From NCBI GenBank assembly GCA_963742755.1, contig CAVUMU010000011.1, forward strand, positions 76,568-140,567: DNA of 64,000 nucleotides. Direction: 5' to 3'. Shown piece by piece: positions 1 through 64,000 of this stretch (position 1 is its first letter; every line of letters begins with the position of its first letter). Origin of the DNA: an uncultured Gemmatimonadales bacterium (GTDB lineage: Bacteria; Gemmatimonadota; Gemmatimonadetes; Gemmatimonadales; GWC2-71-9). Below the pieces are notes generated by a model. The model was not told the origin of the DNA, did not search any database, and saw only the letters and a program-made list of their open reading frames with translations. Made by a program: the position numbers and the translations under genes.

Positions 1-2
1 GG

Positions 3-2717
3 CGGATCGTGCTGCCGACTGGCGGAACACTCGGCGACCTCGACCATGTCATCGGGCACGAGCTGGTGCATGCGTTCCAATACGACATTACCGGCAATGG
101 GCGACCGAACAGCCTCGGAGCGCTGCCGGCCGCGACGCAACTTCCGCTCTGGTTCATCGAGGGCATGGCCGAGTATCTCTCAATCGGTCCAACCGCTCCG
201 CAGACCGCTATGTGGATGCGGGGCGCGCTGGCGGATACCGGGCGCGACACGCTTCCCTCATTCACCCAGCTGGATAATCCCCGCTATTTCCCCTACCGGT
301 ACGGACACGCGTTCCTGGCCTGGGTCGCCGGCCATTGGGGAGATCAGGTCATCGGTCAGCTGCTGCGGGGCGCAGGGCGGCGGCGCGACGTCGGCCAGGC
401 CATTACCCGGGTACTTAATGCGAACCCGGATACCCTGGTGGCCCGCTGGCATGCAGAGACGCACGCGACCTACGATCCGCTGAAGACCACCACGGAGGCC
501 CCGGAGACCTTCGGGCCCGCACTCATTGCCGGCAAGGGCGACGAGGGCCGCTACAATGTCTCCCCCGCTCTCAGCCCCGACGGCAACCTGGTGATGTTCC
601 TCTCGGATCGAGGGCTTTTCTCCATCGATCTGTTTCTGGCCGATGCGCGCACCGGTAAGGTGAAACGGCAGATCACGAAGACGGCCCTCGATCCCCACTA
701 CCAGAGCCTCCAGTTCATCCAGTCCGCTGGCAGCTGGAGCCCGGACGGTGCCCGCTTCGCCTTCGCCGGGATTTCACACGGGCGGCCGGTGCTGAGCCTC
801 TACGACGTCGGACGGGAGAAGATCGAGCGTGATATCCCCCTCCCCAGCCTGGACGAGGTCTTCAACCCCAGCTGGTCGCCCGATGGGCGGCGCATGGCCT
901 TCGCCGGCCTGGTGGGCGGCTTGTCCGACCTGTTTGTCTACGATCTCGAGGCCAATAAGCTGAGTCGGCTCACCCACGACGCCTTTGCCGACTTGCAGCC
1001 GGTGTGGTCGCCTGATGGGAGCACGATCGCCTTCGCCACCGACCGCTTTACCACCGACCTGAGACTCCTCAAGATCGGTCACTACGCCATTGGACTGATC
1101 GACGCGACCAACGGCCAGATCTCGCGTCTACCCGGGTTCGAGGGTGCCCGAAACATCAATCCGCAGTGGTTTCCGGACGGGGCCGGCCTTTTCTTCGTTG
1201 CCGATCCTGACGGAATTTCTAATGTGTACCGCGTCAGCCTGGCTGGCGGCCCGATCGCCCAGGTCACCGACCTGTACACCGGTGTCAGCGGCATCACCGA
1301 GACGAGCCCCGCCCTCTCGGTGGCCCAGAGCTCCGGGCGGCTGGTGTACAGCGTCTTTCGGGCCAACGGTTACGAGCTCCATGCCATCGACTCACCGGAG
1401 GTCCTGGCCGGGCGCCCATTTACCCCGGACTCGGCCGCCAGTCGGGCTGCCTTGCTGCCACCGATCGAGCGCCGCAATCCGCTGCTGGTAGCCCTGCAGG
1501 AGAACGCCGAGCTCGGCCTGCCGCAGGATTCGGCATTTCCCGTGCAGCCCTACCGAAGCAGGTTTGGCCTCACCTACATCGGGAGGCCCTCCTTGATCGC
1601 CGGGAGCAATCAGTTCGGCACCTTCGTCGGCGGTGGCGCGGCGCTCTACTTCAGCGACATTCTGGGGAACCACAATCTGGTGACCGCGCTCCAAGTCAAC
1701 GGAGGCCTGAAGGATGTTACCGCCCAGGTGGGTTATCAGAATCTGAGCCACCGCCTGAACTGGGGGGGAACCGTACAGCAGATCCCCTATCTCACCGGCG
1801 GCTACGCCGAGGGTATTGCGGATGTGAATGGGGAACCGACCTTTATCGAGCAGCAACTGCTCGTGCGGCAGACCAACCGGGATATTGCCGGAATCGTTTC
1901 CTATCCCTTCAACGAGGTGCAGCGGGTGGACGTGCAAGCAGGGTACAGCAACATCTCCTTCGACCGGGAGCTCCGCACCAATGGGTTCTCCCTGACGACA
2001 GGGGAGCAAGTGCTGGAAGAAAAGGTAGATCTGCCCGCGCCGGGATCCCTCGACCTCGGCATTGGCAGCGCGGCCCTGGTCTTTGACAACTCGTTCTTCG
2101 GGGCGACCAGCCCGATCCTGGGGCAGCGCTACCGGCTCGAGGTCGCTCCCACGGTCGGAGCGCTGACTTATGTGAGCGTGTTGGGCGACTTCCGCCGCTA
2201 TTTCATGCCAGTCCGGCGCTTCACCTTCGCTACCCGGCTGGTTCATTATGGCCGCTACGCCAAGGACGGTGAAGATGTCCGTCTGCAACCTCTTTTTCTG
2301 GGCCAGGCAGGGCTGGTGCGGGGCTACAGTTATGGCTCATTCGACGGGGCGGAATGCAATCCGCCTCCTGATGACCCAGGTTCCTGCCCCGTGTTCGACC
2401 AGTTGCTCGGGAGTCGGGTCGTGGTGGCCAACGCCGAGCTCCGCTTCCCGCTGTTCGGTGCGCTAGGCATCGGTTCCGGCTATTACGGCGCGTTCCCGAT
2501 CGAGTTCGCAATTTTCGGCGACGCGGGCCTTGCCTGGGACAACGATCACAAACCGTCGGTCTTCGGGTCCGGCACCCGTGATCCGGTCTTCAGCGCGGGG
2601 GCCGGGCTACGGATCAATCTGCTCGGCTTTGCGGTGGCAGAGATAGACCTGGTTCGGCCATTTGACCGGCCCGGCAAAGGCTGGGTCTGGCAGTTCGAGC
2701 TTCAGCCGGGGTTTTAA
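3..2717 (+). CDS. Omp85/BamA-superfamily outer-membrane protein with N-terminal zincin-like peptidase domain and TolB/PD40 beta-propeller (5' truncated by window edge)
   Basis: HELVH...WFIEGMAEY zincin motif; repeated (W/L)SPDG PD40 units; C-terminal barrel with VRGY lid-lock and terminal F; frame open to window start. Confidence 0.85.
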   Translation, partial: RIVLPTGGTLGDLDHVIGHELVHAFQYDITGNGRPNSLGALPAATQLPLWFIEGMAEYLSIGPTAPQTAMWMRGALADTGRDTLPSFTQLDNPRYFPYRYGHAFLAWVAGHWGDQVIGQLLRGAGRRRDVGQAITRVLNANPDTLVARWHAETHATYDPLKTTTEAPETFGPALIAGKGDEGRYNVSPALSPDGNLVMFLSDRGLFSIDLFLADARTGKVKRQITKTALDPHYQSLQFIQSAGSWSPDGARFAFAGISHGRPVLSLYDVGREKIERDIPLPSLDEVFNPSWSPDGRRMAFAGLVGGLSDLFVYDLEANKLSRLTHDAFADLQPVWSPDGSTIAFATDRFTTDLRLLKIGHYAIGLIDATNGQISRLPGFEGARNINPQWFPDGAGLFFVADPDGISNVYRVSLAGGPIAQVTDLYTGVSGITETSPALSVAQSSGRLVYSVFRANGYELHAIDSPEVLAGRPFTPDSAASRAALLPPIERRNPLLVALQENAELGLPQDSAFPVQPYRSRFGLTYIGRPSLIAGSNQFGTFVGGGAALYFSDILGNHNLVTALQVNGGLKDVTAQVGYQNLSHRLNWGGTVQQIPYLTGGYAEGIADVNGEPTFIEQQLLVRQTNRDIAGIVSYPFNEVQRVDVQAGYSNISFDRELRTNGFSLTTGEQVLEEKVDLPAPGSLDLGIGSAALVFDNSFFGATSPILGQRYRLEVAPTVGALTYVSVLGDFRRYFMPVRRFTFATRLVHYGRYAKDGEDVRLQPLFLGQAGLVRGYSYGSFDGAECNPPPDDPGSCPVFDQLLGSRVVVANAELRFPLFGALGIGSGYYGAFPIEFAIFGDAGLAWDNDHKPSVFGSGTRDPVFSAGAGLRINLLGFAVAEIDLVRPFDRPGKGWVWQFELQPGF

Positions 2718-2719
2718 GG

Positions 2720-2744
2720 AGCTGGGAGCTGAGAGCTCCCAGCT
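2720..2744. terminator. Perfect intergenic hairpin, possible terminator or processing site
   Basis: AGCTGGGAGCT-GAG-AGCTCCCAGCT directly after the stop codon; no U-tract. Confidence 0.4.
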
Positions 2745-2754
2745 ATCTTCCCTT

Positions 2755-5373
2755 ATGCATCCCTCTCGCGACCATCACCTTCCGCCCGACCCCGACGCCT
2801 ACCGCCACGCTCCTCATCCCAAAGGCCGGATCATTGTCATCGCGCCCACTCGGGCCGCCTGCGAGACGATCGAGCTGGCACTCAAGACGCATGTCGAGAC
2901 CCTGCTGGAGCGCGAGCACGGCGCCGAGCTCAGAGAGTGGGCGGCTGAAGGCAAGGCGTTCGGGATCGTGGCGGGGACCGGGACAGGGAAGACGCTGGGC
3001 ATCCGGCCGATCGCCGAGTCGATCCTGCGGGAGCCCCTGGCGGTGGGAGTGGTGAACCGGGAACGGGAGGCGACGCCGGAGACGCCCAGCTGGAACGTGG
3101 TGATCGTGACCACGGGGATCGCCCGGCGCTGGTTCCAGGACGACCTCATTACCTCCCGAGACACCATCATCGTCGACGAGATCCATCAGACCTCCGCCGA
3201 GCTGGAGCTATGCCTGGCGCTCGGGAAGCGCGCGCGCAGCCGGTTCATCTGGTTGAGTGCGACAGTGGATCCCACTTTTTATCACCAGTACCTCAACAGC
3301 TCCGAGGTTCTGGCGACTCAGGCGTTCGATCCCAAACTCAAGGCCAAGGTCGAGGTGCTCCCGCAGCAGCCGGAGGAGTTTCTCAACGAGCGGTACGTGC
3401 GGCGCTTGATCAAGGAAAAGCGGGGGGTGGCGGTGTTCGTGCCGACCCGGGCGGAAGTCGAGAAGCTGGCTGCCGGCCTCGGCGCCCAATGGCCCAGGCT
3501 GACCACGGCCTTCTATCACGGGGGCGAGCCGATCCGGGTGATCCGTCCGTTTCTGGAGGGTGAGGTGGAACGCCCGTTCCTGCTGGCGATGACGGCCGCG
3601 GGTCAATCGGCCCTCAACGTGCCTGGTCTGGACACGGTCGTCATTTATGACGCGAGGTACGGCAACGTGGTCGACCGGGGGCGCAATGTGCTCCATCGCC
3701 TCCATCTCGGCGCCAATGAGATTCTGCAGATGGCGGGTCGGGTGCACGGGCGGGTGCCCAATGGAGAAGTAACGATCCTCAGCGACCGGCAGCTCGACTT
3801 CACCTCGCTCCGTCCCACGCCTCCCGAATTCCAGCTCGCCGGCGATGCCGAGCGGGTAGCCATTACCTGCGCCGCCATCGGTGTGGATGCTCGCGACCTC
3901 GACCTGCCGGTGCCGCTCGATCGTACCGCGTACCGTAGGGCGTTAGAGCTGCTTACCTCGCGCGGCCTGGTGGAGAACGGCAGGCTCACGAGCTATGGCA
4001 GGGAAGTCGAAGCGCTCCCGGTGGAGCGCTCCTGGGGGGAGCTGCTCGTGCACGCCGACGACGAGCTCATCCCCATGGTGGCGGTGTGCTCAAACATCGA
4101 CTCGCTCCACCGGATGACCCGGGAGGAGCGCGACCTCCATGGGGCGCTCGTCAGCGGCAGCGATCACCTGACGGCGTACAACCTGTTTGCCGAGGCGGTC
4201 AATCAGCACGGCTACCTGGGGCAGGTCTACGGATTGCCGCGCCACCTATTCGAGGATGGGCTGGGCGAGTGGGCGGAGCGCCGGGGCGTCCTGCTCAAGG
4301 CAATCGAGGATGCCGCGCTGGGCGTTGCCTCGGTCTATCGCTCGCTCGAGCTGCCGCTGCCCAAGCAGCTTCCCTATGCCTCCAAGGAGATCCGGCGCCG
4401 GTGGGCCGACCTCCTCGCTCGGATCATGCCGTTCGACCTTGTCATCGACGAACGTACGGTGGACGGGCACGAGGCCCGTGTGTCAAAGACGTCCGTGGCT
4501 GGCAGCTGGGGGGCGGTGGCGGGCTCCCTCCGATTCTTTGCGGACCGCTTTGGTACGCCGCGCGCCGGCATTGAGGGTACCACGCTCTCGTACGATCTGG
4601 TGCGGCAGTATGCCTCCCTGGGGCCCCCGAAGGTCGTGCTCAGTGGACCTCGCAAGCATCAGCAACTCGTAGTGGAGCGCCGGCGCAGCTACTTCGGGTT
4701 TGATCTGGAGACAGAAATCGGCCCGATCGAGGGTCAAATTCCACCCGAGCTGCAGCCCGCGGCTCGGGACGTGCTGACCCAGGCATGGATCGAGGGCGAG
4801 ACCATTCATCCCGACCAGCAGCGCCTGCGCCGCGCCCTGGCGGAGCTGGATGAGCTCTGGCGTCGTTCGGGTGGCGCGTTGCGCGCAATATCGCCCCAGG
4901 AGGTCAGGCTCCGAATCCGGCAGCAACTGGAGGGAGTGACCAGCTGGGAGGATTTTCTTCGCACCCGGATCTCAGTCGACCCCCGTGAACTGGTAGACGA
5001 GGAGACGCGGGCAAGATTGGAGGCATTGCCAGGCCGGCTACATCTCCGAGGTGACGCGGTGCCGCTGGATTACGATGTGGAAGGGGGGATCGGCGTGGCG
5101 CGGGTACGACTCAGGGAAGGGCAGGCGAAGCGTCTTCGACAGGGTGATCTGCCGCCGCTCGACCGTCCCCTGCGATTCGCGGTACAGCGTGGCACCCATC
5201 CACCGATTCAGGCCGACACCATTCCGGCCCTGCAGTCGCTGCTGCAACGGCCACCGAGGGCCGAGCGGGAGGATGGCCCCGGCTCCCACCGCGACAGGAC
5301 CGGTCGGAGGGGTCGCAAGCATGGGCACCCGGCGCGCCGCGGCGAGAAGCCTCCCGGCCGGCCCCGCCGCTAA
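2755..5373 (+). CDS. SF2 DExH-box helicase (HrpA/HrpB-like)
   Basis: GTGTGKT, DEIH, LSAT, FVPTR, QMAGRVHGR motifs; HA2-like LTSYGREVEALPVE; ATG 2755 chosen. Confidence 0.8.
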   Translation: MHPSRDHHLPPDPDAYRHAPHPKGRIIVIAPTRAACETIELALKTHVETLLEREHGAELREWAAEGKAFGIVAGTGTGKTLGIRPIAESILREPLAVGVVNREREATPETPSWNVVIVTTGIARRWFQDDLITSRDTIIVDEIHQTSAELELCLALGKRARSRFIWLSATVDPTFYHQYLNSSEVLATQAFDPKLKAKVEVLPQQPEEFLNERYVRRLIKEKRGVAVFVPTRAEVEKLAAGLGAQWPRLTTAFYHGGEPIRVIRPFLEGEVERPFLLAMTAAGQSALNVPGLDTVVIYDARYGNVVDRGRNVLHRLHLGANEILQMAGRVHGRVPNGEVTILSDRQLDFTSLRPTPPEFQLAGDAERVAITCAAIGVDARDLDLPVPLDRTAYRRALELLTSRGLVENGRLTSYGREVEALPVERSWGELLVHADDELIPMVAVCSNIDSLHRMTREERDLHGALVSGSDHLTAYNLFAEAVNQHGYLGQVYGLPRHLFEDGLGEWAERRGVLLKAIEDAALGVASVYRSLELPLPKQLPYASKEIRRRWADLLARIMPFDLVIDERTVDGHEARVSKTSVAGSWGAVAGSLRFFADRFGTPRAGIEGTTLSYDLVRQYASLGPPKVVLSGPRKHQQLVVERRRSYFGFDLETEIGPIEGQIPPELQPAARDVLTQAWIEGETIHPDQQRLRRALAELDELWRRSGGALRAISPQEVRLRIRQQLEGVTSWEDFLRTRISVDPRELVDEETRARLEALPGRLHLRGDAVPLDYDVEGGIGVARVRLREGQAKRLRQGDLPPLDRPLRFAVQRGTHPPIQADTIPALQSLLQRPPRAEREDGPGSHRDRTGRRGRKHGHPARRGEKPPGRPRR

Positions 5374-5394
5374 CGCAGCTTCTCCAACCTCTCC

Positions 5395-6309
5395 ATGCAG
5401 CCCGTAGTCCACCTCGCGCTGGTGGTGGTCCAGCTGCTGTTCGCCAGCCTGGCCATCGCGGGGCGGTTCGTCCTCCCTCACTTTCCAGCCGGCGCTCTGG
5501 TCACCGTCCGGGTTCTCGGCGCCACCATGGTTCTCCTGGCACTTAATACTCTACTCGGAGGCCAGTGGGTTCGGGATCGGGGGGACCTGCGGCGGCTGGC
5601 TGTCCTCGGAATGCTGGGCATTGCAGCCAACCAGACGCTGTTTCTCTACGGACTCAAGCACACCACCGCAATCAACGCCACCATCCTGGTGACCACCGTG
5701 CCGGTATTTACGGTGCTCGGGTCGGTGCTCATCGGCCGCGAGCCGCCCTCGCCGCTCAAGTTCGCCGGAATTGCGCTCGCGGGACTGGGAGCGATCTACC
5801 TGATCGGCCCGGACCGGATCTCCCTGGCGCCCGACGTCGCCCTGGGGAATGCGCTCATTGTGCTGGGGATGATCTGCTATGCGGCGTACTTTCTCTACTC
5901 GAAGCCGGTGCTCCGCCGGTACGGCTCGATCACCGTCAGTTTCTACGTCATGTTCTTCGCTTCCTTCGGCGTTCTCCCGTTCGGGCTGATGGACGTCCGG
6001 CACATGGAGCTTTCGGAGATCGATGACTCCGTGTGGCTCTGGGTGGCCTACATCGTTGTCTTCCCCACAATCCTCACCTACCTGCTCAACCTCTGGGCCT
6101 TGAAGCGGGTCTCATCCACCCTGGTGGCGGTGTACATCTACCTGCAGCCGCTCTTTGCCGCGGCGGTTGCTCCACTCGTGCTCGAGGGTGAGCACTTGAC
6201 CACCCGGGCTGCTGTGGCTGGGTTGGCCATCTTCTCCGGGCTGGCGCTGGTGATTCTGGCCGAGCTACGGCAGCACCGGGAGATCCCGCTGGAGGCGGTC
6301 GGGGAGTAA
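5395..6309 (+). CDS. DMT/EamA family transporter
   Basis: About 10 hydrophobic segments in two repeats; GLKHTTAINATIL and YLQPLFAA EamA-like motifs. Confidence 0.85.
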   Translation: MQPVVHLALVVVQLLFASLAIAGRFVLPHFPAGALVTVRVLGATMVLLALNTLLGGQWVRDRGDLRRLAVLGMLGIAANQTLFLYGLKHTTAINATILVTTVPVFTVLGSVLIGREPPSPLKFAGIALAGLGAIYLIGPDRISLAPDVALGNALIVLGMICYAAYFLYSKPVLRRYGSITVSFYVMFFASFGVLPFGLMDVRHMELSEIDDSVWLWVAYIVVFPTILTYLLNLWALKRVSSTLVAVYIYLQPLFAAAVAPLVLEGEHLTTRAAVAGLAIFSGLALVILAELRQHREIPLEAVGE

Positions 6310-6411
6310 GGTCCTGTGGGCCAGCGGGTGTGCACCCTGGGGCGGGCTGGGCGTCTTGAATAGGTAACGGACGCTTCGAAACCACTAGATGTGAGAGCGC
6401 GTATCTTGACT

Positions 6412-6867
6412 ATGCCGGACACCCTCCCAATCAACTCAATGCCCTCGGTGTTCTCGCCCCTGGCCAAGGCTCTGCTGGACGGGTTCAGCGAGGGCGTCGT
6501 GGTCTTCGATGCTGAGGGGCGGCTGCTCTACACCAACCAGCCTGCCCGTGAGGCCCTGGCTGGGATGGATCTATTCGAGGGGGCGCCTGATCTGCAGCCC
6601 AGGTTGGCGGCACTTGGAGGCAGGCTGCGCCCGCTTCGGGTCGGGGGGCTCGAGCTCGGAGAGGCCATGTTCATCCCTGGTATCGTTGGAGCCACTACGC
6701 TGGCGGCCCGGGAAAAAGAGGCTATCGTCAAGACACTGGACGCGCACGGCTGGAAGCTGGCCGAAACCGCCCGGTCCCTGGGCATCAGCCGCACCACCCT
6801 ATGGCGCCGCCTCAAGGCGTATGGGCTCCATCGAGACGGCCGGAGTAAATGGGCGCAACCCTCCTGA
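6412..6867 (+). CDS. PAS-like domain fused to Fis-type HTH regulator
   Basis: LLDGFSEGVVVFDAEGRLLYTNQPA (PAS start); C-terminal LAETARSLGISRTTLWRRLK (HTH_8); start codon uncertain. Confidence 0.75.
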   Translation: MPDTLPINSMPSVFSPLAKALLDGFSEGVVVFDAEGRLLYTNQPAREALAGMDLFEGAPDLQPRLAALGGRLRPLRVGGLELGEAMFIPGIVGATTLAAREKEAIVKTLDAHGWKLAETARSLGISRTTLWRRLKAYGLHRDGRSKWAQPS

Positions 6868-7916
6868 TTGTTGTTGCCACACTAGCCCTCCAATCTCCCC
6901 AGCCAGAACCCGCAACAGATACCAGCACCGCCCACGGAATCGCCTTCGAGCGCCTCTCTGATCTGCTCCAGTACAACCGGGTGCAGGGGTTGTCGCTTGG
7001 AGCTGGCTACCGGGCGCGCCTGCCCGGCACCCGAGCCACCAATGCCTATGGGACGCTGCGCTACGGACTGAGCGATGACCGGATTACCGGGAGGCTCACG
7101 ATTCTGGGGAATGTTGCGGGTGGCCAGCTCGCACTGAGCGGGTACCACGACATTGCCGACCTGGATCCCTTCTCATCCGGCCGAAGCCTCAGCAACACCG
7201 TCAACAGCCTTTTTGCCGGCCATGACAATGGCGACTATGCACTCGCCGGCGGTGGATCGGGCAGGTTCAATCTGCCGATCCGGTCAGGCCTGGAGCTGAT
7301 TCTGACCGGCCGGGTGGAGCGACTGACCAGCGTCAGGCGCGTGGCCAAGTCGGCGGTCAACGATTTTTTCGGGGGTACCGGACGCTTCCCTCCCAACCCG
7401 CCGGTGGATGAGGGGACCTTTGCCGGCGCCTCGGCGCGGCTCCGAAGTGTCGGAACCCCCCGCTGGAACCTCACGGCCGACGTCCTGGCCGGGGAGGCCG
7501 CGACCACCGCCAGGCTCTTTGGAGACATCCGACGACACATCGGCTCGGGCATGGGTATTACCCTCCGGCTCAAGGCCGGCGCGGCCACCGAACCGGCCAT
7601 GCCGCAGACCCTCTTTCGGTTAGGTGGGCTCGCCACGGTCCGTGGTTTTGAGTACGGCACGCTTCGGGCGCCGGCATTCTGGGCGGCCCAGGTCGATATC
7701 ACCCCCTTCAGGGCCCGGGTGCGACCGGTGATCTTTCTGGACGCCGGTCAGGCCTCACGAATTTCCAGGCTGTTCTCGAGCTCCGCTCTTGTCGGCGGTG
7801 GAGTCGGACTCTCGCTGTTCAGTGGTCTCATCCGATTGGACTTGAGTCGCGCCATCGCTGCCGATCGGTCGTCGGGCAAGGTGCGGTTCGATCTCGTGGT
7901 CCAGGGGGTCAGGTAA
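6849..7916 (+). CDS. Barrel-only Omp85/TamA-like outer-membrane protein
   Basis: Signal peptide; RLGGLATVRGF lid-lock motif; FLDAG and GGGVG strands. Confidence 0.6.
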   Translation: MGATLLIVVATLALQSPQPEPATDTSTAHGIAFERLSDLLQYNRVQGLSLGAGYRARLPGTRATNAYGTLRYGLSDDRITGRLTILGNVAGGQLALSGYHDIADLDPFSSGRSLSNTVNSLFAGHDNGDYALAGGGSGRFNLPIRSGLELILTGRVERLTSVRRVAKSAVNDFFGGTGRFPPNPPVDEGTFAGASARLRSVGTPRWNLTADVLAGEAATTARLFGDIRRHIGSGMGITLRLKAGAATEPAMPQTLFRLGGLATVRGFEYGTLRAPAFWAAQVDITPFRARVRPVIFLDAGQASRISRLFSSSALVGGGVGLSLFSGLIRLDLSRAIAADRSSGKVRFDLVVQGVR

Positions 7917-8494
7917 TGAGGTTTGGATTGGCACTTAGTCTCGGGCTGACGCTCGCGACCGCGTGTGACGCGGGGAAAACTCAGCACGCGCAAGCTGGAC
8001 AGCTGGATGCCCAGTGGGCTGGCGCGGACTCCGGCAAGATCTCCACGCGTGCTGCCGCCGAATGGTGCCCCGAGCGACTCCGGCTCGAAATCCGGGCGAT
8101 CCAGGGCGACACGGGCCTGGCCATGGCGCTGTATCCAGTGGATAGCATCGAGTCCGACAGCTACCCGGTAGTCGACCCAACTCGCGCGGACTCGGCGCGA
8201 CCCTCCGCGAGCGTAGGGCTCAGGGTGTTTTCCCAGACCGCCGTCAAGGGATACCGGGGAGACAGCGGGGCTGTGCTGCTGGTCCGCTCCAGCTCGGGAC
8301 AGCTTTCCGGCAAGGTCACAGCCAGGGTCCGCGGAGTGCCGAACAGCGAGCAGGTAAGGCTCAGCGGCAAGTTTGATCGGGTTGCCGTGTTGTCCCAGGA
8401 ACGCGGCTGCGTACCGGAACCACATGACAGCAGTTCCGATCCCTTCCCTGATTCCACCGACAGTGCGGAGCCGGGCCGCGAGCAGGTAGATTGA
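7916..8494 (+). CDS. Hypothetical lipoprotein
   Basis: Lipobox-like LATAC after hydrophobic N-terminus; translationally coupled on both sides. Confidence 0.6.
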   Translation: MRFGLALSLGLTLATACDAGKTQHAQAGQLDAQWAGADSGKISTRAAAEWCPERLRLEIRAIQGDTGLAMALYPVDSIESDSYPVVDPTRADSARPSASVGLRVFSQTAVKGYRGDSGAVLLVRSSSGQLSGKVTARVRGVPNSEQVRLSGKFDRVAVLSQERGCVPEPHDSSSDPFPDSTDSAEPGREQVD

Positions 8495-8497
8495 GGC

Positions 8498-9721
8498 ATG
8501 GAGAACACCTACTTCCGGAAGGGCTTTGGCCTCAAGGGCGAGATCGCCGGGCGTCTCACCGCAGACTATCACAGCGGGTTGGTCGAGGCCCTGCGAGCCA
8601 ACGACTACCGGCTGGTGGTGGGTTCGCTCACCTTCCGGCTGGCGCGCGAGTTCGGCTTTTGTTACGGGGTAGACCGCGCCGTAGAATACGCCTATGAGAC
8701 CCGGACCAAGTTCCCCGACCGGCGGCTCTTCCTGGTGGGCGAGATCATCCACAACCCCCACGTGAACCAGAAGCTGCGCGCCATGGGCATCACAATTCTG
8801 GCTCACCAGACGGACGGAGAGTTCGACTTTTCGGGTCTCACCCCGGACGATGTCGTCATCATGCCGGCGTTTGGAGTGACCATTCGCGACTTCGAGCGCC
8901 TTCGTGCGGTCGGATGCATCCTGGTGGACACCACCTGCGGCTCAGTGCTGAATGTCTGGAAACGGGTGGAGAGCTATGCGCGGGACGGCTTCACCGCGGT
9001 TATCCACGGGAAGCACTACCACGAGGAGACCAAGGCGACCGCCAGCCAGGTCATGAAGTACCCGGAAGGGCGATACCTGGTGGTCTTCGACATGGCGGAA
9101 GCGCGAATGGTCTGCGACTTCATCGAGGGCAATGGCACTGTCGCCGCGCTGGAGGCAAAGTTCCGTCAGGCGGTTTCCCCCGGCTTTGCCTTCGAGCGAG
9201 ACCTGACCCGGGTAGGTATTGCCAACCAGACCACCATGCTCTCCGGCGAGTCGCTGGCCATCGCCGACGAGGTGCGGAAGAGTATGATCCGCCGCCATGG
9301 GGCCGAGGCGGCTGTCGACCACTTCAGGTCATTCGATACGATCTGCTCCGCAACCCAGGAACGGCAGGACGCCATCCTCACCCTGCTGCAGGAGCCACTC
9401 GACGTCATGGTCGTGGTGGGGGGGTATAACTCGAGCAACACCTGCCATCTTGCCGCCCTGGTGCAGCAGCACGGGATCACCGCATACCACATCGAAGATG
9501 CCGCCGCGGTGGACGTCGACACCGGCACTATCCGCCACCAGCCGATCGGCACCAAAACCGAGGTGGTAACGCCAAACTGGCTGAGCAGCTCCACCGTCAT
9601 CGGGATCACGGCCGGCGCTTCGACACCGAACAACAAGGTCGGGGAGACGATCGCACGCATCAGTGCGGTGGCGGGCGTGGATCTTCAGCTGGGACTCAAC
9701 AGCGTGAACAGTAAACAGTAA
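8498..9721 (+). CDS. ispH: 4-hydroxy-3-methylbut-2-enyl diphosphate reductase (LytB)
   Basis: Three Fe-S cysteines in GFCYGV, DTTCG, DTICSAT; EIIHN; QTT; SSNT; ITAGASTP. Confidence 0.95.
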   Translation: MENTYFRKGFGLKGEIAGRLTADYHSGLVEALRANDYRLVVGSLTFRLAREFGFCYGVDRAVEYAYETRTKFPDRRLFLVGEIIHNPHVNQKLRAMGITILAHQTDGEFDFSGLTPDDVVIMPAFGVTIRDFERLRAVGCILVDTTCGSVLNVWKRVESYARDGFTAVIHGKHYHEETKATASQVMKYPEGRYLVVFDMAEARMVCDFIEGNGTVAALEAKFRQAVSPGFAFERDLTRVGIANQTTMLSGESLAIADEVRKSMIRRHGAEAAVDHFRSFDTICSATQERQDAILTLLQEPLDVMVVVGGYNSSNTCHLAALVQQHGITAYHIEDAAAVDVDTGTIRHQPIGTKTEVVTPNWLSSSTVIGITAGASTPNNKVGETIARISAVAGVDLQLGLNSVNSKQ

Positions 9722-9759
9722 ACGGTAAACAGGAGAGGCTGCTCCTGTTCACTGTTTAC
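9704..9759. repeat. Heptamer tandem repeat with inverted copy (hairpin) at the ispH 3' end
   Basis: GTGAACA-GTAAACA-GTAAACG-GTAAACA-GGAG...CTCC-TGTTCAC-TGTTTAC. Confidence 0.7.
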
Positions 9760-9770
9760 CCCCTCAATTC

Positions 9771-10475
9771 ATGCCATTCATTGATCTGAGTCACACGATA
9801 GAGCACGGGATGACCACCTATCCCGGCCTGCCCGGTCCGATCATCTGCGATTACATGAGTCGGCAAGCCTCGCGGGCACACTACAGCCCCGGCGTGGAAT
9901 TTCAGATCGGCAAGATCGAGATGGTGGCGAACACGGGCACCTATCTCGACGCCCCCTTTCACCGTTATGCCGACGGGAAAGATCTGGCTCAGCTTTCCCT
10001 CGAGTCGCTCGCCGACCTGGAGGGGATCGTGGTTCGTATCGGCGACGGCGCGGGCCGGGCAATCACGTCGAAAGCGTTCGAGGGCATCGAGGTCGAAGGC
10101 AAGGCGGTGCTGGTCGCGACCGGCTGGGACGTTCACTGGAGGACCGAGCGCTACCTCGCGGGGCATCCGTTCCTGACGGCTGACGCCGCCGAGACCCTGA
10201 TGCGTCGAGGGGTCAAGCTGGTGGGCATCGACTCCCTGAACATAGACGACACCGCGGATGCGGGCCGCCCGGTCCATACAACGCTGCTCGGGGCCGGCGT
10301 GCCGATCGTCGAGCACCTGTGTCATCTCTCCCGCCTGCCGGTGCGAGACTTCAAATTTTTCGCGGTGCCCGCCAAGGTCGCTGGATTCGGGAGCTGGCCG
10401 GTGCGGGCCTTTGGACATGTCATTTCGTCAAACGATCGTCTCGGGCTTTCCCGCCGTCGCCCTTCGCTCGGCTGA
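9771..10475 (+). CDS. Cyclase family metal-dependent hydrolase (kynurenine formamidase-like)
   Basis: IDLSH, NTGTYLDAPFH (variant of HxGTHxDxPxH), VGID, PVH, VEHL, PVRA. Confidence 0.85.
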   Translation: MPFIDLSHTIEHGMTTYPGLPGPIICDYMSRQASRAHYSPGVEFQIGKIEMVANTGTYLDAPFHRYADGKDLAQLSLESLADLEGIVVRIGDGAGRAITSKAFEGIEVEGKAVLVATGWDVHWRTERYLAGHPFLTADAAETLMRRGVKLVGIDSLNIDDTADAGRPVHTTLLGAGVPIVEHLCHLSRLPVRDFKFFAVPAKVAGFGSWPVRAFGHVISSNDRLGLSRRRPSLG

Positions 10476-11385
10476 GCTGGAGCTGGTCGCGATCCCGAGC
10501 CTGGGGATGAAGCTGACCAATCTCCGCCGGCTCGATGGACGCGAATGGCTCTGGCGCAGCGACCAGATTCCGCTGGCCCCGCCACGGGCCGGTGCTTCCT
10601 ACGTGGAGTCGGCCGACAGCGGGGGGTGGGACGAGTGCTTCCCTACCGTCGGGCCATGTCCGATCCCAGGCGGCCCGCCCGGAACTCCTCCGCTGCCCGA
10701 CCACGGCGAGCTGTGGACTGCTGCATGGAGCAGTTCGGTCGCCGACACCGCTGAGGGGACCATGCTTGCCGGTTCCGCCCGGGGAGCGCTCTTCCCCTAC
10801 GAGTTTCACCGGCAGGTCACGCTGGATCCAACGCAGCCGGTGGTTCGCTTTCGGTACCTCTTGCGTCACACCGGCGACAAGCCGTTTCCCTGGATCTGGT
10901 CCTCCCATCCGCTTCTCAATGTGCAGCCGGGATCGGTGCTCGCACTGCCGGGTGTGAGTCAGGTGAAGCTTGCCGCGGTCCACGGGCGGGAAGACCTCCA
11001 CCAGGACTATGTGGTGAGCTGGCCTGGCGCCATCGGTGGTGATGCCTCCCGCTTCACCTTTCCGGAAAAGGGTGGCTGGGCCATCAAGGCCTTCGGCGAC
11101 CTGGGCTCGGGAGGTCGCATGGTTCTGACCGATCCGCGGAAGGGCGAGCGGCTCGAGCTCCTGGTGCAGCGGGAGGAGGTCCCGCAGGTGGGGGTGTGGA
11201 TCAACTGCCGGGGCTGGGCACCACCAGGTCGTACTCCTTATTACAACCTCGCCCTCGAACCCTGTATCGGAGCTCCGGACCGACTCGACCTGGCGCTCAT
11301 CGAGTGGCACACGGCGCAAACCCTTCACCCGGGTGAGGAACGCGCGTGGTCACTGGAGGTGCGCCTGCCGGGGGAGGCGGGTTAA
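10417..11385 (+). CDS. Galactose mutarotase/aldose-1-epimerase-like protein
   Basis: GGWDECFP, DHGELW, WSSHP and ALEP motifs; ATG 10417 overlaps the cyclase end. Confidence 0.7.
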   Translation: MSFRQTIVSGFPAVALRSAELELVAIPSLGMKLTNLRRLDGREWLWRSDQIPLAPPRAGASYVESADSGGWDECFPTVGPCPIPGGPPGTPPLPDHGELWTAAWSSSVADTAEGTMLAGSARGALFPYEFHRQVTLDPTQPVVRFRYLLRHTGDKPFPWIWSSHPLLNVQPGSVLALPGVSQVKLAAVHGREDLHQDYVVSWPGAIGGDASRFTFPEKGGWAIKAFGDLGSGGRMVLTDPRKGERLELLVQREEVPQVGVWINCRGWAPPGRTPYYNLALEPCIGAPDRLDLALIEWHTAQTLHPGEERAWSLEVRLPGEAG

Positions 11386-11401
11386 CCCGGTGGGTCTTCG
11401 C

Positions 11402-12346
11402 TCAGGATGAGATTTCGGGCAGCATCTCCGCCACCGCCGCGATCGTCAGCGGTGCGCTCCCTTCGGCCCGGTTGTTCACCAGCAGGTAGGCCGGAATTCT
11501 GGTCCTTACCGCGGCTTCCACCAACCGAACCAGGTCCCTCCGCAGCTTCGGATTGGGCTCGCGTATCCGGTCGTAGGGTGCAAACACGTCGACTGCCTCA
11601 TCGTAGGTCCTGCCCGGACGCAGGAGTGCCCGGGCCACGATAAACGGACCGGAGATCGAGCCGGGAAGGTCGAGCTGATGCCCGATAGGAGGCATGCGGG
11701 TCCAGGAGTTGAACACATGCGCCACCCCGTGCTCCCGCAGTACGGCAAAGTACATGGGGGTGAGGAACTCCTCGTTACGAATCTCGACCGCAAATTGCCC
11801 CTCCCTGGGTAGGGCCGAGAAAAATTCATCGAGCCTGCCGGCGAACCCCTCAGCATCGATCCCGCTCGACTTTGCCAAAGTCTGGAACTCGAAGACGAAG
11901 GGACCGGTATGCTCGGCGAAATAGCGGTAGTGGGGCTGATAGATCTCCTCGCCAAAAAGGTCGGCGTTGAGGAAATCCGGGTTGACCTTTCCGGCGCGGG
12001 CCGGGTCCTGAGCCTTGGTAAAAGTGTGGACCGTGAGCTGGCTCCAGACTTTGCTGAGGCAGGGGAAGCCGGGAGGGAGCTGCTCGGAGTAGCCCCGAAG
12101 TATCTCTTCGGTCGGGGGGGCGTAGAAGCTCGAGTCGATTCCGACAGCACCGAACAGGGGAAAAGCGGCGTACTCCTGCAGCATCTTTGTCGCCGCGCCT
12201 TTTGTTCCGTAGTCGCGGTGGTAGACCAGCCCCTTCCAGCCGGGATAATTCCAGGTTGAGGTCCCGAAGCGTACTGAGGGCGGAATCCGGCTGCCCAGCC
12301 GCTCGAACTCGGCGAGATCCAGGGTACCACTCCCCAGGCTACTCAT
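11402..12346 (-). CDS. DUF72 family protein
   Basis: GTSTWNYPGWKGLVY, DSSFYAPP, AVEIRN, VNN...GSAP. Confidence 0.85.
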   Translation of the reverse strand: MSSLGSGTLDLAEFERLGSRIPPSVRFGTSTWNYPGWKGLVYHRDYGTKGAATKMLQEYAAFPLFGAVGIDSSFYAPPTEEILRGYSEQLPPGFPCLSKVWSQLTVHTFTKAQDPARAGKVNPDFLNADLFGEEIYQPHYRYFAEHTGPFVFEFQTLAKSSGIDAEGFAGRLDEFFSALPREGQFAVEIRNEEFLTPMYFAVLREHGVAHVFNSWTRMPPIGHQLDLPGSISGPFIVARALLRPGRTYDEAVDVFAPYDRIREPNPKLRRDLVRLVEAAVRTRIPAYLLVNNRAEGSAPLTIAAVAEMLPEISS

Positions 12347-12352
12347 GGAGGT

Positions 12353-13522
12353 CTAGGACTCGGGCACGATCTTGAAGACTCCGCCACCGGCCTGGAGTAC
12401 ATAGAGCTCGCCGGCCGAGTCTTCCCCAAAGCTGAGGATCGGCCCTCCGGGACTCAGCGTGGGCCAGCTTGCCTCATCGGTCACAATGCCTCCGGCATTA
12501 CGAAAGCTCCGGACCCAGCCCCGACAGAAATCGGCGTAGAAGTAATGGCCTTGAAGGGCAGGGATGACGCTGCCGCGATACACATAGCCGCCGGTGACGG
12601 AGCACCCCACCTGGTGGGTGTATTCCAGCAGCGGTAGCGTCAGGCCAGTCTGATCGCAGCCCGAGGTGCGGAAACATCGAGAGCCTTCCATGACGCTCCA
12701 GCCATAGTTCGCTCCCTTGCCGCCACCATCCTCGGATGTCGAGACGTCGATCTCTTCCCGCTGGCTCTCACCCACGTCGGCAATGTACAGATCTCCGTTG
12801 GCCCGGTCGAAGCTGAATCGCCACGGGTTCCGCAGCCCGTAACTCCAGATCTCGGCACGCCGGCCGGGGCTTCCCACGAACGGATTGTCAGCCGGCACGG
12901 TATACGGGTCTCCTGCCCCCACATCGAGGCGAAGAATGGAGCCGAGCAGGTCCGACAAGTCCTGCCCGCGGCCCTGGGGATCGCTGCTCCCTCCCCCATC
13001 ACCCAATCCCAGATACAGGAAGCCGTCGGGTCCGAATGCTACCTGTCCTCCGTTGTGGTTGGACTCCGGCTGGGCAGCCGTCAGAATCACCTGTTCGCTC
13101 GCGGGATCGGCGCGGTCCGGATCGGCGGAAACCTGAACGCGCGACAAGACCGTGTTACCCGCCAGATCGGTATAGTGGACCACGAAACGTCCGTTTGCCG
13201 GGTACTCCGGATCGAACGCGAGACCGAGCAGCCCTTGCTCGTTCCCGGCGGAGACTTTGGCACTCAAGTCGAGGAATGGCGCATCCAGCAGGACCCCCTC
13301 TTTGACGATCCGGATGCCACCAGTCTTCTCGACGATGAACAGGCGGGCATCGGCGGCGGGGGCCGTGAGGTACAAAGGACTGCTCAATCCCGCTGCGACC
13401 GGCGCAAGGCGAGCGCCGGCACCAACGGGAGGTCCCACTGGCCCGTCTTCCGAGCAGGCACTGGCGCTGAGGGCGAGGGTCAGCGAAAGTCCGACGTGGG
13501 CGAGCGGGTGATAAAGATTCAT
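12353..13522 (-). CDS. PQQ-dependent glucose/sorbosone dehydrogenase family lipoprotein
   Basis: EQGLLGLAFDP, NHNGG.VAFGPDG, GDGG, YGLRNPWR, NYGW; lipobox ASAC; ATG 13522 chosen. Confidence 0.9.
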   Translation of the reverse strand: MNLYHPLAHVGLSLTLALSASACSEDGPVGPPVGAGARLAPVAAGLSSPLYLTAPAADARLFIVEKTGGIRIVKEGVLLDAPFLDLSAKVSAGNEQGLLGLAFDPEYPANGRFVVHYTDLAGNTVLSRVQVSADPDRADPASEQVILTAAQPESNHNGGQVAFGPDGFLYLGLGDGGGSSDPQGRGQDLSDLLGSILRLDVGAGDPYTVPADNPFVGSPGRRAEIWSYGLRNPWRFSFDRANGDLYIADVGESQREEIDVSTSEDGGGKGANYGWSVMEGSRCFRTSGCDQTGLTLPLLEYTHQVGCSVTGGYVYRGSVIPALQGHYFYADFCRGWVRSFRNAGGIVTDEASWPTLSPGGPILSFGEDSAGELYVLQAGGGVFKIVPES

Positions 13523-13551
13523 CGTGAAACCTCGGAGGCAGGTACCGCCCG

Positions 13552-14034
13552 ATGAAACAAATGAGCTCGATCCGGGCCGCATGGCTCGTGCTTCTGGGAA
13601 GCTGTACGCCGCTGGGGCTTTGGATGTACGAAGACCCGGTTGTAACGGTAGCACGTGTGACACTGGAGGTCCGGGAGCGGCGGACGGCAGCGGCACCCGT
13701 CGTGGTGGCGCTGGCCATCGACAACCGGAACGATTTTCCCATCTCGACCACCCGGATGGAGGTCTCGCTCCGTCTCGATGGCGTCCCGATTGGCCGGCTG
13801 AAGCAGGACAGTACTCGCCGGGTACCGATGGAGGGTGTCTCCACTGTCGCTTTGCCGCTGGCCCTGGAGAAGCAGACCACGCCGACGCACCTTCGCACCC
13901 TGGACAGTGGGAGCCATCGATTCGCGGTGAGCGGCCGAGCAACCTTCCAGACCCCCATCGGTACTCGAAAAGTCCGGTTTGCGGAGGAGGGCGAGATGAT
14001 CTTCGGCCAGCGCCAGACCGACTCCTCCTATTGA
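13552..14034 (+). CDS. LEA_2/WHy-domain lipoprotein
   Basis: Lipobox LGSC; LAIDNRNDFPI (NPN-like WHy motif); beta-rich. Confidence 0.6.
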   Translation: MKQMSSIRAAWLVLLGSCTPLGLWMYEDPVVTVARVTLEVRERRTAAAPVVVALAIDNRNDFPISTTRMEVSLRLDGVPIGRLKQDSTRRVPMEGVSTVALPLALEKQTTPTHLRTLDSGSHRFAVSGRATFQTPIGTRKVRFAEEGEMIFGQRQTDSSY

Positions 14035-14162
14035 AAAATAACCGGCAGGATGGACAATAGGATCAGCCGCGTTACCTCACGGCCGGCTCTGGAAGTCACC
14101 GAAGTCGGTACCCGAGGGACAGGGCGAGACCGCGACCTATTTGGTAGAAGAGGTGGTGTCGC

Positions 14163-15146
14163 TTAGGAGAGGAGCACTTGGCTCTGCAGGGATAGCCAGA
14201 CCTGAGGGAAGGCCCACAGCGAGCAAAGTCCTACCAGCGAATAACTGTGGCCGACGGCCTGCTTCTCCATACAAAGGGAAACAAACTGTTGCCCTAGCGC
14301 GGAGGCATTCACCCGAGGGTGCCGAAGCCACAAGCCGAAGGGCAATGGCGGATCCAGAAACCTGCGGAAGACGACGGCGGGCTCTGAGTGGGCTTCCTCC
14401 ACCATCGAAGGGCTCATCAGCTTCCAACAACATCCCTGAGCCACCAGTGAGACGGCAGGAGCTCCTATGGCCTGTATGTTGGCCGGTTCGGCGGTAAGGC
14501 CGCGTGCGGCCAGCCCCGCCAGGACGCTGTCGTACGTCACCGGGTTGATATCGCGAGCCATTACCAAGAGGGGCAGGGACGCGAGATCGCGGAGCCAGAG
14601 CATTTCCTGAGAGGCCAGTGGGTGGGCGGCGGGCAGGAGCACGCCGACTATCGGATCATCGCGAAGCAGGTCGCTGACGATTCCGCCTGTTTCCTGCTCG
14701 GGCAGGTAGCCGAAGGCTACGTCGATCTCGCCCTCTTGCAGCGCCTGGGTTTGAGCTCCGGTCGAGAGGTGCTGCACAGTCACCGACATGTTGGGCAGCG
14801 AGTGGTGGAAGCGAGCCAGCGCCTCTCCAAGTAGCGCGAAGTGAGGGGGTGTAAGGTATGAGTAGGCAAGACGTAACAGGCCGGTCTCGCTTTGGGCACG
14901 CGCCCGCTGAACTGCCCGCAGCGTCTCGCCCAGCGCACCGCGGGCCCCCTCTACGAAAGCGCCCCCTGCCGGCGTCAGGACGGCGCCGCGCGCATTCCGC
15001 TCGAAGAGCTTGATGCCCAGCTCCCGTTCCAAGTCAGCGATTTGCCGGGAGACCGCCTGCTGGGCGAGCCCGAGTCTCTTGGCGGCTCGAGTAAAGCTGC
15101 CTTCTTCTGCTACCGCGATGCAGTACCGGAGATGCCTGAGTTCCAA
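14163..15146 (-). CDS. LysR-family transcriptional regulator
   Basis: LELRHLRYCIAVAEEGSFTRAAKRLGLAQQAVSRQIADLERELG..LFER...LTPAG; TTG start at 15146 chosen. Confidence 0.9.
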   Translation of the reverse strand: MELRHLRYCIAVAEEGSFTRAAKRLGLAQQAVSRQIADLERELGIKLFERNARGAVLTPAGGAFVEGARGALGETLRAVQRARAQSETGLLRLAYSYLTPPHFALLGEALARFHHSLPNMSVTVQHLSTGAQTQALQEGEIDVAFGYLPEQETGGIVSDLLRDDPIVGVLLPAAHPLASQEMLWLRDLASLPLLVMARDINPVTYDSVLAGLAARGLTAEPANIQAIGAPAVSLVAQGCCWKLMSPSMVEEAHSEPAVVFRRFLDPPLPFGLWLRHPRVNASALGQQFVSLCMEKQAVGHSYSLVGLCSLWAFPQVWLSLQSQVLLS

Positions 15147-15424
15147 GCCACACCTTTTGGCTGTGGGGAGTGGGATAAAGGTGTGTTGGATTTTTATGCA
15201 TGTCCAGTACCATTTTGTATCTCCGATACAAACTTGTATCCCTTTGGCGAGTGCAGCACCGCCGACCGTCGCCCCGAGTCTCGTATGGAGGTGCTTGACG
15301 CCGGACTGGCACCTCTCAAGTGATCCGCCAGTGACTGTCAGTAGTAGCAGCAACAGACATCCGACACCAGGACCGCAGCAGGGCGGTCATCCCGGACGGG
15401 CGGCAGGTCTTCAACTTGCTGTCG

Positions 15425-15441
15425 CATTTTGTGGCAAAATG
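15425..15441. promoter_or_regulatory. Palindromic candidate operator (T-N11-A type) between the divergent regulators
   Basis: CATTTTG-TGG-CAAAATG perfect inverted repeat. Confidence 0.35.
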
Positions 15442-15733
15442 GGAATTCGCGTGACGATGAGCGCCACCCGAGTTCCTACGGCTGATGACCCAAACTCGTC
15501 GAGCAGAAACGTTTGAGTGCGAGCGATAAGAGCTGAGGCGCAGTCTCGCTTTAACTGCATTTCTATGCAGTTGCGACACGTTTTAAGGCACAAGTCCTAT
15601 GCGTGGGATATGGTACCCATTGCTGTTGGCGCGCAACTCCGTCGTCCCGACCTCGGAGCCCGCCTAATCGAGTTCTTCAATCCGCCGGAAGCGCCGGTAG
15701 AGTAAGCGGGCTCCCGGAGGCACCACAGAGAAA

Positions 15734-16531
15734 TTGATGCTCACAGTCTTCGCCAAGGACGCGCGATACGCTCGGCGGATCGCAGCAGTTCTTGCACCGC
15801 GGGAGCCGGCCATTTGGGCGGAGTGTTGGGAGGAGCTCGAGCGCGAGCTCTTCGCGAGTGCCTGTACCATCGTCGTCCTCGGCTGGCTACGTGATGATCT
15901 CGGAGAGCGAAGACTCCGTACCCTGAAAGAGCGTTACCCCCGACGACCGCTGGTGCTGGTAACCAGCAAGGACGCCGATAACGCTCGCGCCCTTCGGTCG
16001 GCCGGCGTAGACGAGGTGGTATGGCTTTCGGAGATCGAGACGGGTCTCTGGTCTGCGATTCGTCGCGCAAGAGGAATCGGCTACCTGGAGCCCGTCATGC
16101 GCACAATAGAGCTCTCCCTCCCGGCGTATCCTCGACTCCAGCGGGCGCTGGGACATGCCTGCCGAGCCGAGCCCCCGGTCAGGTCGATTGGGCAGCTCGC
16201 CTCTGCCTCAGGATGCGATCGTCGAACGCTCTGGCGCCATTGGCACGATGCCGTCGCCGCCCGGCTCCCGCTCCGGCTGGAGGACGTGCTCGACTGGTTA
16301 CTCCTCCTTCACGCCGTGGGCAGGAAGGATCCGTCGTGTAGCTGGTCGAGGGTGGCCGCCGAGCTTCACATCCATCCCCATACCCTCGGGCGAATCTGCG
16401 TCCGGCTCGCTGGTCGGCCATTACGAATGCTGGCTGCCATCGATCAACTGCCTCTCGCGCTCCAGTTCGACGCTCAGATTCACACCGCATTCGGCAGTCA
16501 GCCGGCGTGGACCAGAGTCAGTTCGGCCTAA
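15734..16531 (+). CDS. Transcriptional regulator with pseudo-receiver N-domain and AraC-like tandem HTH
   Basis: Receiver-like PLVLVT...ALRSAGVDEVV; IGQLASASGCDRRTLWRHW and WSRVAAELHIHPHTLGRIC as two HTH-like segments. Confidence 0.6.
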   Translation: MMLTVFAKDARYARRIAAVLAPREPAIWAECWEELERELFASACTIVVLGWLRDDLGERRLRTLKERYPRRPLVLVTSKDADNARALRSAGVDEVVWLSEIETGLWSAIRRARGIGYLEPVMRTIELSLPAYPRLQRALGHACRAEPPVRSIGQLASASGCDRRTLWRHWHDAVAARLPLRLEDVLDWLLLLHAVGRKDPSCSWSRVAAELHIHPHTLGRICVRLAGRPLRMLAAIDQLPLALQFDAQIHTAFGSQPAWTRVSSA

Positions 16532-16574
16532 AGGCGAGGTCAGGCGGCGTAGCTCCCTCGCATCTGCCGGACCC

Positions 16575-16612
16575 GAGACGTTTTGGGTCCGGCAGAGACG
16601 TTTTGCGGTTGC
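16575..16612 (+). promoter_or_regulatory. Regulon motif copy 1
   Basis: GAGACGTTTTGGGtccggcaGAGACGTTTTGCGGTTGC; TTGCCC-17nt-GAACCT. Confidence 0.75.
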
Positions 16613-16742
16613 CCCGGGGCGCCCGCCGGTCGAACCTTGTATACGAATCACTAATCAATCGATTCTGGTCTCGTCTTGTGCGTTGCTTTGGAACCGCGGC
16701 GCGAGACTCTCTTGCATTTGCCGCGACCGTGAAAGAGGAGAC

Positions 16743-17888
16743 ATGACCTTGTTCTCATCGACGATGCTGCGCACGACATTGGCGACCCTGTTACTCCTGC
16801 CGCACGCCGGCGTGGGCGCTGCACTCGCCCAGAAACGCGACAAGGGTGAGAAGTCCGAGCCGCTGGTCGTCGCCAGCCAGGGCAACCGCCCGTTCGGTGG
16901 ACGGGTGGTGGTAGATGCCGCCGCAGGTACCCGGCTCAGCTGCGACCACGGCTACGTCAACTGGCAGGTTCCGCTCTCCCCGCGCCGGTACCCGCTCCTG
17001 ATGGTGCACGCCAGCAGCAAGAAGACATGGGAAACTACGTTCCACGGCACCGAAGGCTTCAGGGACATCTTCCTCCGTCGCGGCTTCTCGACCTGGATCA
17101 CCGACCTCCCGCGTACCGGCCAGGCCGGCCAGGGCTGCGGGGCAACGTCATACACGCCCGCGCTTTCCGACAAGAGCCGGTTCAACTCCTGGCGGCTCGG
17201 CCTCTGGCTGCTCGAGGAGTCGGCGCCGGACTGGTACCCGGGCGTGCAGTTCCCCACGACCAACGCCGCCGCCCTCGATGAGTTCTTCCGGGTTCAGACC
17301 CCCGAGTTCAATGCTCCGGAGAACGAAGAGGTCGAGACCGATGCCTTAGCCGTCCTGCTGCGTGAGATCGGCCCCTCGGTCGTGCTCACCCATTCGTCGA
17401 CCGGCATCCGCGGGTGGATTACCGCCCTCAAGAGCGACCGCATCGCCGGCATCGTGTCCTACGAGCCCGGGGCTGTCGTGTTCCCCGAAGGCGAGGTGCC
17501 GCCGCCGATCCCGAGAGCCGACGGGACGATGCAGATACCCGGCCGAGCAGTTCCGATGGCGGAATTCATGAAGCTGACCAGGTTCCCCATCCAGATCATC
17601 TGGGGCGACTACATCCCCAAGACCCTCGATCCGGTCAACGTGGGCCAGCGCCTGACTCTCGACAGCCGGCGGATCAACTTCATGCGCTCGCGGCTGTTCG
17701 CCGAGGCGGTCAATCGCCATGGCGGTGACGCGCAGAATCTGCTCCTGCCCGACATCGGCATCCACGGCAACACTCACTTCCCCATGCTGGATGTGAACAA
17801 CGTTCAGATCGCGGACCTCCTATCGCGGTTTCTCAGGGAGAAGGGGCTCGACAGGCGGAAGGATGACAAGCGGAAAGGAAAGGACTAG
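16743..17888 (+). CDS. Secreted alpha/beta hydrolase, esterase-713-like (paralogue 1)
   Basis: RBS AGAGGAG; signal peptide; DLPRTG, THSSTG nucleophile, YEPG acid, GNTHFPM His. Confidence 0.85.
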   Translation: MTLFSSTMLRTTLATLLLLPHAGVGAALAQKRDKGEKSEPLVVASQGNRPFGGRVVVDAAAGTRLSCDHGYVNWQVPLSPRRYPLLMVHASSKKTWETTFHGTEGFRDIFLRRGFSTWITDLPRTGQAGQGCGATSYTPALSDKSRFNSWRLGLWLLEESAPDWYPGVQFPTTNAAALDEFFRVQTPEFNAPENEEVETDALAVLLREIGPSVVLTHSSTGIRGWITALKSDRIAGIVSYEPGAVVFPEGEVPPPIPRADGTMQIPGRAVPMAEFMKLTRFPIQIIWGDYIPKTLDPVNVGQRLTLDSRRINFMRSRLFAEAVNRHGGDAQNLLLPDIGIHGNTHFPMLDVNNVQIADLLSRFLREKGLDRRKDDKRKGKD

Positions 17889-18049
17889 CCGGGCAGCAGC
17901 CGGTCGCGATGGCCAGATGTCGATAACCGGCCCCCGCAGAGCCACGAGGATCCGGAAGGACAACCTGGGAGGGACACGAGTGGCAGCGGCGAACTGCTGG
18001 AACGGCCTCGCGTAGAAAGGACAACCTGCTATAGAAGGAGTGCGGTGTC

Positions 18050-19303
18050 ATGAATCGGACGAGCAGCGCCATCCGGTGGGGCGCCTCCGCAGCCATCTCG
18101 GCCGCGATGCTGGTTGGCCTGGCCGGCACAGGGCAGGCGCAGGGGACCAACTGGCTGAAAAAGTACAAGGACCCCAACAAGGAGTCCATCACACTCAAGC
18201 GCCAGGGCTATTTCTACGTGAACGGCCGGTACTTCACCGACGAGGGCGACCCCAACACGGTGGGCGGGATGCGGATGACCGGCCAGATGTACGTGGAGGT
18301 CCAGGTTCCCAAGCACGTGAAGCACAAATACCCGGTCGTGATGATTCACGGCGGGTCGCAGACGGCGGCCAACTGGATGGGGACGCTCGATGGTGGCGAG
18401 GGCTGGCGCTCGTTCTTCACCGCCAACGGCTATGTGGTCTATCTGGTGGATCAGGTGGGCCGCGGCCGGTCGCCGGCCTACAACCCGCTTCCCGGCTATA
18501 GCCCGACCGACATCTCGACTTACGGGGAGCCGTTCAACCGCCCAGCCAACGTCCTCGGCCGGGAGCGCACCTGGAGCATCCCGGAGCAGTACATGGACTG
18601 GCCCCAGGCGGCCTTGCACACGCAGTGGCCCACCTTTGGCCAGCCGGGGGGGGGCAGGCCGGGCGACGAAGCCTTCGATCAGTTCTTCGCCTCCCAGATC
18701 CAGTCCCGGTTCGATCGGACGGGGAGAGAAATCCAGAAGGACGCCCAGGACGCCGGGGCGGCGTTGCTCGACAAGATCGGACCGGCGATCGTCATCACCC
18801 ACTCGCAGTCGGGGACGATGGGCTTCGCCATCGCCGATGCGCGCCCCAACCTGGTAAAGGTCCTGGTGACGATGGAAGGCGGCGGGAGGCCGACGGCGGC
18901 GACGGGGATTACCTGGCCGCCAGCCTCGATCCCCCTGACCTACTCGCCGGCGGTGACGGATCCCTTGACCCAGTTGAGCTACGTGGAGCAGGCGGCGGAT
19001 CCCACGGGCCTCCTCCTGACTTGCTGGCTGCAGAGGGAGCCGGCCAAGCAACTGCCTAATCTGGCGAGGATGCCACACCTGCTGCTCGTGAGCGAGGCGG
19101 GTTCATCGCAACGGACCAACCACTGCGTCTCGAAATACCTGACCCAGGCGGGTGTGCAGAACGACTATGTGAACCTCAAGGATGTGGGTATTCATGGCAA
19201 CGCGCACATGATCATGGTGGAAAAGAACGCGCTGCAGAGCGCGGCATACGTGGCCAGTTGGATCGAGAGCAAGCTCGAGAAGAAAGGGAAGAAGGACGAC
19301 TGA
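18050..19303 (+). CDS. Secreted alpha/beta hydrolase, esterase-713-like (paralogue 2)
   Basis: Signal peptide; GQMYV, HGG, DQVGRGRS, THSQSG, MEGG, GNAHMIM. Confidence 0.9.
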   Translation: MNRTSSAIRWGASAAISAAMLVGLAGTGQAQGTNWLKKYKDPNKESITLKRQGYFYVNGRYFTDEGDPNTVGGMRMTGQMYVEVQVPKHVKHKYPVVMIHGGSQTAANWMGTLDGGEGWRSFFTANGYVVYLVDQVGRGRSPAYNPLPGYSPTDISTYGEPFNRPANVLGRERTWSIPEQYMDWPQAALHTQWPTFGQPGGGRPGDEAFDQFFASQIQSRFDRTGREIQKDAQDAGAALLDKIGPAIVITHSQSGTMGFAIADARPNLVKVLVTMEGGGRPTAATGITWPPASIPLTYSPAVTDPLTQLSYVEQAADPTGLLLTCWLQREPAKQLPNLARMPHLLLVSEAGSSQRTNHCVSKYLTQAGVQNDYVNLKDVGIHGNAHMIMVEKNALQSAAYVASWIESKLEKKGKKDD

Positions 19304-19393
19304 GGCGGGACCGGTGACGGATGTCGATGGGAAGAGGGGCGCGGGCCTGGGCGGCGGCGCCCCTCTGCGTTGCGCACCCCAACGTTCTCCGAT

Positions 19394-19411
19394 GAGACGT
19401 TTTGCGGTTGC
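19394..19411 (+). promoter_or_regulatory. Regulon motif copy 2 (proximal half only)
   Basis: GAGACGTTTTGCGGTTGC; TTGCGC-16nt-GATTTT. Confidence 0.65.
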
Positions 19412-19627
19412 GCGATGAGGGGAACTACTGATTTTACCCTGAGGAACTCTGCCTTCCTTGGACCCACGCGGCGAAAGCCGCGGCCGCAAGCCCGGGGTAG
19501 TGCCTCCTCGGCGACGGACCCCGAACATGCCGTGCAGGGAATCCATGCTCACCGAGCTGCCGAAGAGGCGGCTCGGCGTTGCCGGTTGGACCACTGGCGG
19601 CACGTCAACTTCGTATTGGAGAGAGCT

Positions 19628-20794
19628 ATGCGAGCAGTAACCAGAATCTTGAGGGGAGCGAGCCTGGCCACGGCAGCGTTGTCCGTGCTGGCTTGGGGCA
19701 CGCGCGACCTGAGCGCGCAGCGACACCAGAGTCGGGGCAAGCAGCCGATCGTCCTGGCCGAGCAGGGAAGCTTATCCGTAGGCGGAAGGGTCGTCACCGG
19801 TTCGGGAACGTTCGACGCGACCATTCCGGGCGCGGGCTCTCGGAACGACGGCCAAGAGTTCCGGATCGATCAGCTGTACGCGCAGTATCAGGTGCCCGTT
19901 AATGCCCGGCGCCTTCCGATTGTCTTTATCCACGGCGGGGCAGGAACCGGCCGAGTATGGGAGACCACGCCTGATGGTCGGGAGGGATTCCAGACGATCT
20001 TCCTGCGTCGAGGCTTCCCGGTCTACATCGTGGACTTTCCCCGTCGGGGCCGGGCGAGCATCCCCTCATTTGTCGGGCCCCTGGGGAATTTGAACGGCAC
20101 CCAGATCATTCCGGCCACCACCTTTGCCGTGGGTAGTCATCAGGCTTGGATAAGCTGGCGCCTGGGCCCCGAGTACGGCAATCACTATGCGAGCTCGCAA
20201 TTCCCCAGGGAGCCAGCAGCCCTCGAGCAGTTCCTCCAGTCAACGGTCCCCCTTTTCTCGGACAACAACCAGGTCATTGTCGACGGAATCGTGGCGCTGC
20301 TCAATCGGATCGGCCCGGCGATACTCGTGACCCACTCGCAATCGGGTATCCACGGCTGGCTCGCGCGGGTGGCGAGTCCAAACGTCAAAGGGATCATCAC
20401 CTTTGAAGGCGGCTACGCCTTTCCTGAGGGAGAAGTGCCGGCGCCTCTACCGCGCTGCAACGGAGACCTGATTGCCCAGGGCACCTCGATGCCTGTAGCT
20501 GACTTCCAGAAGCTCACCGAAGTTCCCATCCTGGTCATCTATGGCGATCACCAGCCGAGCTGTCCCATGCCGAACCTGATACGGGATGGCCAGCAGCTCA
20601 GGCCCATTTTCGGGAGGAACTTCGTCAAGGCTCTGAACGACCGCGGGGGGAATGCTTCGTTTGTGTGGACGCCCGAGATTGGCATCCGCGGGAACACACA
20701 CTTCCTGTTCCTCGATAAAAACAATGTGCAGATCGCGGATATCCTGTCCCGCTTCCTCAATGAGAAGGGGCTGGATAGGCGGGGAAAGAAGTAG
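19628..20794 (+). CDS. Secreted alpha/beta hydrolase, esterase-713-like (paralogue 3)
   Basis: RBS GGAGAG; signal peptide; WETTPDGREGF, THSQSG, FEGG, GNTHFLF. Confidence 0.9.
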   Translation: MRAVTRILRGASLATAALSVLAWGTRDLSAQRHQSRGKQPIVLAEQGSLSVGGRVVTGSGTFDATIPGAGSRNDGQEFRIDQLYAQYQVPVNARRLPIVFIHGGAGTGRVWETTPDGREGFQTIFLRRGFPVYIVDFPRRGRASIPSFVGPLGNLNGTQIIPATTFAVGSHQAWISWRLGPEYGNHYASSQFPREPAALEQFLQSTVPLFSDNNQVIVDGIVALLNRIGPAILVTHSQSGIHGWLARVASPNVKGIITFEGGYAFPEGEVPAPLPRCNGDLIAQGTSMPVADFQKLTEVPILVIYGDHQPSCPMPNLIRDGQQLRPIFGRNFVKALNDRGGNASFVWTPEIGIRGNTHFLFLDKNNVQIADILSRFLNEKGLDRRGKK

Positions 20795-20846
20795 GGTACT
20801 CGGCCTTTTTGCCGGATTGCCTATCTCTTATTTGGAGGAACCGCCG

Positions 20847-22037
20847 ATGCAGCGGTCCACGATGCAACGAATGACTTGGGCGACACTTGCGCTCCTGCTG
20901 ACTACCGGAACCGGCGCCGCGCTCGCGCAGGATGGCCACGCGAGTAAGAAGGGGCCGCTCGTCATAGCCAAGCAGGGCTACTTCTTCGTCGGCGGCACGT
21001 ACCATACCTTCAACAACCAGCAGTACATCTCGGGTCAGGCGTACGTCGAGTACCAGATCCCCCAGAATGTGAAGCACCCCTACCCGATCGTGATGATCGA
21101 AGGTTTCGGGCTGACTGGCACCAACTTCACCGGAACGCCCGATGGGCGCGATGGCTGGGCCCAGTACTTCCTGCGTGAAGGGTACGCCGTCTACGTGTAC
21201 GACCAACCCGGCCGCGGCCGGTCCGCGTGGGTAGCCAGCGCGTACGGCGTCATTCCGCAGCCGACCTCCGCCACCGCCAGTCAAAATGCATTCTCGGCGC
21301 CCGAGGGTCCCAACCTCTATCCCATGGCCCATCGGCACACCCAGTGGCCGGGCACGGGCCTCATCGGCGACCCGATCTTCGACCAGTTCGCCGCGTCCAC
21401 ATCGCCGGCAATCGGCGGCGGGCTGGTTTACGAGGCACTGAACCAGAAAGCTGGGGCAGAGCTGCTGGATCGTATCGGCCCGGCGATCCTGCTCGGGCAT
21501 TCGCAGGGGGGGCTGATCCTTTGGCCCATCGCGGACGCGCGTCCAGCCCTGGTGAAGGCTCTGGTGGCCTTCGAGCCCGGCGGGCCTCCGTTCTACGGCG
21601 TCAGGTTTCTCGGCCCGCCGACCTGGTTCGAGAATGCCGCCCTGAGCTTTCCCTGGGGCATCACCACCGGCCCGATGACCTATGCGCCGGCAGTCACGAA
21701 TCCGTCCGACCTCCAGCCAGTGCAGGAAGCGACGTCGCAGGGGCCCAATCTGGTCCGCTGCTGGCGGCAGACGGAGCCCGCTCGTACGCTGATCAACCTG
21801 AAAGGGATTCCCACCGTCATCGTTACGTCTGAGGCGAGCTCCCCCGCCGCCCGCGACCATTGCACCTCGCAGTTTCTCACCCAGGCGGGCGTGCAGAACA
21901 CGCACATCCGTCTCGAGAACGAAGGTATCCGCGGGAACGGGCACATGATGATGCTGGAGGAGAACAGCGACCAGATCGCGGCGGTGGTTAATCAGTGGCT
22001 GAAGTCGAACGTCAAAGAACGGCGAGGTCGCAGATAA
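20847..22037 (+). CDS. Secreted alpha/beta hydrolase, esterase-713-like (paralogue 4)
   Basis: RBS GGAGG; signal peptide; TPDGRDGW, DQPGRGRS, GHSQGG, FEPG, GNGHMMM. Confidence 0.9.
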   Translation: MQRSTMQRMTWATLALLLTTGTGAALAQDGHASKKGPLVIAKQGYFFVGGTYHTFNNQQYISGQAYVEYQIPQNVKHPYPIVMIEGFGLTGTNFTGTPDGRDGWAQYFLREGYAVYVYDQPGRGRSAWVASAYGVIPQPTSATASQNAFSAPEGPNLYPMAHRHTQWPGTGLIGDPIFDQFAASTSPAIGGGLVYEALNQKAGAELLDRIGPAILLGHSQGGLILWPIADARPALVKALVAFEPGGPPFYGVRFLGPPTWFENAALSFPWGITTGPMTYAPAVTNPSDLQPVQEATSQGPNLVRCWRQTEPARTLINLKGIPTVIVTSEASSPAARDHCTSQFLTQAGVQNTHIRLENEGIRGNGHMMMLEENSDQIAAVVNQWLKSNVKERRGRR

Positions 22038-22061
22038 TCGCCGGCCCGGGCTCGTTGTCCC

Positions 22062-22090
22062 AAGGCTGCCCAGCGGGGCAGCCTTTTTTT
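22062..22090 (+). terminator. Rho-independent terminator
   Basis: AAGGCTGCCC-AGCG-GGGCAGCCTT followed by a T-run. Confidence 0.8.
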
Positions 22091-22097
22091 GACCTTA

Positions 22098-23963
22098 CTA
22101 GGGTTGGTTCGCCAGCTCGGCTTGCCACTCCTGGAGACCCGCAAAGCCGGGGCTCACCGTGGCAAGCCGGTCGGCATATGCCCGAGCCTGGCGTAGGTTC
22201 CGTTTCAAGGCATAGCCTCGAGACAAGCCGAACAATGCCGGAGGATGGTCCGGCCGCAATTGCAGCGACTGCTCCAACAGCGAGACCGCACGGTCGTACC
22301 GGCCCGCCCCCAGCTCGGACATGCCGAGCGCATAGCAGGTCACCGCGGTAGGCTCGAGCGCGTATGCCCGTTCCAGCAGCTCCCCGGCATGGTCGAATTG
22401 CCGGAGCTGCTGCAATACATCGGCTGCGTACACCCGGATCGCCGCATTCTCTGGCTGGTCCCGCATCAGTCCGCGATACTCGGCCAGGGCCAGCTGGAGC
22501 TCACCGCGCGACCGGTAATACCCCCCCAGGTTGAACTTTGCCCATGGCCACGTCCCCCGCCCCTTGCCGACCACCTCGAAGGCCGCGGAGTCGGCGGCGT
22601 TGTGGGGACGGTAACTCCTCGGGTAGCCGGCTGGATCCTCGTGCGCGATGAACGGCCAGGTGGTCGTCAGTGCCTGGATGTGGTGCCAGGCGTACCGCCG
22701 GTCGAACTCGGTGAGCTCCATCCGGTCGTAATACACCGGCCAGCTTCGCAGCCGGGTCGGGTCCGCGGTGCGGCCGAGGAAACCCGCCCGGGCTATTGCT
22801 TCGAAGAACACCTTCCCCATGAGGTGATAGCCGGTCTGGTTGGGATGAAGGTGCTCCCAGAAAAGATCAGAGCCCGGAATCCGGTCCCGAGAAACGGCGG
22901 CGAATGCCTCGTCCACCGGCACGTAGTGCGAGCCGGCTTCGCGCGTCAGCGCGCGAATGATCGGGTTGAACTCGCCCGGCGCCCGAAACCGTAGCGCATC
23001 CAGGTCCCGGGACCGCTCGAAGAGCCGGCGCGCCTCGGCCGGATCTCCGCGAGCGAGCGTGCGCTGGGCCTCGCCGAAAACACGATCCGCCGGCGGAAGC
23101 TCGGGGGTAGCCACGGAACGGAAGGGAGGCTGGTCCCGAAGGTTGCTGGTGAGACTCCCGATGAACACCGGGACCCCGGCATCGCGGAAGCGCCCCAGGA
23201 TCAAGCGCAGGTTATCGCGGAACTGCCTGATGCCCCGACGGTAGGTGGGGCTATCGAGTGGGATCAGTTCCTCCCGCACCATCTGTTGCATGAGCGACCG
23301 CGAAGAGGGACGGACCCCCGAACTGTGGATCGCTCTCAGCCGTTGGGCCAAGCCGGTGGCCAACTCACGGGTCAGAAGAACGATCTTGAGGCGTTGCAGT
23401 CGTAAGTAGGTTCGGACCAAGGCGGGAAATGTTCCCACGGTCTCGGTCGACCCCGCGCCAAGTGCGCCATAAAACTCGTTGTGACCGGCATAGATCACCA
23501 CGGCGTCCGGCTTCTGGGCGAGTATCTCCTCGATCTCGTCGTAGAGTGCGTAAGTGGTGATCGCCGCTACGCCCAGGTTCACCACCTCCACGGTGTCGTT
23601 GGGCAACACATCCTGCAGGGCGTCCTGAAGGACCCGGGAAAACGTCCCATTGTAGCTATAGGGAAAGCCGGCAGCGGAGGACTCGCCCAGCACGAAGATT
23701 CGAAGGCTGTGGGCGGGCTTGGAGCGGAGAAAAAGATCCGCCGGCGGGGTCGGCACTGCACGGACATTGACAAAGTAGCGCGCCGGGAAGCGATCGTTCG
23801 CCGCAACGTATCGGCCGTCGAGGATCGGGACTCGCACGAACAGACTGAGGTCGCCCTTGTAGTGGGCTAACCGGAGCCCGCCCTCCAGGGTTCCCAGCAT
23901 GAGCGGAGGTATGGCGAGGGCGAGCAGCAGAAACAGCCGTTGCCGAGCGGGAGAGGGAGGCAC
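22098..23963 (-). CDS. Membrane-anchored SGNH/GDSL-domain protein with TPR repeats (copy A)
   Basis: N-terminal TM plus E.GLRL; VLGESSAAG, YAGHNEFYG, FWEHLHPN blocks; C-terminal TPRs. Confidence 0.8.
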   Translation of the reverse strand: MPPSPARQRLFLLLALAIPPLMLGTLEGGLRLAHYKGDLSLFVRVPILDGRYVAANDRFPARYFVNVRAVPTPPADLFLRSKPAHSLRIFVLGESSAAGFPYSYNGTFSRVLQDALQDVLPNDTVEVVNLGVAAITTYALYDEIEEILAQKPDAVVIYAGHNEFYGALGAGSTETVGTFPALVRTYLRLQRLKIVLLTRELATGLAQRLRAIHSSGVRPSSRSLMQQMVREELIPLDSPTYRRGIRQFRDNLRLILGRFRDAGVPVFIGSLTSNLRDQPPFRSVATPELPPADRVFGEAQRTLARGDPAEARRLFERSRDLDALRFRAPGEFNPIIRALTREAGSHYVPVDEAFAAVSRDRIPGSDLFWEHLHPNQTGYHLMGKVFFEAIARAGFLGRTADPTRLRSWPVYYDRMELTEFDRRYAWHHIQALTTTWPFIAHEDPAGYPRSYRPHNAADSAAFEVVGKGRGTWPWAKFNLGGYYRSRGELQLALAEYRGLMRDQPENAAIRVYAADVLQQLRQFDHAGELLERAYALEPTAVTCYALGMSELGAGRYDRAVSLLEQSLQLRPDHPPALFGLSRGYALKRNLRQARAYADRLATVSPGFAGLQEWQAELANQP

Positions 23964-24059
23964 CTTGCCAAGCTACGTTCCGACCTCGACCTCAACAACT
24001 CGCACTGCGTCACCTTCCCCTCACGTTTTGCCAGTCAACCCGAGGCTAGAGTAAGGCGC

Positions 24060-24097
24060 GAGACGTTTTGGGACTGGGAGAGACGTTTTGCGGTTGC
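24060..24097 (+). promoter_or_regulatory. Regulon motif copy 3
   Basis: GAGACGTTTTGGGactgggaGAGACGTTTTGCGGTTGC; TTGCAG-17nt-CATTGT. Confidence 0.75.
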
Positions 24098-24251
24098 AGG
24101 TCCGGTCCCGGCCGAACATTGTGTCTCATACTCGAAAGAACAACCAATCCGTACGGGCCTACCCCCAGGCTCCGCGCCCGGTTTTCTAGTTCCCCCAGGT
24201 GGACTCCGGAGACTGTCGCCTTTTGCACCCTGTGCCTGAAAGGAGCTCAGT

Positions 24252-24824
24252 ATGAACCGGAACGGGGCAATACGCGCCGTCATAACGCCCCTATGGATCA
24301 TTGCCCTCAGCAGCGCGGCAGTAGAAACCAGCCAAGCCCAGGTGATCAAGCTGAAGGCCAAACTGGTCGGGTTCCAGGAGGTGCCCTCCCTGTTGACCAC
24401 TGCGACGGGCCAATTCACCGCCACGGTGGACCCGACCGGAGCGTCGATGACCTTCAGGCTGACGTACTCCGGTCTCCTGGCGGACGCGACCCAGGCTCAT
24501 ATCCACTTTGGTCAGCCGGGAGTAAATGGCGGCGTCATGGTGTTCTTCTGCACCAACCTGACCCCGCCAGTCGGCGTACCAGCACCTCAACCCTGTCCGC
24601 TACGAAGTGGGACGGTCGAAGGCACCGTAACGTCAGCGGACGTGGCCGGTCCCTTGGCGCAAGGGGTCACGCCAGCCAGCCTCGGAGCCAACTTCGACGA
24701 CGTCATCAGTGCAATCAGGAGCGGTAATAGCTACGCCAATGTCCACTCGACGCGATGGACCGGAGGCGAAATTAGGGGGCTAGTCAAGCGCGGGTCCGGA
24801 GGTTCCGACGACGACGACGACTAG
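24252..24824 (+). CDS. Secreted CHRD-domain protein
   Basis: Signal peptide; LVGFQEVP, QAHIHFG, YANVHS...GGEIRG CHRD motifs; acidic DDDDD tail. Confidence 0.85.
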   Translation: MNRNGAIRAVITPLWIIALSSAAVETSQAQVIKLKAKLVGFQEVPSLLTTATGQFTATVDPTGASMTFRLTYSGLLADATQAHIHFGQPGVNGGVMVFFCTNLTPPVGVPAPQPCPLRSGTVEGTVTSADVAGPLAQGVTPASLGANFDDVISAIRSGNSYANVHSTRWTGGEIRGLVKRGSGGSDDDDD

Positions 24825-24882
24825 CGCGGCTGAAATTATCGCATGACGCTTGGATCCACACCCCAACACGAAGGAGAGCTCG

Positions 24883-26307
24883 ATGCAAGGATGTAGCAGC
24901 ATGACTCGGCAAGTGACACGTGCCTTGGCCGCGGCGGCCCTGGTCGCGCTGGTCGCGACGAGCGTCTCGGCGCAGGCGATCGGCAAGGGTAGAGAGGGAG
25001 CTTTCACAGCGGGACCGCTGAATCTTAAGGACCAGGGCAGCTTCTTCATTGGTGGCGTAAACAAAAGCACGATTTACGCGACGACTTCCACGCCGACAGG
25101 GCCCGGGGGCTCGCCGCCAGGAACGCCCCCAGTCAACGCCTCGATCGTCATCGGTCAGATGTACGTGCAGTTCCAGGTCCCGGAAGGCTGGAACTCCAAC
25201 AAGGCTAAGAAGGGCCAATACCCCGTCGTCATGGTGCACGGCTCCACCCACACTGGCGCGGCCCTCGAATCAACCCCCGAATTCAAGGAAGGCTGGGCGC
25301 CCTACTATGTGCGCAAGGGCCTCCCGGTGTTCGTGGTTGACCAGTCCGGCCGCGGCCGCTCCGGGTTCGACGAGTCCGTAGTACATGAGGGGAAGGCACA
25401 GCTGGTTACCGGTGGAGGTGTTCCCGCCCCTGGCGCGACAATTATTCCGAACTTCGGCAGGATCACCTCGAACGGCTCCTGGACCGCGTGGTTCGGGCAC
25501 CTGGTCGCGCCAGGTACGGCCACGCCATGCACCGATATCCTGACGTGTGAGCTCATGCCGCACGGTTGGCGTCCGGATGATCCCAGCCTGCCGACGGTTC
25601 ACCCCAATCCGGCGGGGTACCTCCCCGCGTTCCCGTACCTTGGGATAGGTCTCGACCCCGGCCAGAAGCAGGGCGGGAGCCCCGGCAGCAACACCCCCCC
25701 GGGTGTGGACCCGGCCCTCTTCGGACCAACGCCCTACGGTCCTGAAGACGCCTACAAGCTGCACTACTACAAGCAGCTGGTGCCGAACGCGGAAGTGACG
25801 CTCCCCGGCTCCGTCTGCGAGACCTGCGTCCCCACGGCCCTGCCCGCTACCGCCACCTGGACCCCGTACGCCCTGGCACTGCTGGTGGAGAAGATCGGCA
25901 AGGTTAGCGGCGGGGCAGTTGTGGCAACCCACTCGCAGTCAGGAATCATGGGCCACCACATGGTCCGTCTCCTGAGGCAACGGGGAACGCTCAAGTACCT
26001 CAAAGGCTTGATCACCGTCGAGGGAAGCTGCTCCTTTGCGAACAGCGGCCTCACGGCAGCGGACTTCGCCCAGGTTCCCTACCTGGCGCTCAAGGGCGAC
26101 TACACGGTATTCAGTGCTGGGTGCCAAGCCAGCGTCGACGCTATTCGCGCGGCCGGCGGCCCGTCCCAGGCGGACTACATCCAGCTGGACGCCGCCAGCT
26201 ACGGCGGGCGGTTTAACGGGGTCACCCACATGATGATGGACGACCTGCTGGCACTGCCGGTTGCGGACGTCATGCTCGACTGGGGTAATCGGTACATCAC
26301 GGAATAA
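24883..26307 (+). CDS. Secreted alpha/beta hydrolase, esterase-713-like (paralogue 5)
   Basis: RBS AAGGAG; GQMYVQF, DQSGRGRS, THSQSG, VEGS, GVTHMMM; Pro-rich insertions. Confidence 0.85.
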   Translation: MQGCSSMTRQVTRALAAAALVALVATSVSAQAIGKGREGAFTAGPLNLKDQGSFFIGGVNKSTIYATTSTPTGPGGSPPGTPPVNASIVIGQMYVQFQVPEGWNSNKAKKGQYPVVMVHGSTHTGAALESTPEFKEGWAPYYVRKGLPVFVVDQSGRGRSGFDESVVHEGKAQLVTGGGVPAPGATIIPNFGRITSNGSWTAWFGHLVAPGTATPCTDILTCELMPHGWRPDDPSLPTVHPNPAGYLPAFPYLGIGLDPGQKQGGSPGSNTPPGVDPALFGPTPYGPEDAYKLHYYKQLVPNAEVTLPGSVCETCVPTALPATATWTPYALALLVEKIGKVSGGAVVATHSQSGIMGHHMVRLLRQRGTLKYLKGLITVEGSCSFANSGLTAADFAQVPYLALKGDYTVFSAGCQASVDAIRAAGGPSQADYIQLDAASYGGRFNGVTHMMMDDLLALPVADVMLDWGNRYITE

Positions 26308-26328
26308 AGGACCGCAGGACCAACAACC

Positions 26329-26369
26329 GAGCCCGCCGCGAAATCAAACGCGCGGCGGGCTCTGGTTTT
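26329..26369. terminator. Hairpin terminator between convergent genes
   Basis: GAGCCCGCCGCG-10nt-CGCGGCGGGCTC-TGGTTTT. Confidence 0.65.
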
Positions 26370-26374
26370 CCAGT

Positions 26375-28231
26375 CTAGTCGGGAATGGTAGAGAGCTCGG
26401 CCAGCCATTCGTTCAGCCCCGGGAAGCCGGGACTTACCGCCGCCAGTCGCTGGGCAAAGGCGCGGGCCCGAGGCATATCGCGCGTCATGGTGTACGCCCG
26501 GGACAGGTCGTAGAGCACCGCGGGAACGTCGGCCTGGAATCGCTGAGCTTCTTCCAGCAGGTGAATGGCCCGGTCCACATGCCGGGACTGGAGCTCCAGC
26601 CGGCCCAGCGCGAAGCTGGTGAGCGCGGAGGGTTCCAGCGCGTACGCACGCTCGAGCATGTCGCGGACTCCATCCCACTGCTCCATCTCTCCCAGCACGT
26701 CGGCGGCGTATACCCGGACCGTGGCGTTTTCGGGCTGCTCCCGAATGAGCCCACGATACTCCGCCAGCGCACGGTCCCGATCGCCACGGGATCGGTAATA
26801 TTCTGCGAGCTGAAACTTTGCCAGCGGCCAGGTGCTCCGCCGGTAGATCACGACATCGAAGGCGGCCGAGTCCGCAGGATCGCTGGGATGATAGTTTCTG
26901 GGATAGCCGGAGGGATCCTCGCGGTCGACGAACGGCCAGCTGGTAGTGACCGAACGGATTTGATGCCAGGCAAACCGGCGGTCGAATTCGGTCAGCTCCA
27001 TGGCCTCGGAGTACGCCGGCCAGCTCCGAAGCCGAGTGAGGTCGGCGGTGTGGCCCAGAAATCTTGTCAGCGCGATTCCTTCGAAGAACGTCTTGCCGAT
27101 CAGGTGGTAGCCTGTCTGATTGGGATGGAGATGCTCCCAGAAGAGATCCGACCCGGGAATGCCGTCTTTGGCGGCGGCCGCGAACGCCTCGTCCACGGGC
27201 ACGTAGTGCGCACCGTTCTCCTTCGCCAGCATGCGGATGATGACGTTGAACTCGCCGGCTGCGCGGAATCGGAGCGCATCCAGGTCCCGAGCGCGCTCGA
27301 AGAGGCTACGCGCCTCGGTCCGCTTACCCGCCGCCAGGGCGCTACGAGCCTCGTCGAACACCTGTTTGGCGGCAGGTAGGCTGTCCGTCGCCAGAGAACG
27401 GAAGGGCGGCTGGTCGCGAAGATTACTGGTCAGGCTCGCCACGAAGACCGGCACCTCGGCTTCTTTGAACTGCCGCAGCATGGCCTGTAGATTTTCGCGG
27501 AACTGTCGGGCACCACGCTCATAGGTCGCGCTACCGAGCGGGATCAGCTCCTCCCGGACCATCTGCTGCATGAGTGACCGGGAGGAATCGGCAGGCGCTC
27601 CACCGAGTGTGGCTAACCGCAAGGCCAGGTCGCGAGCGAGCACCACGGTCTTGAAGCGCCGCTGCAGTCCGAGATAGCCGCGAACGAATGCTGGAAAGGC
27701 TCCCACGGTTTCAGTCGAGCCGGCGCCCAGCGCGCCATAGAACTCGTTATGTCCGGCATAGATCAGGACGGCATCCGGCTGCTGTGACCGGATCTCGTCG
27801 ACCATGTCGTAGAGAGCGTAGCTGGTGACGGCCGAGATCCCGAGGTTGACGATCTCCACCGTGTCGTGGGGCAACACGTCGCGCAGGGCATCGCGGATCA
27901 CGCGGGAAAAGGTGCCGTTGAAGCCATAGGGGAAGCCTGCCGCCGACGACTCGCCCAGCACGAAGATGCGGAGACAGTGAGCAGGCTTGGAGCGGAGAAA
28001 GAGATCGGTGGGCGGTGTCGGTACCACGCGGACGCTGGCAAAGTAGCGGGCTGCCACCCGCGGGTTCACGCCGAGATACTTGCGATCCACATTCGGAATG
28101 GACGTGAACAGGCTGAGGTCGCCCTTGTAGCCCGCAACCCGAAGCCCGCCCTCCAGCAGGGCGAGCAGGAGCAAGGGGGAGAGCAGGACCAGCAGCGCAA
28201 AGATCCGGCGGCGGGCGGGTGAAGGTGCCAT
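26375..28231 (-). CDS. Membrane-anchored SGNH/GDSL-domain protein with TPR repeats (copy B, close paralogue of copy A)
   Basis: Same GESSAAG, GHNEFYG and WEHLHPN blocks; long stretches identical to 22098-23963; ATG 28231. Confidence 0.8.
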   Translation of the reverse strand: MAPSPARRRIFALLVLLSPLLLLALLEGGLRVAGYKGDLSLFTSIPNVDRKYLGVNPRVAARYFASVRVVPTPPTDLFLRSKPAHCLRIFVLGESSAAGFPYGFNGTFSRVIRDALRDVLPHDTVEIVNLGISAVTSYALYDMVDEIRSQQPDAVLIYAGHNEFYGALGAGSTETVGAFPAFVRGYLGLQRRFKTVVLARDLALRLATLGGAPADSSRSLMQQMVREELIPLGSATYERGARQFRENLQAMLRQFKEAEVPVFVASLTSNLRDQPPFRSLATDSLPAAKQVFDEARSALAAGKRTEARSLFERARDLDALRFRAAGEFNVIIRMLAKENGAHYVPVDEAFAAAAKDGIPGSDLFWEHLHPNQTGYHLIGKTFFEGIALTRFLGHTADLTRLRSWPAYSEAMELTEFDRRFAWHQIRSVTTSWPFVDREDPSGYPRNYHPSDPADSAAFDVVIYRRSTWPLAKFQLAEYYRSRGDRDRALAEYRGLIREQPENATVRVYAADVLGEMEQWDGVRDMLERAYALEPSALTSFALGRLELQSRHVDRAIHLLEEAQRFQADVPAVLYDLSRAYTMTRDMPRARAFAQRLAAVSPGFPGLNEWLAELSTIPD

Positions 28232-28248
28232 GCGGTTGCCGGACCTGG

Positions 28249-28413
28249 TCAGAAGATCTGGTACAGCGTCTCGAGTGCTACCCCAGGACCAAAGAGCAGC
28301 AGCGCGACAAGGATGAGTACGAGTCCTATGACCAGGACCGGAACGAACAGCAGCCACTTCCTGGCGCTGAGATAGGCAAGAAACTCGGGCACGAACCCGT
28401 TCTTGTCGCTCAT
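28249..28413 (-). CDS. DUF5989/SxtK-like small membrane peptide (54 aa, not in ORF track)
   Basis: Manual translation MSDKNGFVPEFLAYLSARKWLLFVPVLVIGLVLILVALLLFGPGVALETLYQIF; ends 17 bp upstream of SGNH-TPR B. Confidence 0.7.
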   Translation of the reverse strand: MSDKNGFVPEFLAYLSARKWLLFVPVLVIGLVLILVALLLFGPGVALETLYQIF

Positions 28414-28532
28414 AGGGACCACAAGGAGATCGTAAGGATGAACCGAAGCTATCCAGGTATGAGCAGGCCGATCAGAATGTACGGTCCGCCTCAGGCTCGG
28501 GCAAACTGAAGGCCAAGCGCAAGGCCAGCCGA

Positions 28533-29600
28533 GTGCGTACCCTAGTCGCCGGCACCCTGCTGGCGGCAGGATCGGCCGGCTTCACCCTGCTCGCGGGAGA
28601 GGCCGCGTGCCGGCTGGCCGGTTACCGTGGCGTCGAGCAGTACCGTCCCGATAGCGAGCTCGGCTGGGTCCTGGAGCCGGGCCAGACAACCGTCACCAGC
28701 GCGGGCCGTCTTCCGGTTGCGATCAATGCCCAGGGCTTCCGCGACGACCCTCTCGATTCCCCCAAACGGCCAGGGACGGTCCGGATCGTGGCCCTTGGCG
28801 CCTCGACCACGTTCGGTTGGGGCGTTCGGCAGGAGGAAACCTATCATCAGGTGCTGGAGCGGACGCTGAACGACAGCGCCCGCGGCGCGGGCTCGCCGGC
28901 CCGCTTCGAGGTCGTGAACGGGGGCGTCATCGGCTATAACCTGTGGCAGGTGGGTCGATTCATGCGGCGGCTTACGACTCTATATCAACCCGACGGCTTC
29001 ATCGTCGCATACACCTTCAATGACGCGTGGAACCATACCGGCCGCCTCGATGCGGAGCAGCGTGACAAGCAACTTCGGGGGGTGCGTCGCAAGAATCTTC
29101 TGAGAGCCTCGGCCTTGTTCAACTGGCTGAACGACACCCGTGCCCGCCGGGTGGCGCGGCAGGCGCAGTCGGCAGGCACGGCCAACGCCTTGGCGATTGC
29201 CCAGACCGCGGACACCGCGGCCTCGGCAGACGAACTGGCCGCCTACAGTGCAACCATCGATTCGATCATCGGGGGCACCCGCGAGGCCAGGCTCTCGCTC
29301 GCCTTTCTCGTCCCCGCCGCGCGGGGACAGCGGGGAATGAATCAGCGGCAACAGGCCATGCTTGATGCCGGGAAAGCTGCTGGGCTGCCCGTGATCGATC
29401 CCGGACAGCTCTTCGCCCACAATCCGGATGTGATGTACTTGCCTGACGACGCAGTGCATCCCTCATCCAGCGGGCACGCGATGATTGCCGGCCTGATGTA
29501 CGCCGAGTTGTGTGCGGCTGCCCGGTCCGCGGCTTCAGGGGACCCTGCCCGGGTCTATCGGCCAGGCTGTGGAGCCGAGCGTCACAATTCAAAGTTGTAG
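28533..29600 (+). CDS. Membrane-anchored SGNH/GDSL hydrolase-family protein
   Basis: INAQGFRD, ALGASTTFG, VVNGGVIGY, FND, DAVHPS. Confidence 0.8.
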   Translation: MRTLVAGTLLAAGSAGFTLLAGEAACRLAGYRGVEQYRPDSELGWVLEPGQTTVTSAGRLPVAINAQGFRDDPLDSPKRPGTVRIVALGASTTFGWGVRQEETYHQVLERTLNDSARGAGSPARFEVVNGGVIGYNLWQVGRFMRRLTTLYQPDGFIVAYTFNDAWNHTGRLDAEQRDKQLRGVRRKNLLRASALFNWLNDTRARRVARQAQSAGTANALAIAQTADTAASADELAAYSATIDSIIGGTREARLSLAFLVPAARGQRGMNQRQQAMLDAGKAAGLPVIDPGQLFAHNPDVMYLPDDAVHPSSSGHAMIAGLMYAELCAAARSAASGDPARVYRPGCGAERHNSKL

Positions 29601-29624
29601 CGGCGGCGACAGTCACGGGTCGAT

Positions 29625-29662
29625 GAGACATTCTGGGCGCGGGAGAGACATTTTGCGGTTGC
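29625..29662 (+). promoter_or_regulatory. Regulon motif copy 4
   Basis: GAGACATTCTGGGcgcgggaGAGACATTTTGCGGTTGC; TTGCCA-17nt-AATTTT. Confidence 0.75.
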
Positions 29663-29808
29663 CAGGACGGACCCCGCGCTGAATTTTGTAATCGAACCAG
29701 AACAACTACCCACCTACCTCGCTCGACAGCGTCGCCCCTCATCCCTGAGGGGCGGCCCTGAGGGTGTTGCCGTGCACCGATTCCTCTCTGGCGTAAGAAG
29801 GAAAACCC

Positions 29809-29966
29809 ATGAAAACCATTGACCGGCTCCTCGAGGCCCGGGGCGGCTCGCGATAGCTCTTGCCCTTACAGCGGCCACCTCGAGCACGGCGGGGACGATG
29901 GACACCAATAGCGAGCAAGTCTTCAAAGCGCTGGAAGGCTGGATCAGGACCCACGCGCCACGCTAG
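29809..29966 (+). pseudogene. Internally deleted, frameshifted remnant of an esterase-713-like paralogue
   Basis: RBS AAGGA then MKTIDR...; the other frame reads RLAIALALTAATSSTAG (signal-like) joined to MDTNSEQVFKALEGWIRTHAPR*, resembling the family C-terminal helix. Confidence 0.5.
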
Positions 29967-29982
29967 CGAGGAGGAAAGATCC

Positions 29983-31035
29983 ATGAACACCAGACGGGCA
30001 TCCCTGGCGGTATCGATTGCCGTGTTGGCAGCCGCCTACGGTACGCAATCGCTTCGAACCCAGGTCGAGGCCTCAGCGAGCGGCGGTCCACCCTTCCTCA
30101 AGGTCGAGGCCCAAGGAAGCTTCTTCGTGGGAGGGCAAACATTCTTCACCGAGCACGGTAACGATACCAACGAACCGTCCAACAGGAATCCAGGCACCGC
30201 CACCATCAACCAGTCATATGTCGAGTACCAGATTCCCCATGACCGGCGGTCTCGGTACCCGATCATCCTCTACCCCGGCGGCGGACACGGGGGGAAGGTG
30301 TATGAGACCACGCCTGATGGACGGGAGGGGTGGTCGACCTACTTCCTGCGCCAGGGCTTCCCGGTCTATCTGGCAGACGGTGTCAATCGGGGTGGTTCGA
30401 GCTACGACATCACCAACATCGTTTTGGCCAAACAGGGCCGACTGCCGGCGAGCAACATCCCAGGTATGAATCGGTATACCTACGAGGCCGCATGGACCCA
30501 ATTCCGCATCGGCCCGACCCCGGGCGTTCCCCATCCTAACACCCAGTTCCCCACTGAGGCCTTTGCCCAGTACGCCAACCAGCTGATCCCCGCATGGCGT
30601 GACGCCATCGAGGACGACAAGAACGTCGCCGCTCTGGTGGCCCTACTGGACAAGATCGGCCCGTCGATCGTGTTGACCTGGTCCCAGTCGGGCCGGTTCG
30701 GAGTGCGGGCGGCGCTGCAGCGCCCCAACCTGGTCAAGGCGATGGTGACGCTGGAACCGGCGTCGGTGTCGGCGGCCGGGGTCATGGCCACTGTTTCGGA
30801 CGCGGAGCTCGCGTCGCTGGACTTTCCCATCCTGATCGAGGCGGGTGACTTCGACCCGCCCCGTATCACCAGCCTGCGCAACTTTGCTGCCAAGATCGGA
30901 CCCAACGCCACCGTCCTCGCCCTGACCGAGCACGGCATCTTCGGTAACGGGCACGTGGTGATGGCGGAAAAGAACAATCTCCAGGTTGCCGATTTGATCA
31001 TCGACTATCTCCGAAGGCAAGTACGACTGAGATAA
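29983..31035 (+). CDS. Secreted alpha/beta hydrolase, esterase-713-like (paralogue 6)
   Basis: RBS GAGGAGG; YETTPDGREGW, TWSQSG, LEPA, GNGHVVM. Confidence 0.9.
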   Translation: MNTRRASLAVSIAVLAAAYGTQSLRTQVEASASGGPPFLKVEAQGSFFVGGQTFFTEHGNDTNEPSNRNPGTATINQSYVEYQIPHDRRSRYPIILYPGGGHGGKVYETTPDGREGWSTYFLRQGFPVYLADGVNRGGSSYDITNIVLAKQGRLPASNIPGMNRYTYEAAWTQFRIGPTPGVPHPNTQFPTEAFAQYANQLIPAWRDAIEDDKNVAALVALLDKIGPSIVLTWSQSGRFGVRAALQRPNLVKAMVTLEPASVSAAGVMATVSDAELASLDFPILIEAGDFDPPRITSLRNFAAKIGPNATVLALTEHGIFGNGHVVMAEKNNLQVADLIIDYLRRQVRLR

Positions 31036-31128
31036 GTCGGGCCGTGGTGAGACCCCAGACCTCACCGCGATCCGGCTGAGGACACGCTCCAGTTCTGCCC
31101 TGGAAGTACACCCTGAGAGGAGGACGTC

Positions 31129-32967
31129 ATGCGTAAAGGCAAGACCGGCGACCAGGCCGAGACGTACAAGGTCGAGGTGGAACCCTCCGATCCGGGTGGG
31201 ACATCCCGGCGCGGATTCATCGCGGCCAGCGCCGCGGGGCTGGCTGCCGCCACTATAGGTAGCGGGGCGGTCTCGAGCGCGGCGGCCTCGGAAGCAAGGC
31301 CGATCTTTACCGAAAGCTCCAAGAAGCGGACCCTGCTCAAGGGTGGCGTGGTCCTCACCCTGGACAAGAATGTCGGGGATTTCGAGAAGGCGGACGTGCT
31401 GATCGAGGGCAAGAAAATCGTCGCCGTAGGTCCCAATCTCAGAGCTGGCGGTGCCCAGGAAATCGACTGTCGGGGCACGATCGTGTGTCCCGGGTTCATC
31501 AGTACCCACCACCACCAGTACTACACCATCCAGCGGGGCATCAACGCCGACGGCTTCATCGTCTTCGGCTCCAACCCGCCGAGCCCCTTTCAACAACCGG
31601 GCGCCTGGCCCTTCGAGGCCTACAGCTCGATCCAGAACATCTGGACCGCCGGCCGGATCGGACCCGCATCGGCACCCACCTGGGACATGATGCGTCCCCC
31701 CTACGACCCCGAGGACCTCTACCTCTCGGAGCTGGTGGCGTCCCTGAGTCAGATCACTCAGGGCCTCACCATGGGAACCGACACCTCCCAGGCGTCACAC
31801 ACGCCGGCCCACACCGATGCCATGATCCAGGGCATCATGGATTCAGGGCGGCGGACGCTGTACGACTACAGCAACGGCACCAACCGGTCGGCCCAGTTCC
31901 CCGACCAGCCGAACGAGTATCCCGGCGCCATCGGGAACACCACGTCGGGCATTGGCCGGCTGGCCAAGCAGTACTTCAGCTCCAAGGACCAGCTGGTAAC
32001 GTTGGGCTTCCCCGGCGGGCCGACCCAGCTGGCGGGCACCACCTACACCGGGTGGCAGCTGGGCCGCGAGTTTGGGGCGTTCCTCAATGCGCACAGCGTC
32101 GGTTCGCCGCAATCAATCGTTGACGCGGCGGCCGATCCGCGGAACGGCAACGACTGGTCGGACGTCACCCGGGTGCACGCCGTCCGGTGGCAGGATAACT
32201 CCATCTCCCAGGTCAGCTACGACGCGTACACCAACGCCTCACGGGCGTGGCAGATCCTGGCGGATCGGGGCGGCCACGTTTCCATCGCCGTGATCATCGA
32301 GATGCAGATGCGGCATGGCATGCCGCCGTTCCAGATGGCGCTCAACCACGGGATCCTCCCGAGCCTGAGTCCGGACGTGGACACCAACATGACCCCGGAT
32401 CCGTTCTCGATGATGCGGGGCGCCTTCTGCATCCAGCGGGCGCTGGCCAACGACCTGGCCTTCGCCGAAAGCAATCCGGACAACCTGCCGGTCCCGCAAG
32501 TGATCACCTGCCGCCAGGTGCTGGAGATGATGACCGTCGCTGGAGCCGCCGGAAGTGGTGTGCTGGATAAGGTCGGCACGCTCACTCCGGGCAAAGAGGC
32601 GGACATCGTGGTGTTGGAGACCAGCAACCTCAACATCGCGCCGGTCAACAACGCGCCGGGGGCCATAGTGACCATGATGGACACCCGGCATGTGCGAGAT
32701 GTTCTGATCGCCGGCAAGGTGGTGTTCAGGAGCGGCAAGCTGATAGGCTGGAACGCCGACAAGCTAGTCCGGGATCTCGAGAAATCGCGGGAGCGGGTTC
32801 TCGCCCGGATTCGGGGGCCCAACGGCGACGGCAGCGGACCTGGGCGAATCGGGTCGATTCCCAAGGGCATGAACAGCGAGGGGAATCCGTACCGGCCGAA
32901 CTTCCTGGGCTCCTGCTGCTACAACGGCCAGAACCCGCTGGCACCGCATTACGTGCTGCGGCCGTAA
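31129..32967 (+). CDS. Tat-exported amidohydrolase-superfamily protein (copy A)
   Basis: SRRGFIAAS twin-arginine signal; PGFISTHHH metal motif; GTLTPGKEADIV. Confidence 0.85.
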   Translation: MRKGKTGDQAETYKVEVEPSDPGGTSRRGFIAASAAGLAAATIGSGAVSSAAASEARPIFTESSKKRTLLKGGVVLTLDKNVGDFEKADVLIEGKKIVAVGPNLRAGGAQEIDCRGTIVCPGFISTHHHQYYTIQRGINADGFIVFGSNPPSPFQQPGAWPFEAYSSIQNIWTAGRIGPASAPTWDMMRPPYDPEDLYLSELVASLSQITQGLTMGTDTSQASHTPAHTDAMIQGIMDSGRRTLYDYSNGTNRSAQFPDQPNEYPGAIGNTTSGIGRLAKQYFSSKDQLVTLGFPGGPTQLAGTTYTGWQLGREFGAFLNAHSVGSPQSIVDAAADPRNGNDWSDVTRVHAVRWQDNSISQVSYDAYTNASRAWQILADRGGHVSIAVIIEMQMRHGMPPFQMALNHGILPSLSPDVDTNMTPDPFSMMRGAFCIQRALANDLAFAESNPDNLPVPQVITCRQVLEMMTVAGAAGSGVLDKVGTLTPGKEADIVVLETSNLNIAPVNNAPGAIVTMMDTRHVRDVLIAGKVVFRSGKLIGWNADKLVRDLEKSRERVLARIRGPNGDGSGPGRIGSIPKGMNSEGNPYRPNFLGSCCYNGQNPLAPHYVLRP

Positions 32968-32985
32968 GAGTGGGGAGACACCACG

Positions 32986-33022
32986 CAAAAGCACGGAGGC
33001 CGCGATGGCCTCCGTGCTTTTG
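32986..33022. terminator. Bidirectional rho-independent terminator
   Basis: CAAAAGCACGGAGGCC-GCGAT-GGCCTCCGTGCTTTTG between convergent genes. Confidence 0.85.
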
Positions 33023-33045
33023 TGTGTCAGCTCAGCAAGGAGCTC

Positions 33046-34437
33046 TTAGTCGCGGTCGTGACCCTTGCCGGTCTTGCACTCAGTGGCCTTGGGCGCGTTG
33101 CGAATGTTCTCGTTGGCCCAGTCCAGCATGAGGTCGAAGACTTCCAGATTGTTGGTGCCCAGCATGTTCATGTGGGTGGTTCCCAGGAATCGCCCGCCCA
33201 TGAAGCCCGCGTCATCCACATCGATGACTTCGAACTTCGCGGTCCCCAGCCCGGCGGCGCGCCGGGCGCTGACGGCCGCTTCGACGGCCCAATTCCCCTG
33301 CCGGATGGTGGAGGACCGGTAGTCGCCGTTCACGACCAGAACCGGAACGTTATCGAAGTCAGCCGGCGTGAGCCCGGAGGCGACAAGATCGGTTGCCCCC
33401 TCTGGAATGAGGAGGCCCTTCAGGAGGTGCAGCTTGCCCCGTTCCCTTAGGATCCGGACGAGGTGCATGGCCTGCGCCGACGCCTGCGAGTGAGGCGAGA
33501 CGATGGCTCCTCCGAGACCTTCCAGCAGGTCTGCCAGGGCCCGCGGGCTCCAGGTGTTCGACGGTGCGACGGTGGACGGAACGCAAGCCGCGCAGAAGGA
33601 GGTCGGAAGCGTGGCTTCGGTATTCGGCACCAGCTGCTTGAAGCTCTGCAAGGCCAGGTACTGGTGATTGGCCGCAAGCGGTGTCGGGCCAATGGCGCCC
33701 TCGCGCGCCGCGATCTTCGGATCGATGGAGAACGGCCATGGAGGGATCGGGTACTGGGGCAGATAGCTGCCATGGGCCGGCGAGGGAGGGGTGGTCTCCG
33801 CCGGATCCGGGTCGCCCGGATCGCTATGACGTATCAGTGTCCCGGTAACGATGTTCGACCCGGCTGGGATCAGATGTCCGAACCAGCTGGTCCACACCGA
33901 GTTACTGGTCCCACCGCCCAAGGTTGGGATCAGGGTCACGTTCCCGGTGACTCTGGCCTCATGAAAGATGGAGCGGTCGAAACCGGACCGGCCCCGTCCT
34001 GGCTGGTCAACGACGAAGGTGGGGATGTGGTTGCGCACCGAATAGGCCAGCCAGCCTTCCCGCCCATCCGGCGTGGCATCCAGGGCCGCACCGCTGTAGC
34101 CCGACCCGTGCACCATGACCAGCGGCCAACCTTTGCGCTTCTGCGGTATCTGGAACTGCACGTACATCTGCCCGATGAGGATCTCTTCGGGCTGCCCCAT
34201 CGTGACTGCCGATGAGGCGTAGGTGGTGACTTTCGATACGCCACCCACGAAGAATGCTCCCTGGTCGCAGACACTCAGGGCCTGGCCCGACAGATACCGA
34301 TTTTTCAGTGGGTTGACCCAGCCGGACGGGCCGGTAACGGATCCCTGTGCCGGCGCACTGCTCGCCACCACTGCGACAAGTGCGGTGCCGGCCAGCGCGG
34401 GTCCGAGGTACCGAGTCCACCGTGCATTACGTCTCAT
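33046..34437 (-). CDS. Secreted alpha/beta hydrolase, esterase-713-like (paralogue 7)
   Basis: Signal peptide; GQMYVQF, TPDGREGW, PHSQAS, PEGA, GTTHMNM. Confidence 0.85.
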   Translation of the reverse strand: MRRNARWTRYLGPALAGTALVAVVASSAPAQGSVTGPSGWVNPLKNRYLSGQALSVCDQGAFFVGGVSKVTTYASSAVTMGQPEEILIGQMYVQFQIPQKRKGWPLVMVHGSGYSGAALDATPDGREGWLAYSVRNHIPTFVVDQPGRGRSGFDRSIFHEARVTGNVTLIPTLGGGTSNSVWTSWFGHLIPAGSNIVTGTLIRHSDPGDPDPAETTPPSPAHGSYLPQYPIPPWPFSIDPKIAAREGAIGPTPLAANHQYLALQSFKQLVPNTEATLPTSFCAACVPSTVAPSNTWSPRALADLLEGLGGAIVSPHSQASAQAMHLVRILRERGKLHLLKGLLIPEGATDLVASGLTPADFDNVPVLVVNGDYRSSTIRQGNWAVEAAVSARRAAGLGTAKFEVIDVDDAGFMGGRFLGTTHMNMLGTNNLEVFDLMLDWANENIRNAPKATECKTGKGHDRD

Positions 34438-34501
34438 AGAAATTCTCCTAAATGGTCTTGCGAGTGCAGAGCTGTGACTGCAAATGGAAAAAGGCGAACC
34501 G

Positions 34502-35815
34502 TCAGCGGCTTCCAGGCCGGCCGCAGCTGTTCTTCTTGGGCTGGTGACGGATGTTCCGGTCGGCCCAGTCGAGGATCACGTCGAACACCTCGAGGTGGCC
34601 GGTGCCCATCATCATCATGTGGGTGACGCCCTTGAACCGTTCTCCGTACTTCGGATCGGCCAGCGACATGAACTCGGCTCGCCCGCCCGCGGCGTTGATG
34701 GCGTCCACGTTGCCACGGTAGAGCGCGTCGCTGAGGCCGGGGTAGTAGGGGCTGACCGTCAGGTAGGGGATGTTGCGGTAGTCCGCCGGAACCGTTCCGT
34801 TGCTGGCGAATGAGCTGCCTACCCCATCAATGGTGATCAGGCCCTTCAGCTTATCGAGCTTTCCCATCTCCTTCAGGTAGCGAACCATGTGATGCCCCAC
34901 GCTGCCCGACTGCGAGTGGGTGGCGACCACCGCGCCCCCGAGGCCGGCTACCAGCTTGGCCAGGTCCTGGCCCGACCAGGTGTCCGCCGGATTGACCGTG
35001 CTCGGCGTGCAGGTGGCACATGTGGAGGTCGGCAGCGTCACGTTCGTGTTGGGCACGCCCCACTTGTAGTGCTCCAACGCCAGGGCCCGGTTGTTGGCCG
35101 GGAGGGGTGCCGGCCCGATGGCACCGATGCGCGCTTCGATGTCGGGGTCGACCGCGTCGAAGTTATGCGCGGGATGGAAGGTGCAGTGGGCCGGGTTAGC
35201 CGCGCACTGTGGGTCGCCCGGATCGCCATGCTTGATCAGGGTGCCGGTGGTGATGTCCGTGCCCCCGATGAGGTGACCGAACCAGGCCGTCCAGATCCCG
35301 CTGCTGCTGGTGTTGGCGAGGCTCGGAAAGCCCGCCAGGTTGCCGGTGCCGATGCGCTCGTTGATGAAGGAGCGGTCGAAGCCGGAGCGCCCCCGTCCCG
35401 CCTGATCGACCACGTAGGTGGGGAGGTCGTTGCGAACCGCGTAGGCGAACCAGCCCTCTTTCCCATCGGGCGTGGATTCCAGGCCCGATCCCGAGTAGCC
35501 GCCGCCGTGCACCATGATGAGCGGCCAGCCGCGCTGTTTCTTGGGCACCATGAACTGCACGTACATCTGGCCAATGATGAGCTCTTGCCAGGTTGTCCCC
35601 TCGACCACGCCATTGGCGAACTTGGTGAGCTTGGGCACGCCGCCGACGAAGAAGGCCCCGAAATCGCAGATCGCCAGGTCATCGAGCAGGTGCCGCTGCT
35701 GCGTCGGGTAGGCCGTCTGCGCGGTTGCCGTTCCGGCCGTTGCAAGCGACGCCGCAACCGCTGCCAGCGACAGGCTACAGTACACTGCTCCCTTCACCAG
35801 GCGACTGTGTCGCAT
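34502..35815 (-). CDS. Secreted alpha/beta hydrolase, esterase-713-like (paralogue 8)
   Basis: RBS GGAGAG, ATG 35815; TPDGKEGW, THSQSG, IDGV, GVTHMMM. Confidence 0.85.
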   Translation of the reverse strand: MRHSRLVKGAVYCSLSLAAVAASLATAGTATAQTAYPTQQRHLLDDLAICDFGAFFVGGVPKLTKFANGVVEGTTWQELIIGQMYVQFMVPKKQRGWPLIMVHGGGYSGSGLESTPDGKEGWFAYAVRNDLPTYVVDQAGRGRSGFDRSFINERIGTGNLAGFPSLANTSSSGIWTAWFGHLIGGTDITTGTLIKHGDPGDPQCAANPAHCTFHPAHNFDAVDPDIEARIGAIGPAPLPANNRALALEHYKWGVPNTNVTLPTSTCATCTPSTVNPADTWSGQDLAKLVAGLGGAVVATHSQSGSVGHHMVRYLKEMGKLDKLKGLITIDGVGSSFASNGTVPADYRNIPYLTVSPYYPGLSDALYRGNVDAINAAGGRAEFMSLADPKYGERFKGVTHMMMMGTGHLEVFDVILDWADRNIRHQPKKNSCGRPGSR

Positions 35816-35900
35816 AACCACTCTCCAATTCAGTAGGGCTTGAGGCTGCGGCAAGCTGAGACAGAATCCCAACTAAGGGTCGGGCAGAGAGCGGCGCAGC

Positions 35901-35937
35901 GCAACCGCAAAACGTCTCGCATCGCCCCGAATGTTTC
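35901..35937 (-). promoter_or_regulatory. Regulon motif copy 5 (leftward)
   Basis: Minus strand GAAACATTCGGGGcgatgcGAGACGTTTTGCGGTTGC; TTGCGC-17nt-GACCCT. Confidence 0.7.
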
Positions 35938-35950
35938 ATCTGGACGCGGT

Positions 35951-35988
35951 GGGACATTTTGGGACCAGGTGGGACGTTTTGCGGTTGC
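35951..35988 (+). promoter_or_regulatory. Regulon motif copy 6 (rightward)
   Basis: GGGACATTTTGGGaccaggtGGGACGTTTTGCGGTTGC; TTGCGC-17nt-GAACAT. Confidence 0.75.
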
Positions 35989-36123
35989 GCGCGGGCGTGG
36001 CGAGCCCGAACATAGACGGGAACCGCATCCCGCGAATCCGTCTCCTACATCCGCCAGCGACCAAGCGATCCAGATCGCCGCAGGCTCCAATCCCGAGCGA
36101 CCTACCCTCTGAGAGGAGGCTTC

Positions 36124-37914
36124 ATGCGTAAACCCACCCCCCGCGATAAGCCCCACCCGTACAAGGAAGACCCGGAGTCGGCCCCGACCAGTGGCTCGCG
36201 TCGCGAGTTCCTCGCGGCCAGCGCCGCGGGGCTCGCTGTCGTAGCAGTAGGACCAGGGGCAGCGAACCCCGCCGCTGCGCTGAGCAGCGGTACCAAGGAG
36301 ATCGTTCGGAACCTCGAGCCCAAGCGGAAGCTGCTCAAGGGTGGCATCGTGCTCACCCTCGAGTCGAGCGGCGATTTTGAGAAGGCCGACGTGCTTGTCG
36401 AGGGGAAAAAGATCGTCGCGATCGGGCCGAATCTTGGAGGAGGGGGCGAAAAAATCGATTGCTCCGGGACCATCGTCATGCCGGGGTTCATCACCACCCA
36501 CCATCACCAGTACGAGACCCCAGCCCGAAGCGTCATTCCCGATGGACTGCTTGCCGGTGCCTGGCCCCAGGAGAGCTACGGGTCGGTGGTGCAGAACATC
36601 TGGACCGCGGGTCGGATCACGGGTGTATGGGACCTTGGGCGACCCCCAATGGACCCGGAAGACGTCTATCTCGCGGAGCTGGTAGCCTCACTGAGCCAGC
36701 TCACCGAGGGCATCACCTGCGGAGTGGACACGTCGCAGAGCTCCCACACGCCCCAGCACACCGACGCCATGATCCAGGGGTTGATGGACTCCGGGGCCAG
36801 GGCGGTCTACGACTACTCCGGTGGCACCAACCGTTCGGCCGAAGACCCGAATCAGCCATACGAGTACCCCGGCGCCATCGGGAACAACACCTCCGGGATC
36901 GGCCGGCTGGCGGTGCAGTATTTCAGCTCAACCGATCAATTGGTCACGTTGGCCCACGCGGGAGGGACGGGAGCTGCGTTTCCGGGCGCTCCGTACACCG
37001 GGTGGCAGCTTGCCCGTCACTTCGGGGCCTCGATCAACAACCATAACGTCGGCAACCCCGCAGGTGTCATCGCTGCCGCCGCCGACCCCCGGAACAACGA
37101 GAGAGACTGGTCCGACGTCACCCTGGTCCACTGCGTCCGGTGGAATGACGCCCCTCTGGCTCAGCACAGTTACCCCCCGCATGGCTACCCCAATCCGAGT
37201 ACGTCCACGGCGTGGCAGATATTCGCCGACAAGGGGGGACACGCCTCGATCGCCAACATCATCGAGATGCAGATGCGGCACGGGATGCCTCCGTTCCAGC
37301 AGGCGCTCAATCACGGCATCCTGCCCAGCCTCAGTCCGGACGTCGACACCAACATGACCACCGACCCGTTCTCGCTGATGCGGGGCGCCTTCTGTCTGCA
37401 GCGGGCGTTGGCCAACGATCTCGCGTTCCCCATCAGTAACCCAGGTGGTCTGCCGGTTCCGCAGCTGATCACCGCGCGGCAGTGCATCGAAATGGCCACC
37501 ATCGCCGGTGCGGCATCGGCCCAGCTGAGCAGCAAGGTGGGCACGCTCAAGGTCGGGAAGGAAGCCGATATCGTGGTGCTGGACGCGCGAAACATCAACA
37601 TCACCCCGATGAACAACGTGCCCGGTACGATCGTCACCATGATGAATCCCAGACATGTCCGGGACGTGTTCGTCGCGGGCAAGCAAGTGTATCGCGACGG
37701 CAAACTGACGGGCTGGAACATGGAGAAGCTGATGCGCGACCTGGAGAAGTCGCACCAGCGGATTCTGGCTCGGATCAGGGCGACCCCGAAGTCCGGGGCC
37801 CTTCCGCCGGGCAACAACAGCTCGGGCGGCAGCGCGTACCGGCCGAACTTCCTGGGCTCCTGCTGCTACAATGGGCAGAACGCGACGGCTCCGCATTACA
37901 CCTTGAGACCGTAG
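36124..37914 (+). CDS. Tat-exported amidohydrolase-superfamily protein (copy B)
   Basis: SRREFLAAS Tat signal; PGFITTHHH; close paralogue of 31129-32967 including the C-terminal YRPNFLGSCCYNGQN. Confidence 0.85.
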   Translation: MRKPTPRDKPHPYKEDPESAPTSGSRREFLAASAAGLAVVAVGPGAANPAAALSSGTKEIVRNLEPKRKLLKGGIVLTLESSGDFEKADVLVEGKKIVAIGPNLGGGGEKIDCSGTIVMPGFITTHHHQYETPARSVIPDGLLAGAWPQESYGSVVQNIWTAGRITGVWDLGRPPMDPEDVYLAELVASLSQLTEGITCGVDTSQSSHTPQHTDAMIQGLMDSGARAVYDYSGGTNRSAEDPNQPYEYPGAIGNNTSGIGRLAVQYFSSTDQLVTLAHAGGTGAAFPGAPYTGWQLARHFGASINNHNVGNPAGVIAAAADPRNNERDWSDVTLVHCVRWNDAPLAQHSYPPHGYPNPSTSTAWQIFADKGGHASIANIIEMQMRHGMPPFQQALNHGILPSLSPDVDTNMTTDPFSLMRGAFCLQRALANDLAFPISNPGGLPVPQLITARQCIEMATIAGAASAQLSSKVGTLKVGKEADIVVLDARNINITPMNNVPGTIVTMMNPRHVRDVFVAGKQVYRDGKLTGWNMEKLMRDLEKSHQRILARIRATPKSGALPPGNNSSGGSAYRPNFLGSCCYNGQNATAPHYTLRP

Positions 37915-37946
37915 GGCGAGTTGTACCAGGAGTGTACAAGGAGGGT

Positions 37947-37981
37947 GCCGGGGTGCTGTTCGTTCAGAACAGCACCCCGGC
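37947..37981. terminator. 15-bp perfect hairpin after the amidohydrolase
   Basis: GCCGGGGTGCTGTTC-GTTCA-GAACAGCACCCCGGC; no U-tract. Confidence 0.5.
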
Positions 37982-38072
37982 GGCCCTTCCCCCTCCAGCC
38001 GGGTCTTGCGGGCTGGGCCTTCCGGGCGGCATGCTTGGCGGGGAAACCACGATAAACCGCCTGGAGGGATGC

Positions 38073-38642
38073 ATGAGGTTGGAGTACGAGGCGGGCACGC
38101 TGAGGGTCGAGAATGCCGAAGGCCTGCGCTGGCAGCTCACCGACGTTCAGAAGCCGCAATTCCTCTTCGACTACGACGCCTTGAGTGTAACCGAGGAGCA
38201 CGCGCTGCGGCGGGTGGGCCCCCAACTCCAGCCACTGGCGTTGGATGAGATCCAGCAGGTGAGGTCGTTCGTCGAGGATCTGCAGCCACCCTCGTGGGCC
38301 ACCTTCCAGGGCCAGATCACCGGCGACCTCCGGACCCTGGCCCGTGGTCTCATCACCACCGTGGTGACGCAATTGGAGTACGACGGGCTCCTGGATGTGA
38401 TGATCACCGGGCGGGAAGGGTCAACCGACCTCTATGCCGATGAGGCCCGGCAGGTCCTGACCTACGTGGACTCGGTATGGAACGCGTTTTACGGACTCGC
38501 AGCCCAGATCCAGAACACATCCAGGGCCGAGCTGAAGAGCTTGAAGGAATACGCCGAGATGATGCCATTCCCACCGCCGGCCGAGCACTTTGGCGGCGGA
38601 ATACTACAGGAGCTTCTCAGTGGCGCACCAGTCAGCCGTTGA
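38073..38642 (+). CDS. Hypothetical protein (C-terminal half reminiscent of phage tail-fibre-adjacent proteins)
   Basis: RBS GGAGG, ATG 38073; typical codon usage; YDGLL...A.EA...DSVW...Y...AE.P pattern. Confidence 0.6.
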   Translation: MRLEYEAGTLRVENAEGLRWQLTDVQKPQFLFDYDALSVTEEHALRRVGPQLQPLALDEIQQVRSFVEDLQPPSWATFQGQITGDLRTLARGLITTVVTQLEYDGLLDVMITGREGSTDLYADEARQVLTYVDSVWNAFYGLAAQIQNTSRAELKSLKEYAEMMPFPPPAEHFGGGILQELLSGAPVSR

Positions 38643-39246
38643 AGCCGCCGCACCCGAGGCGGCCGACCTCTCCGCTATCCTCGACCGGGCCTTCGTTTTC
38701 GACGACTTCTTCCCGGGCACCCAGATCCACCTGCTGGAGCAATGGGCGCTGAAAACGCCCCACTGGATGCTGACCAATGCGGCCCATGACGAGCATGGGC
38801 GGGCTCAGCACCGGATCTGGGGTGCCTCCTACATCGAGGCTGTGCGGAAGAGTGGCTGGCCTGGCCTCCCGCCGCTGCTCTTCTCGGCAGTGGCCACCAT
38901 GTTCCAGCGGCTCGGCGTTCTCATCACCACGCCGGAGTACGTCGGGCTCAACGGCCAGTCGAAGGGCCAGAATGGCTCCACCCACATCGACTGTGTGCCC
39001 GATGCACCGGACCAACTGTCGCTGCTGGTCTACCTCGGCGAGGATACCGACGGGGATCTGATCCTGTACGACAAGCGCGACCGCCACCGGCAAACTGAGC
39101 GCATCAGCTTCCGGCCCAACCGCGTGGTAGCGATGGATGGCTCCATCCCCCATGCGGCACTGGCACCCAGTGATGACAAGTTCCGGATGTCGATCATCGT
39201 CCGGGGAACCTATCAGTCACGGCGGTCCGGTTCAGCTCGTCCCTGA
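38620..39246 (+). CDS. 2OG-Fe(II) oxygenase (prolyl-hydroxylase-like)
   Basis: HID...PH...RMS facial triad and 2OG motif; FRPNRVV; RBS AGGAG before GTG 38620. Confidence 0.75.
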   Translation: MAHQSAVEAAAPEAADLSAILDRAFVFDDFFPGTQIHLLEQWALKTPHWMLTNAAHDEHGRAQHRIWGASYIEAVRKSGWPGLPPLLFSAVATMFQRLGVLITTPEYVGLNGQSKGQNGSTHIDCVPDAPDQLSLLVYLGEDTDGDLILYDKRDRHRQTERISFRPNRVVAMDGSIPHAALAPSDDKFRMSIIVRGTYQSRRSGSARP

Positions 39247-39279
39247 TCCTGACAGCACTGTTCTTCCTCCGGAGCACCG

Positions 39280-39438
39280 ATGGCCGACCGAGGGATCGTT
39301 GCCGAGTATCTCGCCTTTCTCAGGCACAACAAGAGATGGTGGATGGTGCCTGTTGTCATCCTGCTGCTGCTGCTCGGCGCTCTCCTGATGGTGACGCAGG
39401 GCAGCCCGCTGGCACCGCTCATCTACACCATCTTTTAA
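39280..39438 (+). CDS. DUF5989/SxtK-like small membrane peptide (52 aa, not in ORF track)
   Basis: Manual translation MADRGIVAEYLAFLRHNKRWWMVPVVILLLLLGALLMVTQGSPLAPLIYTIF; RBS GGAG; 5 bp before SGNH-TPR C. Confidence 0.85.
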   Translation: MADRGIVAEYLAFLRHNKRWWMVPVVILLLLLGALLMVTQGSPLAPLIYTIF

Positions 39439-39443
39439 CCTCC

Positions 39444-41465
39444 ATGAAGCAGCGTGTGCGGCTGTGGTTGTTCCGGATCGCGACTGCCCTGGCCGTTCCG
39501 GCGATCCTCGTGGTCGGCGCGGAAGCCGGCCTCCGGCTGATCGGTTATGGCCATCGGAGCGACTTCACAGTGCCCTGCACGATCCAGGGTCGCAGCGCCT
39601 TCTGCGAGAACGACCGGTTCAGCTGGCAGTTCTTCCCGGCCGGATTGTTCCGGCTGCCCTACGCTTTCGCGATCCCCGCTGAGAAGGCGCCGGCAGCATT
39701 TCGGATCTTCGTTGTTGGCGAGTCGGCGGCCCAGGGTGTGCCGGAGCCCTCGTACGGTTTTGCACGCTACCTCGAGGTCATGCTCCGCGATCGCTTTCCG
39801 GCAGTGACGTTCGAGGTGGTCAATACCAGCATCAGCTCGATCAACTCGCACGTCCTGCTGCCGGTGGCGCGGGACCTGGCGCGGCATCAGCCGGACCTGT
39901 TCGTGCTCTACATCGGGAACAACGAGGTGGTCGGCCCCTTCGGGCCACAGACCTCGCTGACCCCGAGGGCGTCGAGCGTCCCACTCATCAGGGCAGGCAT
40001 CTTCCTCAAGTCCACCCGGCTGGGACAGCTCCTCGGAGGGATGTTCGCCCGGGGCTCGAACCAGGGATCGCCGACGGAGTGGCGCGGCATTCGAATGTTT
40101 CTCGAGCACCAGGTCCCGGCCGACGCGCCGGCCATGGAGCCGGTCTACCACAACTTTCGGCGGAACCTGCATGACATCGTGAAGGCCGCGGCCGGATCCG
40201 GCGCGCCCGTCCTGATCAGCACCGTAGGGGCCAACCTGAAAGACTGTGGCCCATTCGGCTCGCTGCATCGCCCGGATCTCACCCCGGAAGAGAAGCAGGC
40301 GTGGGACGCACGGGTTCGAGAGGGGACGGACCTGGAGCGGGCCGGCCAGCCTGCCGCTGCCCGGGACCAGTACCTGGCTGCGGCCACCATCGATGATCGT
40401 CATGCCGAATTGCAATTCAGAATCGGCCGGTCCTACTGGGCGGCCGGTGAGTACGAGCAGGCCCGTGACCGGTTCGCCCGGGCCCGCGATCTGGACGTCC
40501 TCCGCTTCCGTGCGGACGGCAGAATGAACCAGATCATCCGGTCGGTGGCGGCGGAGGCAGGTGGCCAGGTGCAGCTGGTTGACGGCGAGGCGCTCTTTGC
40601 GGCAGCCAGCCCGAACGGGGTTCCCGGCCGCGAGTTGTTTCACGAGCATGTGCATCTGAATCCCCGGGGCAACTACCTGCTTGCCCAGGCCCTCTTCCTC
40701 GAGGTCGTAGCGAGGCTGCCTGAGCGTGTCCGGCAGTCCGTGCCCACGAGCGAGCCTCCCTCGCAGGTGGACGCCGAGCGGTCACTGGCTCTGACCTCCT
40801 TCGATCGGCGCCGGGTGGCTCGTGAAATCGGGGCATGGCTGAGCCAGCCGCCGTTCACGTACCAGCTGGATCACCAGGAGCAGGTGCGGGCCCTGGAGCA
40901 AGACACCGCGGGCACGAATGGGAGTCCTCAGGAGACCGCGTCCGCTTACCAGTGGGCGATATCGAAGGCGCCAGACGATCACTGGCTGCGCTTCAACCAC
41001 GGTGTGTTCCTGGAGGAACACGAGCCCGCCGCCGCCGTGGCCGAGTTCCGGACCGCGCTGGCGCTCCTGCCAGGGGACTACCTGGCCCGGGAGAAACTGG
41101 TCGATGTACTGATCAAGACCGGCGATCTCAGCGCGGCCCTGGAGGAAGGACACGAGCTGCTCCGCCGCATGCCCTATCACGCCCCGGCGTATCTGACGAT
41201 CGCATATGCGCTGGCCCGGCTGGGCCGGCTGGAGGAGAGCATCGGGGCCTATGAGCGGGCAGTCGAGCTCCAGGCCGCCTTCGCGGTGGACGCATACAAC
41301 CAGATCGGTGTCATTCAGCTGCATCAGGGCCGGTTCGCGCCGGCCGTGGCAAACTTCCAGAAAGCGATCGAGCTCGATACCGCGCGTACCAGGGCCGCCG
41401 AGCTCCAGTACAACCTGGGTTATGCTCGCGCTGAGTTGGGCCGGCAATCGGGACCCAGAGACTGA
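39444..41465 (+). CDS. Membrane-anchored SGNH/GDSL-domain protein with TPR repeats (copy C)
   Basis: VVGESAAQG, YIGNNEVVG, ARDLDVLRFRA, FHEHVHLN; multiple TPRs. Confidence 0.8.
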   Translation: MKQRVRLWLFRIATALAVPAILVVGAEAGLRLIGYGHRSDFTVPCTIQGRSAFCENDRFSWQFFPAGLFRLPYAFAIPAEKAPAAFRIFVVGESAAQGVPEPSYGFARYLEVMLRDRFPAVTFEVVNTSISSINSHVLLPVARDLARHQPDLFVLYIGNNEVVGPFGPQTSLTPRASSVPLIRAGIFLKSTRLGQLLGGMFARGSNQGSPTEWRGIRMFLEHQVPADAPAMEPVYHNFRRNLHDIVKAAAGSGAPVLISTVGANLKDCGPFGSLHRPDLTPEEKQAWDARVREGTDLERAGQPAAARDQYLAAATIDDRHAELQFRIGRSYWAAGEYEQARDRFARARDLDVLRFRADGRMNQIIRSVAAEAGGQVQLVDGEALFAAASPNGVPGRELFHEHVHLNPRGNYLLAQALFLEVVARLPERVRQSVPTSEPPSQVDAERSLALTSFDRRRVAREIGAWLSQPPFTYQLDHQEQVRALEQDTAGTNGSPQETASAYQWAISKAPDDHWLRFNHGVFLEEHEPAAAVAEFRTALALLPGDYLAREKLVDVLIKTGDLSAALEEGHELLRRMPYHAPAYLTIAYALARLGRLEESIGAYERAVELQAAFAVDAYNQIGVIQLHQGRFAPAVANFQKAIELDTARTRAAELQYNLGYARAELGRQSGPRD

Positions 41466-41487
41466 TGTCTTTCCGAGGACTGAAACC

Positions 41488-42144
41488 ATGTCACCAGAGA
41501 TGACGCAGCAGAGTCTCGACCCTATGGCCGACATCGCCAGCACCGGCCAGATCGAGAACATGTTCTCCACGCCGGTCTTCTGGTGCGTATTGAAGGATGT
41601 TGACGCCCTCAACGCGGAGCTCCGAGACCTCATTCTGGACCAGGAGCGCGCCTCCACGTCGATGGTGAAGAGCAACCAGGGCGGCTGGCAGTCCCCCAGC
41701 GAGTTCTTCCGTTGGGAGGCGCCGGCGGTCGCGACCCTGGCGCGCTACGCTCGTCGCGCAGTCGAAGTCGCGACGTCCCGCATCATCCCGCAAAACCTGA
41801 GAATGGAATTTCATCTGTCCAGTTGGGCAGCGGTGAACCGGAAGGGGCACTACAACACCACCCACGTGCATCCCATGGCCACGTGGTCAGGGGTGTACTA
41901 TGTCGATCCAGGCGACGAGAGCCCCGATTCGGCGGGCGGCTTGCTGGAGTTCGATCACCCCATCATGGCTTCGGTGATGACGTTTTTCCCGGGGGTGTTA
42001 CCCTCGGCGCGCCTGGTGCGGCCCGAGGCCGGAATGATGATCCTGTTCCCCAGCTATCTCCAACACAGCGTGCGGATGTATACCGGCGAGCGGCCTCGCA
42101 TCTGCGTGCCGTTCAACGCGCACATTCGTATCTCCGGCACCTAG
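41488..42144 (+). CDS. TIGR02466-like putative 2OG-Fe(II) oxygenase
   Basis: FSTP, SNQGGWQS, HVH..ATWSGVYYV, FPSYLQHSV, RICVPFN. Confidence 0.8.
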   Translation: MSPEMTQQSLDPMADIASTGQIENMFSTPVFWCVLKDVDALNAELRDLILDQERASTSMVKSNQGGWQSPSEFFRWEAPAVATLARYARRAVEVATSRIIPQNLRMEFHLSSWAAVNRKGHYNTTHVHPMATWSGVYYVDPGDESPDSAGGLLEFDHPIMASVMTFFPGVLPSARLVRPEAGMMILFPSYLQHSVRMYTGERPRICVPFNAHIRISGT

Positions 42145-42191
42145 GCCACGTCGATCTTTTCTGAATTCGTCTACCGCTTCGAAAGTTGGCA

Positions 42192-44900
42192 ATGGGACGC
42201 AACAGGAGCACAAGACTTCACGACCGGGCGCAGACCCGAAGAGCCTCTGTGCTCCCATCCCCGGCACTTTCGCAACCGCAGGAGTCAGGCCTCGAGGCGT
42301 GGTATGTAGCCGAAGGCCAACGGGGGCAGCAGCTCCTGGATCGGGGTGACATCACCTCGGCGAGGTCCATTTTCGAGGGTGTGCTGGAACGGCTGGGCGA
42401 CGCGCCGAGCTATGGCCGGGCCGTGATCCTGAGCCGATTGGGCCGCTGTTTCCATCTGCAGGCCCAGCCCGATCGGGCCATCACGGCGCTGGGAGAGGCC
42501 CTGGATCTTATCGGGAGGCTCGCGCCCAGCCAGGGAGTAAAGGGCCTGCGGGGAACGCTGCGCTCGGAGCTGGGCGATGCCCTGCGGGCGGCGGGCAGGT
42601 ACGCCGAGGCCCGCAAATCCTACGCGACCGCGCTGAAGATCGCCGAAGAGCTGCAGGATGTGAGGGCACAGGGCGTCGATCAGGGCCACCTCGCGGCCTT
42701 GGCTTTCGCCGAGGGAAGGTATGACGAGGCGCTGGATCACGGCCGGGCGGCACTAAGGCTCATCCAGCCAATCCACGAGCCCCGACTCGAAGCTCTCGCC
42801 TGGCATCAGCTCGGCAGGGTTCTCCAGGCAACCGGACAGTTGAACGAGGCCCGACGGCACTACGGCGAGGCGGCCGGCATCAGCGAACGGTACGGCAATG
42901 CTGCCGGGGCGTCGCAAAGCTGGAATCAGCTTGCGATGGTGGAACAACAGTCGGGGCACCCGGATCTCGCCCAGGAGTGGCTCGGCAAGGTGGTCGATGC
43001 CGACCGAGAGCGCGGTGACCTGCCCGGGTTGGCGGGTCATCTAGGCGACCTGGCCGAGTTGCAGGCCCAAGCGGGTCGTCTGATCGAGGCCAGACTGCAC
43101 GCCATGGAGGCGCTTGCGGTCGCGCAGAACCTCGACCCGGCCGGCGCCCAGGCCTGGATGAGCTACGGTATCCTGGCCGGCATCAACGAAAAAGATGCGG
43201 CCATTGCCACCGACAGCCACCGCAAGGCCCTGCTGCAAACCCAGGCTGAGAATTTCCGCCAACTGCAATATTATGGACCAAGATTCCTCGGCGCCCTACT
43301 GAACCTGCAGACGCCGAGCCTCGGCCGCGCCGTGATGCTGGGCCGGATTGGGTGGTGTTTCCACCTCGGCGGCCGACCCGATCTGGCCACCGCTACACTG
43401 CGAGATGCGCTACAGGTGGCAGAGACACTCGGGGCAGCCGAGAGAGTGCTGAGCCTCCGGGCCAAGCTGCACCTGGAGCTGGGGGATGCTTTGCTCGCAG
43501 TTGAGCGTGGTACCGAGGCTGGAAGTGCATACACGGCCGCCTTGCGGGCCGCCCAGCAGCTGGAGGATCTCCGAGGCGAGGCAGACTCGCTCGGCCGGCT
43601 CGGCGCTCTGGCCCTGGCCGACGGCAGATCTGATGAGGCCGCAACTCTCAAGCGGGCGGAACTCCTGGTGCTGGAGCGAATAGACCAGCCTGCATCGGAG
43701 ACCCAGATGGACGGCTGCGGCGTCACCATCCACGACGAGCTGATCACCGAATACGCCTTCGAGCCCGATCTGCTGATCGACGGCCCGCGCGAGCGGCGGG
43801 TGACGCACCCAGTAGAGCCGCAGCCGCTGAACGGCGATGTTCGCCCTAGGATCATGCCGTCGGTACGGGCGTGGGTGGAGGATGATGGAGCGGTCCGTTT
43901 CCGGCTCGACCTGAGCGAGCCGCTGGCGGAACACGACGCCGGTTGCACGGTCATGCAGCGAAGGATGCGAGAGGTGACCGTCTCGGGAAACCAGGCCGTC
44001 CTGTGGCGGCTCATCCGGCGAATGGACGGAAACTCCACGGTGGCGGACATACTGTCGTCCTCGGGCTCGGAGCGCTCATCGTGGGACCGTATGCTCTCGG
44101 CTATCGCGGCCGCCGGAGTGGTGGACGTATCAGGCCGTGCCCTGGGACGTTTCCTTCATTGGGCCACCAGGAAGGGCGTGCTCCCCGCGGGCGGGCTCAG
44201 CAGCGATGAGGTCCTGCAGCTGGCGACTGATGGGGATTATCGGGAGCATGCAGGGGCGACTCGGATCCCGCTGGAGGGATCGGTGCCCCAACGTCTGCAC
44301 GGCTTTCACGCCCTGACCCGCGCTCGCCGGTCGTCGCGGGACTATAGACGTCAGCCCCTCGGCCGAGGCGAATTCGAGGCTCTGCTCTCGACCGCGTGCG
44401 GCGTCACCGGGACCATGTCTTGGGCGGGTCGGGAAGTCAGGCTGCGGGCGTACCCCTCGAGTGGCGCGCTCTACGCCGTGGAGATCTATCCGGTCGTCTT
44501 CAGGGTGGAAGGCCTCGACGCCGCGGTGTATCACTACCGGCCGGTCGAAAACCTGCTGGAGGTGGTCCGCCCCGCTATCGATGGGGATAGCCTCGTGGCG
44601 GCCTCACTGCCCATGGAACGCGAGATGGTGGCAGGTGTGGCGGCCATGATCTGTCTGGTGGGCTCGTTTCCCCGGCATGAGCGCAAATACGGGCAGGGCG
44701 GCTACCGAATGATGGTGGCCGAGTCGGGGCATATCTCGCAGAACCTTGTGCTTGCTGCTACCGCGCTGGGGCTGAGTGCCAGGCCATTCGGCGGCGTTTT
44801 CGATGAGCTCATGAACAAAGAGCTTGGCCTGCACGGACGGGACGAGGAGTTCCTGCTCTCGGTTCTCGTGGGGCACGCGGGAGGGAGCCAGGGGGCGTAA
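42192..44900 (+). CDS. TPR-repeat protein fused to a winged-helix segment and a SagB/ThcOx-type FMN dehydrogenase
   Basis: Long TPR array; LIRRMDGNSTVADIL; RRSSRDY, RAYPSSGALYAVEIY, KYG..GYR..AESGHISQNL.LAATALGL. Confidence 0.8.
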   Translation: MGRNRSTRLHDRAQTRRASVLPSPALSQPQESGLEAWYVAEGQRGQQLLDRGDITSARSIFEGVLERLGDAPSYGRAVILSRLGRCFHLQAQPDRAITALGEALDLIGRLAPSQGVKGLRGTLRSELGDALRAAGRYAEARKSYATALKIAEELQDVRAQGVDQGHLAALAFAEGRYDEALDHGRAALRLIQPIHEPRLEALAWHQLGRVLQATGQLNEARRHYGEAAGISERYGNAAGASQSWNQLAMVEQQSGHPDLAQEWLGKVVDADRERGDLPGLAGHLGDLAELQAQAGRLIEARLHAMEALAVAQNLDPAGAQAWMSYGILAGINEKDAAIATDSHRKALLQTQAENFRQLQYYGPRFLGALLNLQTPSLGRAVMLGRIGWCFHLGGRPDLATATLRDALQVAETLGAAERVLSLRAKLHLELGDALLAVERGTEAGSAYTAALRAAQQLEDLRGEADSLGRLGALALADGRSDEAATLKRAELLVLERIDQPASETQMDGCGVTIHDELITEYAFEPDLLIDGPRERRVTHPVEPQPLNGDVRPRIMPSVRAWVEDDGAVRFRLDLSEPLAEHDAGCTVMQRRMREVTVSGNQAVLWRLIRRMDGNSTVADILSSSGSERSSWDRMLSAIAAAGVVDVSGRALGRFLHWATRKGVLPAGGLSSDEVLQLATDGDYREHAGATRIPLEGSVPQRLHGFHALTRARRSSRDYRRQPLGRGEFEALLSTACGVTGTMSWAGREVRLRAYPSSGALYAVEIYPVVFRVEGLDAAVYHYRPVENLLEVVRPAIDGDSLVAASLPMEREMVAGVAAMICLVGSFPRHERKYGQGGYRMMVAESGHISQNLVLAATALGLSARPFGGVFDELMNKELGLHGRDEEFLLSVLVGHAGGSQGA

Positions 44901-44910
44901 GCCCCCTGGC
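44887..44910. terminator. GNRA hairpin between convergent genes
   Basis: GCCAGGGGGC-GTAA-GCCCCCTGGC overlapping the stop codon. Confidence 0.45.
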
Positions 44911-44918
44911 CCCTTGGC

Positions 44919-46088
44919 CTACCGGTCCCTCTTACCGCTCCTCCGCACCTGATCCTGGATCCAGTCGAGAACTACTCCGGCAATCTGGTCGCTGTTCTTC
45001 TCGATGAACATGAAGTGTCCGTTTCCCCTGATTCCGATATCCTGCAGCTTGAGCCAGGTAAAGTTCCCGTCCACTCCCGCCTGCCTGAGGAATCGCACCG
45101 TGCAAGGATCCCAGGCGGTGTTGTACCCCGACGGGGCGGTGAGCAGCATGATGGGCATCCGCTGCAGATTCGGGAGCTCGCGCGCCGGACTGGCCTGGAC
45201 CCAACAGGTCGCGACACCGGGATCCTTGGGGAGGGGCACGAAGCTCAGCTGCGACGGGTCGGAGACTGCGGGGCTGTAGGTGATCGGGTTGCGAGTAAGT
45301 CCCCACGCAAACGTTGGTCCCGCCGCGAACCCCATACTCGGCTCGTCGCGCGCGACCGGTGGTCCGCCCGGCTCGAGCTGGATCAGGGCTTTCACCAGAT
45401 TCGGACGGCGATCCGCGACCAGCCAGGCCGGCGCTCCCGGCTGCGAGTGCGGGATGACAATCGAAGGTCCGATTCGGTCCAGCAGTGCCACCAGGCCGTC
45501 GGCCGTCAGCTGTTCCTGAAGGACGGCATTGGTGAGCGCGTCCGACTGCGACGAGAGGAACTGCTCGAACGTGGGATCGCCGTTGACCGCGGGGCCAACC
45601 CACTGGGTGTGCAGCCGCGCCGCCGGCCAGAAGTTGTAGCGCTCAATGGCGGCCCAGAGCGACTGGGCCCTGGTCGCGTTGGACACATCACCCAAAGGCC
45701 CGAGTTGCGAATGGTAGGCAGACCGGCCCCGCGCGGGCTGATCCACCACATAGACCGCGAACCCCCGGCGCACGAAGTACTGGGTCCAGCCCTCGCGACC
45801 ATCCAGGGTCTGGCTCCAGCCGGCGCCAATCTGGCCGCCGCCGTGCACCAGGATGATCGGGTAACGCTGCGTCTTGTTCTGCGGGATCACGTACTCGACG
45901 TACATGGCACCGACCATCTGGTCGTTGGCGTTGTGGCTTCCACCCACGAAGAAATTCCCGAACTTCGCGATCACCAGCGGTTGTTTGTCCCCCCTGTTCC
46001 CCTTGTTGCCGTGGTCCTGCGCCTGTCCTGTGGTGGCGACAACGACCAGGGCGCACACCGCCAGGCGAAGCATGCCAGTGAATTTCAT
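44919..46088 (-). CDS. Secreted alpha/beta hydrolase, esterase-713-like (paralogue 9)
   Basis: Signal peptide; MYVEY, HGGG, DQPARGRS, PHSQPG, LEPG, GNGHFMF. Confidence 0.9.
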   Translation of the reverse strand: MKFTGMLRLAVCALVVVATTGQAQDHGNKGNRGDKQPLVIAKFGNFFVGGSHNANDQMVGAMYVEYVIPQNKTQRYPIILVHGGGQIGAGWSQTLDGREGWTQYFVRRGFAVYVVDQPARGRSAYHSQLGPLGDVSNATRAQSLWAAIERYNFWPAARLHTQWVGPAVNGDPTFEQFLSSQSDALTNAVLQEQLTADGLVALLDRIGPSIVIPHSQPGAPAWLVADRRPNLVKALIQLEPGGPPVARDEPSMGFAAGPTFAWGLTRNPITYSPAVSDPSQLSFVPLPKDPGVATCWVQASPARELPNLQRMPIMLLTAPSGYNTAWDPCTVRFLRQAGVDGNFTWLKLQDIGIRGNGHFMFIEKNSDQIAGVVLDWIQDQVRRSGKRDR

Positions 46089-46194
46089 AACCCGTCCTCT
46101 CTTTACTTACCGCGGTCGCCCGAGGGCAAACCCCGCGGGAGCTCGGTGAGCTCGAGGTTGTTCTGCTCCCTCAGCATGGGGCTGCGGGACCAGG

Positions 46195-46214
46195 TGTCAA
46201 CCGCATTTTGTCTC
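46195..46214 (-). promoter_or_regulatory. Regulon motif copy 7 (degenerate, with canonical -35)
   Basis: Minus strand GAGACAAAATGCGGTTGACA, then 16 nt and CATGCT, upstream of paralogue 9. Confidence 0.5.
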
Positions 46215-46525
46215 GTGGCGAAGCCTGGGAAGCTGCGCAACCGTTTCGAATCCTTGACCATTGAGTTAATGGCTGCCAACATCCCTTATCCTCCGCTATA
46301 ACCCGCGTCATGAGCAGTCGCGCGCAGCGTGCAACATCTGGCATGCCGCCACAATCGTCCGGGTAGAACAGGCAGTGGAATGGTGGACCCTACTTACCGA
46401 CGGTTGTAGGCCGCACAACATACGGTTGTTGGCACCTGGCACACGATGGGGGCAGTTTGAGTATCCGGCTAAAGGCTGATGCGATAACCCGAACGTCTCC
46501 AGGGGTGGGCCGGCCCGAGGTGCGG

Positions 46526-47083
46526 GTGCCGGCCAGGAGTGAAGCCGGCTTTACTCTCCTCGAGGTCATCGTCGCGGTATTGCTGACCAGCCTGGTGGTC
46601 ATCCTGGGCTTCAGCGCGGCGCAGGTCAGCTTTGACAGCAGTGCCCGGCTGGGGTTCGATCTTCGCAGGCTGCAGAGCGGGCGCGCCGTACGCCAGATAC
46701 TCGGCGATGCACTGCGCAACGCTCAGCCGGCGCAACAGCCCACCGACCCCGGCTTCCAGCTGCAGAACGACCGCCTGACCTTCATGGCGGCGGCCGGAGC
46801 GTCCCCGCTCGATCCGGATTATGACTGGCTGATCACAATCGGGCCGGTGGACGGCCGAGTCGAGTTTGCGGCCAAGCCGCTGGGACGCGCCCCGCCGGCG
46901 GAGGTCCGCTTCACCTTGCCGGAGGTGACCCGCTGGGACGTACGGGTCATGGTTCCAGGCAGCACCGCCGGGTGGCTTCGGGAGTGGCCCCGCGGAACCA
47001 TGATGCCCCGCGCTGTCGAGATAAAGTTCTGGAACGAATCGCGTGCGCTGGGGCCACCGCTTCGCGTCACGCTCGTGCCATAG
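46526..47083 (+). CDS. gspJ: T2SS minor pseudopilin (GspJ-like)
   Basis: Prepilin motif GFTLLEVIVA; MPRAVEI; start codon uncertain (46457-46526). Confidence 0.7.
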   Translation: MPARSEAGFTLLEVIVAVLLTSLVVILGFSAAQVSFDSSARLGFDLRRLQSGRAVRQILGDALRNAQPAQQPTDPGFQLQNDRLTFMAAAGASPLDPDYDWLITIGPVDGRVEFAAKPLGRAPPAEVRFTLPEVTRWDVRVMVPGSTAGWLREWPRGTMMPRAVEIKFWNESRALGPPLRVTLVP

Positions 47084-47092
47084 GCATTGCCC

Positions 47093-47473
47093 ATGTCTCA
47101 TGATCGTGGTTTGACCTTACTCGAAGTCATGGTGGCGCTCGTCATTCTCGGGCTAGTCGGTCTTGGCTTCCTGGAATTGTTCCACCAAAGCCACCGGGTA
47201 GTCGCCGACTCCCGCCAGTGGCTGGCAGCTGTCGTGTATGCGGAAGATGGGATGGAGGAAGTGAAGCTCCAGGGAATCACCAACCTCCCCCCCGCCGAAG
47301 ATCTCCCCGGGGGGTTCCGGCGGCAGATCGCGGCCAGCCCGTGGCGTGCGGGCCTGGCCGCGGTGACGGTCACGGTCTCCCTACCCGGCGGCGGCAGCTT
47401 CGATCTCCAGCGGCTGGTGCAACTCGAGCCGACCATTGCACGCGGAACACCATCGGAGGCCACGGACGAGTGA
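47093..47473 (+). CDS. gspI: T2SS minor pseudopilin (GspI-like)
   Basis: GLTLLEVMVALVIL; short; VTVTVS strand. Confidence 0.7.
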   Translation: MSHDRGLTLLEVMVALVILGLVGLGFLELFHQSHRVVADSRQWLAAVVYAEDGMEEVKLQGITNLPPAEDLPGGFRRQIAASPWRAGLAAVTVTVSLPGGGSFDLQRLVQLEPTIARGTPSEATDE

Positions 47474-48342
47474 TGATGAACTGGCGCGACGAGCGCGGAA
47501 TGGCGTTGGTCTTCGTTCTCTCTCTCCTGGTCACGCTCGGGCTGGTGGCGACGGAGGTGGCACGCAGCGCGCGCTCCGAGGCGGCATTGGTGTCCGGTGT
47601 GCGGGCCCGCAGCGTCGGCCGGTATGCGGCCGAGAGCGGAATTGCCGCCGCTATGGTGCGGATCCACGCGCTGCTCGATTCCGCCGGCGCGGGGCCCGAT
47701 CAAGCGAAGGCGTTTCGCAGTCTGGATAGCGCGCTTGCCCGGATCGAGGCCGGCCCGGAAGGCACGTCCCGGTTTCGGGTGGCGATGGTAAACCTCAATG
47801 CGCGGATCGACTTGAACCGGGCTGATCAGGCTACGTTGCGCGAGTTTCTCGCCCAATTCACCAGCCGTCAGCGTGCCGACCAGGCCATCGCGGCACTGAT
47901 CAAGGAGCCGCTCCGGAGAGTGGGGGAGCTGGCCCGTGTTCCCGGTATGGACCAGGCACTCGCCTTTGACATCGCTCCCTACGTGACGGTCTGGAGCGAT
48001 GGGCTCATCGACCTCAATGCGGCACCGGAAGCAGTGCTCGCCGCGATTCCGGGGATTGGGTCGGCCACCGCCCGGTCATTGGTGGAGCGGCGGGAAGAGG
48101 GAGAGGTCTTCACCTCCACCGATCCCATGCGGCGGCCGCGGGAAAATTCGGGCGACACTGACGAGATGGGCTCTCCTGCGCCCTCTCAGCCCTTTCTCCA
48201 GGTTGTTACCGCACCGACTCGCCTCTTGCTCATCAGCCGGGGTTGGCAGGCGGGGCATCCGCTGACTCATGAAATCCAGGCGGCCTATCTGGTTCTAGGC
48301 CACCGGCTGGTGCTCCAGGCTTGGTGGGAGCGGGACTTATGA
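47473..48342 (+). CDS. gspK: T2SS pseudopilin GspK
   Basis: ERGMAL (no Glu+5), ARIDLNRA, IDLNAAPEAVLAAIPGIG. Confidence 0.8.
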   Translation: MMNWRDERGMALVFVLSLLVTLGLVATEVARSARSEAALVSGVRARSVGRYAAESGIAAAMVRIHALLDSAGAGPDQAKAFRSLDSALARIEAGPEGTSRFRVAMVNLNARIDLNRADQATLREFLAQFTSRQRADQAIAALIKEPLRRVGELARVPGMDQALAFDIAPYVTVWSDGLIDLNAAPEAVLAAIPGIGSATARSLVERREEGEVFTSTDPMRRPRENSGDTDEMGSPAPSQPFLQVVTAPTRLLLISRGWQAGHPLTHEIQAAYLVLGHRLVLQAWWERDL

Positions 48343-49604
48343 GATTGGGTGTCGAGCTGGATATCGGCGTCATCCGGGCGGTGCGTGTGCCGCCGGGGCG
48401 GGGGCCGATCCAGGTTATGGAGACGGGCTGGGACCCCGAGCGCCCGGAGGATGCCGTACAAGTCCTGCGTGAGGGGCTTGGCAGGGGCGCGCATGTTTCG
48501 GTCGCACTTGCGATGCCGCTGCTCCTGGTCAAGCGGTTGAAGCTGCCGCCCATTCCCGCACCCGACCGGGCCGCAATCCTGCAGCTCGAGCCCCAGCGAT
48601 TTTTCGCCGTGCGCCTGGAGGATCTGGTGGCGGCAGTGCGGGACGAGGACGACCTGGTGTTCGCCGCCCGAGAGGCCCCCCTGACGCAGTGGCTCACTGC
48701 ACTGCAGGCGCTGGGACCAGTCGACCGAGTGGAACCCAGCCCGTTGGCGCTGGCGCGGGCCCTGGGCGAGGGCAAGGTCACCGACACCGTCGTGCTGCTG
48801 GACGGAGCCGCCCGTGGTGCCGGAGTGGGCATGGTCCAGATCCGTTCAGGACAGGTGACCCAGGCACGCCGGCTCTACGGCGAGCTCTCCGATGCGGCGG
48901 CGGCCCTGTGCAGCGGCGAGTCGTCCCCTGCCGCCGTCATGGTGGAGCCGTGGGACGAGGATCGAGCCCGCACGCTGGCCGAACGGTTGCCTGCTACCAC
49001 GGCCGGACCTCTACCCTCCGTAGTCGACCTGCCTTCGTCATTCCTCCCGGCCTACGGGGCGGCGCGCGGACCCGACCACTCGCTGGCGTACACCCTCATG
49101 CCGGATTACCTCCGAAACGGGATCCGGCGGCGCCGACGGAGGGACCTGCTGCTGGCGGGGCTCGCCGCCCTCACGGCTCTGGTGTTTGCCATCACCTCGG
49201 TCCTCGCCTGGCGGGAACGCTCGGCGCATGCGATGGAGGCTGAAGTGCAGGCGCTGAGAGGCCGGGCCGCCGCGGCGCTCGCGCTGCAGACCCAGTTCGA
49301 GACGATGAACCGCCAGGCCAACGCAATTGCCGGTGTCAGGGCCGAGCGGGCGGCACCGCTCGCCGTGCTCCTGGCGCTGTCGAACCGGCTGCCTCCAGGC
49401 GCTTATCTCAGGTCACTGCGAGTCACCGGTGGCGAATGGCAGATCGAGGGCCATGCCGGTCAGGCGGCGCAGCTGATACAGGTGCTGGGTGCCGCGCCGG
49501 AGTTTCGCGGCGTCCGCTTCTTGTCAGCCACCAACCGGATTCAAGTGGATGATCGGACCTATGAAACGTTTTCACTGGCTTTCCGCTTCGTTCCGGCGCC
49601 TTAG
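48339..49604 (+). CDS. gspL: T2SS GspL/PilMN-like protein
   Basis: Cytoplasmic actin-like N-domain, single TM after RRRRR, PilN-like periplasmic domain. Confidence 0.65.
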   Translation: MRLGVELDIGVIRAVRVPPGRGPIQVMETGWDPERPEDAVQVLREGLGRGAHVSVALAMPLLLVKRLKLPPIPAPDRAAILQLEPQRFFAVRLEDLVAAVRDEDDLVFAAREAPLTQWLTALQALGPVDRVEPSPLALARALGEGKVTDTVVLLDGAARGAGVGMVQIRSGQVTQARRLYGELSDAAAALCSGESSPAAVMVEPWDEDRARTLAERLPATTAGPLPSVVDLPSSFLPAYGAARGPDHSLAYTLMPDYLRNGIRRRRRRDLLLAGLAALTALVFAITSVLAWRERSAHAMEAEVQALRGRAAAALALQTQFETMNRQANAIAGVRAERAAPLAVLLALSNRLPPGAYLRSLRVTGGEWQIEGHAGQAAQLIQVLGAAPEFRGVRFLSATNRIQVDDRTYETFSLAFRFVPAP

Positions 49605-50169
49605 CCGGCGCGAGCAGCTGGTAGTGATCGCCGGAGGGGCAGTCAGCGCGGCTGCCTTGCTGCTGGTCTTCGCGCTGCTGCCGATTGCGGGTCGCTGGTC
49701 CGAGCGCGAAGCCAGATACGCGGCGAGTCGCGATCAGCTGGTCCGGCTGCAGACTCTGGTAGCCAGCCAGGCCCAATTGCGGCGAGCGCTCGACGATCAA
49801 CAGCGGGTACTGGGGGTATCCGTCGGTCTGCTCGCAACCGGCCCTACACCCGCGCTCGCCGCCTCCAACCTGCAGGCGCTGGTGCAGCGCTATGCCGAGG
49901 AGAGCAGGGTGCAGCTCGACCGGATCTTCGTGGCCGGCGAGGCCAAGCCTGATTCTCAGGGCCTGACCTCTATCCCGGTGCAGCTCCAGGGGCAGGGCGA
50001 CATCTACGGCCTGGTTGATTTCCTGTTTCGGCTCCAGCACGGAGAGAAGCTGCTCGTGATAGACGACATGTCGGTCACCGCAGGGCTCCCGCACACCGAT
50101 CGGCGAGACTTCATCACCTGGTCAGTCACCATGCACGGTCTTTACGCCACTCCCGGGAAAGCTTCGTGA
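49561..50169 (+). CDS. gspM: T2SS GspM/PilO-like protein
   Basis: LSRREQ plus TM, coiled coil, ferredoxin-like C-domain. Confidence 0.7.
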   Translation: MKRFHWLSASFRRLSRREQLVVIAGGAVSAAALLLVFALLPIAGRWSEREARYAASRDQLVRLQTLVASQAQLRRALDDQQRVLGVSVGLLATGPTPALAASNLQALVQRYAEESRVQLDRIFVAGEAKPDSQGLTSIPVQLQGQGDIYGLVDFLFRLQHGEKLLVIDDMSVTAGLPHTDRRDFITWSVTMHGLYATPGKAS

Positions 50170-50675
50170 TCACTCGAGAAGATCTGCTCACTCCGAGAAC
50201 GCTGTACGGCATAGCCGGTGTGTTCGTTGTTCTTGGCCTGGGTCTTCGGGTGGCGCCCGCCCGGGTCCCTGCGGCGCAGCCGGCGCATCGTCTGCCAACC
50301 GCGGCTGTACCTTCCGATCCAGCCTCCACGGGGGACGAGCGCTCCTACGCGCCAATCGCCGCCGGAAACGTCTTCTCCCAAGCGCGGACCCCACCCAAGG
50401 TGCGGTTCGTCCCGGAAGGAAGCGAGGAGCCCGCCCCCACCGTGACTCCGCGCCAGAAGCCTCGGCCACCGGCCTTGCGGCTGTACGGCATCACGGCCGG
50501 TACTATCGCGTTGATTGACGCCGACCCGAAGATTCGCGGCGCGGAGCTTTATCGGGTGGGTGACCGGCTCGGCAGCGGTCGGATCAGCCGCATCACCGAT
50601 TCAACGGTCGTGATCTCCCGGCCGGGTGGGCCCTTGATCCTTCGCCTACCGTCCAGCCGCCGGCCTCCCCGATGA
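50166..50675 (+). CDS. T2SS GspC-like protein
   Basis: TM, NVF, Pro-rich linker, LRLYGI...YRVGD...ISRITDSTVVI HR domain. Confidence 0.6.
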   Translation: MITREDLLTPRTLYGIAGVFVVLGLGLRVAPARVPAAQPAHRLPTAAVPSDPASTGDERSYAPIAAGNVFSQARTPPKVRFVPEGSEEPAPTVTPRQKPRPPALRLYGITAGTIALIDADPKIRGAELYRVGDRLGSGRISRITDSTVVISRPGGPLILRLPSSRRPPR

Positions 50676-52504
50676 GGGCAAGCGCGTTGTGCCTCACCTG
50701 GCTTCTTACCGCCGGCGCAGTTGTTCCGTTGGCGGCGCAGGAGCCGCTGACGGTCCGGATCAATTACGTGGATGCCGACCTGAGGGATGTCATTCGTTCC
50801 CTGGCGGCGGTTCTCGGCCTCAACGTTGTTCTTACTGAAGTGCCGGCCAGGCGGGTCACCTTTCAGACGCCGGAGCCGGTGCCGGTAGCCGAGGTCGGTG
50901 CGGTGCTCGAAGCCGTTCTCGAAGCCCAGGAGCTGGTCCTGGTGGAGAAAGGTCCGGTAGCTCAGGTCCTGCCCGATGCCAAGCGCCCGTCCACCGGGCC
51001 GATACGAGTAGGCAAGGAGCTGCAGAAGCCGCCGCCGCTCGGACTCATTACCCAGATCGTCCCACTCGACTATATCGGCGCCGAGGAAGCACTCGCGTTT
51101 CTCACCCAGATCGCCGGTAAGTCGGTGAGAATCGAGGTGGTCCCGCGCTCGAATGCCATCCTGATCACTGACCGCGGGGTCAACATCGCGCGCTATCTCG
51201 AGCTGCTCCAGAAGCTCGACGTAAAGACCGGCGGGGAGTCTGGTCTGCGGACATTCGTCTATCCGCTGAAGCACGCAAGCGCCGAGGAGCTGTCCGCCAC
51301 TTTGAGCGAGGTCTTCGGCGGGGCCACCGGCGCACCCAGCGAACGGACCCGGGTGCGGTCGCTGGAGGATCGGAGCTTGTCGTCCGAGCTGGACGCGTTC
51401 CGGAAACGGGAGAACGAGGCGCTGGAACAGCGGCGTCAGACCCCGATCCCCACTCTGGCTCCGCCTCCGGCGGCGCCCACGCCCGGCACCGAGACTGCTG
51501 GAGCACAGTCGGGGCTGGTGGGACAGACCACGATCGTGCCCGACCAGGCGACCAATTCGCTCGTCATTCGCACTGCGCCGCCCAATTTTCCCGTGCTCCA
51601 GGAGACGATCGACAAGCTCGATATCAGGCCGGCCCAGGTGCTACTCGAGGTCCTCATCGCCGAGGTCAATCTGGGCAATGCCACCCAGTACGGGATCAAC
51701 TGGCGGCTGTTCACCCAGGAGCTGGTCACCGGCGATTCTACCCGGGGGATTACCGGCCTGTATGGCGGACCGTCCTTCGGGGATTCGGCGCTCAGCAGTC
51801 TGGGCGGTCTTGGTATTCGGGTCGTCAGCATGGGCACGAACGTAGACGTTCGCGCCATCATCCAGGCGCTGGCCAGCAAAACCAAGGTTAAGGTGCTCTC
51901 CACTCCTCGCATTCTGGCGCTGAATAATGAGGAGGCACGGATTCTCGTCGGCAGCGAGGTCCCCTTCACCCAATCGACTCGAACCGGCCTCGACGTCGTG
52001 GTGGATCAGACGGTCCAGTTCCGCAACGTAGGCACCCAGCTGACGATCGTCCCCACCGTAAACAAGGACCGGTACGTCACCTTCCGTATACTTCAGGAAG
52101 TCAGCGCCCTGACCGCCCAGACGATCCAGGCCGCGCTCAATGCCCCGGTGATCTCGACCCGGGAGGTGGAGACCAGTGCGATTGTTCGGAGTGGGAGCAC
52201 GATCATCATCGGTGGCTTGATCGGAGAGTCGGAGCAGACGATTCAGAGCGGCGTGCCCATTCTCCAGGATCTACCGATCATCGGTGCACTCTTCCGGAAC
52301 TCAGACAGGAGCAAATCACGGAGCGAGCTCGCCATCTTCGTAACCCCGCACGTCGTGTTCGACGACGCGCAGGCTGACTCCCTGCTCCAGCAACAGCGGG
52401 GGCAATTGCAGGGGATGCAGCCCCTTCTCGACAGCATGTTCGCTCTACCCAACATCGACGGCAGGGGAAGCGTGACCGGCGAGAAGGCCATGACCGGACG
52501 ATGA
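50672..52504 (+). CDS. gspD: T2SS secretin GspD
   Basis: INYVDADLRDVI, YPLKHASA, QVLLEVLIAEV, STPRIL.LNNEEA, GVPILQDLP.IG.LF. Confidence 0.92.
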   Translation: MRASALCLTWLLTAGAVVPLAAQEPLTVRINYVDADLRDVIRSLAAVLGLNVVLTEVPARRVTFQTPEPVPVAEVGAVLEAVLEAQELVLVEKGPVAQVLPDAKRPSTGPIRVGKELQKPPPLGLITQIVPLDYIGAEEALAFLTQIAGKSVRIEVVPRSNAILITDRGVNIARYLELLQKLDVKTGGESGLRTFVYPLKHASAEELSATLSEVFGGATGAPSERTRVRSLEDRSLSSELDAFRKRENEALEQRRQTPIPTLAPPPAAPTPGTETAGAQSGLVGQTTIVPDQATNSLVIRTAPPNFPVLQETIDKLDIRPAQVLLEVLIAEVNLGNATQYGINWRLFTQELVTGDSTRGITGLYGGPSFGDSALSSLGGLGIRVVSMGTNVDVRAIIQALASKTKVKVLSTPRILALNNEEARILVGSEVPFTQSTRTGLDVVVDQTVQFRNVGTQLTIVPTVNKDRYVTFRILQEVSALTAQTIQAALNAPVISTREVETSAIVRSGSTIIIGGLIGESEQTIQSGVPILQDLPIIGALFRNSDRSKSRSELAIFVTPHVVFDDAQADSLLQQQRGQLQGMQPLLDSMFALPNIDGRGSVTGEKAMTGR

Positions 52505-54102
52505 CACGCCGCCAACCAGCTCAAACGCAACACCTGGAGCTACCGACACCTCCGCCGGCGCTGCCCAATCCGTCCGCTCGGGCCATCTCCGCCGCGGATC
52601 TTCGGACCGCGGTCGCGAGCCCCCTGGCTCAGCGACTCTCGCTCAAGTACTGGGAGCAACATTGTCTGCTGCCTTTGACCATCACCGAGTCGCAGCTGAC
52701 CGTGGCCGGCGGAGAAGCGGTGGACCCAACCGTGCTGGACGAGTTGGCCTGGCTCTATGATCGGAGAGTGAGGCTGGTCGAGGCGCCCGCGGCCGAGATC
52801 CAGTCGGCCATCCTGTCCGCACAGTCGGCTACCGGCCCGGAGATCCAGGCAACCGACCTGAAGGGGAACGACCTGGTGGTGCTGGCGCCGGAGGACGAGG
52901 CCCTCGATGACCTGAGGGCACTGGCGAACCAGGCGCCGGTAATCAAGCTGGTCAACGTGATGATTCTGGAAGCGTTGCGGGCCCGGGCCAGCGACATCCA
53001 CCTCGAGGCCACCAACGATGGCCTGCGGGTGCGATACCGTATTGACGGCGTGCTCCAGGAGATCTCCCATCCTCCACGCCAATTCCAGGCTGCGGTTATC
53101 AGCCGGATCAAGATCATGGCGGGGTTGAACATCGCCGAGCGGCGGCTCTCGCAGGACGGGAGGATCCGGCTCAAGCTATCTGATCGCGAGCTCGACCTGC
53201 GGGTCTCGATCACCCCGGCGCTGCATGGCGAGGGTGTAGTGCTCCGCATCCTCGACCGCGGAGCCGGGGTGCGCGACCTCGACGAGCTCGGCTTGTCCGA
53301 CAGCGTGCGGCAAACCTTCGACCAGCTGATCCGCCAGCCTCACGGCGTCGTGCTGGTCACCGGCCCAACCGGCTCCGGAAAGACCACGACGCTCTATGGC
53401 GGTGTCAGCCGGTTGAATCAGCCGGGAGTGAAGATCGTCACCGTCGAGGACCCGGTGGAGTACCAGATGGACGGCGTCACCCAGATCCCGGTAAGTCCCA
53501 AGATAGGACTCACCTTCGCCGCCATCCTCCGATCAATCCTGCGCCACGACCCCGACATCATCATGGTAGGCGAGATGCGCGACCGGGAGACAGCGGAGAT
53601 CGCCATTCAGGCCGCGCTGACGGGCCACATGGTCTTCTCCACACTGCATACCAACGACGCGCCAAGTGGGATCACGCGCATGGTGGACATGGGCGTGGAA
53701 CCCTACCTGGTGTCTGCTACCGTGTCAGGCATCCTCGCTCAGCGGCTGGTCCGGCTGGTGTGTGACACCTGCGCGGAGCCCGAATATCCGCCGCCAGAGG
53801 CACTGGAGCAGTTCGATGCCGCCCTGCCCGACATTCCCGCGCCTCGGTTCCGGCGCGGCCGGGGCTGCGAGGCCTGTGGGGGCAGCGGGTACCGGGGCCG
53901 CACCGGGATCTACGAGCTGATGGTGCTTAACGAGGAGATCCGGTCTCGCATCGTGGCCGGCGCGCCACTGGCCGAGATCCGCTCCCTGGCGCAGGCGGCC
54001 GGCATGGTGCCACTGCGCACGGCGGGGTGGGCTAAGGCCTGCGCGGGCGTCACGTCGCTGGCCGAGGTGCTGAGGGTCACCCGCGAGGAGTCGGCCGGGT
54101 GA
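52501..54102 (+). CDS. gspE: T2SS ATPase GspE
   Basis: ASDIHLE, GPTGSGKTTTLY, EDPVEY, LRHDPDIIMVGEMRD, AALTGH, CxxC pairs. Confidence 0.95.
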   Translation: MTRRQPAQTQHLELPTPPPALPNPSARAISAADLRTAVASPLAQRLSLKYWEQHCLLPLTITESQLTVAGGEAVDPTVLDELAWLYDRRVRLVEAPAAEIQSAILSAQSATGPEIQATDLKGNDLVVLAPEDEALDDLRALANQAPVIKLVNVMILEALRARASDIHLEATNDGLRVRYRIDGVLQEISHPPRQFQAAVISRIKIMAGLNIAERRLSQDGRIRLKLSDRELDLRVSITPALHGEGVVLRILDRGAGVRDLDELGLSDSVRQTFDQLIRQPHGVVLVTGPTGSGKTTTLYGGVSRLNQPGVKIVTVEDPVEYQMDGVTQIPVSPKIGLTFAAILRSILRHDPDIIMVGEMRDRETAEIAIQAALTGHMVFSTLHTNDAPSGITRMVDMGVEPYLVSATVSGILAQRLVRLVCDTCAEPEYPPPEALEQFDAALPDIPAPRFRRGRGCEACGGSGYRGRTGIYELMVLNEEIRSRIVAGAPLAEIRSLAQAAGMVPLRTAGWAKACAGVTSLAEVLRVTREESAG

Positions 54103-55298
54103 CCGCTCGATTCCGCTACCGGGCTGCGAGCAGGGCCGGGCGAGTGGTCGAAGGAGTCCTGCAGGCCCCTTCCCGGCAAACGGCAATCGCCGAGCTGGAG
54201 AGGCAGCAACTCTATCCGGTGGCGATCGACGAGGTGCTGGTGCGGGACTCTCTCCTGGCACCGCGACGCCTGGGCCGCCGGGCCGCCGTGACACTCTGGT
54301 GCCGAAGTGCCGCCACTCTTCTGGGCGCGGGGCTGCCGCTCGACCGGGTCCTGGGCTTCACCGCGGCGCATGTGGGGCACCCCGACCTGAGTGAGGCGCT
54401 CAAGCAGGTCCGGCGGTCGGTGCAGGGCGGTGCCAGCCTGGCCGACGCGCTCATGGAGCATCCCCGCTACTTCGATTCGCTCTTTGTGGCGACGGTTTCG
54501 GCGGGGGAATCGAGCGGCGCGCTGGAGACGGTCTTCGAGCGACTGGCCGAGCACCTGGAAGAGAGCGCCGAGCTCCGGTCCCAGGTCCGCTCGGCGCTGC
54601 TGTACCCCGGGCTAATGGCGGTCGTCGGTAGCCTCGGCGTGATCATCCTCCTGGGGTTCGTGATCCCGCGCTTCGCCGGCATCCTGGCCGACGTGGGCGG
54701 CAGCCTGCCCTTCTCGACTCGCCTCCTGATGACAGCCAGTGCGGTGGTGAGTCAGGGTTGGTGGGCCTGGCTGCTGCTGGCCACCGCCGCGGCGTACGCC
54801 ATCCCCACCGCGTTGGCTCGTCCGGCGCTACGGCGACGCTGGCACGGGATGCGGCTCGAACTGCCGTGGGTGGGAGATCTGGAGCGCAAGTATACGACTG
54901 CGCGATTTGCCCGAACCTTGGGGCTGGTGCTGCGGAGCGGCATCTCGGTCCTGCCCGCCTTGAAAATCGCCCGCACCTCCGCCGGCAACCTGGTGATTCA
55001 GGATGGACTCGAGCGGGCCTCCGCGGCAGTTTCCGAGGGCAGCGCACTGGCGCCGGCGCTGGCCTCCACCCTGCCGCCCCTGGCGGTGCAGCTGATCGCC
55101 GTGGGCGAGGAGAGCGGCCATCTGGAAGACCTTTGCCTTCGGGTGGCAGATTCCTACGACACTGAAGTACGGCGCTCGGTGCGGACCGCGGTCGCGCTCA
55201 TCGAGCCGGCGATGATCCTGCTCTTCGGCTCTCTGGTAGGGTTCGTCGCGCTGGCAATGTTGCAGGCAATCTATGGCATTAATCTCAACGCCTTCTAG
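54099..55298 (+). CDS. gspF: T2SS inner-membrane platform GspF
   Basis: AGESSGAL, ALLYP, VIPRF, VGEESGHL, LIEP. Confidence 0.92.
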   Translation: MTARFRYRAASRAGRVVEGVLQAPSRQTAIAELERQQLYPVAIDEVLVRDSLLAPRRLGRRAAVTLWCRSAATLLGAGLPLDRVLGFTAAHVGHPDLSEALKQVRRSVQGGASLADALMEHPRYFDSLFVATVSAGESSGALETVFERLAEHLEESAELRSQVRSALLYPGLMAVVGSLGVIILLGFVIPRFAGILADVGGSLPFSTRLLMTASAVVSQGWWAWLLLATAAAYAIPTALARPALRRRWHGMRLELPWVGDLERKYTTARFARTLGLVLRSGISVLPALKIARTSAGNLVIQDGLERASAAVSEGSALAPALASTLPPLAVQLIAVGEESGHLEDLCLRVADSYDTEVRRSVRTAVALIEPAMILLFGSLVGFVALAMLQAIYGINLNAF

Positions 55299-55305
55299 GT
55301 GCACT

Positions 55306-55746
55306 ATGTCTCGGCTCTCGACCACTGACAGGGATGGGTTCACGCTCATCGAGATACTCGTCGTGATCATCGTGATCGGGCTGCTGGCCGGTTTGGTGGG
55401 CCCCCGAATATTAGGCCGGGTTTCCGAGGCCAAGACGGCCACTGCCAGGACCCAGATCGAGCTCATCGGTCTCGCCCTGGACAACTATCGGCTCGACAAC
55501 GGAGCCTACCCCACCACCGAGCAGGGCCTCCCGGCGCTTCAGGAGAAGCCGGGCCGCGAACCGACCTCGCTCAACTGGCGAGGGCCCTACCTGAAGAAGG
55601 CCGTTCCCCTCGATCCCTGGGGCCGCGCCTACTCGTATTCCAGCCCCGGTGAGCATACCCCGGGCGGCTACGATCTCTGGACTCTGGGCCGGGATGGACA
55701 GCCAGGAGGCGAGAACGACAACGCAGACGTGACCAGCTGGAAATGA
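55306..55746 (+). CDS. gspG: T2SS major pseudopilin GspG
   Basis: GFTLIEILVV, YRLDNGAYPTTEQGL, WRGPYL, DPWG, LGRDGQPGGE. Confidence 0.95.
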   Translation: MSRLSTTDRDGFTLIEILVVIIVIGLLAGLVGPRILGRVSEAKTATARTQIELIGLALDNYRLDNGAYPTTEQGLPALQEKPGREPTSLNWRGPYLKKAVPLDPWGRAYSYSSPGEHTPGGYDLWTLGRDGQPGGENDNADVTSWK

Positions 55747-55771
55747 CGCGTTAGCCGCAGACGGTCGGGTC

Positions 55772-56257
55772 TCAAAGTGTCTGGTTGAGGCCAAGAACCA
55801 GTCGGAACGGGCTGGTGCGGTTTACAAAAGTCCACCGAAACTCCAGGAATACCTTCCTCAGCGTCGCTGCCTCCGACACCAGGCCGAAGAACAGGTTGTA
55901 TCCCGTCTTCACCCCCGACAGGGCTCGCACCCGAGTGAACGCCGCCCCGGCTCCGCCGTAGATGCTGCGGCGGGGGCCGAAGCTCAGGGTGCCGTCGGCA
56001 TTGAGCTGCCAGCGGAAGGGAGTACGGTCACCCAGGAAATAGTCGCCGCTCGGTCGGAAGGCGATGCGGTTTTGAAGGGGAACCACGGCCTGGCCGCCGA
56101 CGCTCCAGGCATGGTTCTCGAAATCGCGTCCACCCCGCACCCCGACGTTGATGCCCTGCCATACGCCGCCCTTCCGGTGCAACTGGGCGGCGGCCGGAGT
56201 CGAGAGCAGGCTGCCCGCGCACAACACTGCCGCCAGCCGCAGGTGAACGGTGGTCAA
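55772..56257 (-). CDS. Small outer-membrane beta-barrel protein
   Basis: Signal peptide; alternating amphipathic strands; YGGAG, FLEFRW; TTG start overlaps the gspH stop. Confidence 0.6.
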   Translation of the reverse strand: MTTVHLRLAAVLCAGSLLSTPAAAQLHRKGGVWQGINVGVRGGRDFENHAWSVGGQAVVPLQNRIAFRPSGDYFLGDRTPFRWQLNADGTLSFGPRRSIYGGAGAAFTRVRALSGVKTGYNLFFGLVSEAATLRKVFLEFRWTFVNRTSPFRLVLGLNQTL

Positions 56258-56679
56258 CGAGCGGTTGGGAGGCGTGAAGGCGGGGGCTGGGCGACCTCAC
56301 ACGTCAGCGGATCCAGGCGCATGTCGCCCGCTATTACACTGCTCGGCGCGTCCAGGGCACAGCTCCCGGTAGGGGAGAGCAGAACGGTCAACGGATGCTC
56401 GTAAAAGGGATCCACCCTCCCTCTCAGTAAGACTTCCGGCGCCGCCGAGGCTGAGCCTTCGATCCTCCACTCGCCGGATGCACCGATCCGAAGGTGTACG
56501 GTTTCCCCCCGCCTGATCGCAGCCTCGCGCGCGGTGGAAACCAGGTGTCGGAATCCCGACTCAGCCGGGGCAGGTCGCAGCAGGGCAGGGGCCGCCAGGG
56601 CCGCGGTCAAGCCGATCAGCACCAGGACCACGACCATCTCGATCAAGGTGACGCCCCGCAGTGCGGCCGGGTTACTCAT
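56254..56679 (-). CDS. gspH: GspH/FimT-like pseudopilin
   Basis: GVTLIEMVVVLVLIG..AAP; AREAAIRRG. Confidence 0.7.
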   Translation of the reverse strand: MSNPAALRGVTLIEMVVVLVLIGLTAALAAPALLRPAPAESGFRHLVSTAREAAIRRGETVHLRIGASGEWRIEGSASAAPEVLLRGRVDPFYEHPLTVLLSPTGSCALDAPSSVIAGDMRLDPLTCEVAQPPPSRLPTAR

Positions 56680-56733
56680 GATCCCGAAGGTGCCCGGAGG
56701 GTGGTCCACTGTCAAACCGGCGTCCATCCGGAT

Positions 56734-56892
56734 TCAAAAGATCGCGTAGATGAAAGGAGCCAGCACTGATCCCTGGGCAAAGATGATGAGGGCCCCGACG
56801 AGGGCCATTATGATGATGATGGGCAGCAGCCACCACTTCTTGCGCGCTCGCATGAAAGCCCAGATCTCTCGAGCCATGCCCGCTTGCGCCAT
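56734..56892 (-). CDS. DUF5989/SxtK-like small membrane peptide (52 aa, not in ORF track)
   Basis: Manual translation MAQAGMAREIWAFMRARKKWWLLPIIIIMALVGALIIFAQGSVLAPFIYAIF; RBS AAGGAGG. Confidence 0.9.
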   Translation of the reverse strand: MAQAGMAREIWAFMRARKKWWLLPIIIIMALVGALIIFAQGSVLAPFIYAIF

Positions 56893-56903
56893 TACATCCC
56901 TCC

Positions 56904-57311
56904 TTAGAACTGTCGCTCCAGATCAGCCCGCTGCCGGCCACGATTCTCCCTCGTGACCCAGAAGCTGTTCCCCCTTGCCCGCGCGCGCAGCGCGTTATTT
57001 CCGGTGAGACGCCGGAGAATCCCTATGGGGGTGATGACCAGAAAGTATACCGCGGCGAGGAGAACCGGCGTGGTCACTTTCGAGAGAACCATCGCCAGCT
57101 TCATCCATGCTCGAAAAACCGGCGAGAGCACACGGGGCCGGACGAGCCCAAGCGCCACCAGGGCTGCCCCGGCCGCGCCCACGACCCCGGCCGCCATTGG
57201 TCGCCCCCGCCACCAGAGCAGGGCCCCCAGCAGGCAGAACGCCGCTCCGACCATGAGCCCAAAACGGCGTGCGTCGGCAACGCTCAGTCGAGTTGGAATT
57301 CCTTCTGCCAT
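56904..57311 (-). CDS. SxtJ-family membrane protein
   Basis: RRFG, P..LSPVFRAWMKLA..L..VTTP..L..VYF.VITPIG, SFW..R, ERQF C-terminus. Confidence 0.85.
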   Translation of the reverse strand: MAEGIPTRLSVADARRFGLMVGAAFCLLGALLWWRGRPMAAGVVGAAGAALVALGLVRPRVLSPVFRAWMKLAMVLSKVTTPVLLAAVYFLVITPIGILRRLTGNNALRARARGNSFWVTRENRGRQRADLERQF

Positions 57312-59113
57312 TGGGCCACCTCCTTCCACTCTCGCTGGGCAGTCTTTTCTACCAGGAAGGGGCCCATCACCAGGTAATCCATGTCGGTCCGCATGAAGCA
57401 GCGAAGCGCGTCGGCTGGCGTGCACACGATCGGCTCGCCCCTGACGTTAAAGGACGTATTTACCAGGACCGGGCAGCCGGTGAGGCCCTCGAACTCATGA
57501 ATCAGATCGTAGTAGTCGGGGCTGACATCCCGGTCTACAGTCTGGATCCGGGCCGAATAATCGATGTGGGTGACGGCCGGTATGTCGGACCGCGCCACAT
57601 TCAGCTGATCGATCCCCCAGAGGCCATCGTGCTGCGATTGAGACGGCGTGCGGCGTTCCTGTTTCACCGGCGCCACCAGTAGCATGTAGGGCGAGTCGCA
57701 GTCGAGGTCGAAGTACTCCTGCACCCGTTCCCGCAGGACGCTGGGCGCGAAGGGGCGAAACCCCTCCCGAAACTTGATCTTGAGGTTCATCTGGGCCTGC
57801 ATTCCAGGGCTGCGAGGATCTCCCAGAATGCTGCGGGCCCCTAGGGCGCGGGGGCCGAACTCCATGCGCCCGTTGAACCAGCCGACTACTTTGTCGTCGC
57901 TCAGAAACGCCGCCACCCGGCTCAGCAGGTCGTGTCGCGCCAGGCGCTGGTATACTGCACCTGCAGACCCCAGGCACTCCTCGATCTGGTCATCCGAAAA
58001 GGCCGGACCCAGGTACCCCCCCTTCATCGCATCCTTTCCGGGGGTCACCGGTCGGGGTTTCTGGCAGTATCGGTGCCAGATCAGCTGGGCAACGCCGAGT
58101 GCACCACCCGCGTCGCCGGAGGCGGGCTGAATCCACAACCGCTTGAACGGCCCTTCACGCAGAAGCCGGCCGTTGCCGACGCAGTTGAGGGCCACTCCTC
58201 CGGCGAGGCAGAGATTCTCGGCCCCGGTCAGCCGGTGCGCCGTCCGGCCCATTCGCAACATCACCTCTTCGCAGACATCCTGGACGGAGCGGGCCAGGTC
58301 CATCTCTCTCTGAGTGAGTCTCGCCTCGGGAACCCGAGGTGGTCCACCGAAGAGCTCATCGAAGGCGGGGCTCGTCATGGTGAGCCCGGCCAGATAGTTG
58401 AAATATCTCTGATTGAGGGTGAACGATCCATCGGGACGCAGGTCGATCAGCTCGCGGCGGATCAGGTCTACATACGCGGGCCTGCCATAGGGTGCGAGGC
58501 CCATGACCTTATACTCGCCCGAATTGACCTTGAACCCGGTGTAATAGGTAAATGCGGAGTAGAGCAGTCCCAGGGAATCAGGCCAGCGCAGCTCGGAGAG
58601 AATCTCGATGTCGCTGCCCTGGCCCATTCCAATCGTGGCAGTGGACCACTCACCGACGCCATCGATGGTGAGAATGGCGGCGGACTCGAAGGGAGACGGA
58701 TAGAACGCGCTGGCAGCGTGAGACTCGTGGTGCTCGGCAAAGAGCAGGGTCCCCTGGTACCCGCCCAGTCCTTCGCGAAGCTCCCGCGCGGTGTAAAGCT
58801 TCTCTTTCATCCAGAGAGGCCCGGCTTTCAGGAATGATCGGAAGCCGCGCGGAGCAACCGAGAGGTAAGTCTCAAGGATCCGCTCGAACTTGAGCAGTGG
58901 CTTGTCATAGAAGCCGGCATAGCTCAGGTCGGCCAGCGTAATACCGGCCTGCTCGAGACAGTACTCCACCGCCCGCGCCGGGAAGCCTGCGTCTCCCTTC
59001 TTCCGGGTAAAGCGCTCTTCCTGCGCGGCGGACATGATCTCGCCATCGCGCAGCAGGCAAGCTGCGCTGTCGTGATAGAAGGCGGAGATCCCCAGGATCC
59101 AAGTGGGCGGCAT
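57284..59113 (-). CDS. O-carbamoyltransferase (NodU/CmcH/TobZ/SxtI family)
   Basis: ILGISAFYHDSAA, QEERFTRKK, EHHESHAAS, DGVGE, GEYKVMGLAPYG, AGGVALNC, EFGPRALG, RPFAP, NTSFN. Confidence 0.95.
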   Translation of the reverse strand: MPPTWILGISAFYHDSAACLLRDGEIMSAAQEERFTRKKGDAGFPARAVEYCLEQAGITLADLSYAGFYDKPLLKFERILETYLSVAPRGFRSFLKAGPLWMKEKLYTARELREGLGGYQGTLLFAEHHESHAASAFYPSPFESAAILTIDGVGEWSTATIGMGQGSDIEILSELRWPDSLGLLYSAFTYYTGFKVNSGEYKVMGLAPYGRPAYVDLIRRELIDLRPDGSFTLNQRYFNYLAGLTMTSPAFDELFGGPPRVPEARLTQREMDLARSVQDVCEEVMLRMGRTAHRLTGAENLCLAGGVALNCVGNGRLLREGPFKRLWIQPASGDAGGALGVAQLIWHRYCQKPRPVTPGKDAMKGGYLGPAFSDDQIEECLGSAGAVYQRLARHDLLSRVAAFLSDDKVVGWFNGRMEFGPRALGARSILGDPRSPGMQAQMNLKIKFREGFRPFAPSVLRERVQEYFDLDCDSPYMLLVAPVKQERRTPSQSQHDGLWGIDQLNVARSDIPAVTHIDYSARIQTVDRDVSPDYYDLIHEFEGLTGCPVLVNTSFNVRGEPIVCTPADALRCFMRTDMDYLVMGPFLVEKTAQREWKEVAQWQKEFQLD

Positions 59114-59214
59114 GAGTACCATGTGAAGGCGAGCAGACAGCAACGACAGATACTGCGGAGGCTGATGAGTATAGGTAACGTTCAGAAGAGCATTGAGCAA
59201 GAATGTGCGACGCT

Positions 59215-62200
59215 TCAGGGTCGCGGGGGCCTGGCCCGTGCCCGGTCCAGCCGCTCCAGGTGGGTAACCGTCAGGGTGACCGCCCCGAACTCCTCCTCCA
59301 CCTTACCCCGAAAAATGAAGGGCCCCTGGTCGAACAGGACGTGACCACGCTCACGGTAGACCTGGGGAAAAAGTACCGCCTCGATCAGCCCATAACCATC
59401 ATCGAAGGTGGCGAACTCCATCGGCTCGTTCTTGACGGTGTGAACCGGCTTGGCCGTGGTGAGCATGCCCGCGGCCAGGATGTGCCGCCCGACGTGCCGA
59501 TGCAGCTCGGTGCTGGGGCAGAGCCGGAAGCGACGAAGCTGATCGCCATGGAGCTGCATGGGGTGGGCATCGGTAATGAATCCCAGCGTCTCATACTCTT
59601 CCCGGCGGCGGCGCTCGGGGGAGTACTGTTTGAGGGTTGGAATGTCTGGTGGAAGATGATTGAACCAATCGTGCAGCGGAGCTTCGGCCCCTTCGCTCCG
59701 CTCAGGGTGACAATCAGCGGGCTCGTTCTCACCTGACTGCCCCGCTGCCCAGCTGCCCCGCTGCCCCGCCGAGTCCACTGCCCACAGCATCATCGGCCGG
59801 GTCCAGCCGCCGGCGATCGAATCGAGCGCGCCGACCTTGACCAGGAGACGGAGGTCCGACGGAGTGATTCCGGTGCGGGCGCGGAAGTCGAGAAGGGAAG
59901 TGAAAGGGCTGCCCCTCGCCGCGAGCACCCGCTCTACCCCATCCGCCGAAAGCCCCTTCACGAACTGCAACCCGATCCGAAGCTCCCGGCCTTTGCCACT
60001 GCAACGGAAGTCGCTGGCATTCACGTCGGGCGACAGGATGGTGAGCCCCATCCGAATGGCCTCGGCGACATAGGCAAACGCATGGTAAAACCCGCCGCCA
60101 TTGGACAGCACCGCCGCCATGAACTCCGCCGGGTGGTTGGCCCGGAGCGCGCAGGAGTGCTGGGCCACCTGGATATAGGAACACGAGTGCCCCTTGCAGA
60201 AGCTGTACCCCGCAAAGGACATGATCATCTCCCAGACCTGCTTGGCCGCGTCGGGCTTCCGCCCCAGGCGCATCGCTCCAGCGAAGAACTCCGCGGCGTA
60301 GGCGGCGAGGTGCTTGGCCGGCCGCTTTTTCGAGAGCGCCTTCCGGAGTCCGTCGCCGGTGGCGGGCGACATGCCGGCGAACGTCGCACACACGTTTACT
60401 ACGTCCTCCTGATACACCATGATCCCGAACGACTCGGTCAGAGTGTCCGCGAGTGACGGATCCAGCGGCTCGTAAGGCGCGCCGTTGCGCAGCCGCTCGA
60501 GATAGAGCCGGATGTACTTGTTCGATGCCGGCCGGATCATGCTGGTGTTGAGCACCAGCAGCTCAAAGGTGTCGGCCTGGCTCTTGGCGCACAGCAGCCG
60601 GGAGGCGGGCGATTCGGTGTAGAACACGCCCATCGTCTGCCCGGTCCGAAACAGCCGTTTGGCGCCCTCATCGTCGCCGGCTGCCGATGAGGTGTAATCG
60701 ATGCGGTGGGTGGTATGGCCGTGAACCGCGTCGATGGCATCGCGGATCACGGCCAGCGACCGGTTGCCGAGCAGATCGATCTTCACCAGGCCGGCATCCT
60801 CGGTGCCGTCCTTCTCGAACTGGATGACCGGCACCGGAAGATCGGGGTCGTCATCGAGCGTCTTGGCGGCGCACTCCACCGGTACATAATCGGTAAGAGG
60901 GCGTGGAGTGATCACGATCCCGCCCGGATGCACCGACAGGTGACGGGGAATCCCGACCAGGCTCTCCGCGGCCCGGGCAAAGTCCTGCCAGTTGGAGGCG
61001 AGCTGGAGCCCCCGAAAATTCGGATGGGTGGCGATCAGCTGCTCGAGCCGTTCACCGGGCTCATAGAAAAAAGGAATCCGCCGGGTGACCTCCCGGATCT
61101 CTCCCGCCGGCCGGCCGTGCACCTTGGCCACCTCACGCAGGGCGCCCCGTGACTGAAAGGTGTTGTGGTTTGCCACCATGGCCGAGTGCATGCGGGGATA
61201 TGTGCGAAAGACATAGGCCAAGACCCGGTCGCGCTCGTCCCAGGGAAAGTCGAGGTCGATGTCCGGGGGATCCTGCCGCTCGAGGTTGAGAAAACGCTCG
61301 AAGATCAATCCGCAGCGAATCGGGTCTACGTGGGTGATGCCAAGACAGTAGCTCACCACCGAGTTGGCTACCGAGCCCCTGCCGCAGTGGGTCGGCGCGT
61401 GGCGGACGATATCGCGCACTACCAGGAAGTAATCGGCGAAGCCCTTCTGTCCGATGATGCCCAGCTCCAGATCGAGCCGGTCACTCAGCTCAGGGGTGAT
61501 TGCGCTGTACCGCCACCGGGCTCCCTGCAGGGTAAGCTCCCGCAACTGCGAGAAGGCGGAGCCGGTATCGGCGATGCGAGGAGGCACGATTCGCTGACCG
61601 ACCGGGATCCGGTAAGCGCACCGCTCCGCGATATCCATTGTCGCTCGAATTGCCTCGGGGCAGTCGGGGAAATGCCGCGCCAGCTCCTCGGTCGAACACA
61701 GCCAGGCTCCAGTGGGCCAGACCTCCTCCGCCGGGAGGGTAGACAGGGTGGTGTTGAGCGCGATGGCGCGGAGCAGCCGGTGCCGGCTCCAGTCTTCTGC
61801 ATGCGCGGCGATCACGCCGTTGGTGGCCACGACCGGGAGCCTCATCCGGCGCGCGGCGGCCAGTGTCTCGTGTCGCCTTTTGCCGGGGCGAAGCTCCGCG
61901 TACAGATTCTCGGGACCGCTGAGGTGGAGAGTCTGTTCTAGGAAATCCACATCGCGTGAGATCAGGATCAGCCCTTCGCGATCCCCGATGATCGAGTGAA
62001 GGGGAGTTCCGGGACGCTTCGCCCGGGAGGGCGTGCCGGCTCCGTCGGGTCGCGCCTGACAACCCAACCTCTCCACCCCTTGCGCGCCCTCCTCTGCCAG
62101 CCCGTCCTCCCGCGCTCCGCTGTCCCGTTTCCTCCAGTGGACTTGCGTGATTGCGCGGCAAAGCGCTGCCCAACCCTGCTCATTCAGAGCAAGTGCCACC

Positions 62201-62415
62201 ACCTCCTGCCCATCGGCAACGAGATGAGCGCCGAGTATGGGACGCACGCCCGCCGTATCGCAGGCGCGCTGGAACTCGACCGCTCCATAGACCCCATTGG
62301 TGTCGGTGCAGGCGAGCGCGCCCAACCCCAGCTCGGCGGCCGCCCGGGCGAGTACCTCAGGACTGGAGACGCCAAGGCCGAAGGAGAAGTGGGAGTGGGT
62401 GTGGAGGTGGGTCAT
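59215..62415 (-). CDS. dnaE2: Error-prone DNA polymerase III alpha subunit (DnaE2-type)
   Basis: PHP domain HTHSHFSF; GRGSVANS (DnaE2 signature); FERFL, PPDIDLD, KIDLLG; C-terminal OB fold. Confidence 0.85.
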   Translation of the reverse strand: MTHLHTHSHFSFGLGVSSPEVLARAAAELGLGALACTDTNGVYGAVEFQRACDTAGVRPILGAHLVADGQEVVALALNEQGWAALCRAITQVHWRKRDSGAREDGLAEEGAQGVERLGCQARPDGAGTPSRAKRPGTPLHSIIGDREGLILISRDVDFLEQTLHLSGPENLYAELRPGKRRHETLAAARRMRLPVVATNGVIAAHAEDWSRHRLLRAIALNTTLSTLPAEEVWPTGAWLCSTEELARHFPDCPEAIRATMDIAERCAYRIPVGQRIVPPRIADTGSAFSQLRELTLQGARWRYSAITPELSDRLDLELGIIGQKGFADYFLVVRDIVRHAPTHCGRGSVANSVVSYCLGITHVDPIRCGLIFERFLNLERQDPPDIDLDFPWDERDRVLAYVFRTYPRMHSAMVANHNTFQSRGALREVAKVHGRPAGEIREVTRRIPFFYEPGERLEQLIATHPNFRGLQLASNWQDFARAAESLVGIPRHLSVHPGGIVITPRPLTDYVPVECAAKTLDDDPDLPVPVIQFEKDGTEDAGLVKIDLLGNRSLAVIRDAIDAVHGHTTHRIDYTSSAAGDDEGAKRLFRTGQTMGVFYTESPASRLLCAKSQADTFELLVLNTSMIRPASNKYIRLYLERLRNGAPYEPLDPSLADTLTESFGIMVYQEDVVNVCATFAGMSPATGDGLRKALSKKRPAKHLAAYAAEFFAGAMRLGRKPDAAKQVWEMIMSFAGYSFCKGHSCSYIQVAQHSCALRANHPAEFMAAVLSNGGGFYHAFAYVAEAIRMGLTILSPDVNASDFRCSGKGRELRIGLQFVKGLSADGVERVLAARGSPFTSLLDFRARTGITPSDLRLLVKVGALDSIAGGWTRPMMLWAVDSAGQRGSWAAGQSGENEPADCHPERSEGAEAPLHDWFNHLPPDIPTLKQYSPERRRREEYETLGFITDAHPMQLHGDQLRRFRLCPSTELHRHVGRHILAAGMLTTAKPVHTVKNEPMEFATFDDGYGLIEAVLFPQVYRERGHVLFDQGPFIFRGKVEEEFGAVTLTVTHLERLDRARARPPRP
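59679..59713. repeat. REP-like palindromic element inside dnaE2
   Basis: GAGCTTCGGCCCCTTCGCTCCGCTCAGGGTGACAA; 34/35 identical to 62502-62536. Confidence 0.75.
59737..59768. repeat. Octamer tandem repeat within dnaE2
   Basis: CTGCCCCG-CTGCCCAG-CTGCCCCG-CTGCCCCG. Confidence 0.65.
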
Positions 62416-62501
62416 TCCCAAAGACGTGAGCGGGAAGAAAAAGGCGTAAGCGGTAAGCGGGGCCTACTTCGAGCACACCCAAGAAATGGCATTCCAACCC
62501 A

Positions 62502-62536
62502 GAGCTTCGGCCCCTTCGCTTCGCTCAGGGTGACAA
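62502..62536. repeat. REP-like palindromic element, intergenic copy
   Basis: GAGCTTCGGCCCCTTCGCTTCGCTCAGGGTGACAA, flanked by GTAAGCG-type heptamers (62446-62459 and inverted 62557-62584). Confidence 0.75.
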
Positions 62537-62565
62537 CATTTCCTGTTCGCAGTCCCGCTCACCGC

Positions 62566-63343
62566 TTACTGCCTACCGCTTACGGTTTTCAAGAACTCAT
62601 CGAGAAGACGATTGAACTCCTCCGGCTTATCCAGCTGGATCCAATGGCCGGTCCCCTCCACCATCCGGTGAGGAAAGCCCTTCCCCAGACGATGAAGGCT
62701 GGAGGGCATGTCGTTGTGGGGTGTGACGATCGACAGCTTCGGTCCCTGGTATCGGGCGAGCGCCGGATCGGGGTCGAACTGCATTATGTCCCCCAGCATC
62801 TGAACGACTGCTTCCCGCGGCGTCGCCTTGAGGTCGGCGAGCAACCGCCTCTGAATCGCGCTATCCGGTCCGGCGACGGTGGCCCAGTATCCCTGGCTGG
62901 TGCTGTCATAGTTCGGTCTCGAAGCCGCTGAGATAGGCCTTCGCTTCCGCCGGAGAGATCTGCTTGCCATCGCTGATCGGGTCCAGCAGAGCCAGCCCGG
63001 CCACGCGGTCCGGGTGATTGCCGGCATACGTCAGCGCCACACCGCCACCCATGCTGTGGCCCACCAGCACGAAGCGGTCGAGTCTCAGGGTGTCGACCAC
63101 GGCGGCGATGTCACCGGCGATGGCCGCGATGGTGTAGTTGCTGTCCCTGGGTGGCTCGGAGCGGCCATGTCCACGGAGGTCCAGGGCTACCACACGGCGA
63201 CTTGGGCGGAGATGCTCGAGCTGAGCTGTCCAGTGGGTGGAGTTGCCCGCAAGCGAGTGCACAAACACCACCGGCAGGCCACCACTGCCACCATCGTCAA
63301 CCGCCAGCGCTCCCGCAGGACCCGCCACTCGAGTGGGGCTCAC
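62566..63343 (-). pseudogene. Alpha/beta hydrolase split by a single frameshift near 62915 (pseudogene or sequencing error)
   Basis: N-half VHSLAG, DLRGHG, GHSMGG in 62906-63343; C-half GTGHWIQLDKPEEF in another frame. Confidence 0.7.
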
Positions 63344-63921
63344 GGTTCGGTCGCCGCTCTCTTCTTCTTGTCGCTCCCGTGTTTCTCGTGCGACCAGGGT
63401 GGGCGGTGCTCGAGGATCCGGGAATACACCGGGCAGCTCGGGACATGCGCTCCAGGCAGATAGCCGATGCTCATCAGGAACTCGCCCACGATCTCACCTC
63501 CGGTGAAGCGGAACGTTTGCCTGAAGAGCTTCACCCAGTCCTCCTTGCTGCGAGGATGGTGGGCGGCAAGCCAGCCGGCGAATGACCCGTGCGTGCGGCG
63601 GAGCTCCAGGATCCGGCGAGCGTTCTCGATGGCGGCGTTCACCTTCAGCCGGTTACGAATAATGCCGGGATCGGCGAGCAAGCGAGCCCGGTCGGTATCA
63701 CCATAGGCTGCTACTACCTCCGGATCGAAGCTACCGTACGCCAGCTGAAACGCCGCCCGCTTCTTGAGTATGGTCAGCCAGGAGAGACCCGCCTGGTTGA
63801 TCTCCAGCACCAGCCGCTCGAAGAGCTCGGCATCGCCCTCCAGCGGGAAACCGTACTCCCGGTCGTGGTAAGGGCCATGCCACTCATGGCCAGGCGCGAC
63901 GTCACAGTATGTCTGGGCCAT
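63340..63921 (-). CDS. tag: DNA-3-methyladenine glycosylase I
   Basis: YHDREYG, LFERLVLEINQAGLSWLTILKKR, GIIRNRLK, FRFTG, HVPSC. Confidence 0.92.
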   Translation of the reverse strand: MAQTYCDVAPGHEWHGPYHDREYGFPLEGDAELFERLVLEINQAGLSWLTILKKRAAFQLAYGSFDPEVVAAYGDTDRARLLADPGIIRNRLKVNAAIENARRILELRRTHGSFAGWLAAHHPRSKEDWVKLFRQTFRFTGGEIVGEFLMSIGYLPGAHVPSCPVYSRILEHRPPWSHEKHGSDKKKRAATEP

Positions 63922-63924
63922 AGG

Positions 63925-63952
63925 GGCTATTGGCTATTGGCTATTGGCTGTT
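63925..63952. repeat. Heptamer tandem repeat upstream of tag
   Basis: GGCTATT x3 plus GGCTGTT. Confidence 0.7.
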
Positions 63953-64000
63953 TCATCTTCCTGCTACGATCATCTTCGCCTCTCATGCTAGTGTCCAATC

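Follow-up and report, generated by a model that had tools for sequence, protein, structure and literature searches.

In this study, which covered a window of 64,000 nucleotides from an uncultured soil-type Gemmatimonadales bacterium, we asked whether the region between positions 14163 and 59113 forms one integrated system of exported hydrolases, secretion genes and tailoring enzymes, as the initial annotation had proposed. With confidence slightly better than even, the best explanation of the whole is that the region is two things and not one integrated island: an old chromosomal regulon of secreted hydrolases and, interleaved with it, a separate module that resembles sxtI-J-K-L. Most of the genes that had been listed were recovered at their coordinates; the assignments of a second regulator and of the family of one 2OG oxygenase proved weaker. 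The idea that the locus had been integrated was not supported. The tRNA search returned 0 tRNAs, no integrase or transposase family was found among the 62 ORFs, and there was no break in composition, as the GC content was 0.61-0.68 throughout and the tetranucleotide correlation was 0.98 between the locus and its flanks and 0.97 between the two flanks. No direct-repeat family paired the two ends of the locus among the 20 listed of 40 families, all 20 of which lay inside it, in paralogous genes or in a regulatory motif. The left flank holds a LEA_2 protein (13552..14034, +; PF03168, E=2.7e-10) and the right flank a DnaE-type polymerase of DnaE2 length (59215..62421, -), which matched PRK05673 with 607 bits and PRK05672 with 565 bits, both under their cut-offs. 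A gene for a GSDH-family (PQQ-type sugar dehydrogenase-like) lipoprotein (12353..13942, -; PF07995, E=2.4e-42), whose N-terminus after an internal Met is lipoprotein-like as judged by eye, lies outside the interval first delimited and may be part of the locus.

The locus was compared with 30 loci of homologues of its TPR-SagB fusion protein (given below by L numbers), which were from Acidobacteriota, Gemmatimonadales and Alpha-, Beta- and Gammaproteobacteria and had flanks of up to 10 kb. The arrangement looks old in the lineage because a compact form is present in a locus of a Gemmatimonadales MAG (L014), in the order esterases, putative regulator, amidohydrolase, TPR-SagB, LysR, esterase and gsp. 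In L003, a GSDH gene is found between an esterase gene and a homologue of the CHRD gene and adjoins TPR-SagB.

The twelve exported proteins that had been reported were all found, with signal peptides judged by eye from the N-termini: nine hydrolases similar to esterase 713 and SulE, two Tat amidohydrolases and one CHRD-domain protein (24252..24824, +; PF07452, E=1.1e-20). The nine alpha/beta hydrolases are paralogues with pairwise identities of 25-51% and matched esterase 713 (PDB 1qlw, E=6e-27 and 5e-27) as well as SulE entries. Their catalytic Ser and His are kept in all nine, and the acidic residue is Glu in all but abh8, which has Asp; a Ser-Glu-His triad without GxSxG agrees with the description of the family in PMC10356948. 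On the forward strand are abh1 (16155..17888, signal-peptide Met near 16743), abh2 (18050..19303, Abhydrolase_1/6), abh3 (19370..20794, Met near 19628), abh4 (20652..22037, Met near 20847), abh5 (24850..26307) and abh6 (29860..31035, Met near 29983), and on the reverse strand abh7 (33046..34437), abh8 (34502..35872, Met near 35815) and abh9 (44919..46088; PDB 4q34, E=4.5e-27, and 1qlw, E=6.2e-27); abh5, abh7 and abh8 belong to a long subfamily. The tree contained three marked clades (abh1/3, abh2/4/9 and abh5/7/8), each with a TPR-SagB neighbour from another phylum: abh1 groups with an acidobacterial neighbour (L015, 62% identity) and abh5 with genes from L026 and L030. The nearest paralogue in the window of the Gemmatimonadales and L003 copies is abh6, which groups just loosely with them.

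An 18-nt motif, GAGACGTTTTGCGGTTGC, is common to the hydrolase operons, which is a signature of co-regulation. It had six matches at no more than three mismatches, compared with 0.00 expected from 100 shuffles, and all six are intergenic, oriented toward the downstream gene and upstream of operons of exported hydrolases. A second copy lies 19-20 nt upstream at five of the six sites. The sites precede abh1 (16575..16612, +; half-site GAGACGTTTTGGG, followed 20 nt later by GAGACGTTTTGCGGTTGC), abh3 (19394..19411, +; a single copy), CHRD-abh5 (24060..24097, +), abh6 and the first amidohydrolase (29625..29662, +), abh8-abh7 (35901..35937, -) and the string from the second amidohydrolase to TPR-SagB (35951..35988, +). 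In L014, related sites precede esterase, amidohydrolase and gsp genes; the gsp operon of the window has no strong motif upstream, only a chance-level site at 46214 on the minus strand. Given that the same direct-repeat operator precedes each unit, one activator would probably switch on all six together. Two regulators had been proposed, and one of them, a LysR-family protein (14163..15353, -; HTH_1 and LysR_substrate), is clear; its HTH begins at residue 72 of the longest ORF, and homologues with 32-43% identity adjoin TPR-SagB in L008, L013, L014 and L029. The other, a conserved 265-aa protein (15734..16531, +), is not established as a regulator, as its HTH matches were sub-threshold only (E 0.0045-0.08) and neither a PDB nor an AraC similarity was found; an orthologue with 57% identity lies beside the amidohydrolase in L014.

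The type II secretion cluster was confirmed with 11 genes. Ten of these, J?, I?, K, L, M, C, D, E, F and G, form an operon (46457..55746, +) with 4-nt start/stop overlaps, for which the matches included Secretin/GspD (TIGR02517, 380 bits, cut-off 351), T2SSE (440 bits), T2SSF, GspG (TIGR01710, 176 bits) and GspM (NF040576, 77 bits). The eleventh encodes a GspH-like minor pseudopilin (56254..56727, -) with an N_methyl motif and a weak match to TIGR01708; it overlaps by 4 nt the gene of a 161-aa exported protein of no family (55772..56257, -), which by eye is a small outer-membrane-like protein. No prepilin peptidase was found within the window.

The claim of one self-contained system holds in part: the hydrolases, the SagB and 2OG genes and the T2SS recur together in other lineages, whereas the carbamoyltransferase trio and the SGNH genes were absent from the 30 loci compared. 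An amidohydrolase was found near TPR-SagB in 17 of the 30 loci (16 plus one cut at the locus edge), esterase-713-like genes and the 2OG oxygenase gene 2OG-b in nine each, and the genes unk190 and 2OG-a in five each. T2SS genes lay within 10 kb in eight (four from Gemmatimonadales, three from Alphaproteobacteria and one from a Gammaproteobacterium) and were not seen in the remaining 22; TonB-type receptors are present instead in the acidobacterial loci. Fifteen loci had full 10-kb flanks; of these, 12 had an amidohydrolase, five had T2SS genes and five had an esterase, while L004, L010 and L011, also with full flanks, had none of the partner genes.

The first amidohydrolase (31129..32967, +; Amidohydro_1/3, PRK08204, 320 bits) and the second (36124..37914, +) are 63.5% identical to each other, and both have SRRxF twin-arginine N-termini and a C-terminal Cys-Cys tail (residues 563-596 in the second). 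The tail, with the consensus PYRPxFLxxCCxxGQNxxAPxYxLRP, was seen solely on these amidohydrolases. It is modelled as disordered (pLDDT <50), and its conservation reaches 90% or more at 17 of 34 positions, compared with 177 of the 487 positions of the catalytic part. The tail-bearing amidohydrolase and TPR-SagB travel together across phyla. Full-length TPR-SagB was found on one plasmid of 72,556, Cupriavidus necator pBB2, and the amidohydrolase 3 kb from it was, among the matches listed, the only plasmid match that extended through the tail region; plasmid homologues of at most 38% identity among these matches break off somewhere from residue 548 to residue 576. In the amidohydrolase of C. necator, Ser-Thr-Ser replaces Ser-Cys-Cys and the annotated start lacks an RR signal, which means that the Cys pair and export are not universal.

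TPR-SagB itself (42186..44900, +) begins with a TPR and linker part of about 650 aa, which is followed by a SagB-type FMN dehydrogenase domain (TIGR03605, 100.9 bits, cut-off 78.4; Nitroreductase, 69.1 bits); the protein has the motifs RxRRSxR (residue 712) and KYG (residue 834). It had 293 matches; among the best 120, most aligned over 90% or more of the query with identities of 50-59%. A YcaO or other cyclodehydratase was found neither in the window nor among the 100 ORFs of six loci. Of the two 2OG oxygenases, 2OG-b (41206..42144, +; probable start near 41488) is well assigned (PF13759, 76.7 bits; TIGR02466, 68.3 bits, cut-off 62.5). The putative 2OG/Fe(II) oxygenase 2OG-a (38590..39246, +) has an H-I-D motif at residue 132, matched PF13640 with 24.5 bits, under the cut-off of 27, and is 62-73% identical in five loci. 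A conserved gene that the initial annotation did not include, unk190 (38073..38642, +), encodes a 189-aa cytoplasmic protein with no Pfam match at E<=1 and only 32 matches among 1.84 billion representatives. Its model is confident (pLDDT 93.2), and a Foldseek comparison with PDB and BFVD gave no match at E<=0.001. The protein is 52-71% identical in L003, L016, L018, L020 and L030, and in L016 and L030 it forms an in-frame fusion with 2OG-a. The genes 2OG-a and 2OG-b adjoin each other in L016, L018 and L030; in the window, an SGNH-TPR gene lies between them.

The carbamoyltransferase genes and SGNH proteins that had been described are present too, and they make up the second component. The carbamoyltransferase (57284..59200, -; probable start 59113-59122; Carbam_trans_N, 303.8 bits; Carbam_trans_C, 247.2 bits) is 74% identical to the copy on Gemmatirosa kalamazoonensis plasmid 2, and it is followed by an SxtJ-family membrane protein (56904..57425, -; probable start 57311; PF19588, 41.9 bits, cut-off 24.4) and an SxtK-like DUF5989 protein (56734..56892, -; PF19451, E=1.9e-24). 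A second DUF5989 copy (39280..39438, +; PF19451, E=4.2e-21), 50% identical to the first, was absent from the initial annotation. Three SGNH-TPR proteins and one SGNH-only protein were identified: SGNH-TPR1 (22098..23963, -), with an N-terminal membrane anchor, an SGNH domain (Lipase_GDSL_2) with GES, NE and ExxH blocks, and TPR repeats; SGNH-TPR2 (26375..28357, -), to which it is 66% identical; the SGNH-only protein (28533..29600, +; Lipase_GDSL_2, E=3e-9); and SGNH-TPR4 (39336..41465, +; probable start 39444), which is inserted between the two 2OG oxygenase genes and whose family comprises, at E<=1e-10, at least 2675 of the 8000 proteins scored. This set, a carbamoyltransferase, SxtJ, two DUF5989 and four SGNH/GDSL proteins, three with TPR, resembles sxtI, sxtJ, sxtK (hypothetical) and sxtL (GDSL-lipase), which have consecutive accession numbers in PMC2684587.

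The trio occurs with acyltransferase, GDSL and sulfate-activation genes on plasmid 2 of Gemmatirosa and on pSymB of S. meliloti, and its surroundings there contain neither gsp nor esterase genes. SGNH(-TPR) genes were found in none of the 30 TPR-SagB loci, the absence of a gene like SGNH-TPR4 being the informative part. The trio was found in none of them either; in the window it is 12.4 kb from TPR-SagB, so the 10-kb flanks could not reach it even in a syntenic relative. The module is woven into the hydrolase regulon at four places with tight spacing: the gaps around the second DUF5989 gene and SGNH-TPR4 measure 33, 5 and 22 nt, and those within CarbT-SxtJ-DUF5989-gspH 6 and 11 nt. This argues for some link between the two. 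Elsewhere the module is widespread, in settings of glycan or lipid tailoring; here it is interleaved with the regulon and probably not part of it.

As to its function, we infer that the regulon, in six transcription units, would supply nine Sec-exported Ser-Glu-His esterases, two Tat-exported metal amidohydrolases and the CHRD protein, which the adjacent gsp system probably carries across the outer membrane and which may cleave an extracellular substrate at its ester and amide bonds. The cytoplasmic cassette of unk190, 2OG-a, 2OG-b and TPR-SagB would be co-transcribed with the second amidohydrolase. The flexible, strongly conserved tail, and the fact that TPR-SagB accompanies the tail-bearing amidohydrolase across phyla, suggest that the TPR arm may dock this tail and that the SagB and 2OG enzymes may modify it before Tat export. 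What is new here is the 18-nt motif in six copies, the conserved Cys-Cys tail of the amidohydrolases, and the rare protein unk190, for which PDB and BFVD gave no fold match and which in some genomes forms a fusion with 2OG-a.

The genes for the exported hydrolases, the type II secretion system (T2SS) and a small enzyme cassette of the locus recur together in distant genomes, and the most constant element is a pair formed by the TPR-SagB fusion protein and an amidohydrolase with an unusual C-terminal tail. In the window, the TPR-SagB gene ends a forward-strand string (36124-44900) that comprises amidohydrolase 2, unk190 (189 aa), the putative 2OG/Fe(II) oxygenase 2OG-a, DUF5989b, SGNH-TPR4, the second putative oxygenase 2OG-b and TPR-SagB; unk190, the two oxygenases and TPR-SagB are referred to as the cassette. 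A database search returned 293 matches to TPR-SagB, of which most of the 120 listed showed 50-59% identity across 90% or more of the query, and two relatives (P0001 and P0002) were 97% and 75% identical. A profile search of genome contigs that was based on an alignment of 24 homologues yielded 30 loci, in which the closest relative was 61-63% identical. These loci belonged to the Acidobacteriota/Vicinamibacteria, Gemmatimonadales, Alpha-, Beta- and Gammaproteobacteria and one Tepidisphaeraceae. Neighbours were counted using tblastn of the window proteins against the 30 loci and Pfam on 100 ORFs of six loci. A tail-bearing amidohydrolase was found by TPR-SagB in 16 of the 30, with one more cut at the locus edge, followed by esterase-713-like genes and 2OG-b (9/30 each), T2SS genes (8/30: L013, L014, L024, L029, L016, L026, L030 and L018), unk190 and 2OG-a (5/30 each), LysR (4/30) and CHRD (1/30). 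SGNH genes were present in none of the 30 loci, nor were those for the carbamoyltransferase, SxtJ and DUF5989, for which 10-kb flanks are too short given that the carbamoyltransferase gene lies 12.4 kb past TPR-SagB in the window. Among the 15 loci with full 10-kb flanks, the amidohydrolase was found in 12 and T2SS genes and an esterase in five each; all three were absent from L004, L010 and L011. L014, which is of Gemmatimonadales origin, represents a compact version of the window with three esterases, a 265-aa protein (57% identity), the amidohydrolase, TPR-SagB, LysR, another esterase and gspJ to gspF. The acidobacterial loci have TonB-type receptors, PQQ dehydrogenases and NHL proteins instead, and the proteobacterial ones AraC regulators. 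In Methylonatrum kenyense (L020), a multicopper oxidase, a copper-type P-ATPase and an outer-membrane efflux protein flank the cassette (19-4180 and 15985-17094). The initial annotation had treated the whole locus as one system in which esterase-713-like, gsp and carbamoyltransferase/DUF5989 genes should co-occur; this was borne out around TPR-SagB for the esterases (9/30) and gsp genes (8/30), so that the hydrolases, the T2SS and the SagB/2OG cassette can be kept together, but the carbamoyltransferase and SGNH genes cannot on present evidence (0/30).

The amidohydrolases resemble the TRZ/ATZ type (AtzA, TrzN, 8-oxoguanine deaminase and MTA/SAH deaminase) in their Amidohydro_1/3 domains, an invariant HxH motif and PDB matches (7ww2, 4v1x and 4f0r, with E around 1e-12 to 1e-13), but they differ from it in carrying a Tat signal and internal insertions and in ending with a conserved 34-residue Cys-Cys tail, which in our searches was confined to this subfamily. 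The 17 neighbouring amidohydrolases end with NPYRPxFLxxCCxxGQNxxAPxY(x)xRP, the exception being that of L020, which is divergent past the Cys pair, and they carry RR motifs wherever the N-terminus is present. No other ORF in the 30 loci or the window has the tail, which is the sole Cys-Cys element there, and a tail-only search of the database returned nine proteins, all of them amidohydrolases. In the amidohydrolase alignment, positions that were at least 90% conserved made up 17 of the 34 in the tail compared with 177 of the 487 in the catalytic part. The AlphaFold model, which was built from a 15-row alignment and is poor overall (pLDDT 62.2), placed residues 555-596 below 50. Among 72,556 plasmids, a full-length TPR-SagB was found only in Cupriavidus necator N-1 pBB2, and the sole amidohydrolase match that ran through the tail region (60.5% identity) was located 3 kb from it; the other plasmid homologues listed were at most 38% identical and ended between residues 548 and 576. 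In the pBB2 enzyme, Ser-Thr-Ser replaces Ser-Cys-Cys and there is no RR signal at the annotated start. The pairing is therefore independent of export, and the pair of nucleophilic side chains is retained, though not in the form of cysteines. The pBB2 pair (L031, 62163-94625) is located amid genes for aromatic-ring catabolism, including the FAH family, VOC, cupin, quinol monooxygenases and homogentisate dioxygenase, and C. necator is a culturable host for it.

Only 32 relatives of unk190 were found among 1.84 billion representative proteins; it had no Pfam match, no tblastn match in 50,697 phage records and, even with a confident model (pLDDT 93.2), no match of its fold in PDB or BFVD at E≤0.001. 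In L016 and L030, unk190 and 2OG-a are encoded as a single in-frame fusion, and a database protein of 430 aa matches unk190 across the first 171 residues. The distant unk190 relatives P0130-P0149 (24-32% identity) resemble phage hypothetical proteins, as do its nearest ESM Atlas clusters (0.94), which is a lead only; PF13759 oxygenases are also reported in a cyanophage paper, and the unk190-plus-2OG pair may occur in phages. There was no PDB sequence match for 2OG-a, and the PDB matches of 2OG-b were only two uncharacterised structures (2rg4 and 3bvc). The SagB domain scored 100.9 bits against TIGR03605 (cut-off 78.4), and RxRRSxR and KYG, whose Lys-Tyr we take to be catalytic, were invariant in 24 sequences. 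In the score above the cut-off and in both RxRRSxR and Lys-Tyr, the protein is like the SagB/McbC azoline dehydrogenases. Unlike those of the thiazole/oxazole pathways, it has a fused TPR portion of about 650 aa, it has neither a cyclodehydratase partner nor a short precursor, and its constant neighbour is a 600-aa amidohydrolase. No YcaO/cyclodehydratase was detected among the window ORFs or the 100 ORFs of six related loci, and no recurrent family of small ORFs that could represent a short Cys/Ser/Thr-rich precursor was found near TPR-SagB.

We infer that the cassette is cytoplasmic and probably acts on the amidohydrolase tail, and we tentatively suggest, as a possibility, that TPR-SagB, unk190, 2OG-a and 2OG-b form a maturation machine for a whole enzyme and not for a peptide. 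The cassette would recognise the flexible C-terminal tail of the Tat-exported amidohydrolase and would oxidise or hydroxylate its residues (Ser-Cys-Cys, Pro, Asn or Tyr) before export, which could lead to a protein-derived cofactor, a cross-link or a lid that is needed for activity or secretion. A purely catabolic role is also possible, if doubtful: TPR-SagB, unk190 and the 2OG enzymes would act on the small-molecule products of the exported hydrolases and the tail would be a structural, oligomerisation or export element. The surroundings of the pBB2 pair, i.e., the FAH family, VOC, cupin, quinol monooxygenases, MFS, a porin and a GntR regulator, are consistent with such a role, as are the regulators on the cassette side (LysR, AraC or GntR), which are types typical of catabolic operons, and the TonB-type receptors that adjoin the pair in Acidobacteriota. 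However, about 650 aa of TPR suggest a protein partner, the SagB family model describes peptide dehydrogenases, and the co-occurrence follows only the tail-bearing form of the amidohydrolase, whose tail is conserved like the catalytic core even though it is modelled as disordered.

Returning to the proposed maturation of an exported amidohydrolase, this enzyme would be one of a set of hydrolases that are probably co-regulated and secreted by the T2SS. The nine esterases are encoded at 16.2-22.0 kb (abh1 to abh4, +), 24252-26307 (CHRD, then abh5, +), 29860-32967 (abh6, then amidohydrolase 1, +), 33046-35872 (abh7 and abh8, -) and 44919-46088 (abh9, -). The two of the nine that were searched, abh9 and abh7, matched 1qlw, 4q34 and SulE entries (E=4.5e-27 to 1.6e-10), and the other seven were connected to them by BLASTP. 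In the alignment, Ser and His were kept in all nine and the acid was Glu in eight and Asp in abh8; all nine paralogues have the motifs xS(Q/S)xx and GNxH/GxTH, with the nucleophile outside GxSxG. An excerpt of PMC10356948 describes the esterase-713/SulE family as having a Ser-Glu-His triad without GxSxG and an N-terminal signal peptide. The abh proteins share these three features with esterase 713 (Alcaligenes, PDB 1qlw) and SulE (Hansschlegelia, PDB 7y0l and others), which they match at E=6e-27 to 5e-18; in contrast to both, they are nine diverged paralogues in one locus (25-51% identical to each other), three of them have insertions of about 100 aa, and the set is tied to a T2SS and the SagB cassette. 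A tree of the nine and 12 homologues from related loci had three starred clades: abh1/abh3 with an acidobacterial gene, abh2/abh4/abh9 with a betaproteobacterial gene and abh5/abh7/abh8 with alphaproteobacterial genes; abh6 grouped loosely with Gemmatimonadales and Methyloceanibacter copies. Since genes from other phyla fall in all three clades, these are therefore older than this lineage, and each of them adjoins TPR-SagB in some other genome.

A repeat search revealed an 18-nt intergenic element, GAGACGTTTTGCGGTTGC, with six copies at up to three mismatches and none in 100 shuffles; at five of the six sites, a second copy resembling GAGACRTTYTGGG is located 19-20 nt upstream. All six sites are intergenic and oriented to the next gene, i.e., abh1, abh3, CHRD, abh6, abh8 and amidohydrolase 2. 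The genes without a site of their own are same-direction followers of a motif-bearing gene at gaps of 52-161 nt or less, and the gaps in the string from amidohydrolase 2 to TPR-SagB are -53 to 158 nt. Using a weight matrix, only a chance-level site was found before abh9, and no comparable site before SGNH-TPR1, SGNH-TPR2, SGNH3, the carbamoyltransferase string or gspJ. Related sites with 2-3 mismatches precede esterase genes, the amidohydrolase and gspJ in L014. We read the motif as a putative activator site that defines a regulon. A scan of 35800-47000 for sigma-70 promoters and terminators gave results at shuffle level.

The content of the locus was described largely correctly in the initial annotation, and the count of twelve exported proteins stands, these being the nine esterases, the two Tat amidohydrolases and the CHRD protein (signal peptides judged by eye). 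Gene order was established from Pfam and NCBIfam scans (62 and 43 candidate ORFs), all-against-all BLASTP and small-ORF listings. Its description as an integrated locus was not supported: the window (GC about 64%) contains no tRNA genes or Rfam families, there is no integrase or transposase family among its ORFs (Pfam, 62 ORFs), and none of the 20 direct-repeat families shown of 40 pairs both ends, all of them being within the locus, in paralogous genes or the 18-nt motif. GC and skew are alike in the locus and flanks, and the tetranucleotide correlation between them (r=0.98) is close to that of flank versus flank (0.97). GspD and GspE share 71-78% identity with Gemmatimonadales MAG loci and the carbamoyltransferase 74% with a Gemmatirosa kalamazoonensis plasmid 2 copy, and these best outside matches point to the Gemmatimonadales. 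On the left, the interval begins with LysR (14163-15353, -) and the 265-aa conserved protein (15734-16531, +), for which an AraC-like identity was not supported (BLASTP E=1.4 against an AraC neighbour; no PDB match below E=0.29). LEA_2 (13552-14034, +) and a GSDH lipoprotein (12353-13942, -) are located just outside it. GSDH is also present by TPR-SagB in the Methyloceanibacter MAG L003 (6618-8234), between an esterase and CHRD, and therefore the left border may be at about 12.3 kb. To the right lies a DnaE2-length polymerase (59215-62421, -). Beyond it, two overlapping ORFs (62566-63343, -) together encode an alpha/beta hydrolase that is not related to the esterase-713 set; 62906-63343 is the N-terminal half of Abhydrolase_1 (E=1e-31) and 62566-63027 a C-terminal piece, and the split may represent a frameshift or pseudogene. 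A 3-methyladenine glycosylase (Tag) ORF (63340-63921, -) covers only profile positions 10-115 of 177 and may be truncated or frameshifted. At the opposite end (3-2717, +), an Omp85-type barrel is fused with PD40 beta-propeller repeats.

The genes that we place, on present evidence, outside the hydrolase/T2SS/cassette system are the trio of carbamoyltransferase, SxtJ and DUF5989a, in a reverse-strand string with gspH and a small exported protein (55772-59200), and those for four Lipase_GDSL_2 proteins: SGNH-TPR1 (22098-23963, -), SGNH-TPR2 (26375-28357, -), the SGNH-only protein SGNH3 (28533-29600, +) and SGNH-TPR4. The N and C domains of the carbamoyltransferase scored 303.8 and 247.2 bits, SxtJ 41.9 bits and the two DUF5989 copies, one directly before SGNH-TPR4, 85.9 and 75.2 bits. 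According to an excerpt of PMC2684587, sxtI (carbamoyltransferase), sxtJ, sxtK and sxtL (GDSL-lipase) of the saxitoxin cluster have consecutive accession numbers; the window likewise combines a carbamoyltransferase, SxtJ, DUF5989 (SxtK) and GDSL/SGNH proteins as in the cyanobacterial cluster excerpted there. Unlike saxitoxin clusters, it has no other sxt gene, four SGNH proteins of which three have TPR domains, a duplicated DUF5989 and a Gemmatimonadales chromosome context. The SGNH-TPR homologue P0203 (874 aa) has DsbA/thioredoxin-type domains (PF01323 and PF13462), which hints that the family works in the periplasm; SGNH-TPR1 had no match in the plasmid search.

That the trio and SGNH-TPR proteins serve the T2SS by modifying secreted proteins or the cell surface, as had initially been proposed, seems unlikely. 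In its favour, the module is interleaved with the locus at four points, where the genes are closely spaced: SGNH/DUF5989 genes lie inside the hydrolase locus at 22-24 kb, 26-29.6 kb and 39.3-41.5 kb, DUF5989b and SGNH-TPR4 sit within the string from amidohydrolase 2 to TPR-SagB at gaps of 5-33 nt, and the carbamoyltransferase, SxtJ, DUF5989, gspH and the small exported protein form a single co-directional string. In addition, for P0008 (a TPR-SagB homologue), P0156 (a tail-bearing amidohydrolase) and P0164 (an SGNH-TPR4 homologue with 76% identity), the longest contig listed is 40,121 nt in each case, and the three may be on one shared contig, which is a lead only. Against such a role, SGNH and trio genes are missing from all 30 loci and the 18-nt motif is absent before SGNH-TPR1, SGNH-TPR2, SGNH3 and the trio. 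In L016, L018 and L030, no gene separates 2OG-a from 2OG-b, and therefore DUF5989b and SGNH-TPR4 represent an insertion in the window. The trio also occurs elsewhere without gsp: in Gemmatirosa plasmid 2, the carbamoyltransferase and DUF5989 adjoin a GDSL protein, an AT3-SGNH acyltransferase and sulfate-activation genes, with no gsp, esterase or TPR-SagB within 20 kb, and in S. meliloti pSymB, the trio is 3 kb from an acyltransferase. Moreover, SGNH-TPR is a very large family (2675 matches at E≤1e-10 among 8000 candidates scored).

The T2SS genes (gspJ?, I?, K, L, M, C, D, E, F and G; 46457-55746, +) were identified with varying firmness. GspD scored 380.4 bits against TIGR02517 (cut-off 351.35) and has the Secretin, Secretin_N and N0 domains, GspG scored 176 bits against TIGR01710 (cut-off 88.85) and GspM 77.2 bits against NF040576 (cut-off 60). 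GspE and GspF scored 440 and 184 bits in Pfam (T2SSE and T2SSF) and 602 and 363 in the NCBIfam equivalogs, under the cut-offs of 630 and 424; by these scores, they are members of the family but not exact equivalents. GspL has a PilN domain only, the short GspC reached 32.9 bits (cut-off 150), and GspH, I, J and K were identified solely by N_methyl motifs and sub-threshold matches. No prepilin peptidase GspO was found among the 62 window ORFs, and it may be encoded elsewhere in the genome; GspD had no match in the plasmid search. The operon is like Gsp/Xps clusters with secreted-hydrolase neighbours in that GspD, E, F, G, M and minor pseudopilins are encoded together and likely cargo genes adjoin them, and unlike them in that GspC, E, F and K are below the (equivalog) cut-offs, GspO is absent from the window and gspH is on the opposite strand, in the string with the carbamoyltransferase trio. 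A 161-aa exported protein of no family (55772-56257, -) overlaps gspH by 4 nt and may be an accessory component of the T2SS, for example a pilotin. It is very unlikely that the T2SS and the hydrolase set are chance neighbours with no functional link, even though no T2SS gene is within reach in 22 of the 30 loci and a strong motif is absent upstream of gspJ in the window: T2SS genes are within 10 kb in eight of the 30 loci from at least three lineages, whereas we roughly estimate that a cluster of some 10 kb would, in a several-Mb genome, adjoin a given locus by chance in under about 1% of cases, and a motif copy directly precedes gspJ in L014.

Ser, Cys and Thr residues are heterocyclised in thiazole/oxazole peptides, and a RiPP or other natural-product cluster around SagB could be imagined from the domain score above the curated cut-off and the tail residues of this kind (Ser-Cys-Cys or Ser-Thr-Ser), but it is extremely improbable, as there is no YcaO/cyclodehydratase, short precursor, export ABC transporter or protease in the window or the 100 ORFs of six loci and the recurrent neighbours are hydrolases and secretion genes. 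Our literature search found no paper on DUF5989; SagB did not occur in one paper with any of the pairs amidohydrolase plus type II secretion, TPR plus the nitroreductase superfamily, or amidohydrolase plus 2-oxoglutarate. Judging by titles and abstracts, the papers in which SagB and amidohydrolase do occur together concern peptidoglycan hydrolases, S. aureus or unrelated genomics.

Soils are rich in Gemmatimonadota and Vicinamibacteria, bacteria whose extracellular enzymology is little known. The locus offers a testable regulon with one operator, twelve exported proteins and a T2SS. The esterase-713/SulE family includes proven biocatalytic and herbicide-detoxifying members, and nine natural variants under one switch constitute a ready enzyme panel. 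The four-gene cassette is conserved from Acidobacteriota to Gammaproteobacteria and has no described function; if the proposed role is true, a SagB-family enzyme would have a task that needs no cyclodehydratase, and the unk190 family, whose confident model fits no solved or viral fold, would gain a function. SagB chemistry would also extend from peptides to folded enzymes if the amidohydrolase is matured by the cassette.

Follow-up and report, generated by a model that had tools for sequence, protein, structure and literature searches.

We consider it probable that the seven copies of a sequence motif in the 64-kb window, that is, the whole stretch of DNA analysed, are composite promoter-operators of a local regulon, in each of which a class-II-type AraC-like activator site is fused to a weak sigma-70 promoter and would be bound by the 264-aa protein encoded beside them. 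With up to three mismatches allowed, GAGACRTTTTGCGGTTGC matches the window six times, five times exactly and once with one mismatch (16595+, 19394+, 24080+, 29645+, 35901-35918(-) and 35971+), against an expectation of 0.03 from 100 shuffles. Across the whole genome (3.45 Mb, both strands), GAGACGTTTTGCGGTTGC occurs four times without mismatch, twice with one mismatch and never with two, and looser settings add 3 copies at three mismatches, 22 at four and 191 at five. The initial annotation had counted seven copies, and the gapped form GRGAC-N4-TGCGGTTG is found exactly seven times in the same genome, at those same seven places. The copy at 46214(-), which had been called degenerate, reads GAGACAAAATGCGGTTGA and differs from GAGACGTTTTGCGGTTGC at five positions, yet both outer blocks, GRGAC and TGCGGTTG, are retained. 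The genome-wide scan that had been proposed as a check finds the motif confined to the promoters of this locus and not scattered.

The half-site is 13 bp long, GNGACRTTYTG(C/G)G; of the 12 genomic occurrences of its core GRGACRTTYTG, 10 fall within the locus, and the reversed pattern occurs once. A second half-site had been described as usually lying 20 bp upstream of the proximal box, 19 bp in one copy; it is exact (GRGACRTTYTGGG, at 20 bp) in four copies, at 16575, 24060, 29625 and 35951, and degenerate (GAAACATTCGGGG) at 19 bp in one, at 35925-35937(-). What had been listed as copies at these four positions and at 35937(-) are the starts of distal half-sites, with the 18-mer 20 nt (19 nt at 35937-) further on. 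At 19394 and 46214(-), the positions upstream of the proximal box hold no distal half-site. The claim that every copy is intergenic and faces a gene for an exported protein also stands: all seven point toward ORFs that have a GGAG resembling a Shine-Dalgarno sequence and that begin with a signal peptide, the latter read by eye without a predictor and of the twin-arginine type for the ORF at 36124. A search of the window against Rfam 15 gave no match at gathering score, and below it, in 16000-47000, only three matches to eukaryotic RNAs, at chance level (E 1.3-2.9). The sites, with their predicted promoter elements, are as follows.

W1, 16575..16637, plus strand: distal half-site 16575-16587, proximal 16595-16612, -35 TTGCCC 16609-16614, -10 GAACCT 16632-16637; predicted start near 16644
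W2, 19394..19435, plus strand: proximal only, 19394-19411, -35 TTGCGC 19408-19413, -10 GATTTT 19430-19435
W3, 24060..24122, plus strand: distal 24060-24072, proximal 24080-24097, -35 TTGCAG, -10 CATTGT 24117-24122; alternative GAACAT 24114-24119 at spacer 14
W4, 29625..29686, plus strand: distal 29625-29637, proximal 29645-29662, -35 TTGCCA, -10 GAATTT 29681-29686
W5, 35876..35937, minus strand: distal (degenerate, 19 bp) 35925-35937, proximal 35901-35918, -35 TTGCGC 35899-35904, -10 GACCCT 35876-35881; back to back with W6
W6, 35951..36013, plus strand: distal 35951-35963, proximal 35971-35988 (GGGAC...), -35 TTGCGC, -10 GAACAT 36008-36013
W7, 46173..46214, minus strand: variant proximal GAGACAAAATGCGGTTGA 46197-46214, -35 TTGACA 46195-46200, -10 CATGCT 46173-46178; without distal half-site

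The spacing of these elements is nearly invariant. As had been noted for every copy, an nAnnnT hexamer stands 16-17 nt after TTGCnn or TTGACA in all seven, and this holds for 16 of 17 copies when relatives are included, the chance of such a placement being about 0.06 per copy as estimated from base composition. The proximal half-site ends 1 nt before the TTGC of the -35; six of the seven window copies combine a TTGC -35 with a (G/C)AnnnT -10, a hexamer that often reads cGAAC. The exception is W7, with its perfect TTGACA, and in W3 (box at 24080) the best-conserved hexamer, GAACAT, falls at spacer 14 rather than 17. A scan of 16400-36300 for consensus-like sigma-70 promoters found none, against 2.9 expected in shuffles. 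The rRNA promoter region of the same genome has canonical TTGACA and TTGACT-17-TACGAT elements, and beside such TTGACA/TAnnnT pairs the predicted -35/-10 elements of six window copies are far poorer. Such an arrangement, with a site abutting or overlapping a poor -35 and a -10 at 16-18 nt, is that of a class II activator-dependent sigma-70 promoter, and the direct half-sites 20 bp apart bear out the AraC/XylS-type geometry that the initial annotation had proposed. The predicted starts would place the proximal half-sites at about -49 to -37 and the distal ones at -69 to -57.

The predicted transcription units and the neighbouring genes are the following.

LysR gene, 14163-15353, divergent: adjoins the candidate regulator
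Candidate regulator, 15737..16531, plus strand: 264 aa, ATG at 15737, in-frame TTG at 15734
Unit 1, 16743..19303, plus strand: two exported esterase-713/SulE-like alpha/beta hydrolases (16743-17888, 18050-19303)
Unit 2, 19628..22037, plus strand: two exported hydrolases (19628-20794, 20847-22037), followed by a terminator-like hairpin at 22062-22085
Unit 3, 24252..26307, plus strand: exported CHRD-domain protein (24252-24824) and hydrolase (24901-26307)
Unit 4, 29983..32967, plus strand: exported hydrolase (29983-31035) and twin-arginine-signal amidohydrolase of the TRZ/ATZ-like group (31129-32967)
Unit 5, 33046..35815, minus strand: two exported hydrolases (34502-35815, 33046-34437)
Unit 6, 36124..37914, plus strand: twin-arginine-signal amidohydrolase
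Unit 7, 44919..46088, minus strand: exported hydrolase of the same family as those of the other units
Type II secretion operon, 46457..55746, plus strand: pseudopilins, PilN-like protein, GspM, secretin, GspE, GspF and GspG

Unit 1 is presumed to be an operon from the common strand and the 161-nt gap between its genes, and the same-strand genes that continue to 44900 (2OG oxygenases, an SGNH-TPR protein and a SagB-like dehydrogenase-TPR protein) may be co-transcribed with Unit 6.

The ORF at 15734/15737-16531 had already been singled out as a possible regulator, and its C-terminal half agrees with this. It consists of an N-terminal part of about 125 aa with an unknown, possibly receiver-like fold and a C-terminal part of about 110 aa with a divergent AraC-type double HTH. 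Searches against Pfam and NCBIfam assigned it to no family, HTH_18 (PF12833) and HTH_AraC (PF00165) giving no match even at E<=10, and it is not among the eight HTH_18 matches in its own genome. Because the protein fails these two models, the AraC assignment rests on profile-profile comparison: a profile of 62 family sequences aligned by hhalign to six HTH_18 domains of the same genome with 96.2% probability (E 2.2e-9, 104 columns), residues 130-237 covering positions 2-107 of the 110 in the template, i.e. the whole two-HTH domain. The top PDB match of the family profile is SoxS, and over positions 20-256 the profile also picks up a gene in the genome that is HTH_18-positive. Among the 62 members, Pfam matches at E<=0.01 are weak and fall to HTH_AraC in 9, HTH_18 in 6 and HTH_23 in 38. 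By these profile comparisons, residues 130-237 are a divergent AraC-type double-HTH DNA-binding domain. The N-terminal domain gave no match to Pfam Response_reg, and the protein is not among the 87 Response_reg matches of the genome; against a receiver, hhalign returned a probability of 31% over 31 columns, in which receiver helix 3/strand 4 is matched in register by residues 51-81, and extrapolation of this register puts Leu48 at the position of the phospho-acceptor Asp. A two-component response regulator was rejected on the missing Response_reg match and on Leu48, and the domain would at best be a pseudo-receiver. Clustered at 50% identity, the family falls into 703 groups; of 301 genomes sampled from the class, 56 have members, the number of paralogues in one genome reaches five, and most members carry the label 'hypothetical protein' in the sources.

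Gene and motif travel together in relatives. Counting loci that hold the 3' end of the orthologue together with downstream DNA, the bipartite box directly follows the regulator orthologue in 12 of 12 metagenomic loci and in three of three genomes (G000, G094 and G005), figures in which two pairs of loci are near-duplicates and related genomes are not independent samples. In the 12 metagenomic loci, whose regulators are 41-93% identical, the box lies from 33 nt before to 84 nt after the regulator stop codon. The genes behind the boxes of relatives again encode exported proteins, namely QGxFFVGG-type (esterase-type) hydrolases, twin-arginine amidohydrolases or a CHRD protein, the outcome of the second scan that had been suggested. 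The secretion operon of G094 has a box too, with the proximal half-site only, which ends 33 nt short of the start codon (ATG) of the first pseudopilin gene. G087, of the same genus, has four boxes without the regulator, an assembly gap lying exactly over the regulator region. The linkage may be no more than a consequence of the regulator's place in a cluster where every promoter has the box. Every part of the earlier reading open to examination in silico was supported.

It can be proposed that two protomers of the 264-aa AraC/XylS-like protein would occupy the half-sites from the same side of the helix, the distal and proximal half-sites being two helical turns (20 or 19 bp) apart in five copies, and that the proximal protomer would recruit RNA polymerase in a class-II-type activation. 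Two-protomer binding would not be universal, because 19394 and 46214(-) are without the distal half-site. Upon a putative inducing signal, nine esterase-713/SulE-like serine hydrolases, two twin-arginine-exported amidohydrolases and one CHRD protein would be switched on jointly, with the adjacent type II secretion system at 46457..55746 as the likely export route of their products.

Other readings of the boxes must be weighed against this one. They could be operators of another factor, be it the LysR protein of 14163-15353, a NarL-type response regulator or an unlinked protein, with the AraC-like gene only a passenger or target. A LysR gene does adjoin the regulator in the window, and the initial annotation had named LysR as a second candidate; it found no support, since in G094 the LysR gene lies inside the cluster yet not beside the regulator, and in the metagenomic loci L125 and L128 the AraC-like gene is directly preceded by one for a NarL-type (REC+GerE) regulator, not LysR. 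These two loci would speak for a NarL-type factor, but no such gene adjoins the cluster in the window. Boxes (two to three) also occur in G016, where no orthologue was detected in an assembly 80% complete and in 270 contigs, with a weak partial match at a contig end. The sites of LysR and NarL proteins are usually dyads or short-spaced, unlike 13-bp direct repeats at a distance of 20 bp, and the box adjoins the AraC-like gene in every locus examined, which is true of no other regulator gene; we therefore regard a different factor as unlikely. The AraC-like protein might also bind the boxes but repress, or act both ways, until an inducer releases the -35-adjacent region. Occlusion is possible at a site that abuts or overlaps the -35 hexamer, and W7, with its perfect -35, might not need activation. 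That the protein would activate rather than repress is read solely from promoter weakness, i.e. from the six feeble window promoters and from the lack of consensus-like promoters in 16400-36300; most AraC/XylS proteins at a -35-adjacent position are activators, and repression seems to us quite unlikely.

The fixed distance from box to hexamer, and the hexamer that often reads cGAAC, would suit the extended -35 of an alternative (ECF-type) sigma promoter class operating without a separate activator. The usual ECF pattern, however, is GGAAC and CGT, which is absent here, while the TTG of the -35 and a hexamer with A second and T sixth are sigma-70-like; no sigma-factor domain was found among the scanned window ORFs, and the extra copy of the half-site 20 bp upstream comes with no -35/-10 pair of its own, a sign of a DNA-binding protein more than of a sigma factor. 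We hold such a promoter class to be very unlikely. The paralogy of the downstream genes might be taken to mean that the boxes have no regulatory role and were left behind by duplication or gene conversion, or belong to a small mobile repeat. The 18-mer, however, has a mean pairwise DNA identity of 0.96 among six copies against 0.24-0.36 in the flanks, i.e. background, and the paralogous proteins are merely 24-50% identical to each other, a combination that points to selection and not to recent duplication. The box also stands before unrelated genes (CHRD protein, amidohydrolase) and is conserved across species whose regulators have diverged widely. A dispersed repeat (REP, MITE or IS end) was rejected, all copies at <=2 mismatches lying in one 30-kb locus, upstream of genes and facing them, and an origin as relics is hardly credible.

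Our preferred reading, an AraC-like activator at weak promoters, can be set beside several known systems. AraC at araBAD I1-I2, XylS at Pm and RhaS/RhaR are AraC/XylS activators at class II promoters, and with these the window shares direct-repeat half-sites about two helical turns apart, a proximal half-site abutting or overlapping a weak -35, half-sites of 13 bp or more, enough for a two-HTH protomer, and a regulator gene that adjoins its targets. The half-site sequence is unrelated, however, Pfam HTH_18/HTH_AraC do not recognise the divergent DNA-binding domain, the N-terminal domain is neither cupin nor sugar-binding, and two of seven sites have the proximal half-site only. YesN-like proteins are response regulators with an AraC-type output domain, and the 264-aa protein likewise has an alpha/beta-looking N-terminal domain of about 120 aa before its AraC-type domain, but it departs from them in having no Response_reg match and a leucine at the extrapolated acceptor position. 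The 'marbox' of MarA, SoxS and Rob occurs once per promoter in either orientation, whereas most sites here are tandem pairs in a single orientation. SoxS as the best PDB match (E 0.018) recalls these proteins, and the single-box sites W2 and W7 would be consistent with a monomer bound beside the -35 as in MarA/SoxS/Rob, which lack, or differ in, the extra domain of the 264-aa protein.

A -10-like element at a fixed distance is also a feature of the HrpX/PIP box system, with which we group HrpB of Ralstonia/Burkholderia. HrpX of Xanthomonas, an AraC-type activator, is described as binding the PIP box TTCGB-N15-TTCGB, a direct repeat of 20-bp period, upstream of many operons (PMC7831014). Going by that description, that system and the window share a 20-bp period and a type of regulator and nothing else (PMC7831014). 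Identity with the PIP box was rejected, the half-site here, GNGACRTTYTG(C/G)G, departing from the TTCGB consensus. The response-regulator gene before the AraC-like gene in L125 and L128 is reminiscent of HrpG upstream of HrpX. HrpX, however, has about 476 aa and serves type III secretion and its effectors in plant pathogens, whereas the regulator here has 264 aa, belongs to a Gemmatimonadales MAG and has a type II secretion operon and Sec/Tat-exported hydrolases as neighbours.

This 30-kb gene cluster of an uncultured soil bacterium offers a clean case of a familiar switch type in a poorly studied phylum. A bolder reading, speculative though possible, is that the 264-aa protein is the first with an inferable operator in a Gemmatimonadota-wide family of AraC-like regulators with a phosphorylation-dead receiver-like sensor domain, and that the locus forms a 'secretome island', self-contained and patchy in its inheritance. 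If this were true, the island would comprise the regulator, the operator-tagged operons with their SulE/esterase-713-like and triazine-hydrolase-like enzymes, and the type II secretion system, and it would serve to degrade ester and amide compounds outside the cell, in soil.

The 18-bp box GAGACRTTTTGCGGTTGC, which includes a 13-bp half-site, occurs six times in the window at one mismatch or fewer, against a shuffle expectation of 0.03. A pattern search of the window placed these copies as follows, with the name of the promoter to which each belongs:

16595, plus strand: copy of GAGACRTTTTGCGGTTGC, promoter W1
19394, plus strand: copy of GAGACRTTTTGCGGTTGC, promoter W2
24080, plus strand: copy of GAGACRTTTTGCGGTTGC, promoter W3
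29645, plus strand: copy of GAGACRTTTTGCGGTTGC, promoter W4
35901-35918, minus strand: copy of GAGACRTTTTGCGGTTGC, promoter W5
35971, plus strand: copy of GAGACRTTTTGCGGTTGC, promoter W6

For five copies, the coordinates in the initial annotation (16575, 24060, 29625, 35951, and 35937 on the minus strand) are starts of an upstream half-site, and the 18-mer begins 20 nt past them, or 19 nt in the case of 35937. The seventh copy (W7; 46214, minus strand), which had been called degenerate, reads GAGACAAAATGCGGTTGA and deviates at the central four bases and the last base. A gapped pattern, GRGAC-N4-TGCGGTTG, has exactly seven matches in the genome, and these are the seven sites of the initial annotation, all of which are present. 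That annotation had set a local regulon against a motif scattered over the genome. Such scatter is absent from the source assembly (3.45 Mb, 65.7% G+C, 11 contigs, the window being C11:76568-140567), since no copy of GAGACRTTTTGCGGTTGC beyond the six was found in the whole genome at two mismatches or fewer (counts at 0, 1, 2, 3, 4 and 5 mismatches being 4, 2, 0, 3, 22 and 191), 10 of the 12 half-site cores, GRGACRTTYTG, lie in this locus, and all seven matches to the gapped pattern fall at these sites. The reversed control pattern for the core occurs once, and both cores outside the locus sit inside long open reading frames and are likely coding. Near-matches treated as chance were those at 231533 on contig C10 (minus strand, 3 mismatches), in an AT-rich stretch without promoter geometry, and at C10:1123452 and C5:24880, inside long open reading frames and likely coding. 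Nothing in the window reached the Rfam gathering score, and 16000-47000 gave only chance-level matches at E ≤ 5.

An exact second half-site, GRGACRTTYTGGG, stands 20 bp upstream in four copies, and a degenerate one, GAAACATTCGGGG, at 19 bp in one (35925-35937, minus strand), which agrees with the earlier description of a second half-site usually at 20 bp and once at 19; no distal half-site was found at 19394 and 46214 (minus strand). The final TTGC of the 18-mer opens a -35-like hexamer, and in W7 it is TTGA, giving TTGACA. An nAnnnT hexamer, mostly reading GAnnnT, follows at a spacer of 16-17 nt in all seven window copies, as had been claimed, and in 16 of 17 when the sites of three relatives are added; at the copy at 24080 a better-conserved GAACAT lies at spacer 14 and CATTGT at spacer 17. 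With the predicted transcription start taken as 7 nt past the -10, the proximal half-site would fall at about -49 to -37 and the distal one at about -69 to -57. For W1 to W7 in turn, this rule predicts starts near 16644, 19442, 24129, 29693, 35869 (minus strand), 36020 and 46166 (minus strand). A start codon lies 60-296 nt past the -10 of each copy, with a ribosome-binding site of GGAG type, and the encoded protein has a signal peptide at its N terminus, which is of twin-arginine type in the amidohydrolases (SRREFLAASAAGLA). With signal peptides identified by eye, without a predictor, downstream of each copy, the copies do point toward exported-protein genes, as had been proposed. The regulon promoters look like weak versions of the housekeeping type, because a consensus scan for strong sigma-70 promoters in 16400-36300 found none, versus 2.9 expected in shuffles, and the region upstream of the single 16S rRNA gene (C5:187054-187553) has the canonical elements TTGACA and TTGACT-17-TACGAT. 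These rRNA elements can be used as a housekeeping promoter reference for a Gemmatimonadales genome. The 5' leader of unit 2, the gene group downstream of W2, is about 190 nt long (19442-19627), has a folding z of -2.1 as a whole versus shuffles, and carries a GC-rich hairpin capped by a GAAA loop (CGCGGC-GAAA-GCCGCG), which can be recognised in the orthologue of another genome, G016 (locus L053, contig C145, after 7982); the unit 4 leader has a length of about 290 nt.

The target genes, which on strand and short gaps would form seven units, include nine paralogous alpha/beta hydrolases with the signature QGxFFVGG ... YPxVMxHGG ... HSQSG, two Tat-signal amidohydrolases of the chlorohydrolase/deaminase (TRZ/ATZ-like) group and one CHRD-domain protein. 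Nucleophile Ser and His are kept in 9/9 hydrolase paralogues, and for the one used in a solved-structure search (20847-22037) the nearest solved relatives were the carboxylesterase 1QLW (E 1e-30) and the herbicide esterase SulE (PMC10356948). A strong terminator-like hairpin lies 3' of unit 2. The sameness of the boxes points to selection and not copying, since the six main copies, compared in pairs, average a DNA identity of 0.96 in the 18-mer, against 0.55 in the distal half-site and 0.24-0.36 elsewhere, while the hydrolase paralogues have diverged to 24-50% protein identity (63% for the amidohydrolases), and since the box also precedes non-homologous first genes, those of the CHRD protein and an amidohydrolase, besides hydrolases.

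A complete type II secretion operon (46457-55746) adjoins the hydrolase cluster and starts 240 nt beyond W7, and the regulon products would be exported through this system. W7, the sole box in the intergenic region before the operon, points the other way. In the same-genus genome G094, 33 nt separate the end of a proximal-only box from the ATG of the first pseudopilin gene, so that in this genome the secretion genes may be part of the regulon, with an mRNA that is possibly almost leaderless. The positions in G094 (locus L048, contig C36) are:

14850-14867: proximal-only box
14901: ATG of the first pseudopilin gene
14850-15515: region of the box and the first pseudopilin gene

Interleaved with the regulon in the window are genes that have no box:

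22098-23963, minus strand: box-less
26375-28357, minus strand: box-less
28533-29600, plus strand: box-less
38590-44900, plus strand: box-less

Their products are SGNH/GDSL hydrolase-TPR proteins anchored in the membrane, two 2OG-Fe(II) oxygenases (TIGR02466 is the family of one) and a TPR protein that carries a dehydrogenase domain of SagB type. Translations of G094 read by eye show a TIGR02466-like oxygenase and, in the place of the SagB-TPR protein, a 941-aa ORF, again downstream of a box and an amidohydrolase; the metagenomic locus L125 also has a 2OG oxygenase.

The candidate regulator, a 264-aa ORF (15737-16531, plus strand), ends 44 nt before the distal half-site of W1. It was assigned to no Pfam or NCBIfam family and gave only weak signals of a single HTH, at residues 150-174 and 200-225. 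When clustered at 50% identity, its family counts 703 representatives (E ≤ 0.001), and the family profile, built from 62 sequences, has SoxS as its best PDB match (E 0.018). Aligned by hhalign with six Pfam-positive AraC-type domains of the same genome, the profile covered the whole two-HTH domain (96.2% probability, E 2.2e-9, 104 columns, query 130-237), and at E ≤ 0.01 its members match HTH_23 (38/62), HTH_AraC (9/62) and HTH_18 (6/62). In the source genome the profile matches a single gene besides that of the regulator (E 1.5e-9, across profile positions 20-256), a Pfam HTH_18-positive AraC-type gene outside the window (C10:1252419-1253497, minus strand), with a receiver-domain gene directly after it. 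The regulator thus appears to be a divergent AraC-like protein. Its N-terminal 125 residues align weakly with receiver domains (hhalign, 31%, 31 columns), and Leu48 takes the phospho-acceptor Asp position in a register extrapolated from this alignment; the N-terminal half may be a pseudo-receiver. Among the named database entries seen, 5/6 are called hypothetical protein and 1/6 AraC-like DNA-binding protein, and the taxa named are Longimicrobiales and Gemmatimonadota. The LysR protein (14163-15353, minus strand), also put forward as a binder of the boxes, found no support. Its gene stands where the metagenomic loci L125 (4189-5142) and L128 (9136-9819) have a NarL-type response regulator (receiver plus GerE) directly upstream of the AraC-like gene, and that adjacency suggests a two-step cascade like that from HrpG to HrpX.

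Regulator and box travel together in relatives, which are kin and not independent samples. Among 101 sampled genomes of the genus, the regulator is found in the source genome, in G094 (57% identity) and in G005 (45%, split over two contigs), with a weak match in G017. G094 has six boxes of the same bipartite layout, five of them on the regulator's contig and one beginning 34 nt past the regulator stop, and G005 has a diverged box about 60 nt past the regulator. G087 has four boxes and no regulator, and its contigs break exactly around the regulator-bearing region of G094 (positions 4028-11327 missing). In G016, an assembly of 270 contigs that is 80% complete, two to three boxes stand before a CHRD-like lipoprotein and a hydrolase orthologue, and the regulator has only a weak partial match, at a contig end. 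A metagenome search with a 3-sequence alignment as query gave 18 loci. In all 12 that hold the regulator 3' end and downstream DNA (41-93% identity, two pairs being near-duplicates), a bipartite box lies between -33 nt and +84 nt of the regulator stop codon. One of the remaining six extends no further than the stop codon, another is truncated within the gene and has a box ahead of the hydrolase that comes before it, as G094 does, and in four, where the likeness to the regulator is limited to the N-terminal 90-100 residues, no box was found. The genes after the metagenomic boxes encode QGxF(F/Y)(V/I)GG hydrolases, Tat-signal amidohydrolases or a CHRD protein.

The box does not extend far beyond these relatives. 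A scan of the 101 genus genomes gave 35 matches in 23 genomes outside the source genome, versus 15 for the reversed-pattern control; when G094 (6), G087 (4) and G016 (2) are set aside, the 23 matches left in 20 genomes are near noise, and those inspected lie mostly inside long open reading frames. Single one-mismatch matches elsewhere in the genus are at about the level of the reversed-pattern control. A lone 2-mismatch site after ATP-synthase genes in G031, a genome of another family, has no distal half-site and was judged unrelated. Of 301 genomes sampled from the class, 56 have the regulator family, in as many as 5 copies each, and in two other families roughly one sampled genome in three has it; its distribution is patchy, as it was found in 0/58 other sampled genomes of the window's own family. 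The best-scoring regulator relatives, G117 and G278, are members of a different family, a hint of loss or horizontal transfer. One could propose that all regulators of the family use 20-bp direct repeats directly 3' of their own genes. This is unsupported: when 28 loci were taken from other families in the class (33-42% identity in the 10 measured), a box was found after the regulator only in L166 and possibly L159, and direct repeats at 19-21 bp offsets show no general excess. L166 has a bipartite variant with a 20-bp period, GACATTTTAATCG followed after 7 nt by TAGACGTTTTGAGTCTTGC. For these reasons the operator is specific to a single group of orthologues. Three same-genus genomes, G016 (L054, contig C151, 9487, minus strand), G102 (L095) and G081 (L096), have a bipartite site that is related to it but different, GTGACAAT(A/C)(C/G)GTG ... 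GAGACRTTTT(C/G)(G/A)GGTTGC and then (G/A)ATATT; in G016 this site precedes a 191-aa non-exported protein, and it may be the operator of a related regulator.

We propose that two AraC-like protomers would bind a tandem pair of half-sites from the same face of the DNA, and that the one nearer the promoter, beside the -35, would help the housekeeping polymerase at a poor promoter. The single-box promoters W2 and W7 would be served by one protomer, and W7, with its perfect TTGACA, may be partly constitutive. Tandem protomers beside the -35 are known for AraC I1-I2, XylS and RhaS, which the proposed arrangement resembles. With its 20-bp period, the proposed arrangement also resembles that of HrpX on PIP boxes, TTCGB-N15-TTCGB (PMC7831014). 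We infer binding, the sign of regulation, the start sites, the operon limits and the sensed signal alike. The AraC-type class II regulon of the initial annotation is supported as far as sequence analysis goes. What the sequences show is the boxes with their conserved layout, the homology of the DNA-binding domain, and the linkage of gene and box. That W1-W7 are functional co-regulatory promoter elements is in our judgement highly probable; that they are so with the 264-aa protein as activator is a fuller statement, which we consider reasonably likely.

Gemmatimonadota are a common soil phylum with few cultured members, and to our knowledge almost nothing is known of how they control transcription; among the titles listed in a literature search, none concerned a regulon of this type from the phylum or its transcription control. 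The operator-promoter logic is classical, and the regulator is, on its profile matches, a divergent AraC-like protein that sources have mostly left unannotated. The value of the finding is therefore that of a well-supported annotation and an entry point, not of a new principle. The locus offers a precise triplet of regulator, operator and regulon, with a 13-bp half-site, seven promoters with predicted starts and a candidate protein, and it gives a proposed function to a regulator family mostly called hypothetical protein in the named entries seen. It also ties secreted esterases and amidohydrolases into one set, and the inducer of the regulator would indicate what these enzymes degrade.
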